Source: Candidatus Bathyarchaeota archaeon (GTDB lineage Archaea; Thermoproteota; Bathyarchaeia; Bathyarchaeales; Bathycorpusculaceae). From it: a stretch of DNA of 64,000 nucleotides. The stretch covers positions 64,001 to 128,000 of the forward strand of contig CAVYES010000005.1 in assembly GCA_963767735.1 (NCBI GenBank), written 5' to 3'. The notes under the pieces are model-generated. The model searched no databases and was not told the origin of the DNA. It saw only the letters and a program-made list of their open reading frames with translations. The first letter of the stretch is position 1. Every line of letters starts with the position of its first letter. Shown piece by piece: positions 1 through 64,000 of the stretch. Position numbers and translations under genes: made by a program.

Positions 1-141
1 TGAGCGGGTGGCAAACGCTTCTTCAGAAACTAGGCCTTTTTCTTCCAATTTGTCTACTAAGAATTTTCCAATCGCATAAGAGTTGCTTCTTTCGATTCTT
101 GGGCTTCCAATTAATAACAGAACGTTTCTCGGTTGGCTCAT
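1..141 (-). CDS. Flavodoxin-like NAD(P)H-dependent oxidoreductase, 5' part (runs off window)
   Basis: Manual translation MSQPRNVLLLIGSPRIERSNSYAIG has a GSPR..SNS FMN-binding loop; GGAGGT RBS upstream. Confidence 0.7.
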   Translation of the reverse strand, partial: MSQPRNVLLLIGSPRIERSNSYAIGKFLVDKLEEKGLVSEEAFATRS

Positions 142-712
142 GATATTACCTCCACCTTCTTCAGTTGCTCCTCAACAAAGGCGGGTATAGTTTCTGGGTT
201 TTTATCCTCGCTGGAAAACGCTGGCAGCATGGGTTGGAGGCCGAAAATTGAGCATGTTCCGTTCAGCCAGCGCCATAAAGGTTTCTTCATAGTTTACGCC
301 GGGTTCTTGCACTCCGATTACGAGTAGCTTTGGATATTTCTTGTAGCGCATCTCGTGATGGATTTGCCCGTGGTATATTTGGAAATACGGCAATAAAATC
401 GGGATAATGCGGTCGAGTGCCTTCTTCAGTTCAGAGGAGTATCCGCCGAACGTAACTGGAGTCAGCCACACCAGCAGGTCGCTCTGGAAGGCTTTCCTGG
501 TGGTTTCCCGTCCCTCGTCATCAATCACGCATGTTCCCGGAGTCTTAACCCAACAGCCGAAACAGCCTATGCAATTAGCAATCTGCATGTCGCGCAGTTC
601 GATGGGCTCAACCTCCCATTTTTCCTTGGTCAATTGATCGGCAATGATTTTTTCTATCGCTTTAATAGTCAGGATCGCCTTCTTTGGCTCCGTTAAAGAT
701 TACAGCTTTCAT
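138..712 (-). CDS. Flavodoxin/FMN-reductase family protein with Fe-S motif (indel near 670, in-frame TAA at 202-204)
   Basis: CIGCFGCW...C motif and TPVTFGGYSSELKKALDR; N-terminus MKAVIFNG from 712 is in another frame; reading continues in frame past the TAA to a TGA overlapping the next ATG. Confidence 0.75.
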
Positions 713-1384
713 TTTTTTAGCTCTCCATTTTTTTGGTTTGAGTGTTCTCTAGCAAACGGCGCAGAGCTTGTAGTGTGAACTTGAATGTAGCGTCTTTCTC
801 TGCGTTCGCCTTTTTCAGAACCGATCTCAAAACCTGGTGGAAGCAGTATCATGGATCTTGTCGACTGAATGAGGAAAATCGATGTCTGAATCGGGTCCAG
901 GTCAGGTTTTATGGAGCCATCTTTTATGCCCAAGACAACAGCATCTGATAATATTTTGAGGCTTTCGCGACTTGCTTTCATTAATTCCGCTGCGTTTACG
1001 TCATCACTAGTTGCAACGAGCAGGTTTTCAGCTTCCATTAACATGCGAAAATAGTGGGGGTGGCGCTTATAGAACTCATAATAGGCTTCACCTATTGCAT
1101 AACTTTTTTCCAATCCGCTTTTTCTTTTGTCTGCTGCGTCTTTAAACATGGCGTTCATTATGTGCTGCTCCTCTTAAAGCGACCGCTGAGTACAGGGCTT
1201 CTTTGCTCTTAAAGTACAGGTATAATGTGCCTTTCGCAAGCTGTGACTTCTCCGCAATTTCCTCTATGGTTATTTCGTCATAATGTTTAGAGAAAAAAAG
1301 CGTCTGGGCAGCGTCTAAAATGAGTTTGCGACGTTGTTCCTTCTCTTTTTCTCTTCTTTTCAAAGTTGACATTATGACCGACAT
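709..1384 (-). CDS. TetR/AcrR family regulator (split by an indel near 1155)
   Basis: ILDAAQTLF..ITIEEIAEKSQLAKGTLYLYFKSKEAL HTH; C-terminal domain is in ORF 709-1158. Confidence 0.9.
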
Positions 1385-1424
1385 CCATTATTTGACTTTA
1401 AGTCTGTTAATGACTAACAGTCAT
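1374..1424. promoter_or_regulatory. Putative TetR operator array next to a TATA box
   Basis: Palindrome ATGACT-AAC-AGTCAT at 1410-1424, degenerate copies at 1374 and 1392 (18-bp period); TTTATAA on the minus strand at 1431-1437. Confidence 0.55.
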
Positions 1425-1529
1425 AAACTCTTATAAACCTATCCATTCAGAATCACGAGACGCGCTTTACGGAATTATGCTCAGAAATATAATCGATACA
1501 ATTAGTCTCCTTCATCATTAGGCTTTACG

Positions 1530-2037
1530 TTATGCTACAGGTTGTTTTTTCAAAATTTTTCTGTTTGAAGTTTCATTTATTTTGTTAAAAATAAACAGTG
1601 TTAAATCTTCTGGCGATAAGTATCTTGGTCCTTTTTTATGGAAAACTTGAATTTCCAAAATGTCTTTGTCGTATAAAGTTCGGAGAAGGTAATAATCAAA
1701 TTTTAGCGCCTGCTTTTTTTCTCCCTTATAGTAACGTATGGCACAGAAGAAATCCATCGTACGCAAATTCTCTTTACCCAGCAGGTTTCGTATTTTTTTT
1801 ACTTCTTCCTCATCAATATAGTTGAATTCTCCAGTGTCCGCCAACCCGAACTCAAAAATTAATTTACAGTCAGGTATAGTTGGGTTGGCAGCTTCTTCAA
1901 AACTGAATTCTTTTCTGTTTATTTCATAAAAAACTTGGACTAGTCTTTGTTGAAGTTGTTTGCTTGGAGAGAATTGAATTAAAGGTCTCAACTAGGTGAA
2001 TGCTTGATGGGAAATTTTCATAAAAACCCAGCGGCAA
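1530..2037 (-). CDS. Hypothetical protein (probable indel near 1975)
   Basis: 153-aa ORF plus an upstream in-line segment LGFYENFP in another frame. Confidence 0.6.
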
Positions 2038-2048
2038 GATAGTTCTGC

Positions 2049-2445
2049 TCAAGCTTTCTTCATTTTCTTACTTTATCAAGGGTGTTTAGCAATTCAGAAA
2101 GTGTGACTGCTGAGTTTTTGTAGTTCATCTAAGTTTTCGGTTTTTTCGATTTTGCCTTGTAGATTCTTGCATCTTCGCTGAGAGTGTTGCTTCGAGTTTA
2201 TCGTAGGCTGTGTTGGCTGCGGCTTGTTTTGGCGGTTCTTCGCCTTCTTTAACTATTACTACTTTTTTTTCATCATTTGCGCACCAAAGAGTGCCGTCTT
2301 TTAGCCTGAAGAGTGGGGACGCGCAGACTGGGCATGCCAGGTCGGTTAGGGTGGCGCCTTGTGTTAGCAGGTCAGCCATGCGTTTAATAGGAGTGTTTTC
2401 AGTTTTTTCTTGCAATTTTAGAACCCCAAAGTAAATACGTCTCAA
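2049..2445 (-). CDS. UPF0148 / Sjogren autoantigen-1-like zinc-ribbon protein (3' indel)
   Basis: MADLLTQGATLTDLACPVCASPLF..GTLWC motif. Confidence 0.8.
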
Positions 2446-2494
2446 TGCTTATATAAGCAGTTACTACGTGACTTGCAGTAGGGAGTGCCGATTT

Positions 2495-2773
2495 ATGGTT
2501 AGAAAGAAAAAAGCTGAAGAATACGACGCTAAGATTAAGCAAGCGTTGCAAGTGCTTGGAGAGGTTTCTGAGGACAGCACAACGCCAAGAAACATCAGGC
2601 GTTCCGCAAAAGACGCTATGAATTCCCTGCAAAGCTCCGAATACACGGTTGCAGTGCGAGCTTCAAACGCAGTGTCGCTTCTGGATGAAATTTTGCAAGA
2701 CCCAAACATGCCCCCCTACACTCGGGTAAAACTTTGGAACGTTATGAGTTTTATTGAAGCCATAAAAGACTAG
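2495..2773 (+). CDS. UPF0147 family protein
   Basis: DSTTPRNIRRSA...ILQDPNMPPYTRVKLWN signature. Confidence 0.9.
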   Translation: MVRKKKAEEYDAKIKQALQVLGEVSEDSTTPRNIRRSAKDAMNSLQSSEYTVAVRASNAVSLLDEILQDPNMPPYTRVKLWNVMSFIEAIKD

Positions 2774-2826
2774 TAGTCTTCAAACTTTTGTTTTCAATTA
2801 TTTATCTTAAAAAAAGTTAGCATTGC

Positions 2827-3327
2827 TCACGTTTGCTTATCAGTATCCGTTAGTTGTTTTGCCAGTTTCTTTGATTCCTTGTATGCGATGGCGCAGTGTA
2901 TGCAGCAGAACGCTGTTTCTCTGCCGTCGATGACTTCTCGGTAGCCGCCCTCGTAGACTTTGCATCCGCAGTGGGCGCAAACGTAGAGGCTTGGTTCAAT
3001 AGCGATTGCTACTAGCTCGGCAAAGCGCTTGAAAAGATCAGTGCATAATTCCCTGCCTGCCTGTGTTAGCTCAAAGATTTTTCTTTCTTTCTCGCCCACC
3101 GGTTTTATTGTGTGTTTAACTAAGCCTTTTTCTTCTAGTTGCTGCAGGAACGGGTAAACTAGGCTTGGGCTCACTTCTTTTTTGACTCTTTTTCTGAATC
3201 TGCTAATAATGCTGTAACCGTGTGAGGGCCCCTCGTACAGTATGGTGAGTATGTAGAAGCGTGAGAAATCGGAGATTAATTCATCAATGTTTTCGGATTG
3301 CGTCTTACTGGGCATGTTTTTCTTCAT
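2827..3327 (-). CDS. PadR family regulator with C-terminal TRASH-like metal-binding domain
   Basis: HGYSII..VYPFLQQLEEKGLV; CAHC...FCCIHC. Confidence 0.85.
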   Translation of the reverse strand: MKKNMPSKTQSENIDELISDFSRFYILTILYEGPSHGYSIISRFRKRVKKEVSPSLVYPFLQQLEEKGLVKHTIKPVGEKERKIFELTQAGRELCTDLFKRFAELVAIAIEPSLYVCAHCGCKVYEGGYREVIDGRETAFCCIHCAIAYKESKKLAKQLTDTDKQT

Positions 3328-3481
3328 GACTATTGGAATTTTTGTTATTATAAATGTTCTTCAATACACTTGAAATCCTCTGGCAATTCCCAGAAACATG
3401 CAGTCTGCTTCTATGATTAATTCACCAACAAATATATGCCACCTGTTACATGTAGTTCTGGGTTCCAAGGGGGTAGTGCCT

Positions 3482-4865
3482 ATGAAATATGACGTAATAA
3501 TTGTGGGTGCAGGACCAGCAGGCATCTTCTCAGCGCTAGAACTAACCGAGAAAACAAACTTGAACGTCCTGATACTTGACAGAGGGGCAGACATAGATAA
3601 ACGCAAATGCCCATCCAGCCGAGGGTTCGAATGTGTCCATTGTGAACCATGCTCAGTTCTTTCAGGCTGGGGCGGAGCAGGCGCTTACAGTGACGGAAAA
3701 CTAACTTTGTCAACAGAAGTTGGCGGTTGGCTGAACCAGTACGTTTCAACCAAAGAGCTCCAAGCCCTAGTTAAATACGTAGATGGCGTCTACCTCAAAT
3801 TCGGGGCAAGCGAGCAAGTTTACGGTGGAGATAGCGAAAAAGTTGATGAAATAGACCGCCAGGCTTCGCTTGCTGGCTTGAAGCTTATCAGGCAAGAAGT
3901 TCGCCACATGGGTACCGACAAATGCCTAGAAACGCTACAGCGGATGCGTAAAGAACTCAACGGCAAAATCACTTTCCGGCCAAAAACAGATGTGAAAGGA
4001 TTAATCGCTGAAAACCACCTCATCCAAGGCGTGGAAACAGTAGACGGCGAAAAAATCTTAGGAAAATACGTCATAATTGCTCCTGGGAGAAGCGGGGCAG
4101 AATGGCTTCAAACTGAAGCTCAGATTCGAGGATTAAAAACCATAAACAACCCTGTTGATATCGGCGTACGCGTTGAAGTTTTAGCTTCAGTTATGGAGAA
4201 CCTGACTAAAGCGCTTTATGAGCCAAAACTAGTTTATTACTCACGACTTTTCGACGACATGGTCCGCACTTTCTGTGTGTCGCCTTACGGCGAAGTCACC
4301 ACTGAATCATACGATGGCGTCTTAACAGTTAACGGCGGAAGCTACGCTGAAAGAAAAACTGACAACACAAACTTCGCCATCTTAGTAAGCACCTCCTTCA
4401 CGGAGCCCTTCAAAGAACCTATTGCTTACGGCAAATACGTTGCCCGCCTTTCAAACCTCTTAAGCGGCGGAGTGATGGTTCAGCGCCTAGGCGACTTAGT
4501 TGGCTGGGCGCCGCTCAACTCCAGAACGCCTATCCAGAAGCGTAGTCGTACCAACTTTGAAGAATGCTACGCCTGGCGATTTAAGCTTCGTTTTGCCCTA
4601 CCGTTACTTAGCGGACATACGTGAGATGCTTCAAGCTTTAGATGTGATAGCGCCAGGAGTTCACTCAAGAGATACATTGCTCTACGGCATAGAAGTCAAG
4701 TTTTACTCTTCACACTTGCAACTAAACAATGCGTTAGAAACCAAAATCCAAAATATGTTCACCATCGGCGACGGGGCGGGCGTGACACGCGGTTTAATTC
4801 AAGCTTCAGCATCAGGCGTGATAGTCGCTAGGGAGATTCGGAAACGTGAACATTTGGGCGCTTAA
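3482..4865 (+). CDS. NAD(P)/FAD-dependent oxidoreductase (split by an indel near 4500)
   Basis: IVGAGPAG, GGAGAYSDGKL, RTFC, GDGAGVTRG motifs spread over two overlapping ORFs. Confidence 0.9.
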
Positions 4866-4868
4866 GTA

Positions 4869-5615
4869 ATGGATACTGTAGCTCAAGAAATCAAGTGCAG
4901 CCACTGCGGTGCTCCAGTCGACTTTAAGCCTGGAGAAATAATCGCTACCTGCAAATACTGCGGCTTTAACACCGTCATCGAGACGGGGCAAGCATTCACG
5001 TTTGAGCATTCTCTTATTCTCAACAGATTTGACCAAAAAAGTATAGATGGACCGATTCAGGATTGGATGCGCGGCGGCTTCTTGAAGCCAGGCGACCTCG
5101 CTAAGAAATCAAAGATTGCGCAGCGCGACCTGGTTTATTTGCCATTTTGGGTTGTTTCGGTGGAGGCTAAAAGCACCTACAAGGGAATATTCGAACGCAT
5201 AGCTCCAGCCATAGTTAAAGAAGGCACAATCTCTAAGGAATATGAGTGGCTGGTTTTGGCACGTGAAGCTTCGGGTTTCCCGACGCGTGAATACTTGGTT
5301 CCTTTGGAAGGTAAAATTCCTTTTGACTTTCGTAAAATCGAAGGCTTCGCCAAGCTTTTAAATAGCGAAATGGACCGTGATGCCGCTTTAGAAATTGCTA
5401 AGCAACAAATCGAGGATCACCACCGTTTCCTTCTCCAGCAAGACGTGGATAAAATAGTTGAGATAAAAACAGAAGTCACCGCCAAGCAGGAGGTCTACTT
5501 GCACGCGCCCCTATGGTTCATTAAATATGAGTACAAAGGCAAGATTTACCAGTTAATAATTGAAGGAACCGGCGGAACAGCCCTAAAAGGTGATATTCCC
5601 TCTTCCAGATTCTAA
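4869..5615 (+). CDS. Zinc-ribbon domain protein
   Basis: CSHCGA..CKYCG, YLPFW and HAPLW motifs; operon with the SPFH gene. Confidence 0.7.
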   Translation: MDTVAQEIKCSHCGAPVDFKPGEIIATCKYCGFNTVIETGQAFTFEHSLILNRFDQKSIDGPIQDWMRGGFLKPGDLAKKSKIAQRDLVYLPFWVVSVEAKSTYKGIFERIAPAIVKEGTISKEYEWLVLAREASGFPTREYLVPLEGKIPFDFRKIEGFAKLLNSEMDRDAALEIAKQQIEDHHRFLLQQDVDKIVEIKTEVTAKQEVYLHAPLWFIKYEYKGKIYQLIIEGTGGTALKGDIPSSRF

Positions 5616-5689
5616 GCCAGATAAGTTCTAACAAACTTTAAAAGCGACCTTTTATTATCAACGAATATTAAAAAAGGCGGATATGTAAA

Positions 5690-6227
5690 ATGAGCGATAA
5701 TAACGATATGTTATCGAAAGTTCAAGGTCAGATGTCTCTTCCTGAGAAGATAGCTGCATTTGTTCCTGGTTTCCGCGGTTACAAAGAGAAGGAACTGCGA
5801 CGCGAAAGCGACAGGCTAATCAGGAATCACCTGTACCTGAAGCTGTCACATTGAAAAGACAGATTTGAGGGAAATTGAGCAGAAGTTAGCTGACCGCCGC
5901 TACTTCGACGTTCTCACGGATATGGATCGACTATTAGCTAAGATGGACCGTGTTGTTGAGAAAGTTAATCATGCCGTGTACGGGTACAGCGGGTTTTTTG
6001 ACGCTGTCAAAGTCAAAGAAGACAATCTTGACAACATGATAGCTTTCGACAATAAGCTTATAGACGGAATAACCTCTTTGACCACCGAAATCGACGCTTT
6101 CAAAGCAGATTTAGCCAGCGGCGTAACAACAAACCTAAAAACTCGGGTTCAGAATGTAACTGATAAGCTTGAAAGTTTAGAAAACACGTTTGATCAACGT
6201 AATGAAGTAATTATGGGAATGAGTTAA
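5690..6227 (+). CDS. Helical hypothetical protein (indel near 5850)
   Basis: N-terminus from ATG 5690 (..FVPGFRGYKEKELRRESD..) joins ORF 5865-6227. Confidence 0.65.
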
Positions 6228-6228
6228 A

Positions 6229-7224
6229 ATGCCACAAGTAATAGAATGGGTAAATGCAGGCGCAGATGACATAATTTACAAGGATCCAAACGAAGATATC
6301 ACCTGGGGCGCTCAACTCGTCGTGCATGAGTACGAAATGGCCGTGTTCTTCAGAGACGGAAAAGCCTATGACGTTTTCGGCGCTGGCAGACACACCCTGA
6401 CAACGTTGAATCTGCCTTTGCTTACTAGTTTGCTGACTCGTATAGCAGGGTTCGGCTCCAACAAACCTTTCAAAGCCATGGTCATCTACATCGCCACTAA
6501 AGTTTTCAATGGCAAATGGGGAACAAGCGCACAAACCACCGAGTTAGCTCCACTTAAAGTGTTCGGGCAATTTCTCTTCAAAATCGAAGATGCAACACTG
6601 TTTGTGACCCAGGTCGTCGGTGGACAAAACGCTTACACAACCGAAGACGTAAATGGCTTCCTCCGAGGTTTCCTAAATGAAAAGATAATTGCAGAAATTT
6701 CACACTACGACTTGGTCACGGTCTTCACTCGGCTTCAAGAGACATCAGTGATAGTTAAGAACTCAGTCATGGATTACTTCAAACGCTTAGGCATCGAACT
6801 AACAGACTTACGTTTCGAAGGCATCGACACCACACCTGAGTACCGAGAACGGCTGTTTTGGCTTAAAACTGGAAGCGTCTCAGCGGATACGGTCTTGCGC
6901 ATGGAAACAGTGAAGAGTTCAGCGGCGTCTCTAGGGTCAGGCGGTGGCGGCGGGGGAGCAGGAGCCTTAGGCACAGGCATGGTGCTCATACCTCAAATTA
7001 TGAATTCAGCAGGTCAAGTGCAAGCACAAGCACCCACAGCCGCACTAGTGATATGTCCCAAATGCGGTGCGCATGTTCCCGCTACATCGAAGTTCTGTCC
7101 TGAATGCGGAACCTCACTTACACCTCCATCGGCTGCCACAATTAATTGTCCGAAATGCGGCCACTCAATTCCTGCAGGCTCCAAAGTTCTGCCCCGAATG
7201 CGGCGCAACAATAACGTAGGCTGA
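6229..7224 (+). CDS. SPFH (band 7) domain protein with double zinc ribbon
   Basis: LVVHEYEMAVFFRDGK..GAGRHTLTTLNLP; CPKCG..FCPECG repeats. Confidence 0.85.
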   Translation: MPQVIEWVNAGADDIIYKDPNEDITWGAQLVVHEYEMAVFFRDGKAYDVFGAGRHTLTTLNLPLLTSLLTRIAGFGSNKPFKAMVIYIATKVFNGKWGTSAQTTELAPLKVFGQFLFKIEDATLFVTQVVGGQNAYTTEDVNGFLRGFLNEKIIAEISHYDLVTVFTRLQETSVIVKNSVMDYFKRLGIELTDLRFEGIDTTPEYRERLFWLKTGSVSADTVLRMETVKSSAASLGSGGGGGGAGALGTGMVLIPQIMNSAGQVQAQAPTAALVICPKCGAHVPATSKFCPECGTSLTPPSAATINCPKCGHSIPAGSKVLPRMRRNNNVG

Positions 7225-7231
7225 CATAGTA

Positions 7232-7603
7232 ATGTCTGAAAGTAGACGGCAACTGCTGACTATTGGCGTTTTCTTCATAATCATAGTAGTCGCCATACTG
7301 CTTTACCCAGCAAATGTAACTCATAACGGATGGAACATTCTACAGTTAATCATCGTTTTGTTCGGAGTGTGGATGCTGGTTCTTGCGGGCATGAGAGCTC
7401 AAAGCCCTGAGAAATACGAACGTTCGGCATATAGCACGGTGCAAATGGGCGTGCTCCTGATGGCAGTAGGCGCAGCATGGTTCCTGTTTGGCTACAGTTG
7501 GATCTACTCGTTAGCTTTGCTGCTGCTTGCGCTGGGCGTGATAGCTATCGTTTCAGCTATGAGACGAAAGCCACCACAAAAAACGCCACAAACAACGACT
7601 TGA
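7232..7603 (+). CDS. Small membrane protein (about 4 TM)
   Basis: Four hydrophobic segments. Confidence 0.7.
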   Translation: MSESRRQLLTIGVFFIIIVVAILLYPANVTHNGWNILQLIIVLFGVWMLVLAGMRAQSPEKYERSAYSTVQMGVLLMAVGAAWFLFGYSWIYSLALLLLALGVIAIVSAMRRKPPQKTPQTTT

Positions 7604-7672
7604 GCCTCTTTTTTGGCTCTAAACATTTTTCTATTCCAACGCACAGTTCACAATGGCAGAAGGCTCAACTTT

Positions 7673-9275
7673 ATGAGTGAAGAGACGATTGGACACGGCA
7701 CATGGTACGACCTGATGGCCAAGAAAGTTATCGAAAGGGAGCAATCGCTAAACCGAGACATGAGTAAACTGCGGACAGAGATGGGTCTTGGCGCCTCAGG
7801 TTTTCCCCACATCGGTAGCTTAGGTGATGCGTCGCGTAGCTACGCGGTTACGTTGGCGTTGAAGAACTTTAATTGTAATTCTGAACTTGTTGCTTTCTGC
7901 GACGATAAAGATGGTTTACGCAAGGTTCCCGTAGGGCTCTCTAAAGACTTGGAAAAATACCTTGGGTTTTCAGTCTCCTCCATACCTGACCCCTTTGGCT
8001 GCCACGAAAGCTATGGGCAACACATGAGTTCGCTATTGCTGGATGCCCTAGATAAATGCGGCATAGAATACAAGTACTACTCAGCCAAACAAGTCTACGC
8101 GCAAGGTTTACTTCTAGATGAGATTCGAACCATACTGACAAACGCCAAGAAAGTAGGCGAAATCGTCAAAGAAGAGGTAGGCCAAGAAACCTACACTGAG
8201 GTTTTGCCGTTTTTCGCGGTTTGTGAAAAATGCGGGCACCTCTACACAACCCGAGCCTACAAGTTTGATCCCAAAACCGATAAGGTCTCGTATAAATGTG
8301 AAGGTCTTGAAATCCGAGGCAAACTAATAGCAGGTTGTGGTCATGAAGGCGAAGTGGACATAAAAAGCGGCGAAGGCAAGCTAACTTGGAAAAGCGAATT
8401 CGCAGCCCGCTGGAAAGCGCTGGATATACGGTTTGAAGCTTATGGGAAAGACATAGCTGACTCCGTACGCATCAACGACCGAATTTGCCACGAAGTTCTA
8501 TGTTTTGAACCGCCTTCCCACGCAAAATACGAAATGTTTCTCGACAAGGGTGGAAAGAAAATTTCCAAATCAGCAGGCAACGTATTCACGCCTCAAGTGT
8601 GGTTTCGTTACGGTTCTCCCCAGTCGCTGCTTCTGCTGATGCTTAAACGCTTTGTCGGCACACGAACCCTAGACGTATCCGACATTCCCTTGTACATGAA
8701 TGAGCTTGATTCCCTCGAAGACATTTATTTCGGCAAAAAACAAACTAGCGAAAAAGAAGCAACCCGGCTTAGAGGTTTATTTGAGTACTGCTATGTTATG
8801 AAGCCGCCAGCTAAGCTCAGGCGTTCATGTACCTTACAATTTAATGGCTTTTCTGGTTAAAATGGCGCCTAAAGAATGCGTAGACGTCTACGTGGCTGAG
8901 AAACTGCAAAGCTACGGTTACCTGCAAAAGGGTCAAGCCTTAGATGAAAACTTGAAACAGCGAATTGCGTATACATCGAACTGGATTAGGGACTTTGAAG
9001 AAATCAAAGAGACCGACGTCACCTTGAAGAGCGAAGAGAAAAAAGCAATCACCGAGCTAATTACACAGCTGGAAACTGAGGAAGAGCCAGATAAAATACA
9101 GAACGCCATCTTCAACGCTGCAAAAGCCAACGGCATACAGCCCAGCGGCTTCTTCAAATTGCTCTACCAGATTTTGATGGGTGCACCGCAGGGTCCACGC
9201 TTAGGTCCATACGTGCTTGCCATGGGCAAACAAAACGTTGTTGCTGCACTGCGAAGAGCGATAAATAAAAATTAA
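7673..9275 (+). CDS. lysS: Lysine--tRNA ligase, class I (split by an indel near 8815-8840)
   Basis: ASGFPHIGS (HIGH-like), KISKS (KMSKS-like), GKLTWK, C-terminal QGPRLG. Confidence 0.95.
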
Positions 9276-9425
9276 AACTGCCAAGGCTATATCCCCACAC
9301 GTTACTTCGTTTTTTAATCCCCTTGTTTGTAGTGTAACCTTCATTTGTGATTAGTTTCAAGATAATTTTGAACTGGCTGTTTTCAGTTGCTTTTTTGAAA
9401 TAAAGCTTGAATCGTTTGCACGTTG

Positions 9426-9500
9426 AGTGAAGAAAAGTGACAAAAAGTGGGCAAAAGTGAAGGAAAGTGAGGAGAAGTGAAATAAAGAGAATAAAAGTGA
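9426..9500 (+). repeat. Eight AGTGA-type motifs at exact 10-bp period
   Basis: agtga at 9426, 9436, 9456, 9466, 9476, 9496; agtgg at 9446; agaga at 9486. Confidence 0.9.
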
Positions 9501-9618
9501 AAGGCGATCAAAAGTTGCGGGTAATGGCTTCTAAATTTCAAATTTTTTTCTGCAATTTTCTGTTCTTTGTGTTTTGGGTTGCTTTTTTGGAACAAGCTTT
9601 AAATCAAAGTTAGACTAC

Positions 9619-9682
9619 GGTTAAAAAAGGTTAGTAATGGTTAAGTCTGGTTTAAAACGGTTGTATTTGGTTGGAAAAGGTT
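9619..9682 (+). repeat. Seven GGTT motifs at exact 10-bp period, ending at the ATG
   Basis: ggtt at 9619, 9629, 9639, 9649, 9659, 9669, 9679; TATA-like CTTTAAAT just upstream. Confidence 0.9.
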
Positions 9683-9683
9683 T

Positions 9684-9968
9684 ATGCCACTAACACGTTC
9701 AGTAAGCTTCAAAGCAGCCATAGGCAAAGGAAACCGAATACAAATCCCCACACTCATCAGATGGGAATTCAAACTAGAACCCACCCAACCCCTAACAGTA
9801 CACGTCCGATTGTTCGGCCGCGGAATCGACGAAACCTTCTACACAAAAATGAACAAAGACGGACGAATAACAATCCCCAAAATAAACGCAGAACTAATAA
9901 AAACACAACTACCCAAAGAAACAACCCTAAACCAATACGCATTCGAAATAACCCTAAAACCAGCATAA
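9684..9968 (+). CDS. Tandem AbrB/SpoVT-domain (MraZ-like) DNA-binding protein
   Basis: Two motifs, IGKGNRIQIP and MNKDGRITIP, resembling the DxKGRxxIP swapped-hairpin signature. Confidence 0.7.
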   Translation: MPLTRSVSFKAAIGKGNRIQIPTLIRWEFKLEPTQPLTVHVRLFGRGIDETFYTKMNKDGRITIPKINAELIKTQLPKETTLNQYAFEITLKPA

Positions 9969-10217
9969 CCAAAGAAACAGAAGAAAACGCACACCCCCGG
10001 GAAAGGAACATAAATGGCTTTAGAACTTTCTATAGCCCAAGAGGCACCAGTCCTACCTGTCGCAGTTTTCATCCAGTTCCTTTTCAGCCGCTTCAAAATC
10101 TTTCGCTATAAAGCGAGCGATCGTCAATCCTTCCCCCTTCGCACACACGACCACGCGCCGCGCGAAATTTAAGTAGTAGAACCACGAGTGTAGTAATCCA
10201 GAAAAAAGCATGGACAG

Positions 10218-10293
10218 GGGCTCGTCGTCTAGTACGGATTATGACACCGGCCTGCGGAGCCGGAGGTCCTGGGTTCAAATCCCAGCGGGCCCG
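10218..10293 (+). tRNA. tRNA-Arg (anticodon GCG)
   Basis: Acceptor stem GGGCTCG/CGGGCCC, anticodon arm CCGGC-CTGCGGA-GCCGG, T arm CTGGG-TTCAAAT-CCCAG. Confidence 0.95.
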
Positions 10294-10320
10294 TCTTAAC
10301 CATTTTCCAAGGAAAAAAGA

Positions 10321-10348
10321 GGATTCGCTTAATGTTTTAAACGAATCC
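10321..10348. repeat. 28-bp imperfect palindrome (11-6-11), copy 1
   Basis: ggattcgctta-atgttt-taaacgaatcc. Confidence 0.7.
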
Positions 10349-10533
10349 TTTTGAAAAGTTAGGCTTAGAGCGCGCTATCCAAAAAAACCAAAAAGACTGA
10401 AATGATAGACCGAAAAAGCAAAACTGCCACACAATTAAAGAAACAAGAAAACACGAAAATCACTTGCAGGCAAAACCGAAAATCTCTGTTTAGAGACCAG
10501 AAAACAAAAAAACAGCACTTTACGTTGTTTGGG

Positions 10534-12258
10534 TTAGTTGAGCTTTTTCTTGCCGCGTATGAACCATGCCAAGATTACGAAGATAAACACTATGAGGATA
10601 ACGATGACTACTATGAGCCAATCAACCACACCGAAAACAGCTGCTGCCGCAGTAGCTGTCGGCGTTAGAGTAGGCGTTGGAGTTACAATAGCCGAAGCTG
10701 TGACAATTACAGCGGTAGATTGAGGCGAAGTCGCGTTTAAACTGTCAGTAACTGTTACTGTAATCGAGTAAGCCCCTGCGGATGCAGGAGCAAAACTAAA
10801 CGTGGACGCAGTCGCACTAGTCTGAACAGCTCCATCCACATACCACTGATAACTCGTGTAAGTGCCTGAACCGCCACTAGCCGTAGCATTGAACAGTTGA
10901 GACTGACCCACATCTAAAGCTGCAGTTTCAGGAGAAATAGTGACAGTCGGAGCAGCATTCACTGTAACCGTTGTAGCGGTAGATTGAGCCGAAGTGAAGA
11001 GTGAACTGTCAGTAACCGTAGCAGTAATCGAGTAAGCCCCTGCGGATGCAGGAGCAAAACTAAACGTGGACGCAGTCGCACTAGTCTGAACAGCTCCATC
11101 CACATACCACTGATAACTCGTGTAAGTGCCTAAACCGCCGCTTGGAGCAGCAGTAAACATCGTAGATTGACCCACATCCAAAGCAGCAGATTCGGGAGAC
11201 ACATTAACAGTCGGACCAGCATTCACCGTAACAGAGGTGGCTGCAGACGAAGCTGTAACTGGGATACTGGCGCTGTCAGTCACTTGAACCTCGAAACTCC
11301 ACGATCCCGTAGTCGTAGAAGCAGAAGTGTTGAAACCGTAACTGGTTTCACTGGTGGAAATTGCGCCTGAAATAGGTGAGAAACTTCCTCCAGGAGCCTC
11401 CTCAAACCACTGAAACGTATAGGGAGAAGTGCCCGTAGACACAATAGTAGAAAAAAACAAAGTGCTATTCTGACCCTGCTCAATCGTACTCTTGAAAACA
11501 GACACAGATGGAGCAACCAAAGCGGAATTTACCGTAACCGTTGCAGCGGTAGATTGAGCCGAAGTCGCGCCTGAGCTATCAGTAACCGTCGCAGTGACAG
11601 AGTACGACCCTGGGGATCCAGGAGAATAATTAAACGTGGACGCAGTCGCACCAGACTGAGACACCCCACTCACATACCACTGATAACTCGTGTAAGAACC
11701 TGAACCGCCGCTCGGAGTGGCCGTAAATGTAGTGGACTGACCCATATCCATAGTCCAAGAAGAGGGCGACACACTCACAGTCGGAGCACTCACGCTTATC
11801 ACCGAGACTGTATCGCTATCAGAATTTGTGACATAGGTATATGTGCCGCTGGGCGTAACAGCCACATCAATAGGCCCGATTCCAACGGTTATCGTCGCCG
11901 TCACAGTATTCGTGGCCGTGCTTATCACCGACACCGTACCGCTGCCAGAATTCGCAACATAGGTATATGTGCCGTTGGGCGTAACAGCCACACCGACAGG
12001 CGCGCTTCCAACTGGTACCGTCGCCGACACCGTATTCGTAGCGGTGCTAATCACCGACACTGTATTGCTGCCGTTATCTGCAACATAGGCATATGCACCG
12101 TTGGGCGTAACAGCCACACCTATAGGAAAGCTTCCAACGGTTACCGTCGCCGCATTCTGCGCTCGAACTGGCTGAGGCAATAATGCGAAAGCACAAAACA
12201 AGAAGCTGATAAGAAGGATGCAACCAACTCTCAAAGTCTTTGTTGCCCCATGCCTCAT
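10534..12258 (-). CDS. Surface protein with YVTN beta-propeller repeats, PKD/Ig-like repeats and C-terminal TM anchor
   Basis: Signal peptide; three P.GVAVTP.G.Y.YV.N repeats; repeated YTSYQWYV domains; hydrophobic C-terminus. Confidence 0.85.
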   Translation of the reverse strand: MRHGATKTLRVGCILLISFLFCAFALLPQPVRAQNAATVTVGSFPIGVAVTPNGAYAYVADNGSNTVSVISTATNTVSATVPVGSAPVGVAVTPNGTYTYVANSGSGTVSVISTATNTVTATITVGIGPIDVAVTPSGTYTYVTNSDSDTVSVISVSAPTVSVSPSSWTMDMGQSTTFTATPSGGSGSYTSYQWYVSGVSQSGATASTFNYSPGSPGSYSVTATVTDSSGATSAQSTAATVTVNSALVAPSVSVFKSTIEQGQNSTLFFSTIVSTGTSPYTFQWFEEAPGGSFSPISGAISTSETSYGFNTSASTTTGSWSFEVQVTDSASIPVTASSAATSVTVNAGPTVNVSPESAALDVGQSTMFTAAPSGGLGTYTSYQWYVDGAVQTSATASTFSFAPASAGAYSITATVTDSSLFTSAQSTATTVTVNAAPTVTISPETAALDVGQSQLFNATASGGSGTYTSYQWYVDGAVQTSATASTFSFAPASAGAYSITVTVTDSLNATSPQSTAVIVTASAIVTPTPTLTPTATAAAAVFGVVDWLIVVIVILIVFIFVILAWFIRGKKKLN

Positions 12259-12630
12259 TCTTTCACCTCACCAGTCAAAACCCTTAGCTGATGTCAGCGA
12301 AATGTCTGGAGTGTAAGTGCAAGTACGAGCTGTATCTTGCATGCCAGCCGGCGAATGAGCAAATTGATAACGAAATTAGAAAATTGATAATTACGATTCG
12401 TAGTTTCTTTATGCTTTTTTCATCCCCAAATTTCTTACTCTGCTAAGCTCTTCGTACGAATACAGATTAACCTTAACTTACATGTTAGCTGCTTATATAC
12501 GCATAACATTTGCGCTATTCACCTCATACAGATTAAGGAAGGTACCAAAAAACACACGATAAATTGTAAAAAAACATTACGCTATATGAATAAACAAACG
12601 TAACACAACCATGAAAATAGCCGCTGAATA

Positions 12631-12658
12631 GGATTCGCTTAAATAATTAAGCGCATCC
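12631..12658. repeat. 28-bp imperfect palindrome (11-6-11), copy 2
   Basis: ggattcgctta-aataat-taagcgcatcc; overlaps the att fragment. Confidence 0.7.
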
Positions 12659-12669
12659 CAGCGGGCCCG
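12655..12669 (+). repeat. att-like copy of the tRNA-Arg 3' end (15 bp)
   Basis: atcccagcgggcccg is identical to 10279-10293. Confidence 0.8.
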
Positions 12670-12734
12670 CTCCATTTTAGGTTCGGGTGTTTAAACAGTT
12701 CTATAAAGTAGTGGGTAGAGACAAACCAGCGCGC

Positions 12735-14051
12735 TTAGCTGCTTAGCGTTTGGATGTTCGCGACCTGCCCAGTGTCTGCCCATATCCCGACGCCTATGCT
12801 GTTAACTCCTCCCGGGTAGACCTTGTCGAGATACAGCGTTATGTACCAGTAAGGGACTAAGGTAAGGCCTGTTCGAGGTGTAGGATAGAACACTGCCGAG
12901 ACGGGTTCTTGAAGTACGGTGAAATTGGAAACTTGTACTCCGTTCGCTTTCCAAGTGAACGTGTTCGCCGCATCTCTGGCGATTTGAATTGCTTGGTTTT
13001 GTGTGATGTTTACTTGGGTGTTGCCGACCGAGTAGAGGGGCCAATCGTCGCTCAAAGTTGTCAGGATGCCGTTTTCATACACTATTTGGAGGCTTTTGGC
13101 GGCGAAATCAATGTTATTGTCCGTGTACAGCAGAGAGAACTGAGCATTTTCTCCGTCTAAAGAAATTTCTAGTTTGACGTTGCCCAACGTTTGGTCTTGC
13201 TGTGTTTCGGTGGCACCGGATAGAAGCTGGCTCATCTGATTCAGGTAGGAAGCATTGTCAACAGACTCGTATCTTGTTATGATTTCTCTCACCGCCGTTA
13301 AGAAGTCAGTCGGTTGACGTTGAGTGTAGATCGGGGTGAACGCTGTCACTCCTTCAATCACGTTTAGTTGAAAAAGCGAGAAGTTACCGTTCCTAAACGT
13401 TAAGACCAAGTTAATGTTGCTTGCGTTGTTCACAAGTGAGTATGTCAACACTTCCTCATTAATGCCTGGCATGTCGGCCTCGGGTCCCGAAGTGTCACTG
13501 AGAAGGGTCACTTGATATTTTGTGACATCTATCTGGAAAACGTCCTTTATGATGACCATTGCCTCGTCAGCAGAGGTGCTTCCCGAGAGCAATTGCTGAT
13601 TCTGCGATTGCACCTTTTCAAAACTAGCGCCCAAAGTGTTGTAGTCCTTAGACAGCTGATTATAAGAGGCGTATTGACCGTAGGTCATGCTTGCCAAAAT
13701 CACGATACCTATTATGAGGATTGCGTACAGCGACTTCCACCTCAAAGGAATGGACGAAAAGCTTTTCTTTTGGACTGAAGGGGCATCTTCCGCTCCCCTC
13801 ATCATTACTGCAGCGGCTTCACCGAAACTGGATAATTTGTATTTTCCGTCTTCTCTCTTCATCAATAGCTCGCCGAGGCTTTCAAGGTGATAGGTCAGAT
13901 GTGAACTTGGAATCCCGAGGTGATCAAGAATCTCCGAAAAAGTCATCGGTTTTTCCGAAAGCATCCTAAGGATTTTGCGGCGTGCTGGATGCCTCAAAGA
14001 ACTGAACATTGTTGAGTAGGTTTCTTCTTCCGATTCAGACATTTCAAGCAC
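12735..14051 (-). CDS. ArsR-type wHTH regulator with TM helix and extracellular domain
   Basis: LRHPARRKILRML..SSHLTYHLESL, then one TM segment and a long beta-rich domain. Confidence 0.8.
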   Translation of the reverse strand: MLEMSESEEETYSTMFSSLRHPARRKILRMLSEKPMTFSEILDHLGIPSSHLTYHLESLGELLMKREDGKYKLSSFGEAAAVMMRGAEDAPSVQKKSFSSIPLRWKSLYAILIIGIVILASMTYGQYASYNQLSKDYNTLGASFEKVQSQNQQLLSGSTSADEAMVIIKDVFQIDVTKYQVTLLSDTSGPEADMPGINEEVLTYSLVNNASNINLVLTFRNGNFSLFQLNVIEGVTAFTPIYTQRQPTDFLTAVREIITRYESVDNASYLNQMSQLLSGATETQQDQTLGNVKLEISLDGENAQFSLLYTDNNIDFAAKSLQIVYENGILTTLSDDWPLYSVGNTQVNITQNQAIQIARDAANTFTWKANGVQVSNFTVLQEPVSAVFYPTPRTGLTLVPYWYITLYLDKVYPGGVNSIGVGIWADTGQVANIQTLSS

Positions 14052-14229
14052 TTTGATACACTAACGTGCTCCGTTAGATTAATTTTTCTAATAAAAAACC
14101 AAATGCCCCGTTTAGTCAATAAATGCAGAATCAACTTTTGTTCAGTACATTTTTCTTGTGTCAATAAACCTTTACAAGAACCGTTTTATCGGAAAATACA
14201 CTCATGCATGAAGCGTCAGAGGAGCAGCT

Positions 14230-14601
14230 ATGAAAAGATGCGGAACTGGTCAAGTGCAAGATTTCGCTTGCGAGTGTGTAGCGCCATTAAGCTTTGAGAC
14301 GAAATGCGTTACAGTGGCGATATTCGAAAAAGAAGGAAAGACAATCCTGCAACCGCTGATAAGCGAACAAGACGCCAAAACAATCCAAGAACTGTTCCGA
14401 ACCGAAACTCTTGAAGTTTGGCTATCTAACGGCAAATCTTCCTATTCCGTTTTTGATGTCGATATACTAAGGTACAAACAAGTATCGCAACCGTTGACGA
14501 AATGCAGCAAAATCGCAAATCAAGTGTATTTGAAAAACCTGTTTGCAGGCATCGTTTCTTGTGAGCAATGCCCACTGGATGATGAAGCGGGTGGCTTGTG
14601 A
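14230..14601 (+). CDS. Hypothetical Cys-containing protein
   Basis: 123-aa ORF ending next to the following start codon. Confidence 0.55.
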   Translation: MKRCGTGQVQDFACECVAPLSFETKCVTVAIFEKEGKTILQPLISEQDAKTIQELFRTETLEVWLSNGKSSYSVFDVDILRYKQVSQPLTKCSKIANQVYLKNLFAGIVSCEQCPLDDEAGGL

Positions 14602-14602
14602 A

Positions 14603-15997
14603 ATGGCAACAATCAAAAAAGCGGTTGCAGAACGCGCGCCCAATATTGCGCTGGGGACCTTTTCGAGTCCGAGAGATAGCACACTAAACGTACTGTCAGC
14701 TATCAAAAACGCGGAAAAAAATCACGATTTCGCAGCAACGATCAAAATCTTGGATGAGGCATGCCGGAAGTGCACCCCATTAACTCCGCTCGAATGCATC
14801 TCACGATGCAAAACCTGGAAGTTGAAGAATGAGCTTAGAATACTCCATAAGAACATTGAAAACCCAGATTTCAAAAGAGACCTGATGAATGTACTGAAAA
14901 ACGACGCGCGACTGCACATTCTAATGATGATCGCTAAAGGCCACTATTCAATTCACAAGATTCAACAAGAACTCAGAAAGACGGGTCACGCACTCAGTCA
15001 AGACAACATTGTTGTAGAATACTTGCGTCCATTGCTGGAAGTTGGACTTGCCGTCGAGGCTCAAGACTGTTACTACACAACAACGTTCGGTAGAAGACTC
15101 ACAGAATTGATCGGAGGTTCAGCGAACTTAGTGAACTTGCTACCGGCTCGATCCGAATGCTACGAGGAAACTGTACTCAGAGCTTTACTCAGCGGACCCA
15201 AAACCTTTGAAGACATAAACGGGTTTGTCTCCCAGAGGGCCGTCTCGCGAATTTTAAAGAGACTGGAAACGGTGGGCTTGGTAGAAACACCAAAGGAAAG
15301 AGCTTACATATTTTTCTTCAGATCAAAACGTGACCCTACAATGGAAAAGCCTTCCTCTGCTGAGAGCAAGGTTTACAACGGCGTGCCTCACGAGGGAATT
15401 TCTGTACAAAAACTTGCCGAAAAAACAGGATTTGCGCTAAGGACAATTTACAAACTTCTGAGAGGACTGAAGGGAAAGAAGCTAGTGTTCACTAGAAAAA
15501 CGCCTAAAGCTTACCGTCTGACTGCAAAAGGCGAAAAGTTGGCTTCGCTTCTGAATGCGCTCTATATTCTGGTTGAGGAAACGCTGAGCTCCTCTGAACA
15601 AGTCTTCAAAGACAACGAAAACATAGCCCCACAGGTCTCAGGTTTGACTGCCGCCCGCTATTCAAGCATGCCAAGCGAACCAACTTTCCCAGCTGAAGAG
15701 AAGGCTGAAACGACGAGACGGTCTCAACTGGAAATGTGTGTGGATATCTTGGAGGTCTTGACTCGTGAGGGTCCGTTGAACCTGATGCGTGTTATGCAAA
15801 ATGCTAATGTCAACTGCAGCATGCTGAGGGAGTGCCTTGGCTTCTTGACTAAGCAGGGACTGGTTGAAGTTAAGGCCATTGGAAAAGAAAAAAAAGTCTA
15901 TGCGGTCACTCAACTCGGCTTGACAGTGCTTAAGCAGTTCCGCGATCTCAAAGAGGTGCTTCCCATAGTTGTAGAAACAGGAGTGCGCGCTATATGA
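14603..15997 (+). CDS. Multi-winged-helix protein with N-terminal four-Cys motif
   Basis: CRKC....LECISRC; several wHTH-like units; C-terminal RRSQLEMCVDILEVL wHTH. Confidence 0.7.
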   Translation: MATIKKAVAERAPNIALGTFSSPRDSTLNVLSAIKNAEKNHDFAATIKILDEACRKCTPLTPLECISRCKTWKLKNELRILHKNIENPDFKRDLMNVLKNDARLHILMMIAKGHYSIHKIQQELRKTGHALSQDNIVVEYLRPLLEVGLAVEAQDCYYTTTFGRRLTELIGGSANLVNLLPARSECYEETVLRALLSGPKTFEDINGFVSQRAVSRILKRLETVGLVETPKERAYIFFFRSKRDPTMEKPSSAESKVYNGVPHEGISVQKLAEKTGFALRTIYKLLRGLKGKKLVFTRKTPKAYRLTAKGEKLASLLNALYILVEETLSSSEQVFKDNENIAPQVSGLTAARYSSMPSEPTFPAEEKAETTRRSQLEMCVDILEVLTREGPLNLMRVMQNANVNCSMLRECLGFLTKQGLVEVKAIGKEKKVYAVTQLGLTVLKQFRDLKEVLPIVVETGVRAI

Positions 15998-18831
15998 GAA
16001 AATCCCTAATTCTTATCGTATCCCTAATTCTTATTTTATTGCTATCAACTTTGATAAGTTTTAGACCAACCATTCAAACGGTAAAAGCTCAACAACTGAG
16101 TCCTCAATCAATCTCAGACAACTTTAGCACGGATTCAGGTTTATGGACGTATTTAGGGAGCGCATACAGAGACCCAACCAATGATTATTTAGTCTTAACT
16201 AATTCTGGCAACGACCAAGCTGGAGTTGCCTTTTTCAATTATGCAGTTTCAAGCTCTTTTACAGCTAATTTTAGCTACTTAGTTGGTGAAGGAAACTCGG
16301 GGGATGGGTTCACCATGTTCTTCTACAAACAGCCATATTCAACATTCAGCAACGGAGGCGATTTGGGTTTCAACACTCAATATGCAATTATCCCGGGGTA
16401 TGGGATTGAATTTGATGGCTGGCAAAACATACCTGGGGATTTCCAAGACATAGCGGGAGGCGTAATGAATCCGCCAACAGGTGATCCGTCTGGCGCCTAT
16501 ATTGCATTAATACAGAATTCTGTTGGTGATCATTTAGCATATTCGGCTAATGACCCGAGAGTTGACAACAATCAGTGGCATAACGTTTCTGTGATCGTCA
16601 GAGATTCTTCTGTTAGCGTTTATGTTGACCAAGGATTAGTCCTTCAATGGACTGGGGCACTAAACACAACTTATGCAGGGTTTGGATTCAGTGGAGCTGA
16701 TGGAGAAGTTGGAAGCAACTATCACATAATAGCCAACTTTTCAATTACTGCCAATAATTTAGGAACGCCAGAACCAATTCCTACAGGAACTCCTACACCA
16801 ACTGCCAACCCCGAACAAAGCCCAGTCATTTCTTCGGTAAGCCCGATCTCCCCGACGCTAGTGCAGAATATAACCCTCCAAGGCAGCGATTTCGGAAATA
16901 TTCAGCCCCAACTTTTGAGTTTAGGTGACGGGTCAGTTGATACCGTTTGGGGTGGTTCTACGCCGAGTATCGTTATTTTAGATGAACGTAATTTACTCTC
17001 TGCTGGAGCCGCAGGTGCATGGTCTGGTTTTACAAACGGACCTCCCGACCTCATCGGTGTTGTCCTATTAAGTTGGACTAATACAGAAATAGTCTTAGGT
17101 GGCTTCGGTTCTGGCCTCGGTTCGCAGTTTTCATGGAGCCAAGTTTTGCAAGGAGATGTTTTACAAATCCAAATTCAGACTGTTAGTGGAGTTGCAACGT
17201 ACAACACTAATGCCGTTTCAAATCAATCCAATCAAAATCTCACTTCTGGCTCCACAGGAACTCCGCCTGTAATTTCTTCGGTAAGTCCAATCTCGCCGAC
17301 TCGACTGCAGACTATAACCATCAAAGGCAGCGGTTTCGAAAACACTCAGCCTCAAACGATAAGTCTTGGAGATGGCTCTGTAGATACTGTCGATGGAGGT
17401 AACACTCCTTCAATTCAAATTCGTGATAATCATCTCATTGCCGATTGGACGGCGGGGTATGGAGAAAACGGAATTGGAATTATTCTTGTAAGCTGGTCGA
17501 ATAACGAGATTGTGTTGGGCGGATTTGGGACTTTGCTCACCACAAACGGTCAGGGAAGCTATAACTTACTGCTTGGAGATCCAATTCAAATCCTAGTGAA
17601 GGCTTCGGGAACTGTGACTTCGTATAATACTGTTGTATTAGGTTCTCCAGAAAACACGAACGACACCAATAATGGTCCAGCTCCTGTTATTACCTCAGTT
17701 AGTCCCATTTCAACAGATGTATCGCAGACCATAGTTATCAAAGGCAGCGACTTTGGAAACATTCAGCCTCAAACTATGAGTCTGGGAGATGGTTCAATCG
17801 ATACCGTGGGCGGAGGCAGCACCCCGGTGATACAGATTCATGATGACAGCTGGTGCGGTTGGGAAGCAGGCACCCAGGATGGTCCAACAACAGGCGCCGA
17901 TTCGATTGGCATAATAATGGTAAGTTGGTCAGATACAAAAATTGTTCTTGGCGGCTTCGGATCCGCACTTTACACAAACGGCCAATGGAGCATTTCACCG
18001 GGAGATCCGATGCGGATAGTGGTGTTGACTTCTGGAGGAGTGTCAGTATATGATACGACTGTAACTGGAGGTTCTGGCACCTCATCAAATTCAAGCACAA
18101 CTTCTACACCAACGCCCTCAACGTCTCAGCTTGTGGTTTCTTGCCAAAGCTCCACAACAACTTCAAACTTCAGGGTTGAAATTAACGGCAATTTAACAGT
18201 CGGGTGCATTGGCATTCAAGGAGCTCTAATCTACCTCTACTATAGCATAAATGAAGGAAGCTCTTGGCAGGGCTTAACTACGGTAAACACAGATTCAGAC
18301 GGAAACTTTTTAGCAGACTGGTTGCCTTCGGTGACTGGAAACTACCTGATAAACGCTACTTACGCGGGAGACTCAACTTATCCCGGAGAGAGCACTGTAG
18401 TTACCCTTGTGGTTACCCCATATCCATCTGAGAACGCTCAAGACGTATTTTCAGTCGCGTCAAACTCTACAGTGTCAGATTTAGCGTTCAATTCCACAAG
18501 CGGACAATTAAGCTTCATCGTTAGTGGACCAAGCGGAACAACAGGTTACTCGGACGTATACATTGCCAAATCCCTCGTTAACGACATATCAACCGTCAAG
18601 GCTTACATAGATGGAAACACATTAAACTACACAGTCACGTCAACCGCTGACTCATGGATACTGCATTTCACGTACCATCACAGCACTCATGAAATAACCA
18701 TAAACCTAAACAATGCGTCCACATCAACGTTAAGCATCACGCAATTGTTGCAAGGAGTTACTTACGGAGCAATAATTAGCCTGAGCGTGATAGTTGCACT
18801 TTTGCTGATTTTAAGAAAAAGGCAGGACTAG
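15994..18831 (+). CDS. Large surface protein: L-type lectin/ConA-like domain, three IPT/TIG-like repeats, Ig-like domain, TM anchor
   Basis: GDGFTMFF..YGIEFD..WHNVSV..GFGFSGADG; three PVI(S/T)SVSPIS repeats. Confidence 0.8.
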   Translation: MRKSLILIVSLILILLLSTLISFRPTIQTVKAQQLSPQSISDNFSTDSGLWTYLGSAYRDPTNDYLVLTNSGNDQAGVAFFNYAVSSSFTANFSYLVGEGNSGDGFTMFFYKQPYSTFSNGGDLGFNTQYAIIPGYGIEFDGWQNIPGDFQDIAGGVMNPPTGDPSGAYIALIQNSVGDHLAYSANDPRVDNNQWHNVSVIVRDSSVSVYVDQGLVLQWTGALNTTYAGFGFSGADGEVGSNYHIIANFSITANNLGTPEPIPTGTPTPTANPEQSPVISSVSPISPTLVQNITLQGSDFGNIQPQLLSLGDGSVDTVWGGSTPSIVILDERNLLSAGAAGAWSGFTNGPPDLIGVVLLSWTNTEIVLGGFGSGLGSQFSWSQVLQGDVLQIQIQTVSGVATYNTNAVSNQSNQNLTSGSTGTPPVISSVSPISPTRLQTITIKGSGFENTQPQTISLGDGSVDTVDGGNTPSIQIRDNHLIADWTAGYGENGIGIILVSWSNNEIVLGGFGTLLTTNGQGSYNLLLGDPIQILVKASGTVTSYNTVVLGSPENTNDTNNGPAPVITSVSPISTDVSQTIVIKGSDFGNIQPQTMSLGDGSIDTVGGGSTPVIQIHDDSWCGWEAGTQDGPTTGADSIGIIMVSWSDTKIVLGGFGSALYTNGQWSISPGDPMRIVVLTSGGVSVYDTTVTGGSGTSSNSSTTSTPTPSTSQLVVSCQSSTTTSNFRVEINGNLTVGCIGIQGALIYLYYSINEGSSWQGLTTVNTDSDGNFLADWLPSVTGNYLINATYAGDSTYPGESTVVTLVVTPYPSENAQDVFSVASNSTVSDLAFNSTSGQLSFIVSGPSGTTGYSDVYIAKSLVNDISTVKAYIDGNTLNYTVTSTADSWILHFTYHHSTHEITINLNNASTSTLSITQLLQGVTYGAIISLSVIVALLLILRKRQD

Positions 18832-18894
18832 AACTCCACCTTCCCTAAAAGTTAGAGCTCAGGATCCAATTCTTGAGTTTCCAAAAACCCAAAA

Positions 18895-18918
18895 TGGGTT
18901 CAAATCCCAGCGGGCCCG
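18895..18918 (+). repeat. att copy of the tRNA-Arg 3' end (24/24)
   Basis: tgggttcaaatcccagcgggcccg is identical to 10270-10293; lies 75 bp before the integrase. Confidence 0.9.
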
Positions 18919-18993
18919 CTCCCTTTTGGGTTCAGGTCTACCACAACGGTTAAATGTATTCAGCCGAAAGAGGTTTTAAGGAGAAAAAAGGTT

Positions 18994-20283
18994 GTGCGCG
19001 GGAACGATTACTCGTCTCTTTTGAATGACAAAGCGGTTAAGCGTTGGCGGGATAATGTCGCCCGCGGTTCAGTGATAACTGCCGAGGTATATCTCAGGCG
19101 TTTGGGACATTTCTGTAACGATTTGAAAATTTTGCCAGGCGATCTTCTGAAGATGAGCGACGATGAGCTTTATGATTTGCTCTTGGATACGGTTTCTAAA
19201 TTGGAGGGGAAAGGATACGCCGGAAGTTATATTCACTCCACAGTGAAAGCAATTAAATCCTGGCTTATCCATAACCGAAAGGAGGTCAGAGGTAGGATTA
19301 AGATAAGAGGGGCCCAAGACACCCCCACCCTTAAAGACGAACGTGTGCCGCTCAAGAATGAACTTAAACGGATTTTTTTAGCGGGCGACGAAAAGTCGCG
19401 AACAACATGCGTACTGATGGCGCATGGAGGCCTTCGACCTGAAACCATAGGACATTATCATGGGAATGATGGATTAACACTGCGGGATCTGCCAGAACTT
19501 TGCTTCGAAAAACAAGAAATAACATTCCTCAAAGTTCCAACAATGGTAACCGTACGCCGAGAGCTCAGCAAAGCTGGACATCAATACTTCACTTTTCTAG
19601 GTCAAGAAGCTTGCGACTACTTGAAAGACTATTTGGAAGGAAGACTAAGGGAAGGAGAACAACTTACCCTCGACTCAGCCATCATCACTCCAAAACAGAA
19701 GATGAAGGCTTTCATTAGAACATCAAATGTGGGAGACGCTGTAAGACTCTGCATTAGAAAAGCTGGTTTCCCATGGCGACCCTATGTTTTAAGATGCTAT
19801 TTTGACACGCAGATGATGCTGGCCGAATCAAAGGGGTTAGTGCTTAGGGATTACAGACAGTTCTGGATGGGGCATAAGGGCGATATTGAAGGCAGATACA
19901 CGACCAACAAGCAAAGGCTGCCAGAGTCAGTTGTCGAAGATATGCGGACAGCTTACGGAAGAAGCGAAGAGTTTTTGCAGACTAAGATCAAAGAGGAAAT
20001 CAGCGAGGAAAAAGTCCGCAATAGCGTCAGCAAACAACTTTTGGTGATCGCTGGCTACAGTCAGGAAGACTTAGAAAAAATGGACATAACCTCTATGGCC
20101 GACGAAGAAATTCAGAGCCTCCTTAGGAAGAAACTGGTGGGACTGCAAGGGCCAAATGAGGGTTCCCAAAAAGTAATTAGCGTTGCTGAAGCCAACGACT
20201 TTTTGTCAAAAGGCTGGGAATACGTTGCTAAAATCTCTGATAACCAAGTAATTATCAAAATGAACCATAGCGAAAATGTCTAG
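18994..20283 (+). CDS. Tyrosine recombinase/integrase
   Basis: GLRPE, PYVLR, MGHKG, RYTT catalytic residues; intact ORF. Confidence 0.9.
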   Translation: MRGNDYSSLLNDKAVKRWRDNVARGSVITAEVYLRRLGHFCNDLKILPGDLLKMSDDELYDLLLDTVSKLEGKGYAGSYIHSTVKAIKSWLIHNRKEVRGRIKIRGAQDTPTLKDERVPLKNELKRIFLAGDEKSRTTCVLMAHGGLRPETIGHYHGNDGLTLRDLPELCFEKQEITFLKVPTMVTVRRELSKAGHQYFTFLGQEACDYLKDYLEGRLREGEQLTLDSAIITPKQKMKAFIRTSNVGDAVRLCIRKAGFPWRPYVLRCYFDTQMMLAESKGLVLRDYRQFWMGHKGDIEGRYTTNKQRLPESVVEDMRTAYGRSEEFLQTKIKEEISEEKVRNSVSKQLLVIAGYSQEDLEKMDITSMADEEIQSLLRKKLVGLQGPNEGSQKVISVAEANDFLSKGWEYVAKISDNQVIIKMNHSENV

Positions 20284-20421
20284 TTCGTTGCCCAAAATGA
20301 GGGTCAAATCTTACTTCCTAACCTGTCGCCTCGTTGCAGGCGGATTAGGTTTTAGAATGTGTAGCGAATCGGCAAGAGACGTAATTTCTAAGTAGCATAA
20401 TTCGAGGTTATTCAAAGAATT

Positions 20422-20679
20422 CTACGTTGTTGCCTTTGGCTCTTTATCCCATCGTACAGATCCTACGGCTGCGATTGGAATTAAATAGTCTTTTCCGGCG
20501 CTTTCCACTTCTACGTATGAATTTTGATATACTGATTCTTTGGTGACTATGATTTTTCCTACCAGTTCTTTCAATTGGCTGTGTTTATCTTTAAAATATA
20601 ATGTTCCAGTACCGCTTACGATTAAGCCTCGTGAAAGACACTCAATAGGCTTTTCTTTCTTTTCTTTCATACTATTCAC
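20422..20679 (-). CDS. Hypothetical protein
   Basis: ORF in tandem with two upstream minus-strand genes. Confidence 0.5.
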   Translation of the reverse strand: MNSMKEKKEKPIECLSRGLIVSGTGTLYFKDKHSQLKELVGKIIVTKESVYQNSYVEVESAGKDYLIPIAAVGSVRWDKEPKATT

Positions 20680-20717
20680 ATCTTCCGTCTTTTCAAATTT
20701 GCTCGATCAAGTTTGGA

Positions 20718-21518
20718 TTAGTTTAAGAACTCAACAATGTTTCTCCAAAAAATACTCCTTGACGCTTCTGATGGAGTATTGAAATTCATCAACACTGGAA
20801 AAGGTACCGCGTGCGACTGCTTTATTCTTGGGTCGTGAGTAAAGTATATTATGAAAGCGTTTCTGAGGAAGTCTATGTCGTACATTTTTCCTTCAAGACC
20901 TTTTTTGCCTCCTTTAAGCAGTCGGCGGAAATCTGCCCTTGTAATTTGTAAGCTGGAATATTCTTTTATTAAACTCGAAATTATGGCCTCCAGTTTGGAC
21001 CACTTTGCCCGCCTAATTTTGATCTGGAGATCTTTTTTTGTTTGGTCAAACAGGCACAAAATGGCAAAGCTATACGGATCAGAAAAACGGAACGCTTCGA
21101 TCTGGCACGCTGCTCCAAGTGTTCGCTCTTTTAAGAAACTTCCGAAAAATTCTGCTTCCGACGGAGATAATTCGAGCGCTTCGCAGCGGAACCCATGAGC
21201 AAAAAAGAAAAGCCAATCTTTCAATTTCATTTCAGCACCTGTTCCAAATGAACCTATTGTTTTCATGTGAGGCACAAGCTCAGGAACGGCTTTATTGCCA
21301 ATTATGTCTTTTGCTATTTCTGGATCGCGATACGGCGCGCTTACCCGTATAAGAGTGGGGTGTCTAAAAAAGAGCCTTTCAAGTGCTTTCCATTCACCAT
21401 TGGTTAAATTGTCTTCGAGATTGTTATTCCTGTCAGCATTCCAGTCTATCCCTGTCGCATCACTTTCAATTGTTATGTACGGTTTCTTCTCAACCTTTTT
21501 ATTATTTGACATTTTCAA
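20718..21518 (-). CDS. Hypothetical protein
   Basis: 266-aa ORF, no recognised motif. Confidence 0.6.
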   Translation of the reverse strand: MKMSNNKKVEKKPYITIESDATGIDWNADRNNNLEDNLTNGEWKALERLFFRHPTLIRVSAPYRDPEIAKDIIGNKAVPELVPHMKTIGSFGTGAEMKLKDWLFFFAHGFRCEALELSPSEAEFFGSFLKERTLGAACQIEAFRFSDPYSFAILCLFDQTKKDLQIKIRRAKWSKLEAIISSLIKEYSSLQITRADFRRLLKGGKKGLEGKMYDIDFLRNAFIIYFTHDPRIKQSHAVPFPVLMNFNTPSEASRSIFWRNIVEFLN

Positions 21519-21543
21519 CCCCTCTACCCGATAAATACGCGGA

Positions 21544-22668
21544 TTACCTTTTTTGCTTTATCGTTAGCGCGTTCGCTTCCAGTTTATAATCTATATTCAG
21601 AAGAATCCTCTGAAGGTACTTCCTTGCGGCTTTTTCATCCCAAGATAATCTTAGCTTTGGTTGGAAACGGTTGTCTTTTACAGGCCATCGTGGCATACTA
21701 AAAGTTCCCGATCGTATCGCTTTTTCCAAGTCTTTCCGGTAATCCAAAATCTGAATTTTACTGAGAGAATCTATGACCTCTTCAGCTGGTCTGAGAATGT
21801 CGTCGACGCAAACAATAAAGTTGTGTTTTTCAAGAAAATACTCTTCCATTCCAAAGTTCCAAAAACAACAAAGGAACTTCGGTATTTGGTCATCCATTTT
21901 CTCGAAAAATTCTCTTAAATGAGAAATCTTTCGTTCTAGTCGCTGATATTCTTCATATTCGTTGAGAGTGAGCGGAATGTCTTTCATCATCCTGTTGAAA
22001 CGCCACTGCGCCTTCGCTTTAAAATCCTCAACAGTATTGAGATCTTCTAATCTAGCTCGAACGAGCATTTTTGCAGATGCTGCTTTATCTTCTTTCTCCG
22101 TTTTAACTTTGCCCGACAGTTCCAAGCGACGTCGCATTTCATCATATAAACGTGCGTTATGTGGATATGCATTGGCGTCAGCTTTCAGATTATCTGGGAG
22201 CTCTTCGATTTTCTTCTGCATTAGAGCCCGAGTAACCCGATCAGTGATTATCCCGTTCGCATTGTCAAGACACACATTGATTTTCTCAATCTCTTCTTGA
22301 GTCATAAAATCCGTCAGGGCTGGTTGGCTGAAAACGACTGAAGCGCCAAGAGCATCTCTGCTCTCACCAAAGCACACAGACCCAGCAAAATCAACAAAAA
22401 TTGAAGCAAAACTTTTTCGCTGAACCTCATCTACTTTAGCAAAGCAATAGCAGCCTTTCTCCGAATCCCATTGCCTTATCACAAAATTGTGCCGGACAAG
22501 CTCAGTCAAATATCGGCCAAATTCATGTTTACTCTTCCTTTTAAGTGAAGGTGAAAGGCGCTCTTTTTTACTCCAGAGATCATTAAGGCTCAACCATTTG
22601 TCACCTTTTTCAGTCCAAAGATTTAGGATCTTAAGTGCATCCGAAAAGACTGTTGTCATGCTTGACAT
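21544..22668 (-). CDS. Hypothetical protein, possible N-terminal wHTH
   Basis: 374-aa ORF; FGRYLTELVRHNFV resembles a wHTH recognition helix. Confidence 0.6.
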   Translation of the reverse strand: MSSMTTVFSDALKILNLWTEKGDKWLSLNDLWSKKERLSPSLKRKSKHEFGRYLTELVRHNFVIRQWDSEKGCYCFAKVDEVQRKSFASIFVDFAGSVCFGESRDALGASVVFSQPALTDFMTQEEIEKINVCLDNANGIITDRVTRALMQKKIEELPDNLKADANAYPHNARLYDEMRRRLELSGKVKTEKEDKAASAKMLVRARLEDLNTVEDFKAKAQWRFNRMMKDIPLTLNEYEEYQRLERKISHLREFFEKMDDQIPKFLCCFWNFGMEEYFLEKHNFIVCVDDILRPAEEVIDSLSKIQILDYRKDLEKAIRSGTFSMPRWPVKDNRFQPKLRLSWDEKAARKYLQRILLNIDYKLEANALTIKQKR

Positions 22669-23246
22669 TTTGAGTTAACGATTAATTATATTTTTACCTA
22701 AGACCCGAAATGTGATCGAGCAATATCGGGAAAATCAGGAGAAAAAGGCAATTGAGCCAAAATAATCAGAAAGGCTACGTAAACATCGCCAAACTACTAA
22801 GATCTGCTGAAGAACTTCCATCGGGATGTGCTTTACGAGAAATCTTGTTGTCTGAGCATTCTGACGAAATGCCCATCGAGACCTTTTTGATCAAAGCCCC
22901 AATATGGCTCAAATTATCAAAGCTCCCAAGGAGATAATGCGAATGACCTTTCATGCTTTTTTAAATCCTTTCCGCAAAAAATTAAACAAAGACATGGGTG
23001 AGCCACCCATAAAGCCTGCCATCTACTTGAAATTGTTGAGGAGAATCAGGCTTTGAATTTTGCCCCCTCATTCGAACCTCACGTTTCTATCAGACGAAAT
23101 CTTAACAATCTGCAAGAATTGTCGAAATCAGACGACAACTTTAAACCCCCCAGCGCGGCGGTGTTAACTTTTCGTCATATCCACTTATTGTTAATTTTCC
23201 GTCTGATGCTCAAGAGGTTTCTCAGGAGATACGGAGTCCATAAAGG

Positions 23247-24371
23247 TTGACTGTTTTTAACGACATCTCTAGGTCGCAGAGTCCCTTTCAAACAAAAATG
23301 ACCGATTTTGGACTGAATTCTTTGCCTCTCCCACCGGAGAATTTGTCGGAGCTTTTGAAGCCTATTATATCTGCTTCACAACTCCCGCTTGATTTTTACA
23401 AAGATAGATGCTTGAGGTGTGGGAGGCCGTTGGTGGACGATGGGAATCGATATAATATACACGAAACTAAGAAGAAGCAATTCTGTCCAGATTGCGATAA
23501 AGTCACAACGCTGGGTTTCAATCGAGGGTCTCATGTACCTCTCTGGGTTTGGGACCGAGTTTTATTTTCAACAGCGAAAGGCCATAGAAATGTTGACATT
23601 CAAGAAGAAGTGGAAAGAGAAAGCAAATTCCACGGAGCAAAGTTCACGATAAGTGTTCCCACGATATACAGAATTAGATGGGCAAGCGATAAAATTGTAG
23701 ACAATTTCGAGCCTTACGCTTTCCGTTATCTTAAACCTAAACCTATCAATGGAACCTGGTGCATGGATAGCCGATATCATGATTTGCCTTTTGACCCAAG
23801 CCTCTTTCCGGGGAAAGTGCTTGACCCGAGAAAAGGGAATCCCCACATGTATGTAACAGCTGTGCTACATGAAAAGGCAACATACTGTTTCTCCAGTTGC
23901 GTTTCAAAGTGGCGCGACAAATTCATCGGTATTAGAGCTCTTTCACTTGCAATTGATAAGGCGGGTGTTGAACCTGATCCTTTGAAAATAGATAGCGCCA
24001 AAGAATTAATCGCTGCCGCAAAAGCTCTGCTTCCTGCTGAAAAAATTCTGTGCATTAATAAAAAATACGATTTCACTTTCAACCAAACTATGGAGGGTTG
24101 GTTTGGCGTTTTTGGTTTACGTCACAACAAACATGAGTGCCAATATAAAAGACCAGAAACTCAGGAGTGCGCCATGAACATTTTCCGAGATTTCCGCAAT
24201 TTCGTATGGCCCTTTAACAAAACTAAAAAGACTCCAGCGGAAACATTAGGACTCATCCTGCCTCGAAATATAGGAAACAAATTAAGTTTCATTCCGCTTC
24301 TCGATTTCGCATATCGCTTCACTCGTTTTGTTGAAGGCGAATCTGCAAAGGCTAAGAACAAACGCCTTTAG
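23247..24371 (+). CDS. Divergent DDE transposase/integrase-like protein (IS6-like fold)
   Basis: CLRC..FCPDC zinc ribbon, HTH, WCMD, LKID, TME, C-terminal KTPAETLG. Confidence 0.65.
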   Translation: MTVFNDISRSQSPFQTKMTDFGLNSLPLPPENLSELLKPIISASQLPLDFYKDRCLRCGRPLVDDGNRYNIHETKKKQFCPDCDKVTTLGFNRGSHVPLWVWDRVLFSTAKGHRNVDIQEEVERESKFHGAKFTISVPTIYRIRWASDKIVDNFEPYAFRYLKPKPINGTWCMDSRYHDLPFDPSLFPGKVLDPRKGNPHMYVTAVLHEKATYCFSSCVSKWRDKFIGIRALSLAIDKAGVEPDPLKIDSAKELIAAAKALLPAEKILCINKKYDFTFNQTMEGWFGVFGLRHNKHECQYKRPETQECAMNIFRDFRNFVWPFNKTKKTPAETLGLILPRNIGNKLSFIPLLDFAYRFTRFVEGESAKAKNKRL

Positions 24372-25492
24372 TTCTCGGATGCTTTATCAATTAGCTCTCT
24401 CCAACTCATCTTTCCATTAGAAATGCCTGCCATCTCACCTGGCGTTCTTCCTTTTAATGCCTTATGTTCCCTTATGAGGTTGTGATGCACTTGATATCCT
24501 TCTGCAAAAACCTCTGCTCCCTCTGCAGAGTTCAAGTGACCCATCGATTTGAGGCGCCTTTTTATGCAACCATTAAGTGCTTCGATTTTATTATTATTGA
24601 TTTTTCCAACAAGCGGACCGACAATGTGCAGTGGTCTTATATTTGAACCCTGAATATCATTTTTCCCTCCGAATTCACTTTCAAGTGCAAAGTCGTAACT
24701 TTGAAGACCGTCCGTGACAACTTCAAGCGGAGAATTCTTTGTGGCTTTCTTGCCCTTCTGGAACAGAATTATTGCGTCTTCTTTGCTTCTGCTCTGGCTT
24801 ATGTGCTGCGCGATAAGCTGTCTAGTTTCAGAGTCAAGAAGGCACCACATCACCATTTGTCTGCCTCTAACTTTTATGAGAGTCTCGTCGGCGTGCCATC
24901 GATCCGAGGTAGTCGCTTCCAATCCTTCAGTGTAGCGTCTAACCAGTTCAACATATTTTTTTATCCAATTATGGATAGTGACATAGGAAACGTCAATCCC
25001 GAATGTTGATTGCAGATGCTGCTGTACTTCTCTCAAGCTTATGCCACGGAAAAAAAGATCCAAAGCACATACGATCGTCATCGTTTGGTTTTTCATTCTC
25101 TCGTAGCCTCTTCGGTCAGTTGAGAATTTTCTGCATTGTTTGCAGTAGAATTTCTGGACTGGGCCGCTTTGGTTACGCCTGGGCCCGACCTTTACCAAAA
25201 ACTTGTCAGACCTGCAAATTCTGCACGAGAATACACTCTCTGAATCTCGCATCCCTTTGGTAATGTCTCTGATTGCGATAAAATACTGTATCGCGTAAAT
25301 ATGTTTGCATTGAGCGTTTCTTTTTTTGTAGTCTTCACATTCACAGCACCAATGGCTCCTTTGCCATGTTATTTCATACCACTTTTTAGGATTTGATTGA
25401 GAACGAACCAAAAATTGGGACCGACTTATGGGCTTGATGCTATTTCCCTTTGCTAAGAATTGAATTGCTTTTGCTTCGCGTTTATTTGCCAC
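24368..25492 (-). CDS. IS6-like DDE transposase with N-terminal SWIM zinc finger
   Basis: CECEDY..CKHIYA (SWIM), CRIC..YCKQC, WHADET, VVTDG, KIEALNG, RTPGEMAG. Confidence 0.85.
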   Translation of the reverse strand: MANKREAKAIQFLAKGNSIKPISRSQFLVRSQSNPKKWYEITWQRSHWCCECEDYKKRNAQCKHIYAIQYFIAIRDITKGMRDSESVFSCRICRSDKFLVKVGPRRNQSGPVQKFYCKQCRKFSTDRRGYERMKNQTMTIVCALDLFFRGISLREVQQHLQSTFGIDVSYVTIHNWIKKYVELVRRYTEGLEATTSDRWHADETLIKVRGRQMVMWCLLDSETRQLIAQHISQSRSKEDAIILFQKGKKATKNSPLEVVTDGLQSYDFALESEFGGKNDIQGSNIRPLHIVGPLVGKINNNKIEALNGCIKRRLKSMGHLNSAEGAEVFAEGYQVHHNLIREHKALKGRTPGEMAGISNGKMSWRELIDKASEN

Positions 25493-25504
25493 TTGAAGAA
25501 ACCT

Positions 25505-26833
25505 CTAATCTTTTCGGCTGGTTAAGAGAAGTGAGTTATGATTATCAGGAGCAACTTGAGTGATTGCATTATTGATTCTCGTCTGTAAGTCATTTAATAC
25601 TCGTCGTAAGTGCTTATCCAGGGTATCAATGTCTTGATCGATGCCGTCAGCGTTTGTCTCTATCCGCCGGGCTTTCTCCTTTATTCTTTTGACCCATTCA
25701 CAGTATTCAAATGCTTCTTTGATCGCTTCTCCAATTTTCTGGTCTGCGAAAAGTCTGCTAAAGTTTACTTCTTTGTGGCAGAAGGGTTGCAGTGCGATTA
25801 TGCTGGCCCTTAAGCCGCCGTATGCGACTCTAAAACATTCTCTATCTGTAACTAACATTACGCCTTCTGGGCATTGTTCGAAGAGGAAGCCGTTGGCGCC
25901 TTTGGGCATGTTGTCCACCGCCAGTATTGCGAAGTGTTCTCCTCTTAGTTTCATGTGAGTCCTAGTTTGTTGAATGAATAACCGGTTCCATCCGCTTCCA
26001 TTTTTTTTAGATTCTACTAAAATTTTGCTTAGATTTGCGCCGTTAAAGCGTGGGGTGGCTAAGATGTCAGTGTCCCCAGGGCCTCCAACATGTTCGCATT
26101 CATCTTCTGGGAAATACTCTCTGAGCTGTTCTACAAGTTCCAGTTCTCCTTGCCTACCCTTCTCAGAGGGAACTTTCTGGAATCGCAACAATTCTTCAAG
26201 CAGCGGCAGTGTTGCAGGCATCAACCGTGACAACAGCTTTAGTTGTTCAGGTTCAGGGAAGCCCATTTCTTCAAGAGTTTGCTTGAACTTTTCGGTGACT
26301 TCTTTCTTTATTGACTCCATTTTTCTTTCAGTAACTTCATTCAGCGTGTTAGTCATGGTTTGCATTGCGTTGAGTGTATCTTTAAATGTAGGCGTTCCCT
26401 CTCGAAGAGTCTTGAATTCGGTTTCTAACCTTATTCTAGTTTCTTGGAATTCTCCTTTCACATCTTTTCGGATATCATCGGGTAATTTTTCAATAATCTT
26501 TGGGAAAGTTTCGATGAACATTTTCATTGGTGCCAAGATTGCGTTCAACTGATTTTGAGTATTTGCAATCAACGTTTTTGATAGTTCATCAACGACCTCT
26601 CTTGTGTCAGAATTAAGCCCTATCTTAGGAATATTTGTCCACATCATCCTGAATATAGACAACGCTGGGTCGATTTTCTTTTCTTTTTCAAGGTTAGTTA
26701 GGAATTGAAGATTCTCAACAGCTATTGAATAACTGTCTGATTTGTTTCCACATATTGGACATATTTGCATTGTTGATATCAATACTCCTGCCGATTTATT
26801 TAACCACTCTACCACTGTACTATTATACATCAC
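25505..26833 (-). CDS. Coiled-coil protein with PD-(D/E)xK nuclease-like domain (DUF2130/RmuC-like)
   Basis: CPICG, long helical region, KGRQGELEL..GDTDI..ILVESKK. Confidence 0.6.
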   Translation of the reverse strand: MMYNSTVVEWLNKSAGVLISTMQICPICGNKSDSYSIAVENLQFLTNLEKEKKIDPALSIFRMMWTNIPKIGLNSDTREVVDELSKTLIANTQNQLNAILAPMKMFIETFPKIIEKLPDDIRKDVKGEFQETRIRLETEFKTLREGTPTFKDTLNAMQTMTNTLNEVTERKMESIKKEVTEKFKQTLEEMGFPEPEQLKLLSRLMPATLPLLEELLRFQKVPSEKGRQGELELVEQLREYFPEDECEHVGGPGDTDILATPRFNGANLSKILVESKKNGSGWNRLFIQQTRTHMKLRGEHFAILAVDNMPKGANGFLFEQCPEGVMLVTDRECFRVAYGGLRASIIALQPFCHKEVNFSRLFADQKIGEAIKEAFEYCEWVKRIKEKARRIETNADGIDQDIDTLDKHLRRVLNDLQTRINNAITQVAPDNHNSLLLTSRKD

Positions 26834-26948
26834 TTGACAGCTTCATTTAAATATTGTGGTAAAGTCTCTTGGTAGTAAGCTGGTAAAATCTCCATCCTTA
26901 AATAATGCTTACAAGTAATTATGTAAAAGGCTAACGGAGAGACCTCAA

Positions 26949-27098
26949 GTGGCAAAAATCACAATAACATTAAGTGATACGACAGAAAAGAAGTTAAGAT
27001 CATACGTTACTTCAAAATATCCTGAAAAACCTTTCGGAAAACTTAGTGGTGTGGTTGAGGAAGCATTAATCGAATATTTTGAAAAACGTTCGAAATAA
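26949..27098 (+). CDS. Ribbon-helix-helix (CopG-like) protein, not in the ORF track
   Basis: Manual translation MAKITITLSDTTEKKLRSYV...LSGVVEEALIEYF; GGAG RBS upstream. Confidence 0.75.
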   Translation: MAKITITLSDTTEKKLRSYVTSKYPEKPFGKLSGVVEEALIEYFEKRSK

Positions 27099-27142
27099 GG
27101 AGAATGCACTTTAGATCCTTGCTGGCATCGTTGAAACTGGGT

Positions 27143-27298
27143 TCAATCATCGCGTATCCAAACGGGTTTGCTGTCAACCATCTCCCGCTCGGAAGGTAAA
27201 GGGTGGGACAAGCCTAAGGCTTCAAACACTCCTGTCTCGGGTTCTCCCGCAATTATTTTGTCGTCTTTGACTAGGCCAGGCTTTCTAAGTGCGACCAT
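27143..27298 (-). pseudogene. Fragment resembling the family X DNA polymerase thumb
   Basis: GLVKDDKIIAGEPETGVFEALGLSHPLPSERE. Confidence 0.55.
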
Positions 27299-27305
27299 AC
27301 TGTCC

Positions 27306-27929
27306 TTAAATTATACCAGTATTAGGGCTCCGCGCTAAGTGTGCCCTAATTTGCCACTGCTTCTCTTTAGACTGCATAAGATTAACTGCTGCTCTTGCAG
27401 TACATGCACTTTCGGTAACCATCGCTGTAGCAGCCAATAGCAGTCGCGAACCAAACCGCGGATTGCTGCTGTCAGGCTCAATCCCACCGGATAATACATT
27501 ACTGCTCAGCATTCCTATAGCTTTCCTTAGCGAGGTAGCTACTGACAGAAAATTCTGGATCACTTGTTCATCTTGGTTTAGCAAAATGATCCAGTTAAGC
27601 AACAGATTGTTTAACGGCGCATTGCCAGGAGAAAAGCATACAGCGTTTGCGCTATCTTCATCTGACTTGTTTAAATAAGAACTTGCTGCCTGAATAGTGC
27701 CCGAAATGCTCCGGAGTTCTTCAATCAAACCTTTAAACAGTTCAACTTCTGCGTCAGCTAAACAATCGTCTTTGTTCTCAACCCAACGAATCGACAAACT
27801 TTTTAGCGCAGAAGCTAATGCTTCAAGCTCTATGGTTTTTTGAGTTGACAAGCTAACAAAGGCTCGATGTCTTTTGCAAAAATTTTCAAACTGAAATAAG
27901 TCTTGATTAAACTCTATTTCTTGAGACAA
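27306..27929 (-). CDS. Hypothetical helical protein
   Basis: 207-aa ORF with GGAG RBS. Confidence 0.6.
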   Translation of the reverse strand: MSQEIEFNQDLFQFENFCKRHRAFVSLSTQKTIELEALASALKSLSIRWVENKDDCLADAEVELFKGLIEELRSISGTIQAASSYLNKSDEDSANAVCFSPGNAPLNNLLLNWIILLNQDEQVIQNFLSVATSLRKAIGMLSSNVLSGGIEPDSSNPRFGSRLLLAATAMVTESACTARAAVNLMQSKEKQWQIRAHLARSPNTGII

Positions 27930-28247
27930 GTTGAATCTCCAGAATCAGAGAATGGCTTATAGTTAGGAATTAAATGCTTTGGCATTGTAATCTTTTATTT
28001 TCCTTGCCTTGAGGTCCTGAATTTTACGCTATTAATTAAAACTAATCAATTGCTAAAGCAAAAAATGGTGATAAATTGAGCTCTTATAGTTAAAAGAGAA
28101 GAAATGCACGCCCGAAATTGTTAATTAACATAGGATTTTACAACACTGTGAGCGTTAAAGCGATATTCACGTAATAAAATCGCACTTTCAAACAAATAGC
28201 CATTTAATGGTTAAATTAGCAATCAAATATAAGGTAACAAACGTTAA

Positions 28248-28270
28248 GGGTTCAAATCCATAGAGACCTG
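28248..28270 (+). repeat. Degenerate tRNA 3'-end (att-like) copy
   Basis: gggttcaaatcc exact for 12 bp, then degenerate. Confidence 0.5.
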
Positions 28271-28689
28271 CACCGTTAAAAACCGAAAGAGCTCTTTAGC
28301 TGGCGCTTCCATGACTGGCTATATACGTCGCTATTGGAATAACCATTAACTCGCAGAAATTACATACCCAGCCGAAAGGCAAAAGCCTTTTGCTCATAAA
28401 ATACAATGAATGTCTGCCCTGATTGTAGGATATAAAGTGAACTCTGTCGGACTGAGTCACTCCAGCTACTGTTCAAGATACAAAAGGTACTGCATAATTA
28501 TCGTACGCAGATATTGCAAGTAACTCGAAACTTTTTCCTAAAATTCCTTTTGCAATTTCAACAACTTGAAGATATAAAACTACAAATAGTGTTACGGTAA
28601 ATTTGAATGAACGCTATGGTATCGATAATTGGCAAGGCAAAACAATCTCAAAGAAAGGCTTTTGAAAACCTTAGACGTGATTGGCGATT

Positions 28690-30015
28690 TTATTTGACAT
28701 GTGTTTGAATCGTATAAGACGAGCCTTGTTTAATGATTTGTGTTGCGTTTGACGCGTTGAAGGTTAGTGTGTTTCCAGAACTTGTTAGAATTACTATCTT
28801 GTTACCCGCCGTAAGGTTCTGCTCTTGTGTTGTTAGAGATGTTAGATTAGATAAATTGGCGGGCAAGTGTCCGCCGTTTTCTGAGGTGAGATTTTGGTTT
28901 GCTGATTGATTGTCGCTAATGTATTTATTGTTTTTAGCTGAAAAAGAAGTTTGGGCTTGTACTGCGGTATATCCTGACAATATAGCTGTTGTGACAAGGA
29001 TTGCCACTAGCAATAGAGAGGCGGTTCGGCGGCGAGGTTTTGGATGGGTTTTGGATATAGCTGTATTGATGTTGTGGACTCGATTAGCTATTGCTGGATG
29101 CATAGAAAGTATTCCATGACTATGTCTATTGGCAAGAGGCGACATGAGAAACAAACTCGCGGAAAGTCTCTCTGCAAAGCGTGCTTTAGGAAACTCCTGT
29201 ATTGCGCTCTCAAGTTTTGCTAGAACATTTGCCATTAGTTTCGGTTGATCAAGTAAAGCCGCTCCTTTCTCATCAGCAAGCAACTCTCGCTCTCTTTGAG
29301 CTTTGGTTGCTGCAAAATATGAGAGGGGATTAAAAAATGAAAGGATGGTTAAGCTGTTTAATATGCTTCTGAATAGGTAGTCTCTTGATTTGATGTGTGC
29401 CAGTTCATGAGAAGCAACCGCTGTCAACTCATCTATGTTAAGCATTTCTAAAATTCCTAATGAGAAAACTATGTCAACATCACGTCCGTATCCCACTGTA
29501 AAAGCATTAGGCCTCAAATCTTCAATTAAACCTACTTTCGGCTCAGAAATACCGATTTTGTGAGCGATTTCCTTAACCTTTTCTTGAAGAGCCGCATACT
29601 CGCCAGGAGCCATTCGAAAAACATGTAGATTTCTCATAACGATTCTTTTTCCAAAAGCAAGCGTAAATACAAGATAACCAGCAGCAGCAACTATTGCACT
29701 TAGACATAATGACCCTGTTATTGATAGAGTGCTCGCTGAACTGTTCCAAAAAAGTGCGTAAGACGATTTAGCTGTGACTACAAACATAGATTGGAAACCT
29801 GAGGAGGGAAGTATGGTTTGTGGATTAAAGAAGATAAATACAATTAATGAAGTCAAAAGTGGGATGAGCCAGATAATGCTCTGATTTTTCCTACTTAGTA
29901 AGGGATTAAGTTTCAAAAATACTTCGATGCAGACGAAAGCTATTGAGAGAAAGACTATTGAATAAAAGAAGTATGGCTGTAAGATTTGAACCAAAAAATC
30001 ATTTAAGCCTAACAT
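28690..30015 (-). CDS. M48/M56 (BlaR1-like) membrane zinc metallopeptidase
   Basis: N-terminal TM segments, PNAFTVG, HELAH, ERELLAD, HP..R. Confidence 0.9.
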   Translation of the reverse strand: MLGLNDFLVQILQPYFFYSIVFLSIAFVCIEVFLKLNPLLSRKNQSIIWLIPLLTSLIVFIFFNPQTILPSSGFQSMFVVTAKSSYALFWNSSASTLSITGSLCLSAIVAAAGYLVFTLAFGKRIVMRNLHVFRMAPGEYAALQEKVKEIAHKIGISEPKVGLIEDLRPNAFTVGYGRDVDIVFSLGILEMLNIDELTAVASHELAHIKSRDYLFRSILNSLTILSFFNPLSYFAATKAQRERELLADEKGAALLDQPKLMANVLAKLESAIQEFPKARFAERLSASLFLMSPLANRHSHGILSMHPAIANRVHNINTAISKTHPKPRRRTASLLLVAILVTTAILSGYTAVQAQTSFSAKNNKYISDNQSANQNLTSENGGHLPANLSNLTSLTTQEQNLTAGNKIVILTSSGNTLTFNASNATQIIKQGSSYTIQTHVK

Positions 30016-30022
30016 AGTCTAT

Positions 30023-30475
30023 TCATTTCTTCTTTTCCTTTATGGTTTTATCGATTTTGTTTTTTAACTCTTCTAACTTTTTATCACTATTTGCAGTTTT
30101 CTCGATAAGGCAGTTGGTGACTAGATCGTCAAAGTTTTCCATAAGACTGCTCAACACTTCGCGGACGGCCGCTTCTTTGAAGTTTTGTTCATCTACCTTT
30201 GGCCAGTAAACATAGAAGACGCCGCCTTTTCCTTTTTCCACACTTCGATTAAGTAGACCTTTTTCATACAGCCTATCCATAGCGTTCATGACTGTGGTGT
30301 AGGCTATGGATTTTTTCTTTTGGAGAGTTTCAACAACCTCTCGTACAGTAATTTGTCTTTTTTTGGAGCACCAGATGATTTCGATTACGCTTGCTTCTAG
30401 TGGACCCAAAAATGCTTCCAGTTGCTTTCCTTCAACATTGTACTGTGAAACTGCAGTTTTCTTCTCCGACGACAA
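30023..30475 (-). CDS. BlaI/MecI/CopY family repressor
   Basis: LGPLEASVIEIIW..TVREV..IAYTTVMNAMDRLYEKGLL. Confidence 0.9.
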   Translation of the reverse strand: MSSEKKTAVSQYNVEGKQLEAFLGPLEASVIEIIWCSKKRQITVREVVETLQKKKSIAYTTVMNAMDRLYEKGLLNRSVEKGKGGVFYVYWPKVDEQNFKEAAVREVLSSLMENFDDLVTNCLIEKTANSDKKLEELKNKIDKTIKEKKK

Positions 30476-30511
30476 AGAAGTTCCTCAATTACTATTCAAG
30501 ATAGTAGCATT

Positions 30512-30892
30512 TTAATATTTTCCATAATAGTTGGCAACAATGTCGCCGAAGTTTTCTAATAGACTATTTAGTACTTCATTAACTGCAATTTCTTTGAATT
30601 TTTGTTCTTCCAATTTTGGCCAGTATGCATAATACCAGCCACCTTTACCTTTTTCTATACGCCTGTCAAGCAGGTCTTTTTCGTAAAGTCTGTCCATAGT
30701 GTTCATTATAGTTGTGTAGGCGATTTGTTTTTTCTTTTTGAGCGCTTCATGTACTACCCGCACAGTGATAGGTCTTTTTTTGAAAGACCACACGGTCTTT
30801 ATTACTTCTGCTTCCAGCGGACCTAGAAAAGCTTCCAATTCCTTGCCTTCAATGTTGTATTGAGAAATAGCCGCTTTTTTCTCGGTAGGCAT
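30512..30892 (-). CDS. BlaI/MecI/CopY family repressor (tandem paralog)
   Basis: Highly similar to 30023-30475, with a shorter C-terminus. Confidence 0.9.
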   Translation of the reverse strand: MPTEKKAAISQYNIEGKELEAFLGPLEAEVIKTVWSFKKRPITVRVVHEALKKKKQIAYTTIMNTMDRLYEKDLLDRRIEKGKGGWYYAYWPKLEEQKFKEIAVNEVLNSLLENFGDIVANYYGKY

Positions 30893-30907
30893 GTCACACT
30901 TCCTTTG

Positions 30908-31058
30908 CTACCATAGTTGTGGTAGGGCTTTTTAACGTTGCTCAAATAATCTTTTCTAACACACGGTGTTTTCCTTGTTGAATTGTGCTCTTAGGCTTTT
31001 TTGAATGAGCTACTATCGCCCACAGTAACATTTATTAAAGCTACCATTGATATGGTAC
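30908..31058. promoter_or_regulatory. Divergent promoter region with two TACCA-N6-TGGTA palindromes (putative BlaI operators)
   Basis: ctaccatagttgtggtag at 30908-30925 and ctaccattgatatggtac at 31041-31058. Confidence 0.65.
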
Positions 31059-31081
31059 CAACACTTAGGGAGGTATAAAAA

Positions 31082-32416
31082 ACGGGTATAGTAACAAGAG
31101 CAGTAAGAAATATTTCAAGACGAAAAATGAAAGCACTACTGGTTATTTTTGCACTAGGTTTTGCCTTAGCCATGATGATTTCCCTTCCGCCAGGCATTAC
31201 AGCAAACCAAGCAGCAGCACAAAATGCGATCAATACTATAAACACTTCATCTAATGCTGTTAACGCAACCTTGAGCAGAGCAGCAACTGAAATAGATTGT
31301 AGTCTTCCACCAACCGTAAGTCAACAAACATCGAGTAGTTCTGGATACTACCTTAGTACAGGCGGACAGTCCTCGGGAGATTACAGCGGCTTAACATTTA
31401 CAGATATGAATGAAAGTCATTACTCAGCCATCAATTCTATTTCAGGTGTAGCAACTGTTATCCCAATTCTTCAAGCAAATGAGCAAGATGGTCAATTTGC
31501 TTACCAGATTCAGGGTATACCGACAGACGCTTCCTTGATAAACACGTATCCCATTGCGCCTTACTCCACAAACATGACTTCTGGTAGAACATTACAGGCA
31601 GGTGATAGCGGCGTTGCCGTCATCGGTCAAACAGATGCAGATCACTGGGGTGTAGCCGTGGGCGGAACTATCAATATTTTGGGAAAGAACTTCGAAGTAG
31701 TTGGTATCCATGGTTATTCAGTCGCAACAGACGAATCAAATATTTACATGAGCCTTAGCGACGCACAAGCTATAACTGGTAATTCTGGGAATGCAACAAC
31801 GCTCAAAGTATTCTGTAATAACGTGAATGATGTCAGTTCAGTGCAAGCTCAAATTCAATCCTCATACTCCGAGTTGGATGTTAACTCAGCCACGTCTCTA
31901 CTTAGCCAAGTTACCGGGGCTGAAGCCCAAACCGCTCAAGAATTAAAACAAGCACAAAACACCATGAATCAAACACAAGGAACAGCTATAACGGAAATAG
32001 CGGTTGCTATCGTCGCAGCAAGCTCAATAGTGTTGTTCATCATGTTAAACATAGTAAGGGAGAGAACAAAAGAAATCGGGACACTCAAAGCAATGGGCGC
32101 CAGTAGCCGCGTTATTATGGGTCAGTTCATGATTGAAGGTATCGTGCTAAGCGTAATAGGCGGTGTATTAGGCATAGCTATAGGTGTAGTCGGCGCAACG
32201 GCACTAGCTGGTGCATTACTTCCACATGTAAATCAAGCTGCAGGATTCATGACTTCTTCAGGCAGTACTAGTTCAACTGCTTTATCCGTGAGTGTAAGTC
32301 CTGAACTTATGCTGATCGGGTTAGGCGCTGCAGTACTCTTAGGAGCATTGGGAACACTGTATCCGGCTTGGAGAGCATCAAGAACAAGACCAGCGGAGGC
32401 AATGAGATATGAGTGA
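31082..32416 (+). CDS. MacB/FtsX-type ABC permease
   Basis: VRERTKEIGTLKAMGAS, YPAWRASR; frame extends upstream to an ACG at 31082 after a GGAGGT RBS. Confidence 0.9.
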   Translation, partial: TGIVTRAVRNISRRKMKALLVIFALGFALAMMISLPPGITANQAAAQNAINTINTSSNAVNATLSRAATEIDCSLPPTVSQQTSSSSGYYLSTGGQSSGDYSGLTFTDMNESHYSAINSISGVATVIPILQANEQDGQFAYQIQGIPTDASLINTYPIAPYSTNMTSGRTLQAGDSGVAVIGQTDADHWGVAVGGTINILGKNFEVVGIHGYSVATDESNIYMSLSDAQAITGNSGNATTLKVFCNNVNDVSSVQAQIQSSYSELDVNSATSLLSQVTGAEAQTAQELKQAQNTMNQTQGTAITEIAVAIVAASSIVLFIMLNIVRERTKEIGTLKAMGASSRVIMGQFMIEGIVLSVIGGVLGIAIGVVGATALAGALLPHVNQAAGFMTSSGSTSSTALSVSVSPELMLIGLGAAVLLGALGTLYPAWRASRTRPAEAMRYE

Positions 32417-33254
32417 GCTAGCACTAAAAATCGAGAACTTAGCGAAAGCATATACGCTTGGTAAACGAGAGATTCGTCCTCTAACCAGCCTTAACCTTGA
32501 GGTAAAGAAAGGCGAATTCATTGCTATCATGGGACCATCCGGTTCAGGCAAAACTACATTGCTCAACATTATGGGATGCATTGACAAGCCGACCAAAGGC
32601 AAAGTCCTCATCGATAATGTCGACGTTACAAACTTGCCAGAAACAGAACTTTGTAAAATTCGCAAAGACAAGATAGGCTTCGTATTTCAAAACTTCAACC
32701 TACTGCCCTACCTGAACGCTCGGGAAAACGTTGAGTTAGCAATGGAACTTTCGGGAAAATTCCCAAACGAAAGGAGCAAACGGGCAAATAAGCTTCTGGC
32801 AACGGTAGGCTTGTCTGGGCGTGAGAATCATAGGCCAAATCGACTCAGCCAAGGCGAGCAACAACGAGTAGCAATAGCCAGAGCATTAGCCAACGACCCA
32901 GCCATAATTCTAGCTGATGAGCCCACAGGAAACCTTGACCTGAAAAACAAGCAGGAAATTGTCAAACTGCTCGCAAACCTAAACCTAAAACAAGGCACTA
33001 CCATAATAGTGGTAACACACGATGGGCAAGTCGGAGCACATACTGAGCGAATGATTCTTCTAAAAGATGGAAAAATCGATAAAGAAAAAGAGGGATTGCA
33101 TTTGACAAAGAAACTTATATGTCCTCACTGCCATGCCAAACTACCAACGGAAAACGGAGTATGCCCTAGCTGCGGAAAAACATTGCAAGAACGCAAACTA
33201 ATGCGCGGATTATTACCACCAGCTGCTGCTCAAGGGACAAAAGGTAAGACGTGA
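32409..33254 (+). CDS. ABC ATP-binding protein (LolD/MacB type) with C-terminal zinc ribbon
   Basis: GPSGSGKT, LSQGEQQR, ILADEPTGNLD; CPHC..CPSC. Confidence 0.95.
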   Translation: MSELALKIENLAKAYTLGKREIRPLTSLNLEVKKGEFIAIMGPSGSGKTTLLNIMGCIDKPTKGKVLIDNVDVTNLPETELCKIRKDKIGFVFQNFNLLPYLNARENVELAMELSGKFPNERSKRANKLLATVGLSGRENHRPNRLSQGEQQRVAIARALANDPAIILADEPTGNLDLKNKQEIVKLLANLNLKQGTTIIVVTHDGQVGAHTERMILLKDGKIDKEKEGLHLTKKLICPHCHAKLPTENGVCPSCGKTLQERKLMRGLLPPAAAQGTKGKT

Positions 33255-33613
33255 TTATCAGATGAAGGTTGTGCAAGTAACTATTAGGAGACTCCTAATA
33301 ACTTTTTTATAGTTTCAATCTTTTTTCAAGGCTCTAATACCTGACATTTATAACAAAGGTCAAAAACAAAAAAAGGAGACGCAAAAACGAGAGGTAACCA
33401 AAACGCTAATGTCGATATCGGCCGTTGGGTGCTAGACGAAACTAGACAGCGACCCCCGAAAAAGAGAAAACAGATGCATAAACGAGGCATTATTAGTGAC
33501 TTCGACCCGAGATGTAGGTTCCGTTACCCCAAATTCACTTTCGCCGAGAAATGGTTTCTGTGGGCTTTCTTCCAGCGTCTTTTCAAAAGTTGCTGACTTA
33601 ATGTTCCGATCCT

Positions 33614-33637
33614 TGGGTTCAAATCCCACAAAGCCCG
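33614..33637 (+). repeat. Degenerate att copy of the tRNA-Arg 3' end (20/24)
   Basis: tgggttcaaatcccacaaagcccg. Confidence 0.7.
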
Positions 33638-33736
33638 TTCCCATTTTGGAAAAGTAATCACAGATCGACCCATTCCGCTACTCCAAATAGAATTCAGGTC
33701 GGTTTTAATTGAAATGTCCATTATGGCACGTCCAAT

Positions 33737-34170
33737 CTATCTATGTCTATAACGAGTCAATGTTTTTGGTCCCCATAAGAATGCGGCGATGGTTGCTGTA
33801 ATTATTATGATTATTCCAGTGATCTCCGGATTGTAATATGAGCCATAGATTGGAAATACAACCCAAGTGATATCGATCATTGCATGAAATAGGATCGCTG
33901 CAAATAGGCTCTTTCCAGTGTTATTATAGAGCCAAACGATGAGAACCCGCAACCCGACGGAGGCCAGGCATTCCCAGACGATCCACATAGCGGAATTATT
34001 TGCCTCAATATATGGCACGACATGCCATATTGCCCACACCGCTCCCAAAATGATGCTTGCCTGTAATGCACCCCACTGATCCTGCATAGGGTCGATAGCG
34101 TAACCTGACCAACCTACTTCCTCGCCTATGGCCGAGACGAAGAATACAATAAAAAGAAGAAAACTTGAGG
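33737..34170 (-). pseudogene. 5'-truncated CAAX/CPBP intramembrane protease
   Basis: IGEEVGWSGY upstream of the called ORF, WAIWH and FHAMID motifs; in-frame stop near 34203 and no N-terminus. Confidence 0.75.
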
Positions 34171-34370
34171 AGTATACCGTTTGACTTCGGTTATTTCTGT
34201 GCTAATGGCAGTTAGAACCTGCTCAAAAGCCATTTCAGAGTATAACCTTGGGCATGGGAAAAGTCCATGCTTTTCAGAAGTCACTTTTCTGTCACTGGTT
34301 GGTCCTGATTATCCATTGCTAATTTTGCCATGCGCTGATGGAGAGGAAAATATGGAGTGTGCATTTTGCC

Positions 34371-34820
34371 ATGGAAGAGAGCGAAAAACCTGTTCAGAAC
34401 CAGAAAAAACGCAGCCAAAGCGAAAAGATAGGCCGCCTCAAGTATAACCAACAACTCCTCAAACAGACATTGACAGAGGTTGAGGAGGTCAAACTTATGT
34501 TGCGAACAATCTTTGCAGGATTGAAGGATACTTTCAGTTTTGGGCCATCGCTAATTGAGCGGGTATCTTGCCGAGATGAGGTTGATCGAGAGATTTTACG
34601 TTTGTTATTTGAGGCCGGATCGCAAGGCTTGTTACCAAAGGAACTTGCGGCTAAACTTGAGCGATTCCAAGTTACCCGTTTTCAAGTGAGTCGCCGACTT
34701 TTGAGGATGAATAAACGATTAAAAAAGGAATTTGGCGAGCAAATTGTAGAGCAGAGAGGTTGGCATTGGGCTCTCACTATTTTTGCTGCTGAGGTTTGGG
34801 GCAAAACTGAAAGAAATTAA
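34371..34820 (+). CDS. wHTH-domain hypothetical protein
   Basis: DEVDREILRLL..LPKELAAKL..VSRRLLRMN. Confidence 0.65.
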   Translation: MEESEKPVQNQKKRSQSEKIGRLKYNQQLLKQTLTEVEEVKLMLRTIFAGLKDTFSFGPSLIERVSCRDEVDREILRLLFEAGSQGLLPKELAAKLERFQVTRFQVSRRLLRMNKRLKKEFGEQIVEQRGWHWALTIFAAEVWGKTERN

Positions 34821-34906
34821 AAATTTTCTCTATGTCTATCAAGTTTCTTGCTCCAGAGGCAACTGATACATGTTTTCAAAAACACTATCTAAAAGCTTTT
34901 TATAGT

Positions 34907-34936
34907 AGTAAACGGTTAACTAATAAATTATTTACT
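34907..34936 (+). promoter_or_regulatory. Putative PadR operator 1
   Basis: 27/30 identical to 37110-37139; directly after a TATA box. Confidence 0.7.
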
Positions 34937-35036
34937 ATTGGAGACAGTTTTGACATGATAAAGATTAATCATAATACTCATCACTTCTCGGGTCATAATA
35001 TCGGCGTCACTTTTTCCCTATAAATATATTTGGAAT

Positions 35037-36065
35037 GTGAAGATGATGGAAAACATTGTCGAAACATCAAACCTAACAAAAATTTACGACAAAAACTTTA
35101 CAGCAGTCGATAACCTGAACTTAGAGATACAAAACGGAGAAATCTTTGGCTTACTAGGTCCAAACGGGGCAGGAAAAACCACCACAATTCGCATGCTCAC
35201 AACTCTTACCAAACCAACATCCGGAACTGCTTTTGTAGTTGGTCACGATATAGCGAAGGAACCAAACAGAGTCCGAGAAGCGATCGGATATTCTACTCAA
35301 GAATCAGCGGTTGACGAAAGCGCCACTGCAAGAGAATATCTATCCATCTTTGGCCACTATTATCATTTAGATCTGAAAAGAATAAATACACGAATTGATG
35401 AATTGCTTGAACTCTTCGATTTAACTGACGCTGCAGGGCGACTGGTGAAAACTTATTCGGGTGGAATGCGCAAGCGTTTAGAAATTGCCACGGCACTAAT
35501 TCATGAACCTAAATTGCTATTTCTAGACGAACCTACACTTGGATTGGACATACAAACACGCGTCCATATGTGGCAATACATCCAAAAACTCAACCAAAAT
35601 GGAACAACCATACTCCTAACAACTCACTATCTCGAAGAGGCTGACAGACTATGCGATCGAATCGCTATCGTCGACCATGGCAAAATTGCCGCCCTTGATA
35701 CACCTAAAGGGCTAAAAAGCAAGATTAAAGGTCAAGTAGTTTCTGTGATAGTAAGGTCTCTTGAAAAAGAGGAGTTGAATGCTACAATCAATAAAGCAAA
35801 ACAAGCCCTATCTAGTCAATCGTTTATCACAGGTATCCAACTAACAGGAGACGGTGTAAATGTACATGTAGACGATGGAATCTCGGCAATTTCAAGAATA
35901 CAGATTTTACTCGATAAAGTAGGCATTGCAATTGAGAGCACAACTTTGTCGAATCCGTCACTGGACGACGTTTTCATTATGCTTACGGGAAGAACGATTC
36001 GTGAAGAAAAGGGAAAACCACTTGGTCTTCACAAAATGGGAGAAGCAAAAAGGAGGCAACAATAA
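35037..36065 (+). CDS. DrrA-type ABC exporter ATPase
   Basis: GPNGAGKT, YSGGMRKR, FLDEPT, TTHYLEEA. Confidence 0.95.
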   Translation: MKMMENIVETSNLTKIYDKNFTAVDNLNLEIQNGEIFGLLGPNGAGKTTTIRMLTTLTKPTSGTAFVVGHDIAKEPNRVREAIGYSTQESAVDESATAREYLSIFGHYYHLDLKRINTRIDELLELFDLTDAAGRLVKTYSGGMRKRLEIATALIHEPKLLFLDEPTLGLDIQTRVHMWQYIQKLNQNGTTILLTTHYLEEADRLCDRIAIVDHGKIAALDTPKGLKSKIKGQVVSVIVRSLEKEELNATINKAKQALSSQSFITGIQLTGDGVNVHVDDGISAISRIQILLDKVGIAIESTTLSNPSLDDVFIMLTGRTIREEKGKPLGLHKMGEAKRRQQ

Positions 36066-36833
36066 TTGAGTTTCTCTTCTGATGCTTGGCATACTCTGAT
36101 TAGACGTGTTATTTATTACAGGCGTCAGCCTGTGTTCATTTTCTCCACTGTTGTACAACCTTTATTCTGGCTCCTACTGTTCGCTCCCTTATTTCAGAAT
36201 ATCGCTCTTGAGCCAGGTTTCCCCGCTAGCAGCTACTTGGCATTCTTCACTCCAGGCGTCATAGTTATACTTGCAATATATTCATCGATCTTCTCAGGAT
36301 TCATAATCGGGGCAGATATAAACTTCAGCGTGTTGGAAAAGATACTTGTTACGCCTGTTAACCGCTACGCACTTATGCTCGGCGAAGTGCTTAGCTCTAC
36401 TTTGATACTATACTTGCAAGTGATAATAGTATTCGCAATAGCGCTACTCTTGGGAGTAAGCATAATTACAAGTATCACTGGCGTGCTGCTAACGCTCGTG
36501 ATCGTTGGATCGCTGAATATGGCCATAGCGGCTCTTTCAAACGCATTCATAATCAAAATGAAGAACAGTGAAACGTTGGGCGCACTGAGCGCTATAGTTA
36601 CATTGCCACTGCTATTTATTTCCTCGATCCTTGTGCCTTCCTCACTTGCACCAAGCTGGGCGCAGACCGCGATGAGGTTCAACCCAGTGAATTATGCTGT
36701 GGAGGCAATAAGACCACTATTTATAAGCGGATTCGATTGGCAGACATTTCTCACAGGCTTAACGGTACTCACAATATTCGCAGCTGTTGCAATCGTAATA
36801 GCGACGTTAACACTTAGAAACTATGGAAAGTAA
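36066..36833 (+). CDS. ABC-2 type permease
   Basis: Six TM segments, YLAFFTPG, FNPVNYAVEAIR. Confidence 0.9.
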   Translation: MSFSSDAWHTLIRRVIYYRRQPVFIFSTVVQPLFWLLLFAPLFQNIALEPGFPASSYLAFFTPGVIVILAIYSSIFSGFIIGADINFSVLEKILVTPVNRYALMLGEVLSSTLILYLQVIIVFAIALLLGVSIITSITGVLLTLVIVGSLNMAIAALSNAFIIKMKNSETLGALSAIVTLPLLFISSILVPSSLAPSWAQTAMRFNPVNYAVEAIRPLFISGFDWQTFLTGLTVLTIFAAVAIVIATLTLRNYGK

Positions 36834-37109
36834 GCTCATGATTGGAATAAATGACCTAAATCTTCAATATTCGCCTAAAACCCTTCCTAGTAGCTTTCCA
36901 GAGCGCCTTCGGCTTTACTTTGGTTGGTCTAACAGGTAAGTGCTGAAGTTCTTTTCTATACTCAGATGTATCCGCCGCGGCAATTGAACTGAGCAAACCT
37001 AAGAGATTTGTAAACTTCTTAAGAAATAATGGGAGCTAAAAAACCTTTAAGATTTAATAAATGCTGCGCTGGAAACACTTTTTTGCTTTTGACAATCTTT
37101 ATATTGCTA

Positions 37110-37139
37110 AGTAAACTGTTAACTAATAAATTGTTTACC
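37110..37139 (+). promoter_or_regulatory. Putative PadR operator 2
   Basis: agtaaactgttaactaataaattgtttacc, after a TATA box. Confidence 0.7.
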
Positions 37140-37170
37140 TAATATGGTAAAATCACGAAGGTGCAGCTAA

Positions 37171-37737
37171 GTGTCTTATGTTGAATGCATGGTATTAGGC
37201 TTAATAAGTCAAGGCTATCGTTACGGACACGAATTAGATAAGGTTATCGAAGAACGCAATATGCGTTTGTGGTCAAAATTAACTCGCGTTGCTATGTACA
37301 AGGCTCTCACACGCATCAGAGAAAAAGGTTGGGTCAAGGCAAATACTGAGAAAGAAGGGAAACAGCCCGAAAGAATTGTATATACACTCACAGAATCGGG
37401 CAAAGAGGCACTTAAGAGTTTGGTAGCCGAGGAACTTGCATCAAATGAATTAATGGAATTTCACATCAGTATACCTGTTAGTTTTCTTTATATACTTCCG
37501 CCAGCGGAAGTTATCATACACTTGGAAAAACGAAAAAAATTCTTAGTCCAACTATTAGAGCGGATTTCGTTAATTGAAGACATTGATAATTGTAATGTTT
37601 GGGGAAAAAGAGCGAACGGAAAATTGATTCATGGATATTATCGATTAGAAGTACAATGGCTAGAATGGTTAATTTCCGAATTAAATGGGAAACCCACTAG
37701 TGCGAGTGATGATGAAGAGGGTAAATGGAGCCTTTAG
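37171..37737 (+). CDS. PadR family regulator
   Basis: YGHEL..MYKALTRIREKGWV..YTLTESGKEAL. Confidence 0.9.
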   Translation: MSYVECMVLGLISQGYRYGHELDKVIEERNMRLWSKLTRVAMYKALTRIREKGWVKANTEKEGKQPERIVYTLTESGKEALKSLVAEELASNELMEFHISIPVSFLYILPPAEVIIHLEKRKKFLVQLLERISLIEDIDNCNVWGKRANGKLIHGYYRLEVQWLEWLISELNGKPTSASDDEEGKWSL

Positions 37738-37738
37738 A

Positions 37739-38242
37739 ATGAATAAGAAAATAACGAGCAGCAAAGGCTTGAAATTCTTGCGCATTTTACACTTTTTATC
37801 AGTAAGCATATGGTTCGGAGGAATAGCATGCATAGGCGTTTTAGCCATTATATGCTTTTTTAATTTAGACAAAACTGATTTTCTAAAATTTTCTCCTTTA
37901 GTTGTGGGGCTATATCCAGAACTAATTTTACCTGCAGCTGTTTTCACAATAATTGTGGGGATTATTTATGGGGCTTTTACAAATTGGGGCTTTTTTAAGC
38001 ATAATTGGTTGCGACTGAAATGGATCTTAATAATTTTACTTATTCCTTGTACTGGCATTGGCGGCATTGATCAGTTCATGTCAGTAATTGAAAAGGTAAA
38101 GGCAGGCGACTTTAAAGGGGGATTCTCTGACGGATGGCTTGTTCTTTTGTTCATATTCCTACAGATTTTAATAATCCTAATTATGTTTGTTATATCTGTT
38201 TTTAAACCTGTGAAAAAAAATAGTGAAAGCAAATCTCTCTAA
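37739..38242 (+). CDS. Four-TM membrane protein (DUF2269-like)
   Basis: LRILHF..WFGG, WGFFKHNW..LKW, ISVFKP. Confidence 0.7.
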   Translation: MNKKITSSKGLKFLRILHFLSVSIWFGGIACIGVLAIICFFNLDKTDFLKFSPLVVGLYPELILPAAVFTIIVGIIYGAFTNWGFFKHNWLRLKWILIILLIPCTGIGGIDQFMSVIEKVKAGDFKGGFSDGWLVLLFIFLQILIILIMFVISVFKPVKKNSESKSL

Positions 38243-38583
38243 GACCGAAGGCTTTGTGTTTGTTAACCTGCGTTAATTTCGCTTGAAGTAAGATCGCCGA
38301 AGCCCGAAGTCAATTCTATAAATGGACCTACCAACACGATAAACGCCAAAAATTCTTGAAACGAAATCTTTCATTGGAGTCCCTGATTTATCATAAAACG
38401 TTCAGATTGTTTTAGGAAAAGTTTGTGTTTCTCCATAATTTGGTGCTATGCTTTGTTTAGAAAATGGTGTCGAGGGAGCAGTCTATTTTAATTGCTGTAA
38501 CCTTTCTGATGCGCTGAAATTACTGAGCTATCTAAAGAAACGCTGTTCATTACGATAGATTCTCGCCAGGGTTTCAAAATTTC

Positions 38584-39228
38584 GTGAAGCACAGCGAGAG
38601 CCCCAGCCCAGGAAATAAGGACAACTTTCTACCCGAGGCAAAGACTCTGGCAAAAATGGGCGCACTGACTCTGCTTGTAGACGCACCTTGGGCTTCAAAG
38701 GATTTTGGCCTGCACATATCCCAAATGGTCCCAGGCGCAATCCGCGACATGTACATTCAAGCAATTGCTGATTTCCGCAGAGGAATAGATCTTATTGATT
38801 CACAAATGGATACAAACCTAAATTGTATAGGCTACGTGGGGCATAGTTTTGGTGCACTCTTGGGCGGAATACTAGCAGGCGTTGAGAGGAGAATAAAAGC
38901 TTATGTGTTAATGGCGGGTGTAGGGAGCTTCACTGATATTGCCTTAGCGAATATGCCCAATCTGAATGGTGCTGCTTTAGAAGAATTTAGAAAAGCGTTT
39001 GAACCCATTGACCCCGTTCACTATGTGGGACACGCTGCGCCTTCAGAGCTGTTTTTTCAGTTCGGCTCTGACGACATATTTTTTCCGAACCAAAAGTTCT
39101 TGAAATATTACATTGCGGGTAGCCAACCAAAAACGATAAAATGGTACAATGCAGATCACTATGGTTTAAATGAAAAAGGATGCCTTGACCGCATAGCCTG
39201 GTTAAAAGCTCAGCTATCTCTGAAATAA
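38584..39228 (+). CDS. Alpha/beta hydrolase (probably 5'-truncated)
   Basis: GYVGHSFGA nucleophile elbow; candidate Asp and His near the C-terminus. Confidence 0.75.
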   Translation: MKHSESPSPGNKDNFLPEAKTLAKMGALTLLVDAPWASKDFGLHISQMVPGAIRDMYIQAIADFRRGIDLIDSQMDTNLNCIGYVGHSFGALLGGILAGVERRIKAYVLMAGVGSFTDIALANMPNLNGAALEEFRKAFEPIDPVHYVGHAAPSELFFQFGSDDIFFPNQKFLKYYIAGSQPKTIKWYNADHYGLNEKGCLDRIAWLKAQLSLK

Positions 39229-39269
39229 ACAGAGATAAAAAAGAAAACTTCCGCGCAAATAAAAATGTG

Positions 39270-39548
39270 TCAAACGAAACAATCAGAGGGAGCTAATGGG
39301 GCGTGGAGGCCGGTGTCAGCAGGTATTGAGTGTTTGAAGCTGAGTTTTTCCAGGTTGAGGCTGTCAACGAATGCGTCAATGAACCTGACGGGGTTTTCTT
39401 TGTCAACATATTTGTCGATGGTGTCTGGAAACAGCACTGTTTGGTCTCTATGGGTTCCGTTTACATGTTCGCTCATGGCTTTTCAATTGTTCTAAAGCTA
39501 GCTTTAAGCTTAACGGTAAGCGGATTATAGGACTTTTCACACAATCTG
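39270..39548 (-). mobile_element. IS1182-family remnant (left end plus transposase N-terminus)
   Basis: RDQTVLFPDTID.YV...NPVRFIDAFVDSL; IR-like end ggacttttcacacaatctg at 39530-39548. Confidence 0.75.
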
Positions 39549-39569
39549 GTTTGGGTCTGAGACCCAGCG
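39549..39569 (+). repeat. 21-bp direct repeat, copy 1 (palindromic, T-arm-like)
   Basis: gtttgggtctgagacccagcg is identical to 41893-41913. Confidence 0.85.
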
Positions 39570-39737
39570 CCTCGCCAACAAACCTAACAGCCTCATTTTG
39601 TATCATTTGGGTAATGTTTTCGTTTTCTAAGAAGATTCATGCCAGCCATATTGCAAACGTAGTTAAAGTTGCTTGTTTTACAATGAAAAAATTGTTGTTC
39701 CGGTGAAAGTTCATTAAATGGCCGAGATAAAATTCCA

Positions 39738-40184
39738 TTAGCTTTCTGATGTCGAGGACGTGTTCAGGGTCACGGCGGCGCGGATAAGAGTTTTCATAGC
39801 CTCCTCGTTAACCTTGTCGCCTTCGTGGAAGTCGATGGCACGCCTTGAACTACTTTCGAGGCAAGAATTGAAGAGAGCTGAGGGGTCATCCAACAAGGCG
39901 CCTGTGGGAAATGTCATTTTAACTGCATTCTTGTAGATCTCGCCGGTGCAGATGAGCCCGTTGTGAGACCAAACTGCAACGCCCAACGGATTGGAGGGCT
40001 TTATCCACTTTACTGCCTCGACGACTTCAGGATCGGCTTGTTTGATCAAAGCGCGGAGGTGGGAAAGCATCTCTCCTCTCCAGTCGCCTAGCTCCTGGAT
40101 TCTTTTGTCTATGAGTTGAGATGCAGATTCAACGCCCTGGTGGCCATTCTTTTTCATCGACTCGCTGAGCATTCTCTTGGTCAT
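39738..40184 (-). CDS. DUF1801 (YdhG-like) protein
   Basis: LGDWRGEML..VVEAVKW..ICTGE.YK.AVKMTF. Confidence 0.85.
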   Translation of the reverse strand: MTKRMLSESMKKNGHQGVESASQLIDKRIQELGDWRGEMLSHLRALIKQADPEVVEAVKWIKPSNPLGVAVWSHNGLICTGEIYKNAVKMTFPTGALLDDPSALFNSCLESSSRRAIDFHEGDKVNEEAMKTLIRAAVTLNTSSTSES

Positions 40185-40258
40185 CTTATCACAACAGAAT
40201 CGTTCTTTTTACCATATTTAAAAGCAACCGACCTTTAAATTCAGGAACCCTCAAGCTT

Positions 40259-40630
40259 TTATGATTGTAGAATGTTCCAGATGTTGCCATCAGGATCATT
40301 GACGCTGAAGAATCTGCCTCCCCGTGGATAAGGCATGATCTCACTGTTTGGCTTGACGCCCTTTGCTTTAATCGTCTTGTATGCTGCATCAACATCCGGT
40401 GTTGAAATAAAGAAGTTTCTTCCTGTATCGAATTTGACTTGTTCCGAAATAAAGTCAAGGGCAAGGTATGTGCCGCCGCCGGGAGGAACGACGAAGACAC
40501 TACGGTTTCCTTTCCCCCACTTGGCGTCTCCATTTGCTTCAAAGCCTAAAACATCAGTGTAGAACGCTTTGGCTTTATCCATGTCACTTACTTGCAGATG
40601 AGTCAAAATTATTTTATCAACAATTTTCAT
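40259..40630 (-). CDS. VOC/glyoxalase family protein
   Basis: VSDMDKAKAFYTDVLGF..DPDGN. Confidence 0.9.
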   Translation of the reverse strand: MKIVDKIILTHLQVSDMDKAKAFYTDVLGFEANGDAKWGKGNRSVFVVPPGGGTYLALDFISEQVKFDTGRNFFISTPDVDAAYKTIKAKGVKPNSEIMPYPRGGRFFSVNDPDGNIWNILQS

Positions 40631-40782
40631 AAAAATCACATTGCTATAATAACTAGCGCAACCTAGCATAAATTTTCGCACCCAATAGTCTTCGTGTTTT
40701 TGGACAGGCCAACATTATCAAACAACCAACGCGGAAACGAAAGTAACATGCAAGTTGTGACAGAGCAATAACTCATGAATTA

Positions 40783-41685
40783 TCATTTGCTTCGTCGCTC
40801 GCATTCGTCTACAAGCCAAATAAAGTCATGCTTTACTTCTTCAATTACGCTCAGAGTGGCTGATTTGACTTCGGGTCTTTCTTTTACCATTTGAAAGATC
40901 TCGTCTCCCTCGCTGATATTTGAAGTTGCAAAAGTAATAAAAGAGCCATTGCTTGAATCTCCTGTTACAAACACCAGATTAGTTACCCTCGAAAGCACAA
41001 GAGATTCTACTTGGGCTTTCTTGTTACTTTGACTTTGAATCATCAGGTCGTAGGCAACTCCTGACATTTTTCTTAAGTCAATCATTGGCAGGATGAAGAT
41101 AGCTGAGGATTCCAACATCTTGTTTAGCCTTCTTTTCACCGTTTTTTCAGAAACCCCAACTACTGCAGCTATGTCCGCTATCTTTCTTTCTGCGTTTCTC
41201 AGTAATTGCCCACATATTTTCCAATCAAGCGCTGTCATCTGAAAGCATGTTGGGGGGACATTAATTTCTGAAACGATGGGAGATTTAACTTCGCCCATCT
41301 TAAGGATTTGATCAGAAGACCTTTTTTGGCTGTCATCAAACAAAGTTATTAACAATTCATCACCGTAATAATTTATAACCTGAACAACTCCGTCGCTTGA
41401 TTCAATCCGGGATATTGTTTCTTTTTTGGAACTCAAACCCGCTGACTTCATAAGCAGAAATGAGGTTTTTCGGTTTAGCACCATGGGGTTTGGTAATAGT
41501 CTCCAACCCAAAAATAAGCCATCTTCCTTCAAGTGCTTGATTCTATTCCTTACAGTTTCTTCATCTACACCTATCCTTTGCGCGATTTCAAGGTAAGTTT
41601 TCTTGGTGTTCCAAAATCCCACTGACCCCCTGAGCTCCGTTATTAAACGAGAATAGGCTTTGTTTCCAACCCACAAAACGACCAA
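40783..41685 (-). CDS. Lrp/AsnC-like regulator with two HTH units
   Basis: EIAQRIGVDEETVRNRI and DIAAVVGVSEKTVKRRL. Confidence 0.8.
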   Translation of the reverse strand: MVVLWVGNKAYSRLITELRGSVGFWNTKKTYLEIAQRIGVDEETVRNRIKHLKEDGLFLGWRLLPNPMVLNRKTSFLLMKSAGLSSKKETISRIESSDGVVQVINYYGDELLITLFDDSQKRSSDQILKMGEVKSPIVSEINVPPTCFQMTALDWKICGQLLRNAERKIADIAAVVGVSEKTVKRRLNKMLESSAIFILPMIDLRKMSGVAYDLMIQSQSNKKAQVESLVLSRVTNLVFVTGDSSNGSFITFATSNISEGDEIFQMVKERPEVKSATLSVIEEVKHDFIWLVDECERRSK

Positions 41686-41892
41686 CTCATTAAAAAGATA
41701 ACAATCATCTTTTAAGAAACTTGCTGTAGCTTATTGTCAACAACAACCAATATTTGTTCAAAACAAGTGGCTTGAAGAACGGCTCGTTTTTCAGCATCTT
41801 TGCTAGTGCTTAGCCGAAGGCGTTAAGATCTCCAAGCTTAAAAATTGCCATGAACGATACAGTAAATACGTCTGAATTCAGGTTCTGAACCC

Positions 41893-41913
41893 GTTTGGGT
41901 CTGAGACCCAGCG
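41893..41913 (+). repeat. 21-bp direct repeat, copy 2
   Basis: Identical to 39549-39569. Confidence 0.85.
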
Positions 41914-41961
41914 AACTCACCAGGTCTTGGACTTGGGTAAAGACTGAAATCTTCGTTTTAA

Positions 41962-41998
41962 GCAAAAGGGACTCAGACCATTTTGGGGTAAGCCCGGT
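41962..41998 (+). repeat. Imperfect direct repeat of about 37 bp, copy 1
   Basis: gcaaaagggactcagaccattttggggtaagcccggt; partner at 43702-43739. Confidence 0.8.
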
Positions 41999-42144
41999 TC
42001 TATTCTCTAGCAAAGCTCAGATGTGAACAATTACATTACTGGCATGCTTACGAAACTACTATTCGCGAGATTCTTCATATTCTTGACTCTCAAGTTCTCA
42101 GAGAGAATCTTCCAAACCCTTGGACTTGTTAATCATGGCGTTTT

Positions 42145-42175
42145 GCTTATATATCATTAACATGAATCAGGTTAA
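42145..42175 (+). repeat. 31-bp inverted repeat, left (TATA plus palindrome)
   Basis: 28/31 match to the reverse complement of 43471-43501. Confidence 0.85.
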
Positions 42176-42178
42176 TCG

Positions 42179-43477
42179 TTATTTTATTTTTCCATAACGC
42201 TTTATTGCAGCATCTCCACGCATGGTCAGAGAATAATATGCTCGTTTTCCTTTTCCAACCCTGGTCACCCACCTCTTCTTCAATAATTCTCGAAGAACGC
42301 GAACAATAGACGATGCGTATTTGTCAAGTTGCCCACTCAAGTCGCTAGGCGTAAGTCTCCCTTTGCTTAGTTCTTTCATAATATCATATTCCAACTGAGT
42401 CGGGATTAAAGTCTCGGCTTGCTCTTCAAAAACGAGTTCAGGAGTTACTGTTGTTAAGCCTTTGTCAATAGCTTTTTGAATAGCTGCATATGTTCTTTCA
42501 AGCATCAAAAAGGTATTCGGCGCCGATACATTCATAATAGCTTTGATCGTCTCCGGAGGAATAATTGCTCTTATCACATCATTTGTCGTCTTTTCATTTT
42601 GGCATATTTGCGCGACTCCAAGGTATGCTCTGGAAAGAATAATATTTTCAGCATCTTCCATCTTGGTTACACCGTTATACATTTCAACTGAAGAAAATCG
42701 TTTAACAGACGAAGCTACCGTTTCTTTAATTGATTCACCAAAGGTATAAGTTAACGATATGATTCCCTGCTTGCCTTGAAACCATGCTTGATTTCCATCA
42801 AAAAAGTCCGAGAGAAGAGTATCGGAGTTAACTTTGTCAAGTTCATCAATTACAAATACAAGAAACGCCCCACTTTCTTCAAGATTTCTGATGAGAATGT
42901 CTACTGCATGCCTTGTATCGGTTTCAGTTGAAGCAAGAATTGATTCAATATCAGGTTTATGCAGTTGTTTAATAAGATATTTCATGCTTTTTTCAGCAGC
43001 ATCTGAAGCCAAACCTAACGGTGGAAAAGCTATGCCCAATGCCTGAGTCATTTTGCCTGCTACCCATGGAGCATATTTTTTAGTTGATTCGCTTAGTGTA
43101 TTTTCTCTTCCTTTGAACTGTGCGACATACAAAATTCCAGAGAGTACCGATCTATAAAAAACATCATTCAACTCTTTGATAGTTAAAGCTGTATTAGCAC
43201 CTTTAACTGTAACCGTAATCGGAATAATTGTGTCTTCTGCGTTCTCCTCTAAAGCTTGGTACAGAACTCCCTGCATGGCCGCTGTCTTTCCCACGCCTCT
43301 GGGTCCATATATTGAGGTGGTCCGTTTTTGGTTTATTATTTTAGGTGTTTGTTTCGCGGCGAAATCATCAAGATCTCGGTACAATAAACTAAACAGTTCA
43401 TCTTCATAAGATAGTAAATTTCTAGTCATGAATTGTTGTGCTGCAACAAGTTCTTTAGATTGTGGCATAGTTAACAT
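42179..43477 (-). CDS. P-loop (AAA+-like) ATPase with C-terminal wHTH
   Basis: GPRGVGKT, FVIDELDK; LTPSDLS..SSIVRVLREL. Confidence 0.85.
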   Translation of the reverse strand: MLTMPQSKELVAAQQFMTRNLLSYEDELFSLLYRDLDDFAAKQTPKIINQKRTTSIYGPRGVGKTAAMQGVLYQALEENAEDTIIPITVTVKGANTALTIKELNDVFYRSVLSGILYVAQFKGRENTLSESTKKYAPWVAGKMTQALGIAFPPLGLASDAAEKSMKYLIKQLHKPDIESILASTETDTRHAVDILIRNLEESGAFLVFVIDELDKVNSDTLLSDFFDGNQAWFQGKQGIISLTYTFGESIKETVASSVKRFSSVEMYNGVTKMEDAENIILSRAYLGVAQICQNEKTTNDVIRAIIPPETIKAIMNVSAPNTFLMLERTYAAIQKAIDKGLTTVTPELVFEEQAETLIPTQLEYDIMKELSKGRLTPSDLSGQLDKYASSIVRVLRELLKKRWVTRVGKGKRAYYSLTMRGDAAIKRYGKIK

Positions 43478-43501
43478 GATTCATGTTAACAATATATAAG
43501 C
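43471..43501 (-). repeat. 31-bp inverted repeat, right
   Basis: Overlaps the palindrome gttaacatg-att-catgttaac (43470-43490), which covers the ATPase start codon. Confidence 0.85.
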
Positions 43502-43701
43502 CTTGGTTAACAATTAACATTTAGACAATGGGGTATCCGGCGGGTAATCCTCCCAGTAATCCCCCGCTATACCCTATGAATGCAAAGATATGCCTAAGAT
43601 ACTTGCATATTCAATCTAAAGGACTCCATTTCGTTGGGTTCAGGGAGGAGTAGTTAAAACCTTGCCTAAACTCATAGAAAAAACCTATTTCCGATAATCT
43701 T

Positions 43702-43739
43702 GCAATAGGGACTCAGACCATCCTTGGAGTAAGCACGGT
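43702..43739 (+). repeat. Imperfect direct repeat of about 37 bp, copy 2
   Basis: gcaatagggactcagaccatccttggagtaagcacggt. Confidence 0.8.
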
Positions 43740-43827
43740 CCGGCCCACTTCCCGCGTAGAAATGCTTGCTGTTGACTGTTTTTGTTATTTTTTGCTACTT
43801 TAGCCATTTGTGGTTTGAACCCAACAC

Positions 43828-43852
43828 GGTTCAAATCCCGCCCGGTCCACCA
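43828..43852 (+). repeat. tRNA-Ala 3'-end fragment including CCA
   Basis: ggttcaaatcccgcccggtccacca. Confidence 0.8.
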
Positions 43853-43954
43853 CTTGCATTAAATTTTGTGATGATTTTAATTCCTGTTCGTTCAGGAAGA
43901 GTTCACAGTTTCTGCAAAAGTCTTTATATTGATTATTCGTAAGGTTATTTGGAA

Positions 43955-44254
43955 ATGAAATCACTCGAAGAAATAAAGCGTAAGCTTGAGGCTTTGAATC
44001 CAATTCTGAAAAGGAATTTTTCAGTGGACGCTATCGAAATTTTCGGTTCTTATGTTAGGGGAGAGCAGACTGAAAAAAGTGATATAGATATTCTGGTAAC
44101 TTTCTCAGAGCCAAATGATGTAGATCTCTTCAAATTTATTGAACTGCGCCTTTTTCTTAAAGATGAACTGGACATAGATGTCGATTTGATTGAGAAAGAT
44201 ACACTTAAACCCCGCCTGAAAACACGAATACTTGAAGAGGCAATACCCGTTTGA
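43955..44254 (+). CDS. Minimal nucleotidyltransferase (MNT) antitoxin
   Basis: FGSYVRGEQTEKSDIDIL. Confidence 0.95.
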   Translation: MKSLEEIKRKLEALNPILKRNFSVDAIEIFGSYVRGEQTEKSDIDILVTFSEPNDVDLFKFIELRLFLKDELDIDVDLIEKDTLKPRLKTRILEEAIPV

Positions 44255-44589
44255 ACAAGGATTTCAAAGTCTATTTAGACGATATGATAAATGCCATTAA
44301 CGAAATAGAAAAATCCACTCAAGATGTCAGTTTTGAGGCTTTTGCAAGGAACTATGAAAAGATAAATTCTGTGGCATACGATGTTTTGATAATAGGCGAA
44401 GCAGTTGACAAAATTCCAAAATCGGTGCAGGAAAAAAATCCGCAAGTTCCTTGGCGTGTACTGAATGATATAAGGAACAAACATATTCATGAATATCGTA
44501 CAGTAAAACCTGACAAGCTTTGGAAAATGGCCAAGTTCAGCTTACCACGAGTAAAAACGCTATTAGAAAACATCCTAAAAACTATTTGA
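44251..44589 (+). CDS. HEPN (DUF86) toxin
   Basis: IIGEA..VPWR..RNKHIHEY (Rx4H). Confidence 0.95.
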   Translation: MNKDFKVYLDDMINAINEIEKSTQDVSFEAFARNYEKINSVAYDVLIIGEAVDKIPKSVQEKNPQVPWRVLNDIRNKHIHEYRTVKPDKLWKMAKFSLPRVKTLLENILKTI

Positions 44590-44640
44590 GAAGGTTCTAA
44601 GCCATACTCGTCAAGATATCAAAAAATCCCTGACTCCACA

Positions 44641-44706
44641 TCAGCCTGGGATAATCGCCGCGTTCGCAACGCGGAAGCCGCGGGTTCAAATCCCGCTCGG
44701 TCCACT
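44641..44706 (+). pseudogene. 5'-truncated tRNA-Ala(CGC), serving as att site
   Basis: Anticodon arm CCGCG-TTCGCAA-CGCGG and T arm GCGGG-TTCAAAT-CCCGC; the 5' acceptor strand is absent. Confidence 0.8.
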
Positions 44707-44778
44707 TTCACCCCCGCCCGCCTACCTTTTGAAACCCCACAAACCCTTGAAGTAGCACTATATCTAAAAAAGAAAAGT

Positions 44779-45619
44779 TTGGCAGAAGACACAATCGAGG
44801 GATATGTAAAAAGACTAAGATTTATCGCAAAAAACACTGACATAACCAAACCCGAAACAGTCAAAGAATTTATCTTAAATCAAACCACAAGCTCAGCACA
44901 CAAAGAAGCCTTAGCAAACGCCTATGCCCATTATATTCAATGTTATGGATTAAATTGGGAAAAACCATTTTTCCACAGAGAGGAAAGACTCCCAAACGTA
45001 CCCACAACAGAACAAGTGAATACAATTATCTCAGCCTTTAAGAAAAAATACGCCACTATCTTTAGCATCTTAAGAGACACAGGATTAAGACCTTGCGAAC
45101 TCCACAGACTAACATTAAAAATGATAAACTTAGAAAATGGGACAATCACCCCGCAAACAGCCAAAAATGGCGCACCAAGAATCTTGACACTCCCCGCCCC
45201 AACCTTAGCAATGCTAAAAGAATACATTACAAGACTAAACCCGAAAATGAACGAAAGATTTTTTCCAACTACAAGAAGAATGTGCCATATCTGGGTACAT
45301 GGAAGAAATCAAGTAGCAGAGAAGCTAAAACAATCAAACTTACAAATACCGACTATACGACTTAAGACATTACTTCGCAACCATGCTATATGCAAAAACC
45401 AAAGACATACTCTTAGTAAAACAACAACTCGGACACAAAAGAATCGAACACACCCTAATCTATACACACCTAATCAACTTCAAACAAGACGAATACATCT
45501 CAAGAACTGTCCAACTCGGAACACCAACAACATTAAAAGAAATATGCGAATTAGCCGAAGCAGGCTTCACCAAATTCACCGAAATAGACGGCTACCAAAT
45601 ATTCAAAAAACCAAAATAA
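44779..45619 (+). CDS. Tyrosine integrase, C-terminal portion (indel near 45345)
   Basis: TGLRPCE, AKNG, YDLRH, LGHK, LIYTH; frame stays open upstream through the att site. Confidence 0.9.
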
Positions 45620-45701
45620 AAACTAACATAACAAAACCTCAATTTTTTATTGTGAATTCTTCGCTCACTTACAGCCACCATGTAAATTTTCGAAAGCAAA
45701 C

Positions 45702-46373
45702 TTATTGTTTGAACATCTTATTCAAAATGGATGATTTAGGTCGGGGCTTAGGTTCGGTTTCTTTAGGTCGCAAACAGCCGTAAAGAAAATCGGGAACAGT
45801 TTCTTTGAATTTTGCGTTTATTTCAATATAACTTACATTAATCAAACTATCTTCTTCTTTTAAATCAAGTTTGGGTATGAATTTAGCTATTATAACGCCT
45901 TCTTTAATCGAAGGTTTCTTCAATAGATATCTGACTCTTTCTTCTGAAATATCCTCTGTTGAAATCAAAAAGGCAAAAGATGCATTGAAAATCTCTTTGT
46001 AAATCTTAACCTGTCCAAGCATCTTTAGAGTGATTGGTACATCTTTTATTTCTGCAATTATGATTTCTTTAGGACTCTGAGGATTCTTTTGAACGTAACC
46101 TATTAAATCGGGATAAATGCCTTCAATCCGTATTATGTTAAGAGTATCGTCGTCAAATACTTGTTTCAGTTTTTCGGAGAAGACGTTCTTGCCGCCTATT
46201 ATTTCTAAATAAACACGTTCAGGCTCGTTAATGCTTAATCCCCGTTGAGGGTGATAACCCTTTTCACGGTCAAGGTAATTGCCCATAATTATGCTCAAAC
46301 TTTTCTGGATTAACTCATAATACAGTGCTTCGTTCCTTTTCTTTTGTAGCTTAACGTTTGGTTTTGAAGTCAT
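45702..46373 (-). CDS. PD-(D/E)xK nuclease-like protein
   Basis: YPDLIGY...IIIAEIK..LGQVKIY. Confidence 0.6.
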   Translation of the reverse strand: MTSKPNVKLQKKRNEALYYELIQKSLSIIMGNYLDREKGYHPQRGLSINEPERVYLEIIGGKNVFSEKLKQVFDDDTLNIIRIEGIYPDLIGYVQKNPQSPKEIIIAEIKDVPITLKMLGQVKIYKEIFNASFAFLISTEDISEERVRYLLKKPSIKEGVIIAKFIPKLDLKEEDSLINVSYIEINAKFKETVPDFLYGCLRPKETEPKPRPKSSILNKMFKQ

Positions 46374-46483
46374 TGCTAAACCCTTTCTAACTCGTTATCA
46401 AGCGTATATTAGGATTTCACTTTTTACTCTTTGTATGGAATTATGCAGAATAGCCAAAGACAGCCAAACCAAACTATTTTATA

Positions 46484-47008
46484 TTGAAAGCAATGAATAC
46501 AGGACTGGGTATAATTATGCCTCTTGAGGAAGACCTTCAACTACTAACCTTAGCGAAACTCAAGCTCTTAGCGAAAAATAATGGGGTTTCGCTGGAAAAA
46601 CCCTCTTACACGTTTGGTAAGAAGGCATACACTCCAACTAAAAAATCAGATATAATCGTAGCTCTTCTTAAATCTTCCAAGATTACAACTAAGAAGATTA
46701 AGGAAATATCTGAACCCGTTTCTAAAGAGAAGAGTGGAAAACGAAAACCAATACCAAAAGCGGTACGTGAACAGGTTTGGGACAAATATATGAAGGCAAC
46801 AGAGAGAGTCGGAAAATGTTACTGTTGCGGATGGCGACCTATCACGGATAGTGATTTTGAAGTTGGTCATAATAAGGCAGTAGCCAAAGGTGGAAGAGAC
46901 CACATTAACAATTTGAGACCTATATGTAAATCATGTAATCGTTCTATGGGCACGATGTCTATTGAGGTCTATAAAAGAAAATATCATCCGACCAATGCAA
47001 AAAACTAA
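46484..47008 (+). CDS. HNH endonuclease with N-terminal helical DNA-binding segment
   Basis: RKPIPKAVREQVW..CYCC..EVGHNKAVAKGG..NNLRPICKSCN. Confidence 0.9.
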   Translation: MKAMNTGLGIIMPLEEDLQLLTLAKLKLLAKNNGVSLEKPSYTFGKKAYTPTKKSDIIVALLKSSKITTKKIKEISEPVSKEKSGKRKPIPKAVREQVWDKYMKATERVGKCYCCGWRPITDSDFEVGHNKAVAKGGRDHINNLRPICKSCNRSMGTMSIEVYKRKYHPTNAKN

Positions 47009-47096
47009 AACGAAACAGGTTAAAGACTAAAGGGTGGGTGTCTAAACGTGGAAGTGCTAAATAGCAAGAATCTTGAGCAAATAGAAGAGAGAACAA

Positions 47097-47534
47097 ATGA
47101 AACGCATCATATTAGTTGACGGAAACAATTACATCTACTTTACGAGCCTTCGAATGAAAAATTCTGACTTCGGTAATATACTTGTGACTACAAAGGAAGA
47201 ATCAAAGGCAATAGAATATTATCTAATTACAGCGTGGGAATTGATTCAAAAATTTGAGAAAGGATGGTTAGACTTAGTATCGGAACATTGTTCAAAAGGA
47301 GAGTCGCCATTTCAGGACACAGTTGATTTAACAGGAATAGTCACAGTGATGTCAGAAAAGGAAATAATTGAACTTGCTAAAAAAATAAAACAAAATCCAA
47401 GAGATACAAATGAAATTATCAATCAAACTATTGGTGAAATAAAGCAGAAAAAACGTCTATTGAAACAACAGCCACTACAACAACCACTACAAAATCAACT
47501 ACCAAAAAAAAGTTTTTGGAAAAGATTAACCTGA
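47097..47534 (+). CDS. Hypothetical protein
   Basis: 145-aa ORF. Confidence 0.55.
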   Translation: MKRIILVDGNNYIYFTSLRMKNSDFGNILVTTKEESKAIEYYLITAWELIQKFEKGWLDLVSEHCSKGESPFQDTVDLTGIVTVMSEKEIIELAKKIKQNPRDTNEIINQTIGEIKQKKRLLKQQPLQQPLQNQLPKKSFWKRLT

Positions 47535-47653
47535 AAAGAAGGAAAGTGAAACTGACAAAAATCAATTTTTCATTTGATTGAATAATTACTTAATTTTTGG
47601 ATAGCTTAGATTTCCAAAGTGAAAAGTTTTGTTACCTGAAAACTAACACTATT

Positions 47654-47687
47654 GGAGGCGTCGCTTGCGCTTCGCGCTCGCTCCGCT
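47654..47687. other. GC-rich hairpin-forming stretch, possible RCR origin element
   Basis: ggaggcgtcgcttgcgcttcgcgctcgctccgct in AT-rich DNA just downstream of rep. Confidence 0.35.
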
Positions 47688-47752
47688 ATTGCCATACAAA
47701 ACGCAAAAGCCAAACGATATGCAAACCGCAAAAAGTTTTCTTTTAAGATAAG

Positions 47753-48940
47753 TTACCAATCATATTGGTGCTTTTTTAAATCAGGCGCAAGAAGCCAAAC
47801 GCATTCTCCATTCTCATAGAGAGAAGCCCAAAAATTAGTTTTATAATCGCTCTTCATAGGATTATGCTGAAAAACTTCAAACCCAAAGTATCGAGCAGGC
47901 TCAAGCTCATGCTTACATAAAGGACAAAGTAACTTGCGGGATTCATAGGTTATATGTAAACGCCTATAACTTAGCGAACCGAACCAGACAAACCCTCGTG
48001 CACGACTCTTAATAATAGAAGCGGAAATACTCATTTACCGTGCCCCCTTCCTAATCGCCATATGCGATAATTGATACCAAGCCGTGGCAAAAACAGACCT
48101 ACGCTCATCAGTCACCTTAATGATGTAGTGGTGCTTTTCGAAGCTCTGCCTTACTCGATTCTCGAAACCGTCACATGAAGCACAAAAACGGCTGTCACCA
48201 TGTTTCTTAACAATCTTGCCCCCACCTGTACGATAAACCTTCTCAGTCTCAGAGCAATGTCGGCACTTCCCATAACCGCCCTCAATAAAACCGAGAATAT
48301 GCATATGTGGAGACCAATAAAACCCGTATGGAACACCTTTCTCTAACGACTCAGAATAATCAGCGAACCTAAAGCCGTGGAAACAAAAACCACCATTAAT
48401 AATCCCTACCTCAGCAACTATCAAGCGCCACTTTTTGCACCATTTTTCATGCTCAAACTCAGCCAAAAAATAATCAGACTGAGGCGCAGAAACAATAATG
48501 TGCTGAGGCTCACCCAACGGTGCATGATAAATATCCTTATCATCCTTCCCGCCCACAGAAGCCTTCTCAACACGCTGAGAAATATGCTCAGCCTCGCGTA
48601 AACAAGCGCCTTTTAAATAACAGATAGGACAGGCATAAGAATGGCACCAAGTATGGACCATATGAACATAGACCTCTCCACCATGACTTACACCTAAAAG
48701 GTCAGCTTGAGAGTGCAATTCGACTCGGTTACAAATATCGTGCCTTCTCCATTGACCACAATTACTGTTAGTCTTCTCGCCATGACCGACAACAATCCAG
48801 TCGCCATGCTCAAAATGGAAGATACGTGAATTTCCCATATCTTCATTCAATTGCTCGTAAGCCGAATAGTCACGCCACTTAGCCTCAATATCCTCATATT
48901 TGGGAAAATAGGCATCACGACTCAATATCTTTACCCCCAA
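47753..48940 (-). CDS. Rolling-circle replication initiator (HUH endonuclease) with in-frame TAA at 48035-48037
   Basis: Motif I QHIIVS, motif II SPHMHILG, motif III WYQLSH; C-terminal WFGSLSY..CPLC continues in the same frame. Confidence 0.8.
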
Positions 48941-49034
48941 ACTTCTCAGCTTGTCGCATGTGAATCATCGATAAGCTCTTAAGGCTAAATCTTACATAAA
49001 CAGTAAAGTAAGTGTACCAATTCGGAAACCCAAA

Positions 49035-49535
49035 ATGAAAGAACAAATTGACGATAACAAAATTCAAAAAGAAATAGACGCTATCTTTACCAATTACCAT
49101 AAAAAAATTAAGGAAAAAAAAGCCAATTATCGTAATAACTTAGACGACAAATACTGCAAAAAAATATACGACAAACTTCTTGCAGAAGCCGCATTAAAAA
49201 AACAAATTATTCGCCCAAAATTTAGACACAACGAAATATACAACCTAGTAAAAAACGAAATGTCAAAAACAACCTTTGAATCGCATCTCGAACACCTAGG
49301 GCAAAAAAGATTCATAGCCAAAAGAAGCAAGACAAAATACAATACATCCTATCAGATTAACGTTTCAAACGAACCTAAAGTAATCCAATTACGAAGAACA
49401 ATCTTAGGCAAGCAAAAATTAGAATTAGTTGGCATTACAAAACTAAAAAAAGGAGTTTTTTATTTGCCTCCAAACCTTAAACTTGCACCTGCATCGGACA
49501 TACCACCAAACGAAAGATTATTTTACAAAGATTAG
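49035..49535 (+). CDS. wHTH protein divergent from rep
   Basis: FRHNEIYNLV..MSKTTFESHLEHL..FIAK. Confidence 0.65.
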   Translation: MKEQIDDNKIQKEIDAIFTNYHKKIKEKKANYRNNLDDKYCKKIYDKLLAEAALKKQIIRPKFRHNEIYNLVKNEMSKTTFESHLEHLGQKRFIAKRSKTKYNTSYQINVSNEPKVIQLRRTILGKQKLELVGITKLKKGVFYLPPNLKLAPASDIPPNERLFYKD

Positions 49536-49809
49536 ATTGAAGCAATCCACGGAATTCTAAGCAGACGCTTTTTTATAAAAAGCTTGGCAAAAAAGAATTA
49601 CTCTATGTCTGCACAAGAGTAATCAGAAAGCCCGTTTTGGCGCCCAAGACCCAAAAAATCAACACCCAACAACAGACACCGAACGGTAAAGCAAAAACAC
49701 CTCAGGTAGCGAGTACACCTCCCTAAAGGGCAGCCCCCCTCGCACCCAAGGACTCTGTTTTTGCGCTACAAAAAACTTTTAATGAAAAATAGACCACATA
49801 ACAAGCTGT

Positions 49810-50661
49810 ATGTCACATTCAGATTTTCAGATGCGGAAACATGAGCTTGAGAAATTGTCAAGTCTGTTTAAAAGCAAAGGTTATGCCACAACTGCCAAAG
49901 AAATTGAATCTTTTATTGAACTCTTGAAGCATCCATTCGAACTCTCAGATTTTCTAAAGAAACTGGAAGCCCTATTAAATATGTTCGAAACAGAATTCGT
50001 ATCTGGTTTTCCAATAGGGCAACAATTTCGAAAAGATAACTATGAACAAACAAAGAAACTCATATTCGAAGCTATAAATAGACTCGGAGTTGATTTTTCT
50101 AAATCTCAAAGTTCGATTCTTCCCTTAATTGAAAGAGTTGGAAAAGCAAAAATGACGTATGGCTTCATAGCTGATGAACTACATAAACAAACAATAAAAA
50201 ATGAAAATGTTATCTTTCATCTTTATTGTTATTCTTATTTAATTTTTGTAGAAGGAATATTTGATGAACTGTCTCGAATTCTTTACTTTTTTGATAAAGT
50301 ATCACCAACCAACAAACCGACGACTGAAGACTTGGAGAGATTGTCTGTTCAACACATAGCTGAACACTGTAGAATGAAGATGATTGTTTTTCAAAACTGG
50401 GCTGATAAAAAACATATACGAAATTCCATAGGACATGCTCTCGCTCAATTCGATTCTTCCAAAAAAATGGTGCGTTTTATTGACCGTGACCCTCAGACTG
50501 GAAAAATAACTTATGATAGCGGTGTTATCCCTTTCCAGAAATTTATGGAAATGGCGCTCGAACTTGAGGATTCTTTGAGTAGTTTTACATACATCTTAGT
50601 GTTGTTGAAAATATTTGACTTCGTTATTTCCTCAAATCCAATGGGTAAATCAAAAGAGTAG
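49810..50661 (+). CDS. Hypothetical protein with HEPN-like Rx4H motif
   Basis: Helical protein with FVEG and IRNSIGH. Confidence 0.55.
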   Translation: MSHSDFQMRKHELEKLSSLFKSKGYATTAKEIESFIELLKHPFELSDFLKKLEALLNMFETEFVSGFPIGQQFRKDNYEQTKKLIFEAINRLGVDFSKSQSSILPLIERVGKAKMTYGFIADELHKQTIKNENVIFHLYCYSYLIFVEGIFDELSRILYFFDKVSPTNKPTTEDLERLSVQHIAEHCRMKMIVFQNWADKKHIRNSIGHALAQFDSSKKMVRFIDRDPQTGKITYDSGVIPFQKFMEMALELEDSLSSFTYILVLLKIFDFVISSNPMGKSKE

Positions 50662-50676
50662 GATACGCTAAAAGCA

Positions 50677-51057
50677 CAGAAGTAACTCTTGTATCGTGCA
50701 AAAGCGCCAGTATAAAGCTTATAACTAGAGAGTAACAATAACAATACAGGGATTAAAATGAGTAAACAACCAAACCCCAAGAAATTAGATAGGCTAATTG
50801 AGGCAGAAGTAACTCTTGTATCGTGCAAAAGCGCCAGTATAAAGCTTATAACTAGAGAGTAACAATAACAATACAGGGATTAAAATGAGTAAACAACCAA
50901 ACCCCAAGAAATTAGATAGGCTAATTGAGGCAGAAGTAACTCTTGTATCGTGCAAAAGCGCCAGTATAAAGCTTATAACTAGAGAGTAACAATAACAATA
51001 CAGGGATTAAAATGAGTAAACAACCAAACCCCAAGAAATTAGATAGGCTAATTGAGG
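50677..51057 (+). repeat. Three tandem copies of a 127-bp unit
   Basis: Units start at 50677, 50804 and 50931 and appear identical; each has a TATA-like box and ATG AGT AAA CAA. Confidence 0.95.
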
Positions 51058-51143
51058 CGGGTTCAAATCCCGCCCGATTCACTTCAGCCATAGAAATGGT
51101 TTCTGTAGAGTGTTTTTCCCGAGTTTTTCTTCTCCCGGATTAA
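51012..51143 (+). CDS. Putative integrase N-terminal fragment crossing the att site
   Basis: MSKQPNPKKLDRLIE-AGSNPAR reads the att repeat in the same frame as the integrase at 44680. Confidence 0.6.
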   Translation: MSKQPNPKKLDRLIEAGSNPARFTSAIEMVSVECFSRVFLLPD

Positions 51144-51193
51144 ACCAAGTCCTGTTTTCAGGACATTAATGATTCAGTTGACAGAGGCCTAAT

Positions 51194-51646
51194 ATGTCGT
51201 CAAACCCAAGTTTCACTTCGCTTTCTGAAGTGGTTACTCACCTAAATGCTACAGGACCCGATAGCAACAGCAATTATCAAGTCTACGGGCTCACGGTCTC
51301 AAGTAATAGCGTTCAAGCCTACGTTGATCACGCGAACACTTACATAGGCAGTCTAGTGCCCAGTGTAACATCTACGGATCCGCGTTACCCGTTTGCGCAG
51401 TTAGCCGCTTTGGATCTTTCGTGCATGAGCGTTTTAGTTGCTGCAAGCGGCGGGATGCTTTTGGGTGCAGCAGATTACAAGCTTGGCGATTTATTCGTAA
51501 CTAAAGCCACTATCGGAAAATTCGCATTTCAAAGCGCAGTGCAAAGCTTCCAAGACAGTTTTACCCGAAATATAGTGAATCTTTCAACTGTAGCCGTAGG
51601 CGCTCAAGCACGCCTGGGATATGAAGTTCCTCGGAGGAAATCTTAG
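51194..51646 (+). CDS. Putative head-tail adaptor
   Basis: FTSLSEV..AYVDHANTYI..YKLGDL pattern; first gene of the tail cluster. Confidence 0.55.
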   Translation: MSSNPSFTSLSEVVTHLNATGPDSNSNYQVYGLTVSSNSVQAYVDHANTYIGSLVPSVTSTDPRYPFAQLAALDLSCMSVLVAASGGMLLGAADYKLGDLFVTKATIGKFAFQSAVQSFQDSFTRNIVNLSTVAVGAQARLGYEVPRRKS

Positions 51647-52084
51647 ATGTCAACGAATCAGGCTTTAGCGGTTTCGGAGTTGCTGCAGGAGAATTGGGGG
51701 CTATCAAGTCCGGTGGCTGCCGCGAATATTTTGTGGCCTACGACGCGTATGGATGCGATTGGGATTACTCAGGGAAAAGGATCCTTGCAAGTGGCTGTCT
51801 ATAACGCGAGTCCTAGCAAGCAAGTGGACGCGCTTAGCCGCGAATGTTACCTGGTTACCGAAAAACTTGTGGTCGACATAATTGTTGTTAACGCCAGTCA
51901 AAGCTCCGCTGATTTAGCGGCTGCAGAATCCACTTTGGAGGCCTTGCAGACTGAGGTTAATCGCATCATACATTTGCAAGACCCAAACTACGTCGTAACC
52001 GGAGAGCCGATTCACAGCAACGCAACTGAAGTAACCCGCGTTATGATCAACGTTGACGCCGTTTACTTCAGCATTTCAAGCTAA
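51647..52084 (+). CDS. Putative neck/tail-terminator protein
   Basis: Size, alpha/beta pattern, translational coupling and position. Confidence 0.45.
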   Translation: MSTNQALAVSELLQENWGLSSPVAAANILWPTTRMDAIGITQGKGSLQVAVYNASPSKQVDALSRECYLVTEKLVVDIIVVNASQSSADLAAAESTLEALQTEVNRIIHLQDPNYVVTGEPIHSNATEVTRVMINVDAVYFSISS

Positions 52085-52359
52085 TAGGCAGATGAAGCAA
52101 ATGGCAGAACAAAAAAGGGCGGCAAACCAGAAGTTCAAAACTCGATTTAGCACTTGGATTGTGACTTACAAAAACGGTGCTCAGGTTCTTGTAGAGCATA
52201 GAGTAACAAAAATAGCTTAACGCTGCTTAAATATCGCTGGAATCTGTTAGTCCAGAAAACTGGACTCACCTTTATTTGTGTTATTCGGCGTGTCTACAAA
52301 CGAGGCATTAAATAGTTTAATGGATATGACATGGACAAGACAGCGGGTGTTGAGAGAAA

Positions 52360-53253
52360 GTGGAAGACGAAGGGCAAGTGGAGAATGATAGACAACGCGC
52401 AGAAGTCTTTGATGCACTCGGTCATCCTACCCGTATAGGAATCTTGAAGGCCTTAAGTGAAGGCCCTCTCGGCTTCGCTGAGCTAAAGAAGAAGACTTCA
52501 ATTGACAGCAGCGGACATCTTCAACATCACTTAATCAAACTAAATGGCCTGATAAAAACTGATGAATATGGCAAATATTGCCTCTCTGACCAAGGAAAAG
52601 ACGCCTTGTTAACCGTACGTACAGTGGAGAATGCAACCGATAAAAAGCCAATGTCACAGCAGAAGTCAATACACCACTTTAATTTTAAAGTAGGTTTAAA
52701 ACCAGTTGCTTTGCTGCTCGTGGCGCTCTTAATTGCCAGTTCAGCAGCCGCAGTATACGAGTATAATCAAGCAGGGTTTTTCCAAAGTAAACTTGCCCAT
52801 TCTTCGCAGATTAGCGATGGCTATTATTTACCCTATGAAGGCAACATTAGTAAAATATTTGTAGTTTCGACAAATTCAAGTTATGGATACTACCCAGTTA
52901 AAACCTACACTTATCTTAACGGAACGGAAGTTAAGGCAGGTGGACCTTGCGTTATAATTAGCGTCACCGTACGAAATGATTATTCGACAGAGTATCCACC
53001 GCCATATCCAGCCCCTGGCTCAACGGTAGCAGGGATTTACTTGATGGCTCAGTTATTTAGTGGCGAACAACAAATTAAGGCAACGGATTTATTATACAAC
53101 CCGCCCTTTTTCGGACCTGACATCGGTTCGAATGCATTTATTAATAGTGGAGAAAGTGCAACCATTACTTTGTATTTGGGAACAAACGCTACAAACGTAA
53201 CAAGTTACCAAATTGTGCCAACATGGATTTCGGGAACTCCGCCACCATTTTAG
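52360..53253 (+). CDS. ArsR-type wHTH-TM-extracellular domain protein (cargo)
   Basis: FDALGHPTRIGILKAL..SSGHLQHHL followed by a TM segment. Confidence 0.8.
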   Translation: MEDEGQVENDRQRAEVFDALGHPTRIGILKALSEGPLGFAELKKKTSIDSSGHLQHHLIKLNGLIKTDEYGKYCLSDQGKDALLTVRTVENATDKKPMSQQKSIHHFNFKVGLKPVALLLVALLIASSAAAVYEYNQAGFFQSKLAHSSQISDGYYLPYEGNISKIFVVSTNSSYGYYPVKTYTYLNGTEVKAGGPCVIISVTVRNDYSTEYPPPYPAPGSTVAGIYLMAQLFSGEQQIKATDLLYNPPFFGPDIGSNAFINSGESATITLYLGTNATNVTSYQIVPTWISGTPPPF

Positions 53254-53300
53254 GCGCATTTGATTAATTTTAATTTACAGTACTTTGCGTAAGAGGGATT

Positions 53301-53666
53301 TTGTTGAGTATTCAAATTTCAGTTAGCTTGCTAAATTTTGATGTGCTGAGCAATTGCTTTGAGTGTCTTTGTGAGCAGTACCCTGAGGCTGTTGGGCAAG
53401 CAATGCAGAATGTTGCCCAGAATATTTTGGCAACTGCAAACACGCTAGTTCCAGTCAGAACAGGTTATCTAAAAAGCACAATAGTAATTGAGCAGCCCGG
53501 CAAATTCCAACTTAAGATCAAGGCTACGGCGCCTTACGCCTATTATGTGGAGTTTGGCACCCGAAAGATGCCGGCGAGGCTTTTCTTAACGAATTCGGTT
53601 AATCAGCATATGCCCGAGTTTGGGCCTGCAATAGAAGAACAAATTCAAAATATCCTGCAAGGCTAA
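53301..53666 (+). CDS. HK97 gp10-family tail completion protein
   Basis: PVRTGYLKSTI..APYAYYVEFGTRKMPARLFL. Confidence 0.9.
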   Translation: MLSIQISVSLLNFDVLSNCFECLCEQYPEAVGQAMQNVAQNILATANTLVPVRTGYLKSTIVIEQPGKFQLKIKATAPYAYYVEFGTRKMPARLFLTNSVNQHMPEFGPAIEEQIQNILQG

Positions 53667-53759
53667 CATACACTCAATAGCCTCTAATCAGTATATACCC
53701 AACAGCTTCTAATCGTACCATAATTTTATCAGAATAATTGTTAATCGAGGTGAAAAAGT

Positions 53760-54182
53760 ATGAGTTTAGCAACTACGCCAGTTCTAAGTCGCAACGCAGT
53801 TGTTCAGGTGGGCGGAGCAGCAATCGGTTTTCTCACTGACTTCACTATGGATGTCAAAGCAGAGATGATTAAGGAGTATGTTTGTGCGTCAGGCGGGTCT
53901 CCGTCGCCAGCTTTCACGGCAAGCGGCAACCAATCCTACACGTTTAAAGCTTCAGCGCTCTATGTTCCAGCAAACTATGCAGCATTACTTACAGATGTTC
54001 TAAACGGCACTTTGGTGACGGTTATTTGGGGTCCACAGGGCACAACTACAGGGTCGGGAACACCAAAAATCACGCTAAGCAACGTTGTCTTAACAGCTTA
54101 CAGCGTAAAAAATGGTCAGAAAGGCACCATTGCCAATGATATCAGTGGTGAAGCGCAAAGTGTGGCCACAAGCACATTCTAG
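53760..54182 (+). CDS. Major tail tube protein
   Basis: 140-aa beta-rich protein, GAGGTG RBS, between gp10 and chaperone, T-rich terminator after. Confidence 0.7.
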   Translation: MSLATTPVLSRNAVVQVGGAAIGFLTDFTMDVKAEMIKEYVCASGGSPSPAFTASGNQSYTFKASALYVPANYAALLTDVLNGTLVTVIWGPQGTTTGSGTPKITLSNVVLTAYSVKNGQKGTIANDISGEAQSVATSTF

Positions 54183-54212
54183 TGCTTTTCTTTCTTTTTT
54201 CAGTTGCCATAG

Positions 54213-54515
54213 TTAAGGGAGATGAGGAGGATATTTTCTTTTAGCCGCCCAATCGACAAGGACAATTCCCAAAATTAAAATCGTTGAATCGATAAGAATT
54301 CCAGATTGTAGAATAAGGTTAGGAACTGCATTTACGTCCCGCAAGAAGAAAAGCAATAACGCTGTGGGAATAAGTGTGGCAGCCAATAAGAGCCTCGATT
54401 TTATTCTGAAATTCAGAATTCCATGAGAACGAGCTTCCTCAGCTGCGACCAAACAGGTGACCTCAGGAACACATTTTAATTTTCCCACTAAAAAAGGTTC
54501 GCCAGCTATTATCAT
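54213..54515 (-). CDS. Small membrane protein (cargo, opposite strand)
   Basis: Two hydrophobic segments; start uncertain. Confidence 0.4.
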   Translation of the reverse strand: MIIAGEPFLVGKLKCVPEVTCLVAAEEARSHGILNFRIKSRLLLAATLIPTALLLFFLRDVNAVPNLILQSGILIDSTILILGIVLVDWAAKRKYPPHLP

Positions 54516-54566
54516 GCTGAGTTAACAGCATTTTGTGGCATTAATTGATATTAATGAGGTGATTTG

Positions 54567-55102
54567 ATGAGTGAAGAAAAATTTGATAGTGAAGGTTTCG
54601 AGAAGCTTAAAGCAGCGTTCAACGAGTATGAGGCAGAGCAGAAAGAGCGTTTCAAAAATTTTAGCGTAGGCCTGCTTAAGAGTAGTAAGGTTCCGCAGGA
54701 GGCTAATGTGTCCGGCGCCGGCTGGGTCAAATTCGTTTTGCTTACCCATAATGAGCTTAGCGATTTAGCGAAGTTTTACAAGGATGATCAACGCGAATTC
54801 GAACTGCAAGCTCTTCTAAAGATGATGAAGCCCTGCTACCCAGACTTAACAGAGAAGGACCTGCGAGATGCACCTTGGGATTTGGTGCGTGCCCTGGAGA
54901 AGGCGTTGCTTAATGAGGGTTTTTTACCGCGAACAGTGAGGCGGTCAATGACTGGATTTACTGGAGCAGTGAAGCCCAGCGCATCGCAGCCGTCATCAAC
55001 CTCTACCACTACACCCTAGAATACGCGGCAAGCCTAACCAATTTCCAACTGGAATTCTTAATCCAATCTGCAATTTGGTATCGCAAGTTGTCAGAAGGCT
55101 AA
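54567..55102 (+). CDS. Tail assembly chaperone gpG (to 55019) and gpGT (-1 frameshift, to 55102)
   Basis: Slippery G GGT TTT / T TTT TTA at 54917-54926; the -1 frame is open to TAA 55100-55102; upstream of tape measure. Confidence 0.75.
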
Positions 55103-55383
55103 AAACAAGGTGAGTGGCGCTGTCTTTTCCCGAAATTGCCTATTGAAAGATTATTGAGATTGCTTTATCAGGTCCTCGTCTATTTTCGGCTTCCTCTTAA
55201 TCTAGAAATCACCGAATGCTAAAGAAATCTATCCTTTTTTGAAGTGGTTCGCTCCCTGATGCTATCTACGAAAGCGCAGTATATTCCCTGGGTATAAATC
55301 ATTTGGTTGGTGAGAGTATGATAAATAATTGATAAAATTCTCAATCAAGTAGGCTTAAATTATCAACAGTCTAAATGTTTTAA

Positions 55384-55955
55384 ATGGTTAGAATGGAAAC
55401 TGACTACTCATTCCTCCATAAGATCCTGAAGGACTCAACTAGGCGAGACATCTTGCGATATCTTAACGATCGGCCTCTGTCTTACATGGAACTGATGAAT
55501 CTTTCAAAAATCACAAACACTGGAAAGCTCAACTATCACCTGAAAGTTCTCGGCGAGCTAATTCAGAAAACGGCTGATGATAAGTATAGTTTAACTGACA
55601 GGGACGTCTTGCCGTCCAATTGCTTGAGAAGTTCCCTTCAAAGCCAATTCAGGGAAAACCCGTTTTATCTCACGGACCCGTGATTATGTTGTCCCCAGAA
55701 TGGAAAAGGGAATTTGGTCTTATGACATTTATGATAGCTTCTTTCCTTGGAGGAATTTACTTGTTGTTTTTCAGTGTGCTTTTCTTGGAGCGCCCTTGGC
55801 CTCACGGTCCTATTTCTTTAACAAGCGCGGCAGGCATAATCGTCGCTATGGGTCTCATTATTCTATCTTTGCCAATTCGTAAAAGGTATCTGGCTGTCAA
55901 AGAAAGAAATAAACAAACGCTAATCTCCTATCGAGCTGATGACCCAACCCATTGA
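55384..55955 (+). CDS. wHTH plus two-TM regulator (cargo, indel near 55600)
   Basis: ILKDSTRRDILRYL..TGKLNYHLKVL; TM segments in the second ORF. Confidence 0.7.
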
Positions 55956-56115
55956 ACCTTCTAAAAGGTCCAAATTGCTCGTATTCGTATGTTGATTCAT
56001 GGCGCTTCTTTTTACCGATATTATGTGTTGAAGTAAGTCGTGAAACTGGTTTGAATTTTCATCCAGTGTTTTGAGCGCGAGCGCTAAAAAATTGTTTCAG
56101 AAGGGTAAAAACGAA

Positions 56116-57501
56116 ATGAGTGGAGCTCCTGCAGAAATAGATATTGTTGCGACTGATGATGCTTCGGATGTTTTCCAAGATGTCAGCAGCAACTTTAGCG
56201 ATATGAGTAGCAATGTCAGCGAAGCCTCTGACTCAATGAGCACCGACGTTTCAGATAGCATGCAACAAACCTCCAGCTCCGTTTCAACTATGACGACAAC
56301 GGTGCAGGCTGATACTAGCCAAATGCAGGATTCCTTCAATCAAGCCGGAAGCACTGCACAGGTAAGCATGAATCAAATAACCACCAGCACAGGCGAAGCA
56401 AGCGATGCCACTGAAGCGTCTAGTCAGAGCTTTAGCCAAAACGCAATGCAGATGAATAGTGCAGCGATGAGCGGTGCCATGCTGTATATGGCTGTAAATA
56501 ACATAGAGAACGCGCAAACATCGCTTGCTAGAGCTAACTTGACTGAGGAAAAAGCAGCTAATTCCGTTACTTTAGCGCAGCAAGCCTATAATGTGGCTGT
56601 TGCGAAGTACGGTGAAACCAGCGTTCAGGCACAAGATGCAGCAAATCAGCTCAATTTAGCGATTGAAACTCAGCAAGTGGATCAGGAACGGGTTGCTGAA
56701 GCAAGTCGAAACTATAACAGTACCTTGATGATGTCGGCGCTTACGGTTATTCCTGCAGTTATCAATGTTATGACTTTGGCGAGTCATGCAACTCAAATGT
56801 GGGAAGGCGCCCAAGCGGCTCTTGATGTTGTTATGGATGCTAACCCGATTGGTTTAGTTGTAATCGCTATCGCTGCCTTGGTGGCGGCTGTCATTGCTGC
56901 ATACACGTATTGCAAGCCTTTTCGCGATGTAATCAACGATATAGGCAGCATAATTGGCGGATCGGTTCTTTCAGCATTTAACGCTTTAAAGTCTGCAGGA
57001 GACGCATTATGGAGCGGTCTTAGCTGGGCTTACAGTAACATTTTGTTGCCGGTAGCTAACTTTTTCAAAGAAGTTTTAGTTGCCGACTTGAATGTTGCAT
57101 TAGTGCCTGTTAAAGCTTTTGAGACAGCCATTGGCGCCGTCGCTAATGCAGTGAAGCCCTTGAGCGATTTAATCGGGGGATTAGGCTCAGCTCTTAGTCA
57201 TCTGTGTTTTGCTCATGCAGCGCCTGCAGCGGAAGAATTCAACAAACAAGTTACCCAAAGCATAGCGCTCAGCGACCAGTTAACGCATAAAACTAACACG
57301 CTTGGCTCATCGCTTCAAGGCTTGGCAGGCAACGTATCAGTAAAAGGCGGAAGCGGCACAAGCAACATAACAATCGGCTCACCCAACATCACAATCGGCA
57401 ACATTACAGGGACTGCTTCGCTCAAGCAAACACGAGACGCGGTCAACAAGGGGATTTGCGATGCGATGTACAAGAAAGGCATAATGAACAAGGTGACATG
57501 A
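56116..57501 (+). CDS. Tape measure protein
   Basis: IDIVATDDAS start, Ala/Ser-rich helices, MDANPIGLVVIAIAALVAA..FRDVIN. Confidence 0.85.
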   Translation: MSGAPAEIDIVATDDASDVFQDVSSNFSDMSSNVSEASDSMSTDVSDSMQQTSSSVSTMTTTVQADTSQMQDSFNQAGSTAQVSMNQITTSTGEASDATEASSQSFSQNAMQMNSAAMSGAMLYMAVNNIENAQTSLARANLTEEKAANSVTLAQQAYNVAVAKYGETSVQAQDAANQLNLAIETQQVDQERVAEASRNYNSTLMMSALTVIPAVINVMTLASHATQMWEGAQAALDVVMDANPIGLVVIAIAALVAAVIAAYTYCKPFRDVINDIGSIIGGSVLSAFNALKSAGDALWSGLSWAYSNILLPVANFFKEVLVADLNVALVPVKAFETAIGAVANAVKPLSDLIGGLGSALSHLCFAHAAPAAEEFNKQVTQSIALSDQLTHKTNTLGSSLQGLAGNVSVKGGSGTSNITIGSPNITIGNITGTASLKQTRDAVNKGICDAMYKKGIMNKVT

Positions 57502-57896
57502 TGAGCTGGCAAATAACCCAAGGATCCACAACAATTACGCTGCCGTATGCACCTCAGACCAACACAGATGAATCTCCAACTATTGATGATTCTTCGATTA
57601 ATGTTCCTGAGCAGGGGACTACTCTTGTTTCCGTCTGCAACGATGTACGCACCTTAACGATGGAAGGATTTTTCTACATAGCAGGATCAACAAAAAGTGC
57701 GATTGACTCAACATACATTGTTCCCTTGCTCGGAATGCTTCACTTATTAGTTACGTTAACGACCCCAAGACCCAGCCTCAACGCCACATGGAAATTTGAC
57801 AAAGCAACCTTCACCGAAACAAAAGATTACTCAAACCAACCCGCAATCAAATTTACGCTCGTCTTCAAGTTTGCAGCAAACTACGTGGTGCTATAG
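57498..57896 (+). CDS. Putative distal tail protein
   Basis: Overlaps the TMP stop; VRTLTMEG motif. Confidence 0.6.
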   Translation: MMSWQITQGSTTITLPYAPQTNTDESPTIDDSSINVPEQGTTLVSVCNDVRTLTMEGFFYIAGSTKSAIDSTYIVPLLGMLHLLVTLTTPRPSLNATWKFDKATFTETKDYSNQPAIKFTLVFKFAANYVVL

Positions 57897-57898
57897 CA

Positions 57899-59923
57899 AT
57901 GTCGTGGACCATTCAATATTTGTCTGGCAGTGCTTGGGTAACTAAGACTGACGCTGTGATAGATCAGATAGTTGATGAGATAAATGGTCAGTTAGGGGCG
58001 TCAGGCGAACAGGAATTTGACTTTATAATGCCCAATACCGCAGCGAATTTGACGTTTGTTGAAACTGATCAGCAGGTTCAGATTCTTTGGGGCAGCACGG
58101 TCGTTTTTGCGGGATCGCTGCGGGCTTACAAAACAAAATTTATCACTATTACGGCTACGGTTTACAATAGCGTTTTTGAATTAATGAAAAAGCAGACTGT
58201 CACTGGAAAATATAGTAATGTAGCTGCTTCGACAATATTGGCAGCTATTTGCTCGGCTTGCGGCATGGCTGCTGGATCCTGTCCGACTACCTCTATTAGC
58301 ACACAATTTAACTCGACGGACTGTTATACAGCAGCACTTAATGTTGCCAATATTTTAGGTCTAAACTTATTCAATTCAGGCAACACCGTAAATATCGCTG
58401 TTAAGGGCAATCAGACTCCCACAGCCATAACGATTGACACGGAAAGTGAAGTAGACATCGACCGCAGCAAATCCGGTTATGATGGCGTCATCATCCGCGG
58501 TGTTGATCAAGCTGGAAACGCTATTAGTGGATCAGCAGGGAACACGAGCGCGGGCTACAGTGTTAAAACCCTAACTAACAAAATCGCTATGAGTCAAGCT
58601 ACTCTAAATAGCCTCGCCACTGAATACTTGCAAAGCCTCCAGCAAACCAATAGCGGCTCTCCGTTGGTATGCGATATATCCCAAGCGGCCCTGCTCAACA
58701 GCGGCGATTTAATTACTGTTACGAACGGTGCAGCCTTCGGGCTTTCCGGAAGCTACGAAATCGCCACCATAACAAAAGCTTTGACGAAAGCAACTATTGA
58801 AATCGTTCATTCAGTCAACGATTTTAGTAATTTAGTTGACGCCCTTGCTTCTGCCACTACTGCCCTCAATACATTGCCGATAAGTTCAGATCAGGTTCAG
58901 GGAAGCAGTGTGAGCCTTCAAAGCCTTCAAGCCTTTTACCATCTGGGTGAAGGTTCAGGCTCAGTTGCTAATGATTCGAGTCCGGCAGGAAATAATGGAT
59001 CCATAGGCTCTGGGTGCACGTGGGTTCCAGGACCAGAAACAAAAGTTTTAATGTTCAACGGCAACGGAAGTTACGTAGACTTACCGAGCAGTGATTTGAA
59101 TTTTGGCGGCTTATCGGCAATGTCTTTCGCCGTATGGTTTTCACCGACATTGGCTGCTCAAGGCTACCTCGTCTATAAGCCTAATCAGTTTTACGTGCAA
59201 GTAAACGCGAACGGCAGCATAGTCTTTGCGCTATACATCGGCGGAGCCTGGGTAACATTAACAACCCCTGCTGGAACTGCGACATTAAACGGTCGCCTTT
59301 TTGGAGCCTTTGTCTACGATGGAATCAACATGTACATTTACCTCAACGGTCCTGTCCTTGCACAGCAGACCAAATCAGGCGCTATTGGAAGCAGCACAAA
59401 CGATACTTATTTGGGTGCGGAAACTGCTTCTTTAGACGGTTTTAGCGGAGTAATTTCTGAAATTATGTTTTTTGGGCGTGCCCTCGGTCCGCAGGAGGTG
59501 TATTCGCTCTACTTTTTTCCCCTTATTAGCTACCTGAAAAGCAGCGGCGGGGGAGCAACAACTTGGAGCGTTTATATCATAAGCGATCCTAACGGCTCTT
59601 TGAGTTTAAGTGGGTTGCAAACGATAACTGTGGGGTCACCTTGCACGGTAACTGACAGTTTGAATGCTGGATTTAGCTTAGGCTACTGGCTTTTAGATGG
59701 AGTGCAAGTCACTGGGAACCCTTACACGATTCCAGCGCAGACTGCGGGGTCTTGCCATGTTTTGCAACCTGTTTCCATCTTTACTTCTCCTCCTGTGTTT
59801 TGGTTTGCAAGCGTCACAACAGGAAACAGTGACTTGAAAGAGGAAGGCGACGTGGCCGACGCGATTCTAATCAATGACTCAAGCGCAGCACGAGCTGAAA
59901 CTAACGTAATCACAAATCATTAG
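57899..59923 (+). CDS. Tail hub/tip protein with LamG/ConA-like domain
   Basis: Hub-like N-terminus; YHLGEGSGSVANDSS..FNGNGSYV..YDG..IYLNG..FSGVISEI..RAL. Confidence 0.75.
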   Translation: MSWTIQYLSGSAWVTKTDAVIDQIVDEINGQLGASGEQEFDFIMPNTAANLTFVETDQQVQILWGSTVVFAGSLRAYKTKFITITATVYNSVFELMKKQTVTGKYSNVAASTILAAICSACGMAAGSCPTTSISTQFNSTDCYTAALNVANILGLNLFNSGNTVNIAVKGNQTPTAITIDTESEVDIDRSKSGYDGVIIRGVDQAGNAISGSAGNTSAGYSVKTLTNKIAMSQATLNSLATEYLQSLQQTNSGSPLVCDISQAALLNSGDLITVTNGAAFGLSGSYEIATITKALTKATIEIVHSVNDFSNLVDALASATTALNTLPISSDQVQGSSVSLQSLQAFYHLGEGSGSVANDSSPAGNNGSIGSGCTWVPGPETKVLMFNGNGSYVDLPSSDLNFGGLSAMSFAVWFSPTLAAQGYLVYKPNQFYVQVNANGSIVFALYIGGAWVTLTTPAGTATLNGRLFGAFVYDGINMYIYLNGPVLAQQTKSGAIGSSTNDTYLGAETASLDGFSGVISEIMFFGRALGPQEVYSLYFFPLISYLKSSGGGATTWSVYIISDPNGSLSLSGLQTITVGSPCTVTDSLNAGFSLGYWLLDGVQVTGNPYTIPAQTAGSCHVLQPVSIFTSPPVFWFASVTTGNSDLKEEGDVADAILINDSSAARAETNVITNH

Positions 59924-59936
59924 GAGAAAAAACAAA

Positions 59937-60668
59937 TTGTCAAGTGTAATTAGAGGCCAGCAGGGCGGCTCGACCGGAAATGCTGTTGAAGGCGGAGGCT
60001 TCTGCTTTGCATCAACAACTTACTCCGAGGGTTGTAGTAAAGGTCCGCTTGACGCAGCCCTTCTTGAAAATGGCACTAACATAACTGAAGGGTGCACTAC
60101 GGGTCCACTTGACCTTGGATTTCTTGACAATGGCATTAACGCGGAGTGCGGAAATGATTCAGGACCAAGTCGTTCTGATGCTCCTTCTTTTCCCACAACA
60201 GGCACATATGGAAACACCAGCACTGGAGCAAGCTACACTCCCTGCATAAACGACATTGTTGGAAGCGTCTTTACAACTCCAACTGTATCGGGCGCGATGC
60301 ATGTAACTGGAATCCACGCGCTTGTTCAATGCGACACGGCTAACAAAACCTTCAACGCTGCAATTTACACGGCTGCAGGCGCTTTAGTTGGCCAATGCAA
60401 CCCGGTAACCGTTTCTTACTCTGCCAATCCACAGATGGCTATGTTTACTCCAACAAACGCGATACAACTTGCATCTAACACAGCCTACATCTTAGTTGTT
60501 TGGTGTAGCAGCGCCTCAGGAAATGGCGGTCTTTACTATATTGCTGGAAGCACAAATCAAGGCTACACTTACGCTTCAACATACTCATCTACTTTTACAA
60601 GTAGCCTCGGAACAATCACTTTCAACAATAATTCTTACTGTGTTTACGCTGACTACTACGTGTTTTAG
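59937..60668 (+). CDS. Putative tail fibre / receptor-binding protein
   Basis: 20-aa N-terminal repeat; beta-sandwich-like IQLASNTAYILVVW. Confidence 0.5.
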   Translation: MSSVIRGQQGGSTGNAVEGGGFCFASTTYSEGCSKGPLDAALLENGTNITEGCTTGPLDLGFLDNGINAECGNDSGPSRSDAPSFPTTGTYGNTSTGASYTPCINDIVGSVFTTPTVSGAMHVTGIHALVQCDTANKTFNAAIYTAAGALVGQCNPVTVSYSANPQMAMFTPTNAIQLASNTAYILVVWCSSASGNGGLYYIAGSTNQGYTYASTYSSTFTSSLGTITFNNNSYCVYADYYVF

Positions 60669-60687
60669 AGGGGGTGAATAAGACAAA

Positions 60688-61380
60688 ATGTTGACTTTTT
60701 ATCAAAACTTGAAATCTCAAATAGCTAAAAAATACAGAAATCACTTGATGCTTCAATGGTGGGCTGTTAAGCAACTTCTAAAAGGAAAACTGCGACTACG
60801 AAACACTTTCGGCGATGAAATAAGAATCAAGGATGAGATCACATGTTGGCAAGGCGATAAAATTCAGTTCCGAACTAAAGGCCACATCGTTTCTCAAGGA
60901 TTAATTTGCATGGTGAATTGGATTTCTTGGGGTGGTAACGGTGTTGCCGTCGCGGAATACGGATTAATGGCAAATGCAGGTTCGGGTTGGTATATTCGAT
61001 GCGGAACTGGCACAGGCGCTACGGCGCAATCAACAACTGGGTTAGTGACGGCAATCTCGACAGCTCCAAACACGTTGAGCGGAACAAACAGTAACCCAAG
61101 CGCTGGACAATACCGCATTGCATGGACAGCGACGTGGAACTCAGGCACTCTCTCTGCAATCACCATCACAGAGTTTGGGATGTGGTGGAACAACGGTTTC
61201 GGAGCTTCTGGAGCTATGGGTTTGAATGGATTTGGCAACACCGGTTACGCTAACCAAAGCGGTTCAAACCCGGAATTTACTTCGCGCATAAGCAGTACAG
61301 ACGGAGACTTTTCCAGCTTCACCGTGAATACTTCTGTTCCTTTGACTCTTCAGTGGAACTTAACGTTCACTTTCGCTTAG
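60688..61380 (+). CDS. Putative tail-tip/fibre-associated structural protein
   Basis: YIRCGTGT..T.L..ITEFGM..LTLQWNLTF pattern. Confidence 0.55.
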   Translation: MLTFYQNLKSQIAKKYRNHLMLQWWAVKQLLKGKLRLRNTFGDEIRIKDEITCWQGDKIQFRTKGHIVSQGLICMVNWISWGGNGVAVAEYGLMANAGSGWYIRCGTGTGATAQSTTGLVTAISTAPNTLSGTNSNPSAGQYRIAWTATWNSGTLSAITITEFGMWWNNGFGASGAMGLNGFGNTGYANQSGSNPEFTSRISSTDGDFSSFTVNTSVPLTLQWNLTFTFA

Positions 61381-61553
61381 CACGAGATAAATACCAAAGA
61401 AAGGGCTTAACCCAAAAGTTTCTTGTTGATTTAAAAAAAGTTGGTTTTTTGCAAGGGATTACTGCGTGCAGCGAGGGCTCCGCATGTCTCTGGTGGCTTA
61501 ACCTTGCGCCTTTCTAGTGATTTAATCACACTTGTTAATGGAGGTGAATGTAA

Positions 61554-61814
61554 ATGGTGAGTTCTATAAATTTGAGTCAAAAAGCTGAGACTGCACTTGT
61601 TGAGGTTAGCGCAGGTTTGATTGCTGCAGGCACGGCAGGCATGACCGCGGTGAGTTCAATGCCAGTCCAATATCAAGCTTTAGGAGCATCAGTGTGCGGC
61701 GGCTTGATCACTATCGGCGGCTCCATGATTGCGGTATGGCACAAATTCGTCAACGTGTTCCAAACGCAAGTATCTTCGCAGACACAAAGCCAAACAACTG
61801 CAACTCCAACATAA
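61554..61814 (+). CDS. Two-TM holin-like protein
   Basis: GGAGGTG RBS, two hydrophobic helices, end of tail cluster, T-rich terminator after. Confidence 0.45.
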   Translation: MVSSINLSQKAETALVEVSAGLIAAGTAGMTAVSSMPVQYQALGASVCGGLITIGGSMIAVWHKFVNVFQTQVSSQTQSQTTATPT

Positions 61815-62037
61815 AATCTTTCTTCCCCTTCTTTTTTTCGATTGAAAAATAGCTATTTTTTATCTGCTTTTCGGCAGTTTAAATTCGAGTTAGCGGAAGC
61901 TATTAACGTGTCCAGACAGGAAAATTAGAAGATAAGCATTGTTTGTTAAAAAAGCAAAACGCAATAGCTGTTCTGTTCGAGAACGCAAGTGTTCTGTGAA
62001 TAGAGTTAAATAAGGATTTGAACCAGAAGATTATTGG

Positions 62038-62244
62038 ATGATAGAAATGACGATTCAGTCGAGATTAAGTTTGTATGCGGTTCTAGGCTTTTTATCAGGC
62101 TTTTTCTTTGTTTTTCCCTTTGCCATCTATGAACTCAACATAATGGTCAATATAGTAACAAACATATTCCTTGTAGGTATTGCAGCCGCTAGCACGATTA
62201 CGGCAATCAAATTAATCTCTAATGGGAAAACAAATAGTTACTGA
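62038..62244 (+). CDS. Small two-TM protein
   Basis: Hydrophobic 68-aa ORF. Confidence 0.45.
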   Translation: MIEMTIQSRLSLYAVLGFLSGFFFVFPFAIYELNIMVNIVTNIFLVGIAAASTITAIKLISNGKTNSY

Positions 62245-62400
62245 TGGTTAGTGTCTTAATGGGCTTCTGAAACTTCGAATGCATTTAGACTTATGATGAT
62301 TGTTTGATTAGTCTTATGCCATAATATCGCTAAGAAACTTTATCATCAATATGTGAAATCGGTTGAATCAAGTTATGCCATAGATTGCATTGCATTCGCC

Positions 62401-63810
62401 CTACGGGACTTGAAAGTAGACTTTGTTGATGATACCGTTTCCCGTTGGGTGAGCAGTATCTAAAGGATAGGATTCGTTTCCGATAAAGGAACCATGCCCA
62501 TTGACTAAGACACTTTGTCCATTCACTACAACAATGTTTGGAACCGATGATGCGTAGGTGTGAGTTATTCCGTTGCTATCTACATAACAGCCTACGTAAG
62601 AGCTGCCTTGCGGTAAAGAAGATATAAAAAGGTGTAAGCTCGATTCGTTGGCGAAAAAGATACCTGTTGGGTGAGCAAGATCGAAGGAAGCGGATTCGTT
62701 ATAAAGAAAGACACTTTGTCCATTGGCTAAGGCGGCGTTTTCTTTTTGGAAAACGGTCTTTTGAACCTGCATGGTTGAATAGCCTAATATCAGAGCTGTG
62801 CAAACAAGAATGCCCAATAACAAGGCTGTAGCAATCATGTATCTACGTTTTTTAGAAGGTCTGGAAGCGACGGCATTTATGTTTTGTACTCTTTGGAATA
62901 TTTGTGGGTGTGTGGCAAGTATTGCGGGTCTGTGAGCAAGGGGGGATACAAGAAACAGCCCGGAAGAAAGTCTATCTGCAAGATTGGGCTTAGGAAACTC
63001 CTGCACCACTGCTTGAACTTTTGTAAGTACAGTGGCCATCAGCGCAGGTTTGTCAAGTAAAGCGGCGCCTTTTTGGTCAGCAAGCAGCTCGCGCTCCTTT
63101 TGAGACTGGGAAGCCGTGAAATATGAGAGTGGGTTAAAAAAGGAAAGAATGTTCAATGCGTATGTCGTGCTTTTGAAGATATAGTCGTTTGCTTTGACAT
63201 GGGCCAATTCATGGGACGCAACAGCTGTCAATTCATCGAGGTCAAGCATGTTTAGAAGACCCAATGAGAAAACTATAACTGTATTTCGGCCATAGCCGAC
63301 TGTGAAGGCATTAGGTAACAAGTCATCGACTAAGCCAACTTTCGGCTCAGAAATACGGAGTTTGTGGGCGGTTTCCTTAACTTTTTCTTGAAGAGACGCA
63401 TACTCCTCTTTAGCCATTATAACAACATGGAATCGCTTCAGGGCTATTTTCCTTCCGAAAAACATCATGAGAAGAAGATAAGCTGTGGCCGCAACTGCTC
63501 CGCTGATGCATAGCAAGCCTGTAAAAGAGAAGAAGCTGGGTGCCGAAGCAGCAACGCCCATGCCGGCTGGTACTGAAATCTGAGGCACAAAAGGCGTTGT
63601 GATTATTTCTGTTTGGGGGCGGAACAGCAATAACATGCAAACTGGAATGAACAGCGGTATGAGCCATATGATGCTTTGAATCCGCCTTGACATAAAGGGG
63701 TTAAGTTTCAAAAAGACCTTAGCACCGACAAAAGCTATAGAGAGAAACACTATTGAATAGAAGAAGTATGGCTGAAAGATTTGAAACAGAAAATCATTTA
63801 AGCCTACCAT
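62401..63810 (-). CDS. M48/M56 (BlaR1-like) membrane metallopeptidase, paralog of 28690-30015
   Basis: PNAFTVG, HELAH, ERELLAD; different C-terminal extracellular part. Confidence 0.9.
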   Translation of the reverse strand: MVGLNDFLFQIFQPYFFYSIVFLSIAFVGAKVFLKLNPFMSRRIQSIIWLIPLFIPVCMLLLFRPQTEIITTPFVPQISVPAGMGVAASAPSFFSFTGLLCISGAVAATAYLLLMMFFGRKIALKRFHVVIMAKEEYASLQEKVKETAHKLRISEPKVGLVDDLLPNAFTVGYGRNTVIVFSLGLLNMLDLDELTAVASHELAHVKANDYIFKSTTYALNILSFFNPLSYFTASQSQKERELLADQKGAALLDKPALMATVLTKVQAVVQEFPKPNLADRLSSGLFLVSPLAHRPAILATHPQIFQRVQNINAVASRPSKKRRYMIATALLLGILVCTALILGYSTMQVQKTVFQKENAALANGQSVFLYNESASFDLAHPTGIFFANESSLHLFISSLPQGSSYVGCYVDSNGITHTYASSVPNIVVVNGQSVLVNGHGSFIGNESYPLDTAHPTGNGIINKVYFQVP

Positions 63811-63816
63811 AAGTGG

Positions 63817-64000
63817 TCATTGCTTCTTTTCCCTTATTGTTTTATCGATTTTTTCTTTCAGAGCTTCCAACTGGTGGCCACTGGCCGCAGCTTTTTCGAC
63901 AAGGCAACTGGTGACGAGCTCGTCGAAGTTGTCTATGAGGCTGCTTAATACTTGGCGAACTGCGTCTTCTTTAAATTTTTGTTCTTCAAGCTTGGGCCAG
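63817..64000 (-). CDS. BlaI/MecI/CopY repressor, 3' part
   Basis: WPKLEEQKFKEDAVRQVLSSLIDNFDELVTSCL matches 30023-30475. Confidence 0.85.
   Translation of the reverse strand, partial: WPKLEEQKFKEDAVRQVLSSLIDNFDELVTSCLVEKAAASGHQLEALKEKIDKTIREKKQ

Follow-up and report, generated by a model that had tools for sequence, protein, structure and literature searches.

Tandem integration of elements at one tRNA gene, followed by decay, is an established mechanism that is already known in archaea. In such arrays the tRNA that marks one end is intact, its 3' end recurs as direct repeats between the units, and a tyrosine integrase adjoins an att copy, while some units have lost their integrase. She et al. 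2001 and She, Chen and Chen 2004 reportedly described gene capture in archaeal chromosomes, with the genes of SSV-type integrases said to be split on insertion. For the streptococcal accretion of CIMEs with ICESt1/ICESt3, mobilisation in cis or trans was reportedly shown by experiment. In integrons, most cassettes are single genes that lack a promoter and share one orientation, the attC sites are imperfect palindromes in which R and L boxes are conserved, and the integrase lies beside attI at the head of the array, where a cassette promoter points outward. Gene acquisition is poorly described in the Bathyarchaeia, which are abundant and for the most part uncultured.

The locus described here shares every listed feature of the archaeal tandem arrays. 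It differs from them in that the host belongs to the Bathyarchaeia, the ancestral flank lies displaced on a different contig, and at least three att specificities (Arg, Ala and Pro-like) occur in one accessory region. The window, the whole stretch of 64,000 nt that we analysed, contains a single tRNA, followed by copies of its 3' end and by one further T-arm-like motif:

10218-10293, + strand: tRNA-Arg(GCG), whose last 13-24 nt (10270-10293) are the attachment core
12655-12669, + strand: att copy, 15/15 identity to the tRNA-Arg(GCG) 3' end
18895-18918, + strand: att copy, 24/24 identity to the tRNA-Arg(GCG) 3' end
28248-28268, + strand: T-arm-like 21-mer GGGTTCAAATCCATAGAGACC, inside unit E3, not Arg-type
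33614-33649, + strand: decayed att copy (20/24) and truncated arm TTCCCATTTTGG

These same-strand tRNA-tail repeats are real and far above chance. With up to four mismatches, the tRNA-Arg 24-mer gave three matches in the window and none in 100 shuffles. The 11-mer GGTTCAAATCC occurs eight times in the window against 0.07 expected, seven times on the + strand between 10272 and 51060, and 6 of the 25 T-loop 11-mers found outside tRNA calls genome-wide sit inside this 41 kb. The Arg-tail copies that the original prediction had placed at 12655, 18895 and 33614 were all recovered, and the tRNA-tail copies all lie on the + strand, as it had stated. Its fourth Arg copy, at 28248, survived in part: the 12 exact bases are present on the + strand, but they belong to a separate 21-nt motif that matches no tRNA of this genome and has no match in the loci compared. 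A twin of about 33 nt lies at G000:C4:354546(-).

We consider it likely that the locus is a tandem stack of tRNA-targeting integrative elements, mostly decayed, in which the tail copies are hybrid att joints. Its first four units would be:

10294-12654: unit E1, 2.36 kb, no integrase
10320-10348: E1 hairpin GGATTCG..CGAATCC
10534-12258, - strand: PKD/beta-propeller surface protein gene, the sole gene of E1
12631-12654: E1 right arm AGGATTCGCTTAAATAATTAAGCG
12670-18894: unit E2, 6.2 kb, no integrase
12670-12689: E2 left arm CTCCATTTTAGGTTCGGGTG
12735-14051, - strand: E2 ArsR-type HTH protein
14543-15997, + strand: E2 multi-wHTH protein
15994-18831, + strand: E2 lectin-like protein, 945 aa
18919-33613: unit E3, 14.7 kb, carries an integrase
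18919-18938: E3 arm CTCCCTTTTGGGTTCAGGTC
18994-20283, + strand: E3 integrase gene
20422-27929: E3 element genes, whose relatives adjoin the same integrase family elsewhere
24368-25492, - strand: E3 IS transposase
28690-33254: E3 BlaR1-like peptidase, two BlaI-like repressors and a MacB-type ABC pair
33650-39548: unit E4, no integrase, includes a CAAX-protease fragment
35037-36833: E4 ABC-2 exporter
37171-37737: E4 PadR
39420-39548: E4 right end, with arm GACTTTTCACACAATCTG at 39531-39548

Both ends of E1 carry a 15-nt repeat and a 13-nt subterminal repeat, and its right arm recurs together with the core at G000:C6:4607-4646. With well-formed ends and one gene, E1 would also fit a non-autonomous element. 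The two-gene core of E2 (12732-15982) is 87% alike in the relative G018 (contig C38), where it stands without att ends, and the right end of E2 found no matches. One E3 gene has a relative beside such an integrase at 80% identity over 266 aa in L043, for example. Three E3 ORFs of exactly 374 codons were ruled out as paralogues: they share no likeness. The E4 right end shares 101 nt, at 94% likeness, with the one at G000:C8:2683-2783. Neither Pfam nor PHROGs supported "sensor", "VOC" and "RCR element", three labels used in the original prediction.

Is this an integron? The locus shares with integrons a tyrosine recombinase and a row of units parted by repeated recombination sites. However, two units precede the integrase, which sits 8.7 kb into the array with no attI or Pc beside it; the units hold 1-12 genes in both orientations and have their own ArsR, PadR, BlaI and Lrp regulators; and the separators are tRNA 3' ends, with no attC-type sites. 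Hence, the resemblance to an integron that had been proposed does not stand.

We examined the tRNA-Arg locus in nine genomes of relatives. Six of them (G002, G003, G004, G012, G013 and G018) have the tRNA and then DNA matching G000:C6 from about 4633-4741 onward. The site is empty in G004, G013 and G002, with the conserved flank abutting the tRNA, and at the empty sites of close relatives CCA comes immediately after the tRNA, with that flank next; here TCTTAACC follows the tRNA instead of CCA. G003 and G012 have a 2.6-kb stretch without a repeat between tRNA and flank, while G018 has a different 5.5-kb element, which encodes a PF16795 integrase (E 1.2e-31) and has 44-nt repeats at its borders. 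The outer att copy lies at G000:C6:4634-4646, an exact 13-mer followed by CCA and the conserved flank. From 20001 to 60000 the window has only scattered matches in the five closest genomes. The comparison of relatives that the original prediction had proposed thus returned empty sites or sites with another element, bordered exactly at the tRNA 3' end. We conclude that this Bathyarchaeia genus has an integration hotspot at the 3' end of tRNA-Arg(GCG).

Because the ancestral right flank is found on contig C6, the array is unclosed within C5 and the locus is also rearranged. About 75 kb of accessory DNA extends from tRNA-Arg to G000:C5:149214, and core DNA resumes at tRNA-Val; in G003 this gene and tRNA-Arg are 208 kb apart. 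We rejected a simple inversion between the two tRNA genes, since one such event does not fit the layout of the 10 contigs. In Thermococcales, integrases drive recombination between tRNA genes (PMC5495485). The same process could explain both why the right flank is displaced and why Arg-, Ala- and Pro-type joints occur together, although no reciprocal hybrid joints were identified in this 10-contig genome.

The E3 integrase gene starts 75 nt after the end of the att copy at 18918 and is an unsplit frame of 429 codons. It encodes an intact tyrosine integrase. The family is archaeal and widespread, with 2699 homologues at E<=0.001 among 7983 candidates scored. The homologues are named integrase or XerD by their sources, and 14 of the 120 listed carry PF00589 as a precomputed match; the protein itself (P0001) matched no Pfam family, including PF00589, at E<=0.001. 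Residues R148, K193, Y264, R267, H294 and Y302 are invariant in 24 aligned sequences, and alignment to XerA pairs GLR and YVLR with the GLR and HQLR of XerA; from this alignment we take the six residues to be the catalytic R..K..H/Y-x-x-R..H/W..Y set. The profile match of P0001 to XerA is weak (E 0.024). Foldseek recognised the two-domain recombinase fold, with all eight matches at E<=0.001 being XerA or the integron integrase VchIntIA (best 3.1e-6) and TM-scores low (0.24-0.44); the predicted structure has a mean pLDDT of 69, below 50 for residues 262-307. With its att copy 75 nt upstream of an unsplit gene, the layout is pNOB8-type and differs from the SSV type (type I), in which att lies inside an integrase gene that is split on integration; 18994-20283 has no such arrangement. 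What the locus does share with gene capture is tRNA-inserted elements that become fixed and decay, and tRNA-derived repeats around captured genes.

A T-loop-like motif lies 50-190 nt upstream on the same strand at 69 of 76 family loci (control, 237/5000), followed at 37 of these 69 by a GGTTCAGAACC-like dyad (control, 39/5000), and a whole tRNA stands ahead of the integrase gene at 47 of 68 loci. Family members almost always lie 70-100 nt behind a tRNA 3' end. The downstream flank that the 12655 and 18895 copies had been said to share is indeed there: 12655-12688 and 18904-18937 are 91% alike over 34 nt, and a truncated form also follows 33637. The flank common to 12670, 18919 and 33638 is the conserved integrase-proximal arm of the family. 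Of the roughly 75 nt that precede the integrase in whole elements, E2 keeps 20 nt and E4 12 nt, which fits deletion. No remnants of a lost integrase were found by tblastn near 12670 or 33638 (E up to 10). The right-arm motif GACTTTTCACACAGTCTG was rejected as a general hallmark of the family; it occurs at only 3 of 80 integrase loci and is hence local to this genus at best.

Beyond E4, the sites are of other kinds:

39549-39569, + strand: loop-variant T-arm GTTTGGGTCTGAGACCCAGCG, then CCTCGCCA, an attR-type joint
41881-41913, + strand: dyad GGTTCTGAACC, then a second loop-variant 21-mer
43828-43852, + strand: tRNA-Ala(CGC) 3'-end copy, 25/25 to the genome's own tRNA-Ala(CGC), including CCA
43949-44589, + strand: MNT-HepT (nucleotidyltransferase/HEPN) toxin-antitoxin pair
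44641-44705, + strand: 65-nt 3' part of a diverged tRNA-Ala(CGC), an att copy beside the second integrase
44706-51056: Ala-type element
44779-45783: second integrase gene, with the tyrosine integrase read in two frames over 44779-c.45560 and a shift near 45320-45345
46484-47008: HNH endonuclease in the Ala-type element
50677-51057: three perfect 127-nt tandem repeats
51057-51083, + strand: Ala-type att copy, 20 nt matching, degenerate thereafter

The two loop-variant copies, at 39549 and 41893, have an identical 21-mer in common. The 39549 joint is closest to the tRNA-Pro(GGG)/Arg tail, and a joint like it lies 860 nt behind tRNA-Pro(GGG) at G000:C7:197795; no tRNA of this genome explains the copy at 41893. 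The match to tRNA-Ala(CGC) confirmed the Ala-type copies at 43828, 44641 and 51057, and the 44641-44705 segment scores 30.2 bits in Rfam against a threshold of 29. Pfam and PHROGs revealed no Rep or other replication protein in 44706-51056, only the HNH endonuclease. The original prediction named a single Arg-linked integrase; the window has two integrase genes, and the second belongs to the Ala-type sites.

How did the integrase-less units arise? Recombination within the 13-nt core CCCAGCGGGCCCG may have brought in each element, with either the tRNA itself or an att copy from a previous insertion as the target. E1, E2 and E4 would have lost their integrase by deletion or never possessed one, and an IS insertion, elements of tRNA-Ala and tRNA-Pro-like specificity and a larger rearrangement may have shaped the locus later. 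Alternatively, E1, E2 and E4 could be non-autonomous, with att ends only, and be inserted, excised and reshuffled in trans by resident or passing integrases. We regard this second account as quite unlikely. It would resemble cis-mobilisable elements or integron cassettes. The locus shares with CIMEs att-flanked integrase-less units that adjoin an integrase-bearing element through site-specific insertion into an att copy, but CIMEs belong to another domain of life and involve a different integrase family, and mobilisation of the units described here would be a prediction. Movement in trans is favoured by the small size of E1, with its single gene and its repeats, by the family arm adjoining the att copy in E2 and E4, and by 2 of 68 loci (L027 and L048) in which a further exact 14-nt copy upstream encloses an integrase-less interval. 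However, the short arms of E2 and E4, the unmatched right end of E2 and the E2 gene pair without att ends in G018 all speak against it, and internal deletion would leave the same picture. These short arms and that gene pair also undercut the original claim that integrase-less cassettes were stacked in trans. Integrase loss after insertion explains the integrase-less units at least as well as capture in trans.

Metagenome runs bear on the same choice. In runs X1-X20, at most 0.39 of the sampled words were present. X4 and X6 hold E2 at 92-97% likeness and almost nothing of 19006-29000. Several X4 contigs diverge exactly at 12630, 12664 and 12671, and X6 leaves 10335-11668, most of E1, without cover, both of which would suit movement in trans; yet all strain differences are explicable by movement of E1 and E3 alone. 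An X6 contig has CCTGGGTTCAA, a longer tRNA T-arm, directly before 12655, joined to the unit starting at 12670. Together with the relatives' sites, this joint upholds the proposal of stacking at the tRNA. The X6 right edge of E2 stops short of the att site (the longest piece matches to 18819), and an X6 contig that diverges after 18918 differs in depth and may derive from some other tRNA-Arg gene. No circular or excision joints between att copies, with at least 30 letters on both sides, were seen in the run contigs, which are assemblies in which rare forms cannot show. The sole att-att joint, from 10284 to 18895 in X6, was set aside, as its shorter side has 22 letters and its depth differs. 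That the att copies of the stack are still active, with the small integrase-less units, and E1 with its two hairpin-bearing ends above all, as non-autonomous elements inserted, excised and swapped in trans by family integrases, seems unlikely to us. If true, the tRNA-Arg locus would serve Bathyarchaeia as a platform for exchanging cassettes of surface and transport genes.

Might the copies be mere remnants of duplicated or broken tRNA genes, left by ordinary rearrangement and unrelated to site-specific integration? The locus is rearranged, and the other 19 T-loop 11-mers outside tRNA calls lie elsewhere in the genome on both strands. Nevertheless, every copy is a 3' end and all share one strand, an integrase follows one of them at the family-typical distance, the flanks are conserved arms present in other genomes, and relatives have clean empty sites; we find this origin highly improbable. 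A misjoined metagenome contig is barely credible, even with a genome in 10 contigs, two of them starting inside the same 4.6-kb repeat, and a lysyl-tRNA synthetase gene that reads in two frames, since the repeats are merely 15-24 nt, X1 contigs match 10169-10434 without differences and X6 bridges 12655.

The predicted gradient of older, more decayed sites further from the tRNA is not cleanly borne out: the outermost joint, on C6 beside the ancestral flank, still matches exactly over 13 nt, and the Ala-type and loop-variant sites come from elements of other types. The locus is a worked example in which at least three kinds of elements have used a single tRNA tail within one genus. A family of integrases missed by standard domain models is also defined by it, and the conserved DNA arm is usable to find the ends of family elements in other archaeal genomes.

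Six copies of tRNA 3' ends lie on the plus strand behind tRNA-Arg(GCG) (10218-10293), the one whole tRNA of the window (contig C5, 64001-128000) by ARAGORN and Rfam.

Copies of tRNA tails in the window
12655-12669, plus strand: Arg-type, exact, last 15 nt of tRNA-Arg(GCG)
18895-18918, plus strand: Arg-type, exact, last 24 nt of tRNA-Arg(GCG)
33614, plus strand: Arg-type, 20/24 match to the tRNA-Arg(GCG) tail
43828, plus strand: Ala-type, 25/25 against tRNA-Ala(CGC) of contig C2, CCA included
44641-44705, plus strand: Ala-type, 65-nt 3' part of tRNA-Ala(CGC), with a divergent D loop and one divergent T-stem base
51057, plus strand: Ala-type, 20 nt of the tRNA-Ala(CGC) tail, then degenerate

The original prediction, which saw in 10270-51083 an integron-like array of integrase-less cassettes, had named all six. 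The Arg-type matches of 15/15, 24/24 and 20/24 were recovered, and the Ala-type copies proved to be tRNA-Ala(CGC) tails. Allowing up to 4 mismatches, the tRNA-Arg 24-mer occurs 3 times in the window versus 0 times in 100 shuffles. A further proposed copy, at 28248, kept its 12 exact bases but belongs to a separate 21-mer that recurs once, on contig C4, and matches none of the tRNAs of this genome. The 11-mer GGTTCAAATCC was found 8 times in the window versus 0.07 expected; 7 of the 8 are on the plus strand, between 10272 and 51060. In the whole genome (3.04 Mb, 10 contigs) this type of 11-mer numbers 44, with 25 outside ARAGORN tRNA calls. Six of these 25, all plus-strand, fall within the 41-kb array, which is 1.3% of the genome; some of the remaining 19 may be tRNAs overlooked by ARAGORN. 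At 10286-10293 and in all Arg-type copies, the stretch of the core that comes from the acceptor strand reads CGGGCCCG, a perfect palindrome of 8 bp.

The left flank (1466-9258) and tRNA-Arg are conserved across the genus at 70-89% identity, and we compared the DNA behind this tRNA in nine genomes. In six (G002, G003, G004, G012, G013 and G018) the tRNA leads into a match to contig C6 of the genome under study, from about 4633-4741 on; three (G008, G011 and G016) have other regions there. The tRNA directly adjoins this ancestral flank, with CCA after it, in G004, G013 and G002. A 2.6-kb stretch without a repeat separates the two in G003 and G012, and in G018 a 5.5-kb element intervenes, with the tRNA on one side and an exact 44-nt copy of the tRNA's 3' part on the other. 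The G018 element encodes an "archaeal phage integrase" (PF16795, E 1.2e-31), and this frame and the 44-nt copy overlap. The predicted gain or loss at the tRNA 3' end was thereby borne out, as an empty site in three relatives and another element in G018. At C6:4634-4646 we observed an exact 13-nt copy, CCCAGCGGGCCCG, then CCA and the ancestral flank; the 24-nt arm upstream of it is also present ahead of 12655 in the window. The internal copies of the window all lack a following CCA, which matches the expectation for hybrid joints between stacked elements. Positions 20001-60000 and the next 20 kb gave only scattered, mostly low-identity matches in the five closest genomes.

The locus itself has been rearranged. 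C6:1-4586 is 98% identical to the start of the window's own contig (C5:1-4588); its identity to C5:134814-139432 is 88%. Within this 4.6-kb repeat lie a fragment resembling RadA/Rad51 and a frame of 476 codons with a weak integrase-model match. The repeat terminates in a tRNA-Pro-like tail (CCAGCGGCC.CACCA), and two contigs begin at one and the same of its bases. Conserved DNA on C5 resumes only at about 149214, at tRNA-Val; hence the accessory stretch is about 75 kb and the locus is rearranged. In the one-contig genome G003, tRNA-Val and tRNA-Arg are 208 kb apart.

At the thresholds applied, the single Arg-linked integrase frame, 18994-20283 (429 codons), had no family match in Pfam, NCBIfam or PHROGs. 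Scoring 7983 candidates gave 2699 homologues at E<=0.001; their source names are integrase or XerD, and PF00589 is carried by 14 of 120 among the matches listed. R148, K193, Y264, R267, H294 and Y302 do not vary across 24 sequences. The best solved-structure profile match is archaeal XerA, a weak one (E 0.024). The AlphaFold model (mean pLDDT 69; below 50 for residues 262-307) matched nothing but tyrosine recombinases at E<=0.001 (XerA, integron integrase; best 3.1e-6), with low TM-scores. Public records name relatives of this integrase Bathyarchaeia or Bathyarchaeota, and records of the family extend over Bathyarchaeia, Hadarchaeota, Thermoplasmata, Methanomassiliicoccales, Nitrososphaeria, DPANN and Asgard. 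The genes of the window are likewise archaeal in character, with a lysyl-tRNA synthetase of class I and wHTH domains of the HVO and TrmB types.

Scanning a single genome for each species yielded 291 loci with this integrase family; 80 were kept, 76 of them with at least 100 nt upstream. A same-strand T-loop-like motif lay 50-190 nt upstream in 69 of the 76 (control, 237 of 5000 random stretches), and a GGTTCAGAACC-like dyad followed the tRNA end in 37 of those 69 (control, 39 of 5000). Among 68 loci, 47 had a whole tRNA upstream, 17 a T-arm-like piece only (some may be missed tRNAs) and 4 neither. The anticodons are those of Arg, Pro, Ala, Gly, Met, Val, Lys, Trp, Leu, Ser, Glu and Ile. The flank noted earlier as common to the 12655 and 18895 copies (ctcc.tttt.ggttc.ggt) is real: it is the family's integrase-proximal arm, the conserved DNA between tRNA-tail copy and integrase gene. 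The arm at 18919 is near-identical to DNA behind tRNA-Arg(CCG) in G001 and behind fragments in G012 and G018:C53. Arm remnants of 20 nt and 12 nt stand at the 12670 and 33638 units, both without integrase; tblastn found no integrase remnant near either position. The literature on Bathyarchaeia integrases and tRNA, mostly titles and abstract openings, held no description of this arm. A further orphan Arg-like tail (C7:89510-89560, 3 mismatches) is followed by CTCCGATTTTTGGGTTC, a family-type arm. Directly behind tRNA-Arg genes of two species we also observed a hairpin, GGATTCG..CGAATCC, then TTTT (window 10320-10348; L050:2853-2888; L036:19677-19710). It was also found joined to a tRNA-Arg tail copy, and may be an element-borne terminator or a binding site.

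The unit 18919-33613 is a real element. Its genes at 20422-27929 have relatives beside family integrases elsewhere (80% over 266 aa in locus L043; others in L037, L038 and L044), and its cargo also includes an IS transposase and a BlaR1/BlaI/ABC block. Two paralogous blocks of BlaR1-like peptidase and BlaI-like repressor, 70-79% alike in DNA, lie at 28690-30475, within this element, and at 62401-64000, the window end. The next unit ends at 39569. Its right end includes an arm, GACTTTTCACACAATCTG, then a T-arm with a changed loop, and over 101 nt it is 94% alike to the end of a different element, on contig C8. A similar joint lies on C7, 860 nt behind tRNA-Pro(GGG). The loop-variant copy at 39549 is thus an attR-type joint. 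There the element retains its own T-arm version, and exchange must take place 3' of the loop, within CCCAGCG.... The copy at 41893 has its 21-mer in common with 39549 and a dyad upstream.

The Ala-type sites enclose a toxin-antitoxin pair and a 6.3-kb element whose classical tyrosine integrase is read in two frames. The lysyl-tRNA synthetase gene (7613-9275) is also split, into overlapping frames 7613-8860 and 8844-9275; either this essential gene is truly frameshifted or the assembly has an indel error. An assembly error is therefore possible for the Ala-type integrase too, and we are cautious in calling other frames broken. Since the window holds no tRNA-Ala gene, the Ala-type joints came by rearrangement or within another element. 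At 50677-51057 a 127-nt unit is repeated perfectly in tandem, three times in all, up to the exact start of the last Ala-type copy; this is either an iteron-like array or a very recent triplication of the right end of an element. Beyond it, 53301-61380 is the tail module of a head-tailed provirus (tail-completion, tape-measure-like and concanavalin-type lectin-domain [Laminin_G_3] proteins), in which no head genes were recognised; a relative on G018:C29 is 76-87% identical.

Strain differences bear on the order of insertion. The public metagenome runs found were all contigs of soil, sediment and peat metagenomes, and four were compared with 9001-29000. The unit 12670-18894 is present in runs X4 and X6 at 92-97% likeness, with 19006-29000 nearly absent from both and 10335-11668 without cover in X6. 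In an X6 contig, CCTGGGTTCAA immediately precedes 12655, and 614 nt of this unit follow; hence the unit's neighbour in that strain is either the tRNA itself or a longer piece of it. X4 contigs diverge at 12630, 12664 and 12671. The unit's right border could be placed no more closely than to about 100 nt. These data fit the units 10294-12654 and 18919-33613 being later additions that flank an older one. If so, insertion was not limited to the tRNA.

The likeness to an integron did not hold, as the integron features tested were absent. Mobilisation of cassettes in trans within the array is a possible but less likely reading. Passages of two papers describe, for archaea, tandem integration at one site and integrase gene loss after integration (PMC8371274, PMC6563490). 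Large genomic islands are reported for Bathy-6 genomes, in a section that mentions no tRNA-tail arrays (PMC11697101). We conclude that 10270-51083 is an accretion array, made up of integrative elements and what remains of them, well bounded and of an ordinary kind. What its description adds is the characterisation of an integrase family together with its conserved arm.
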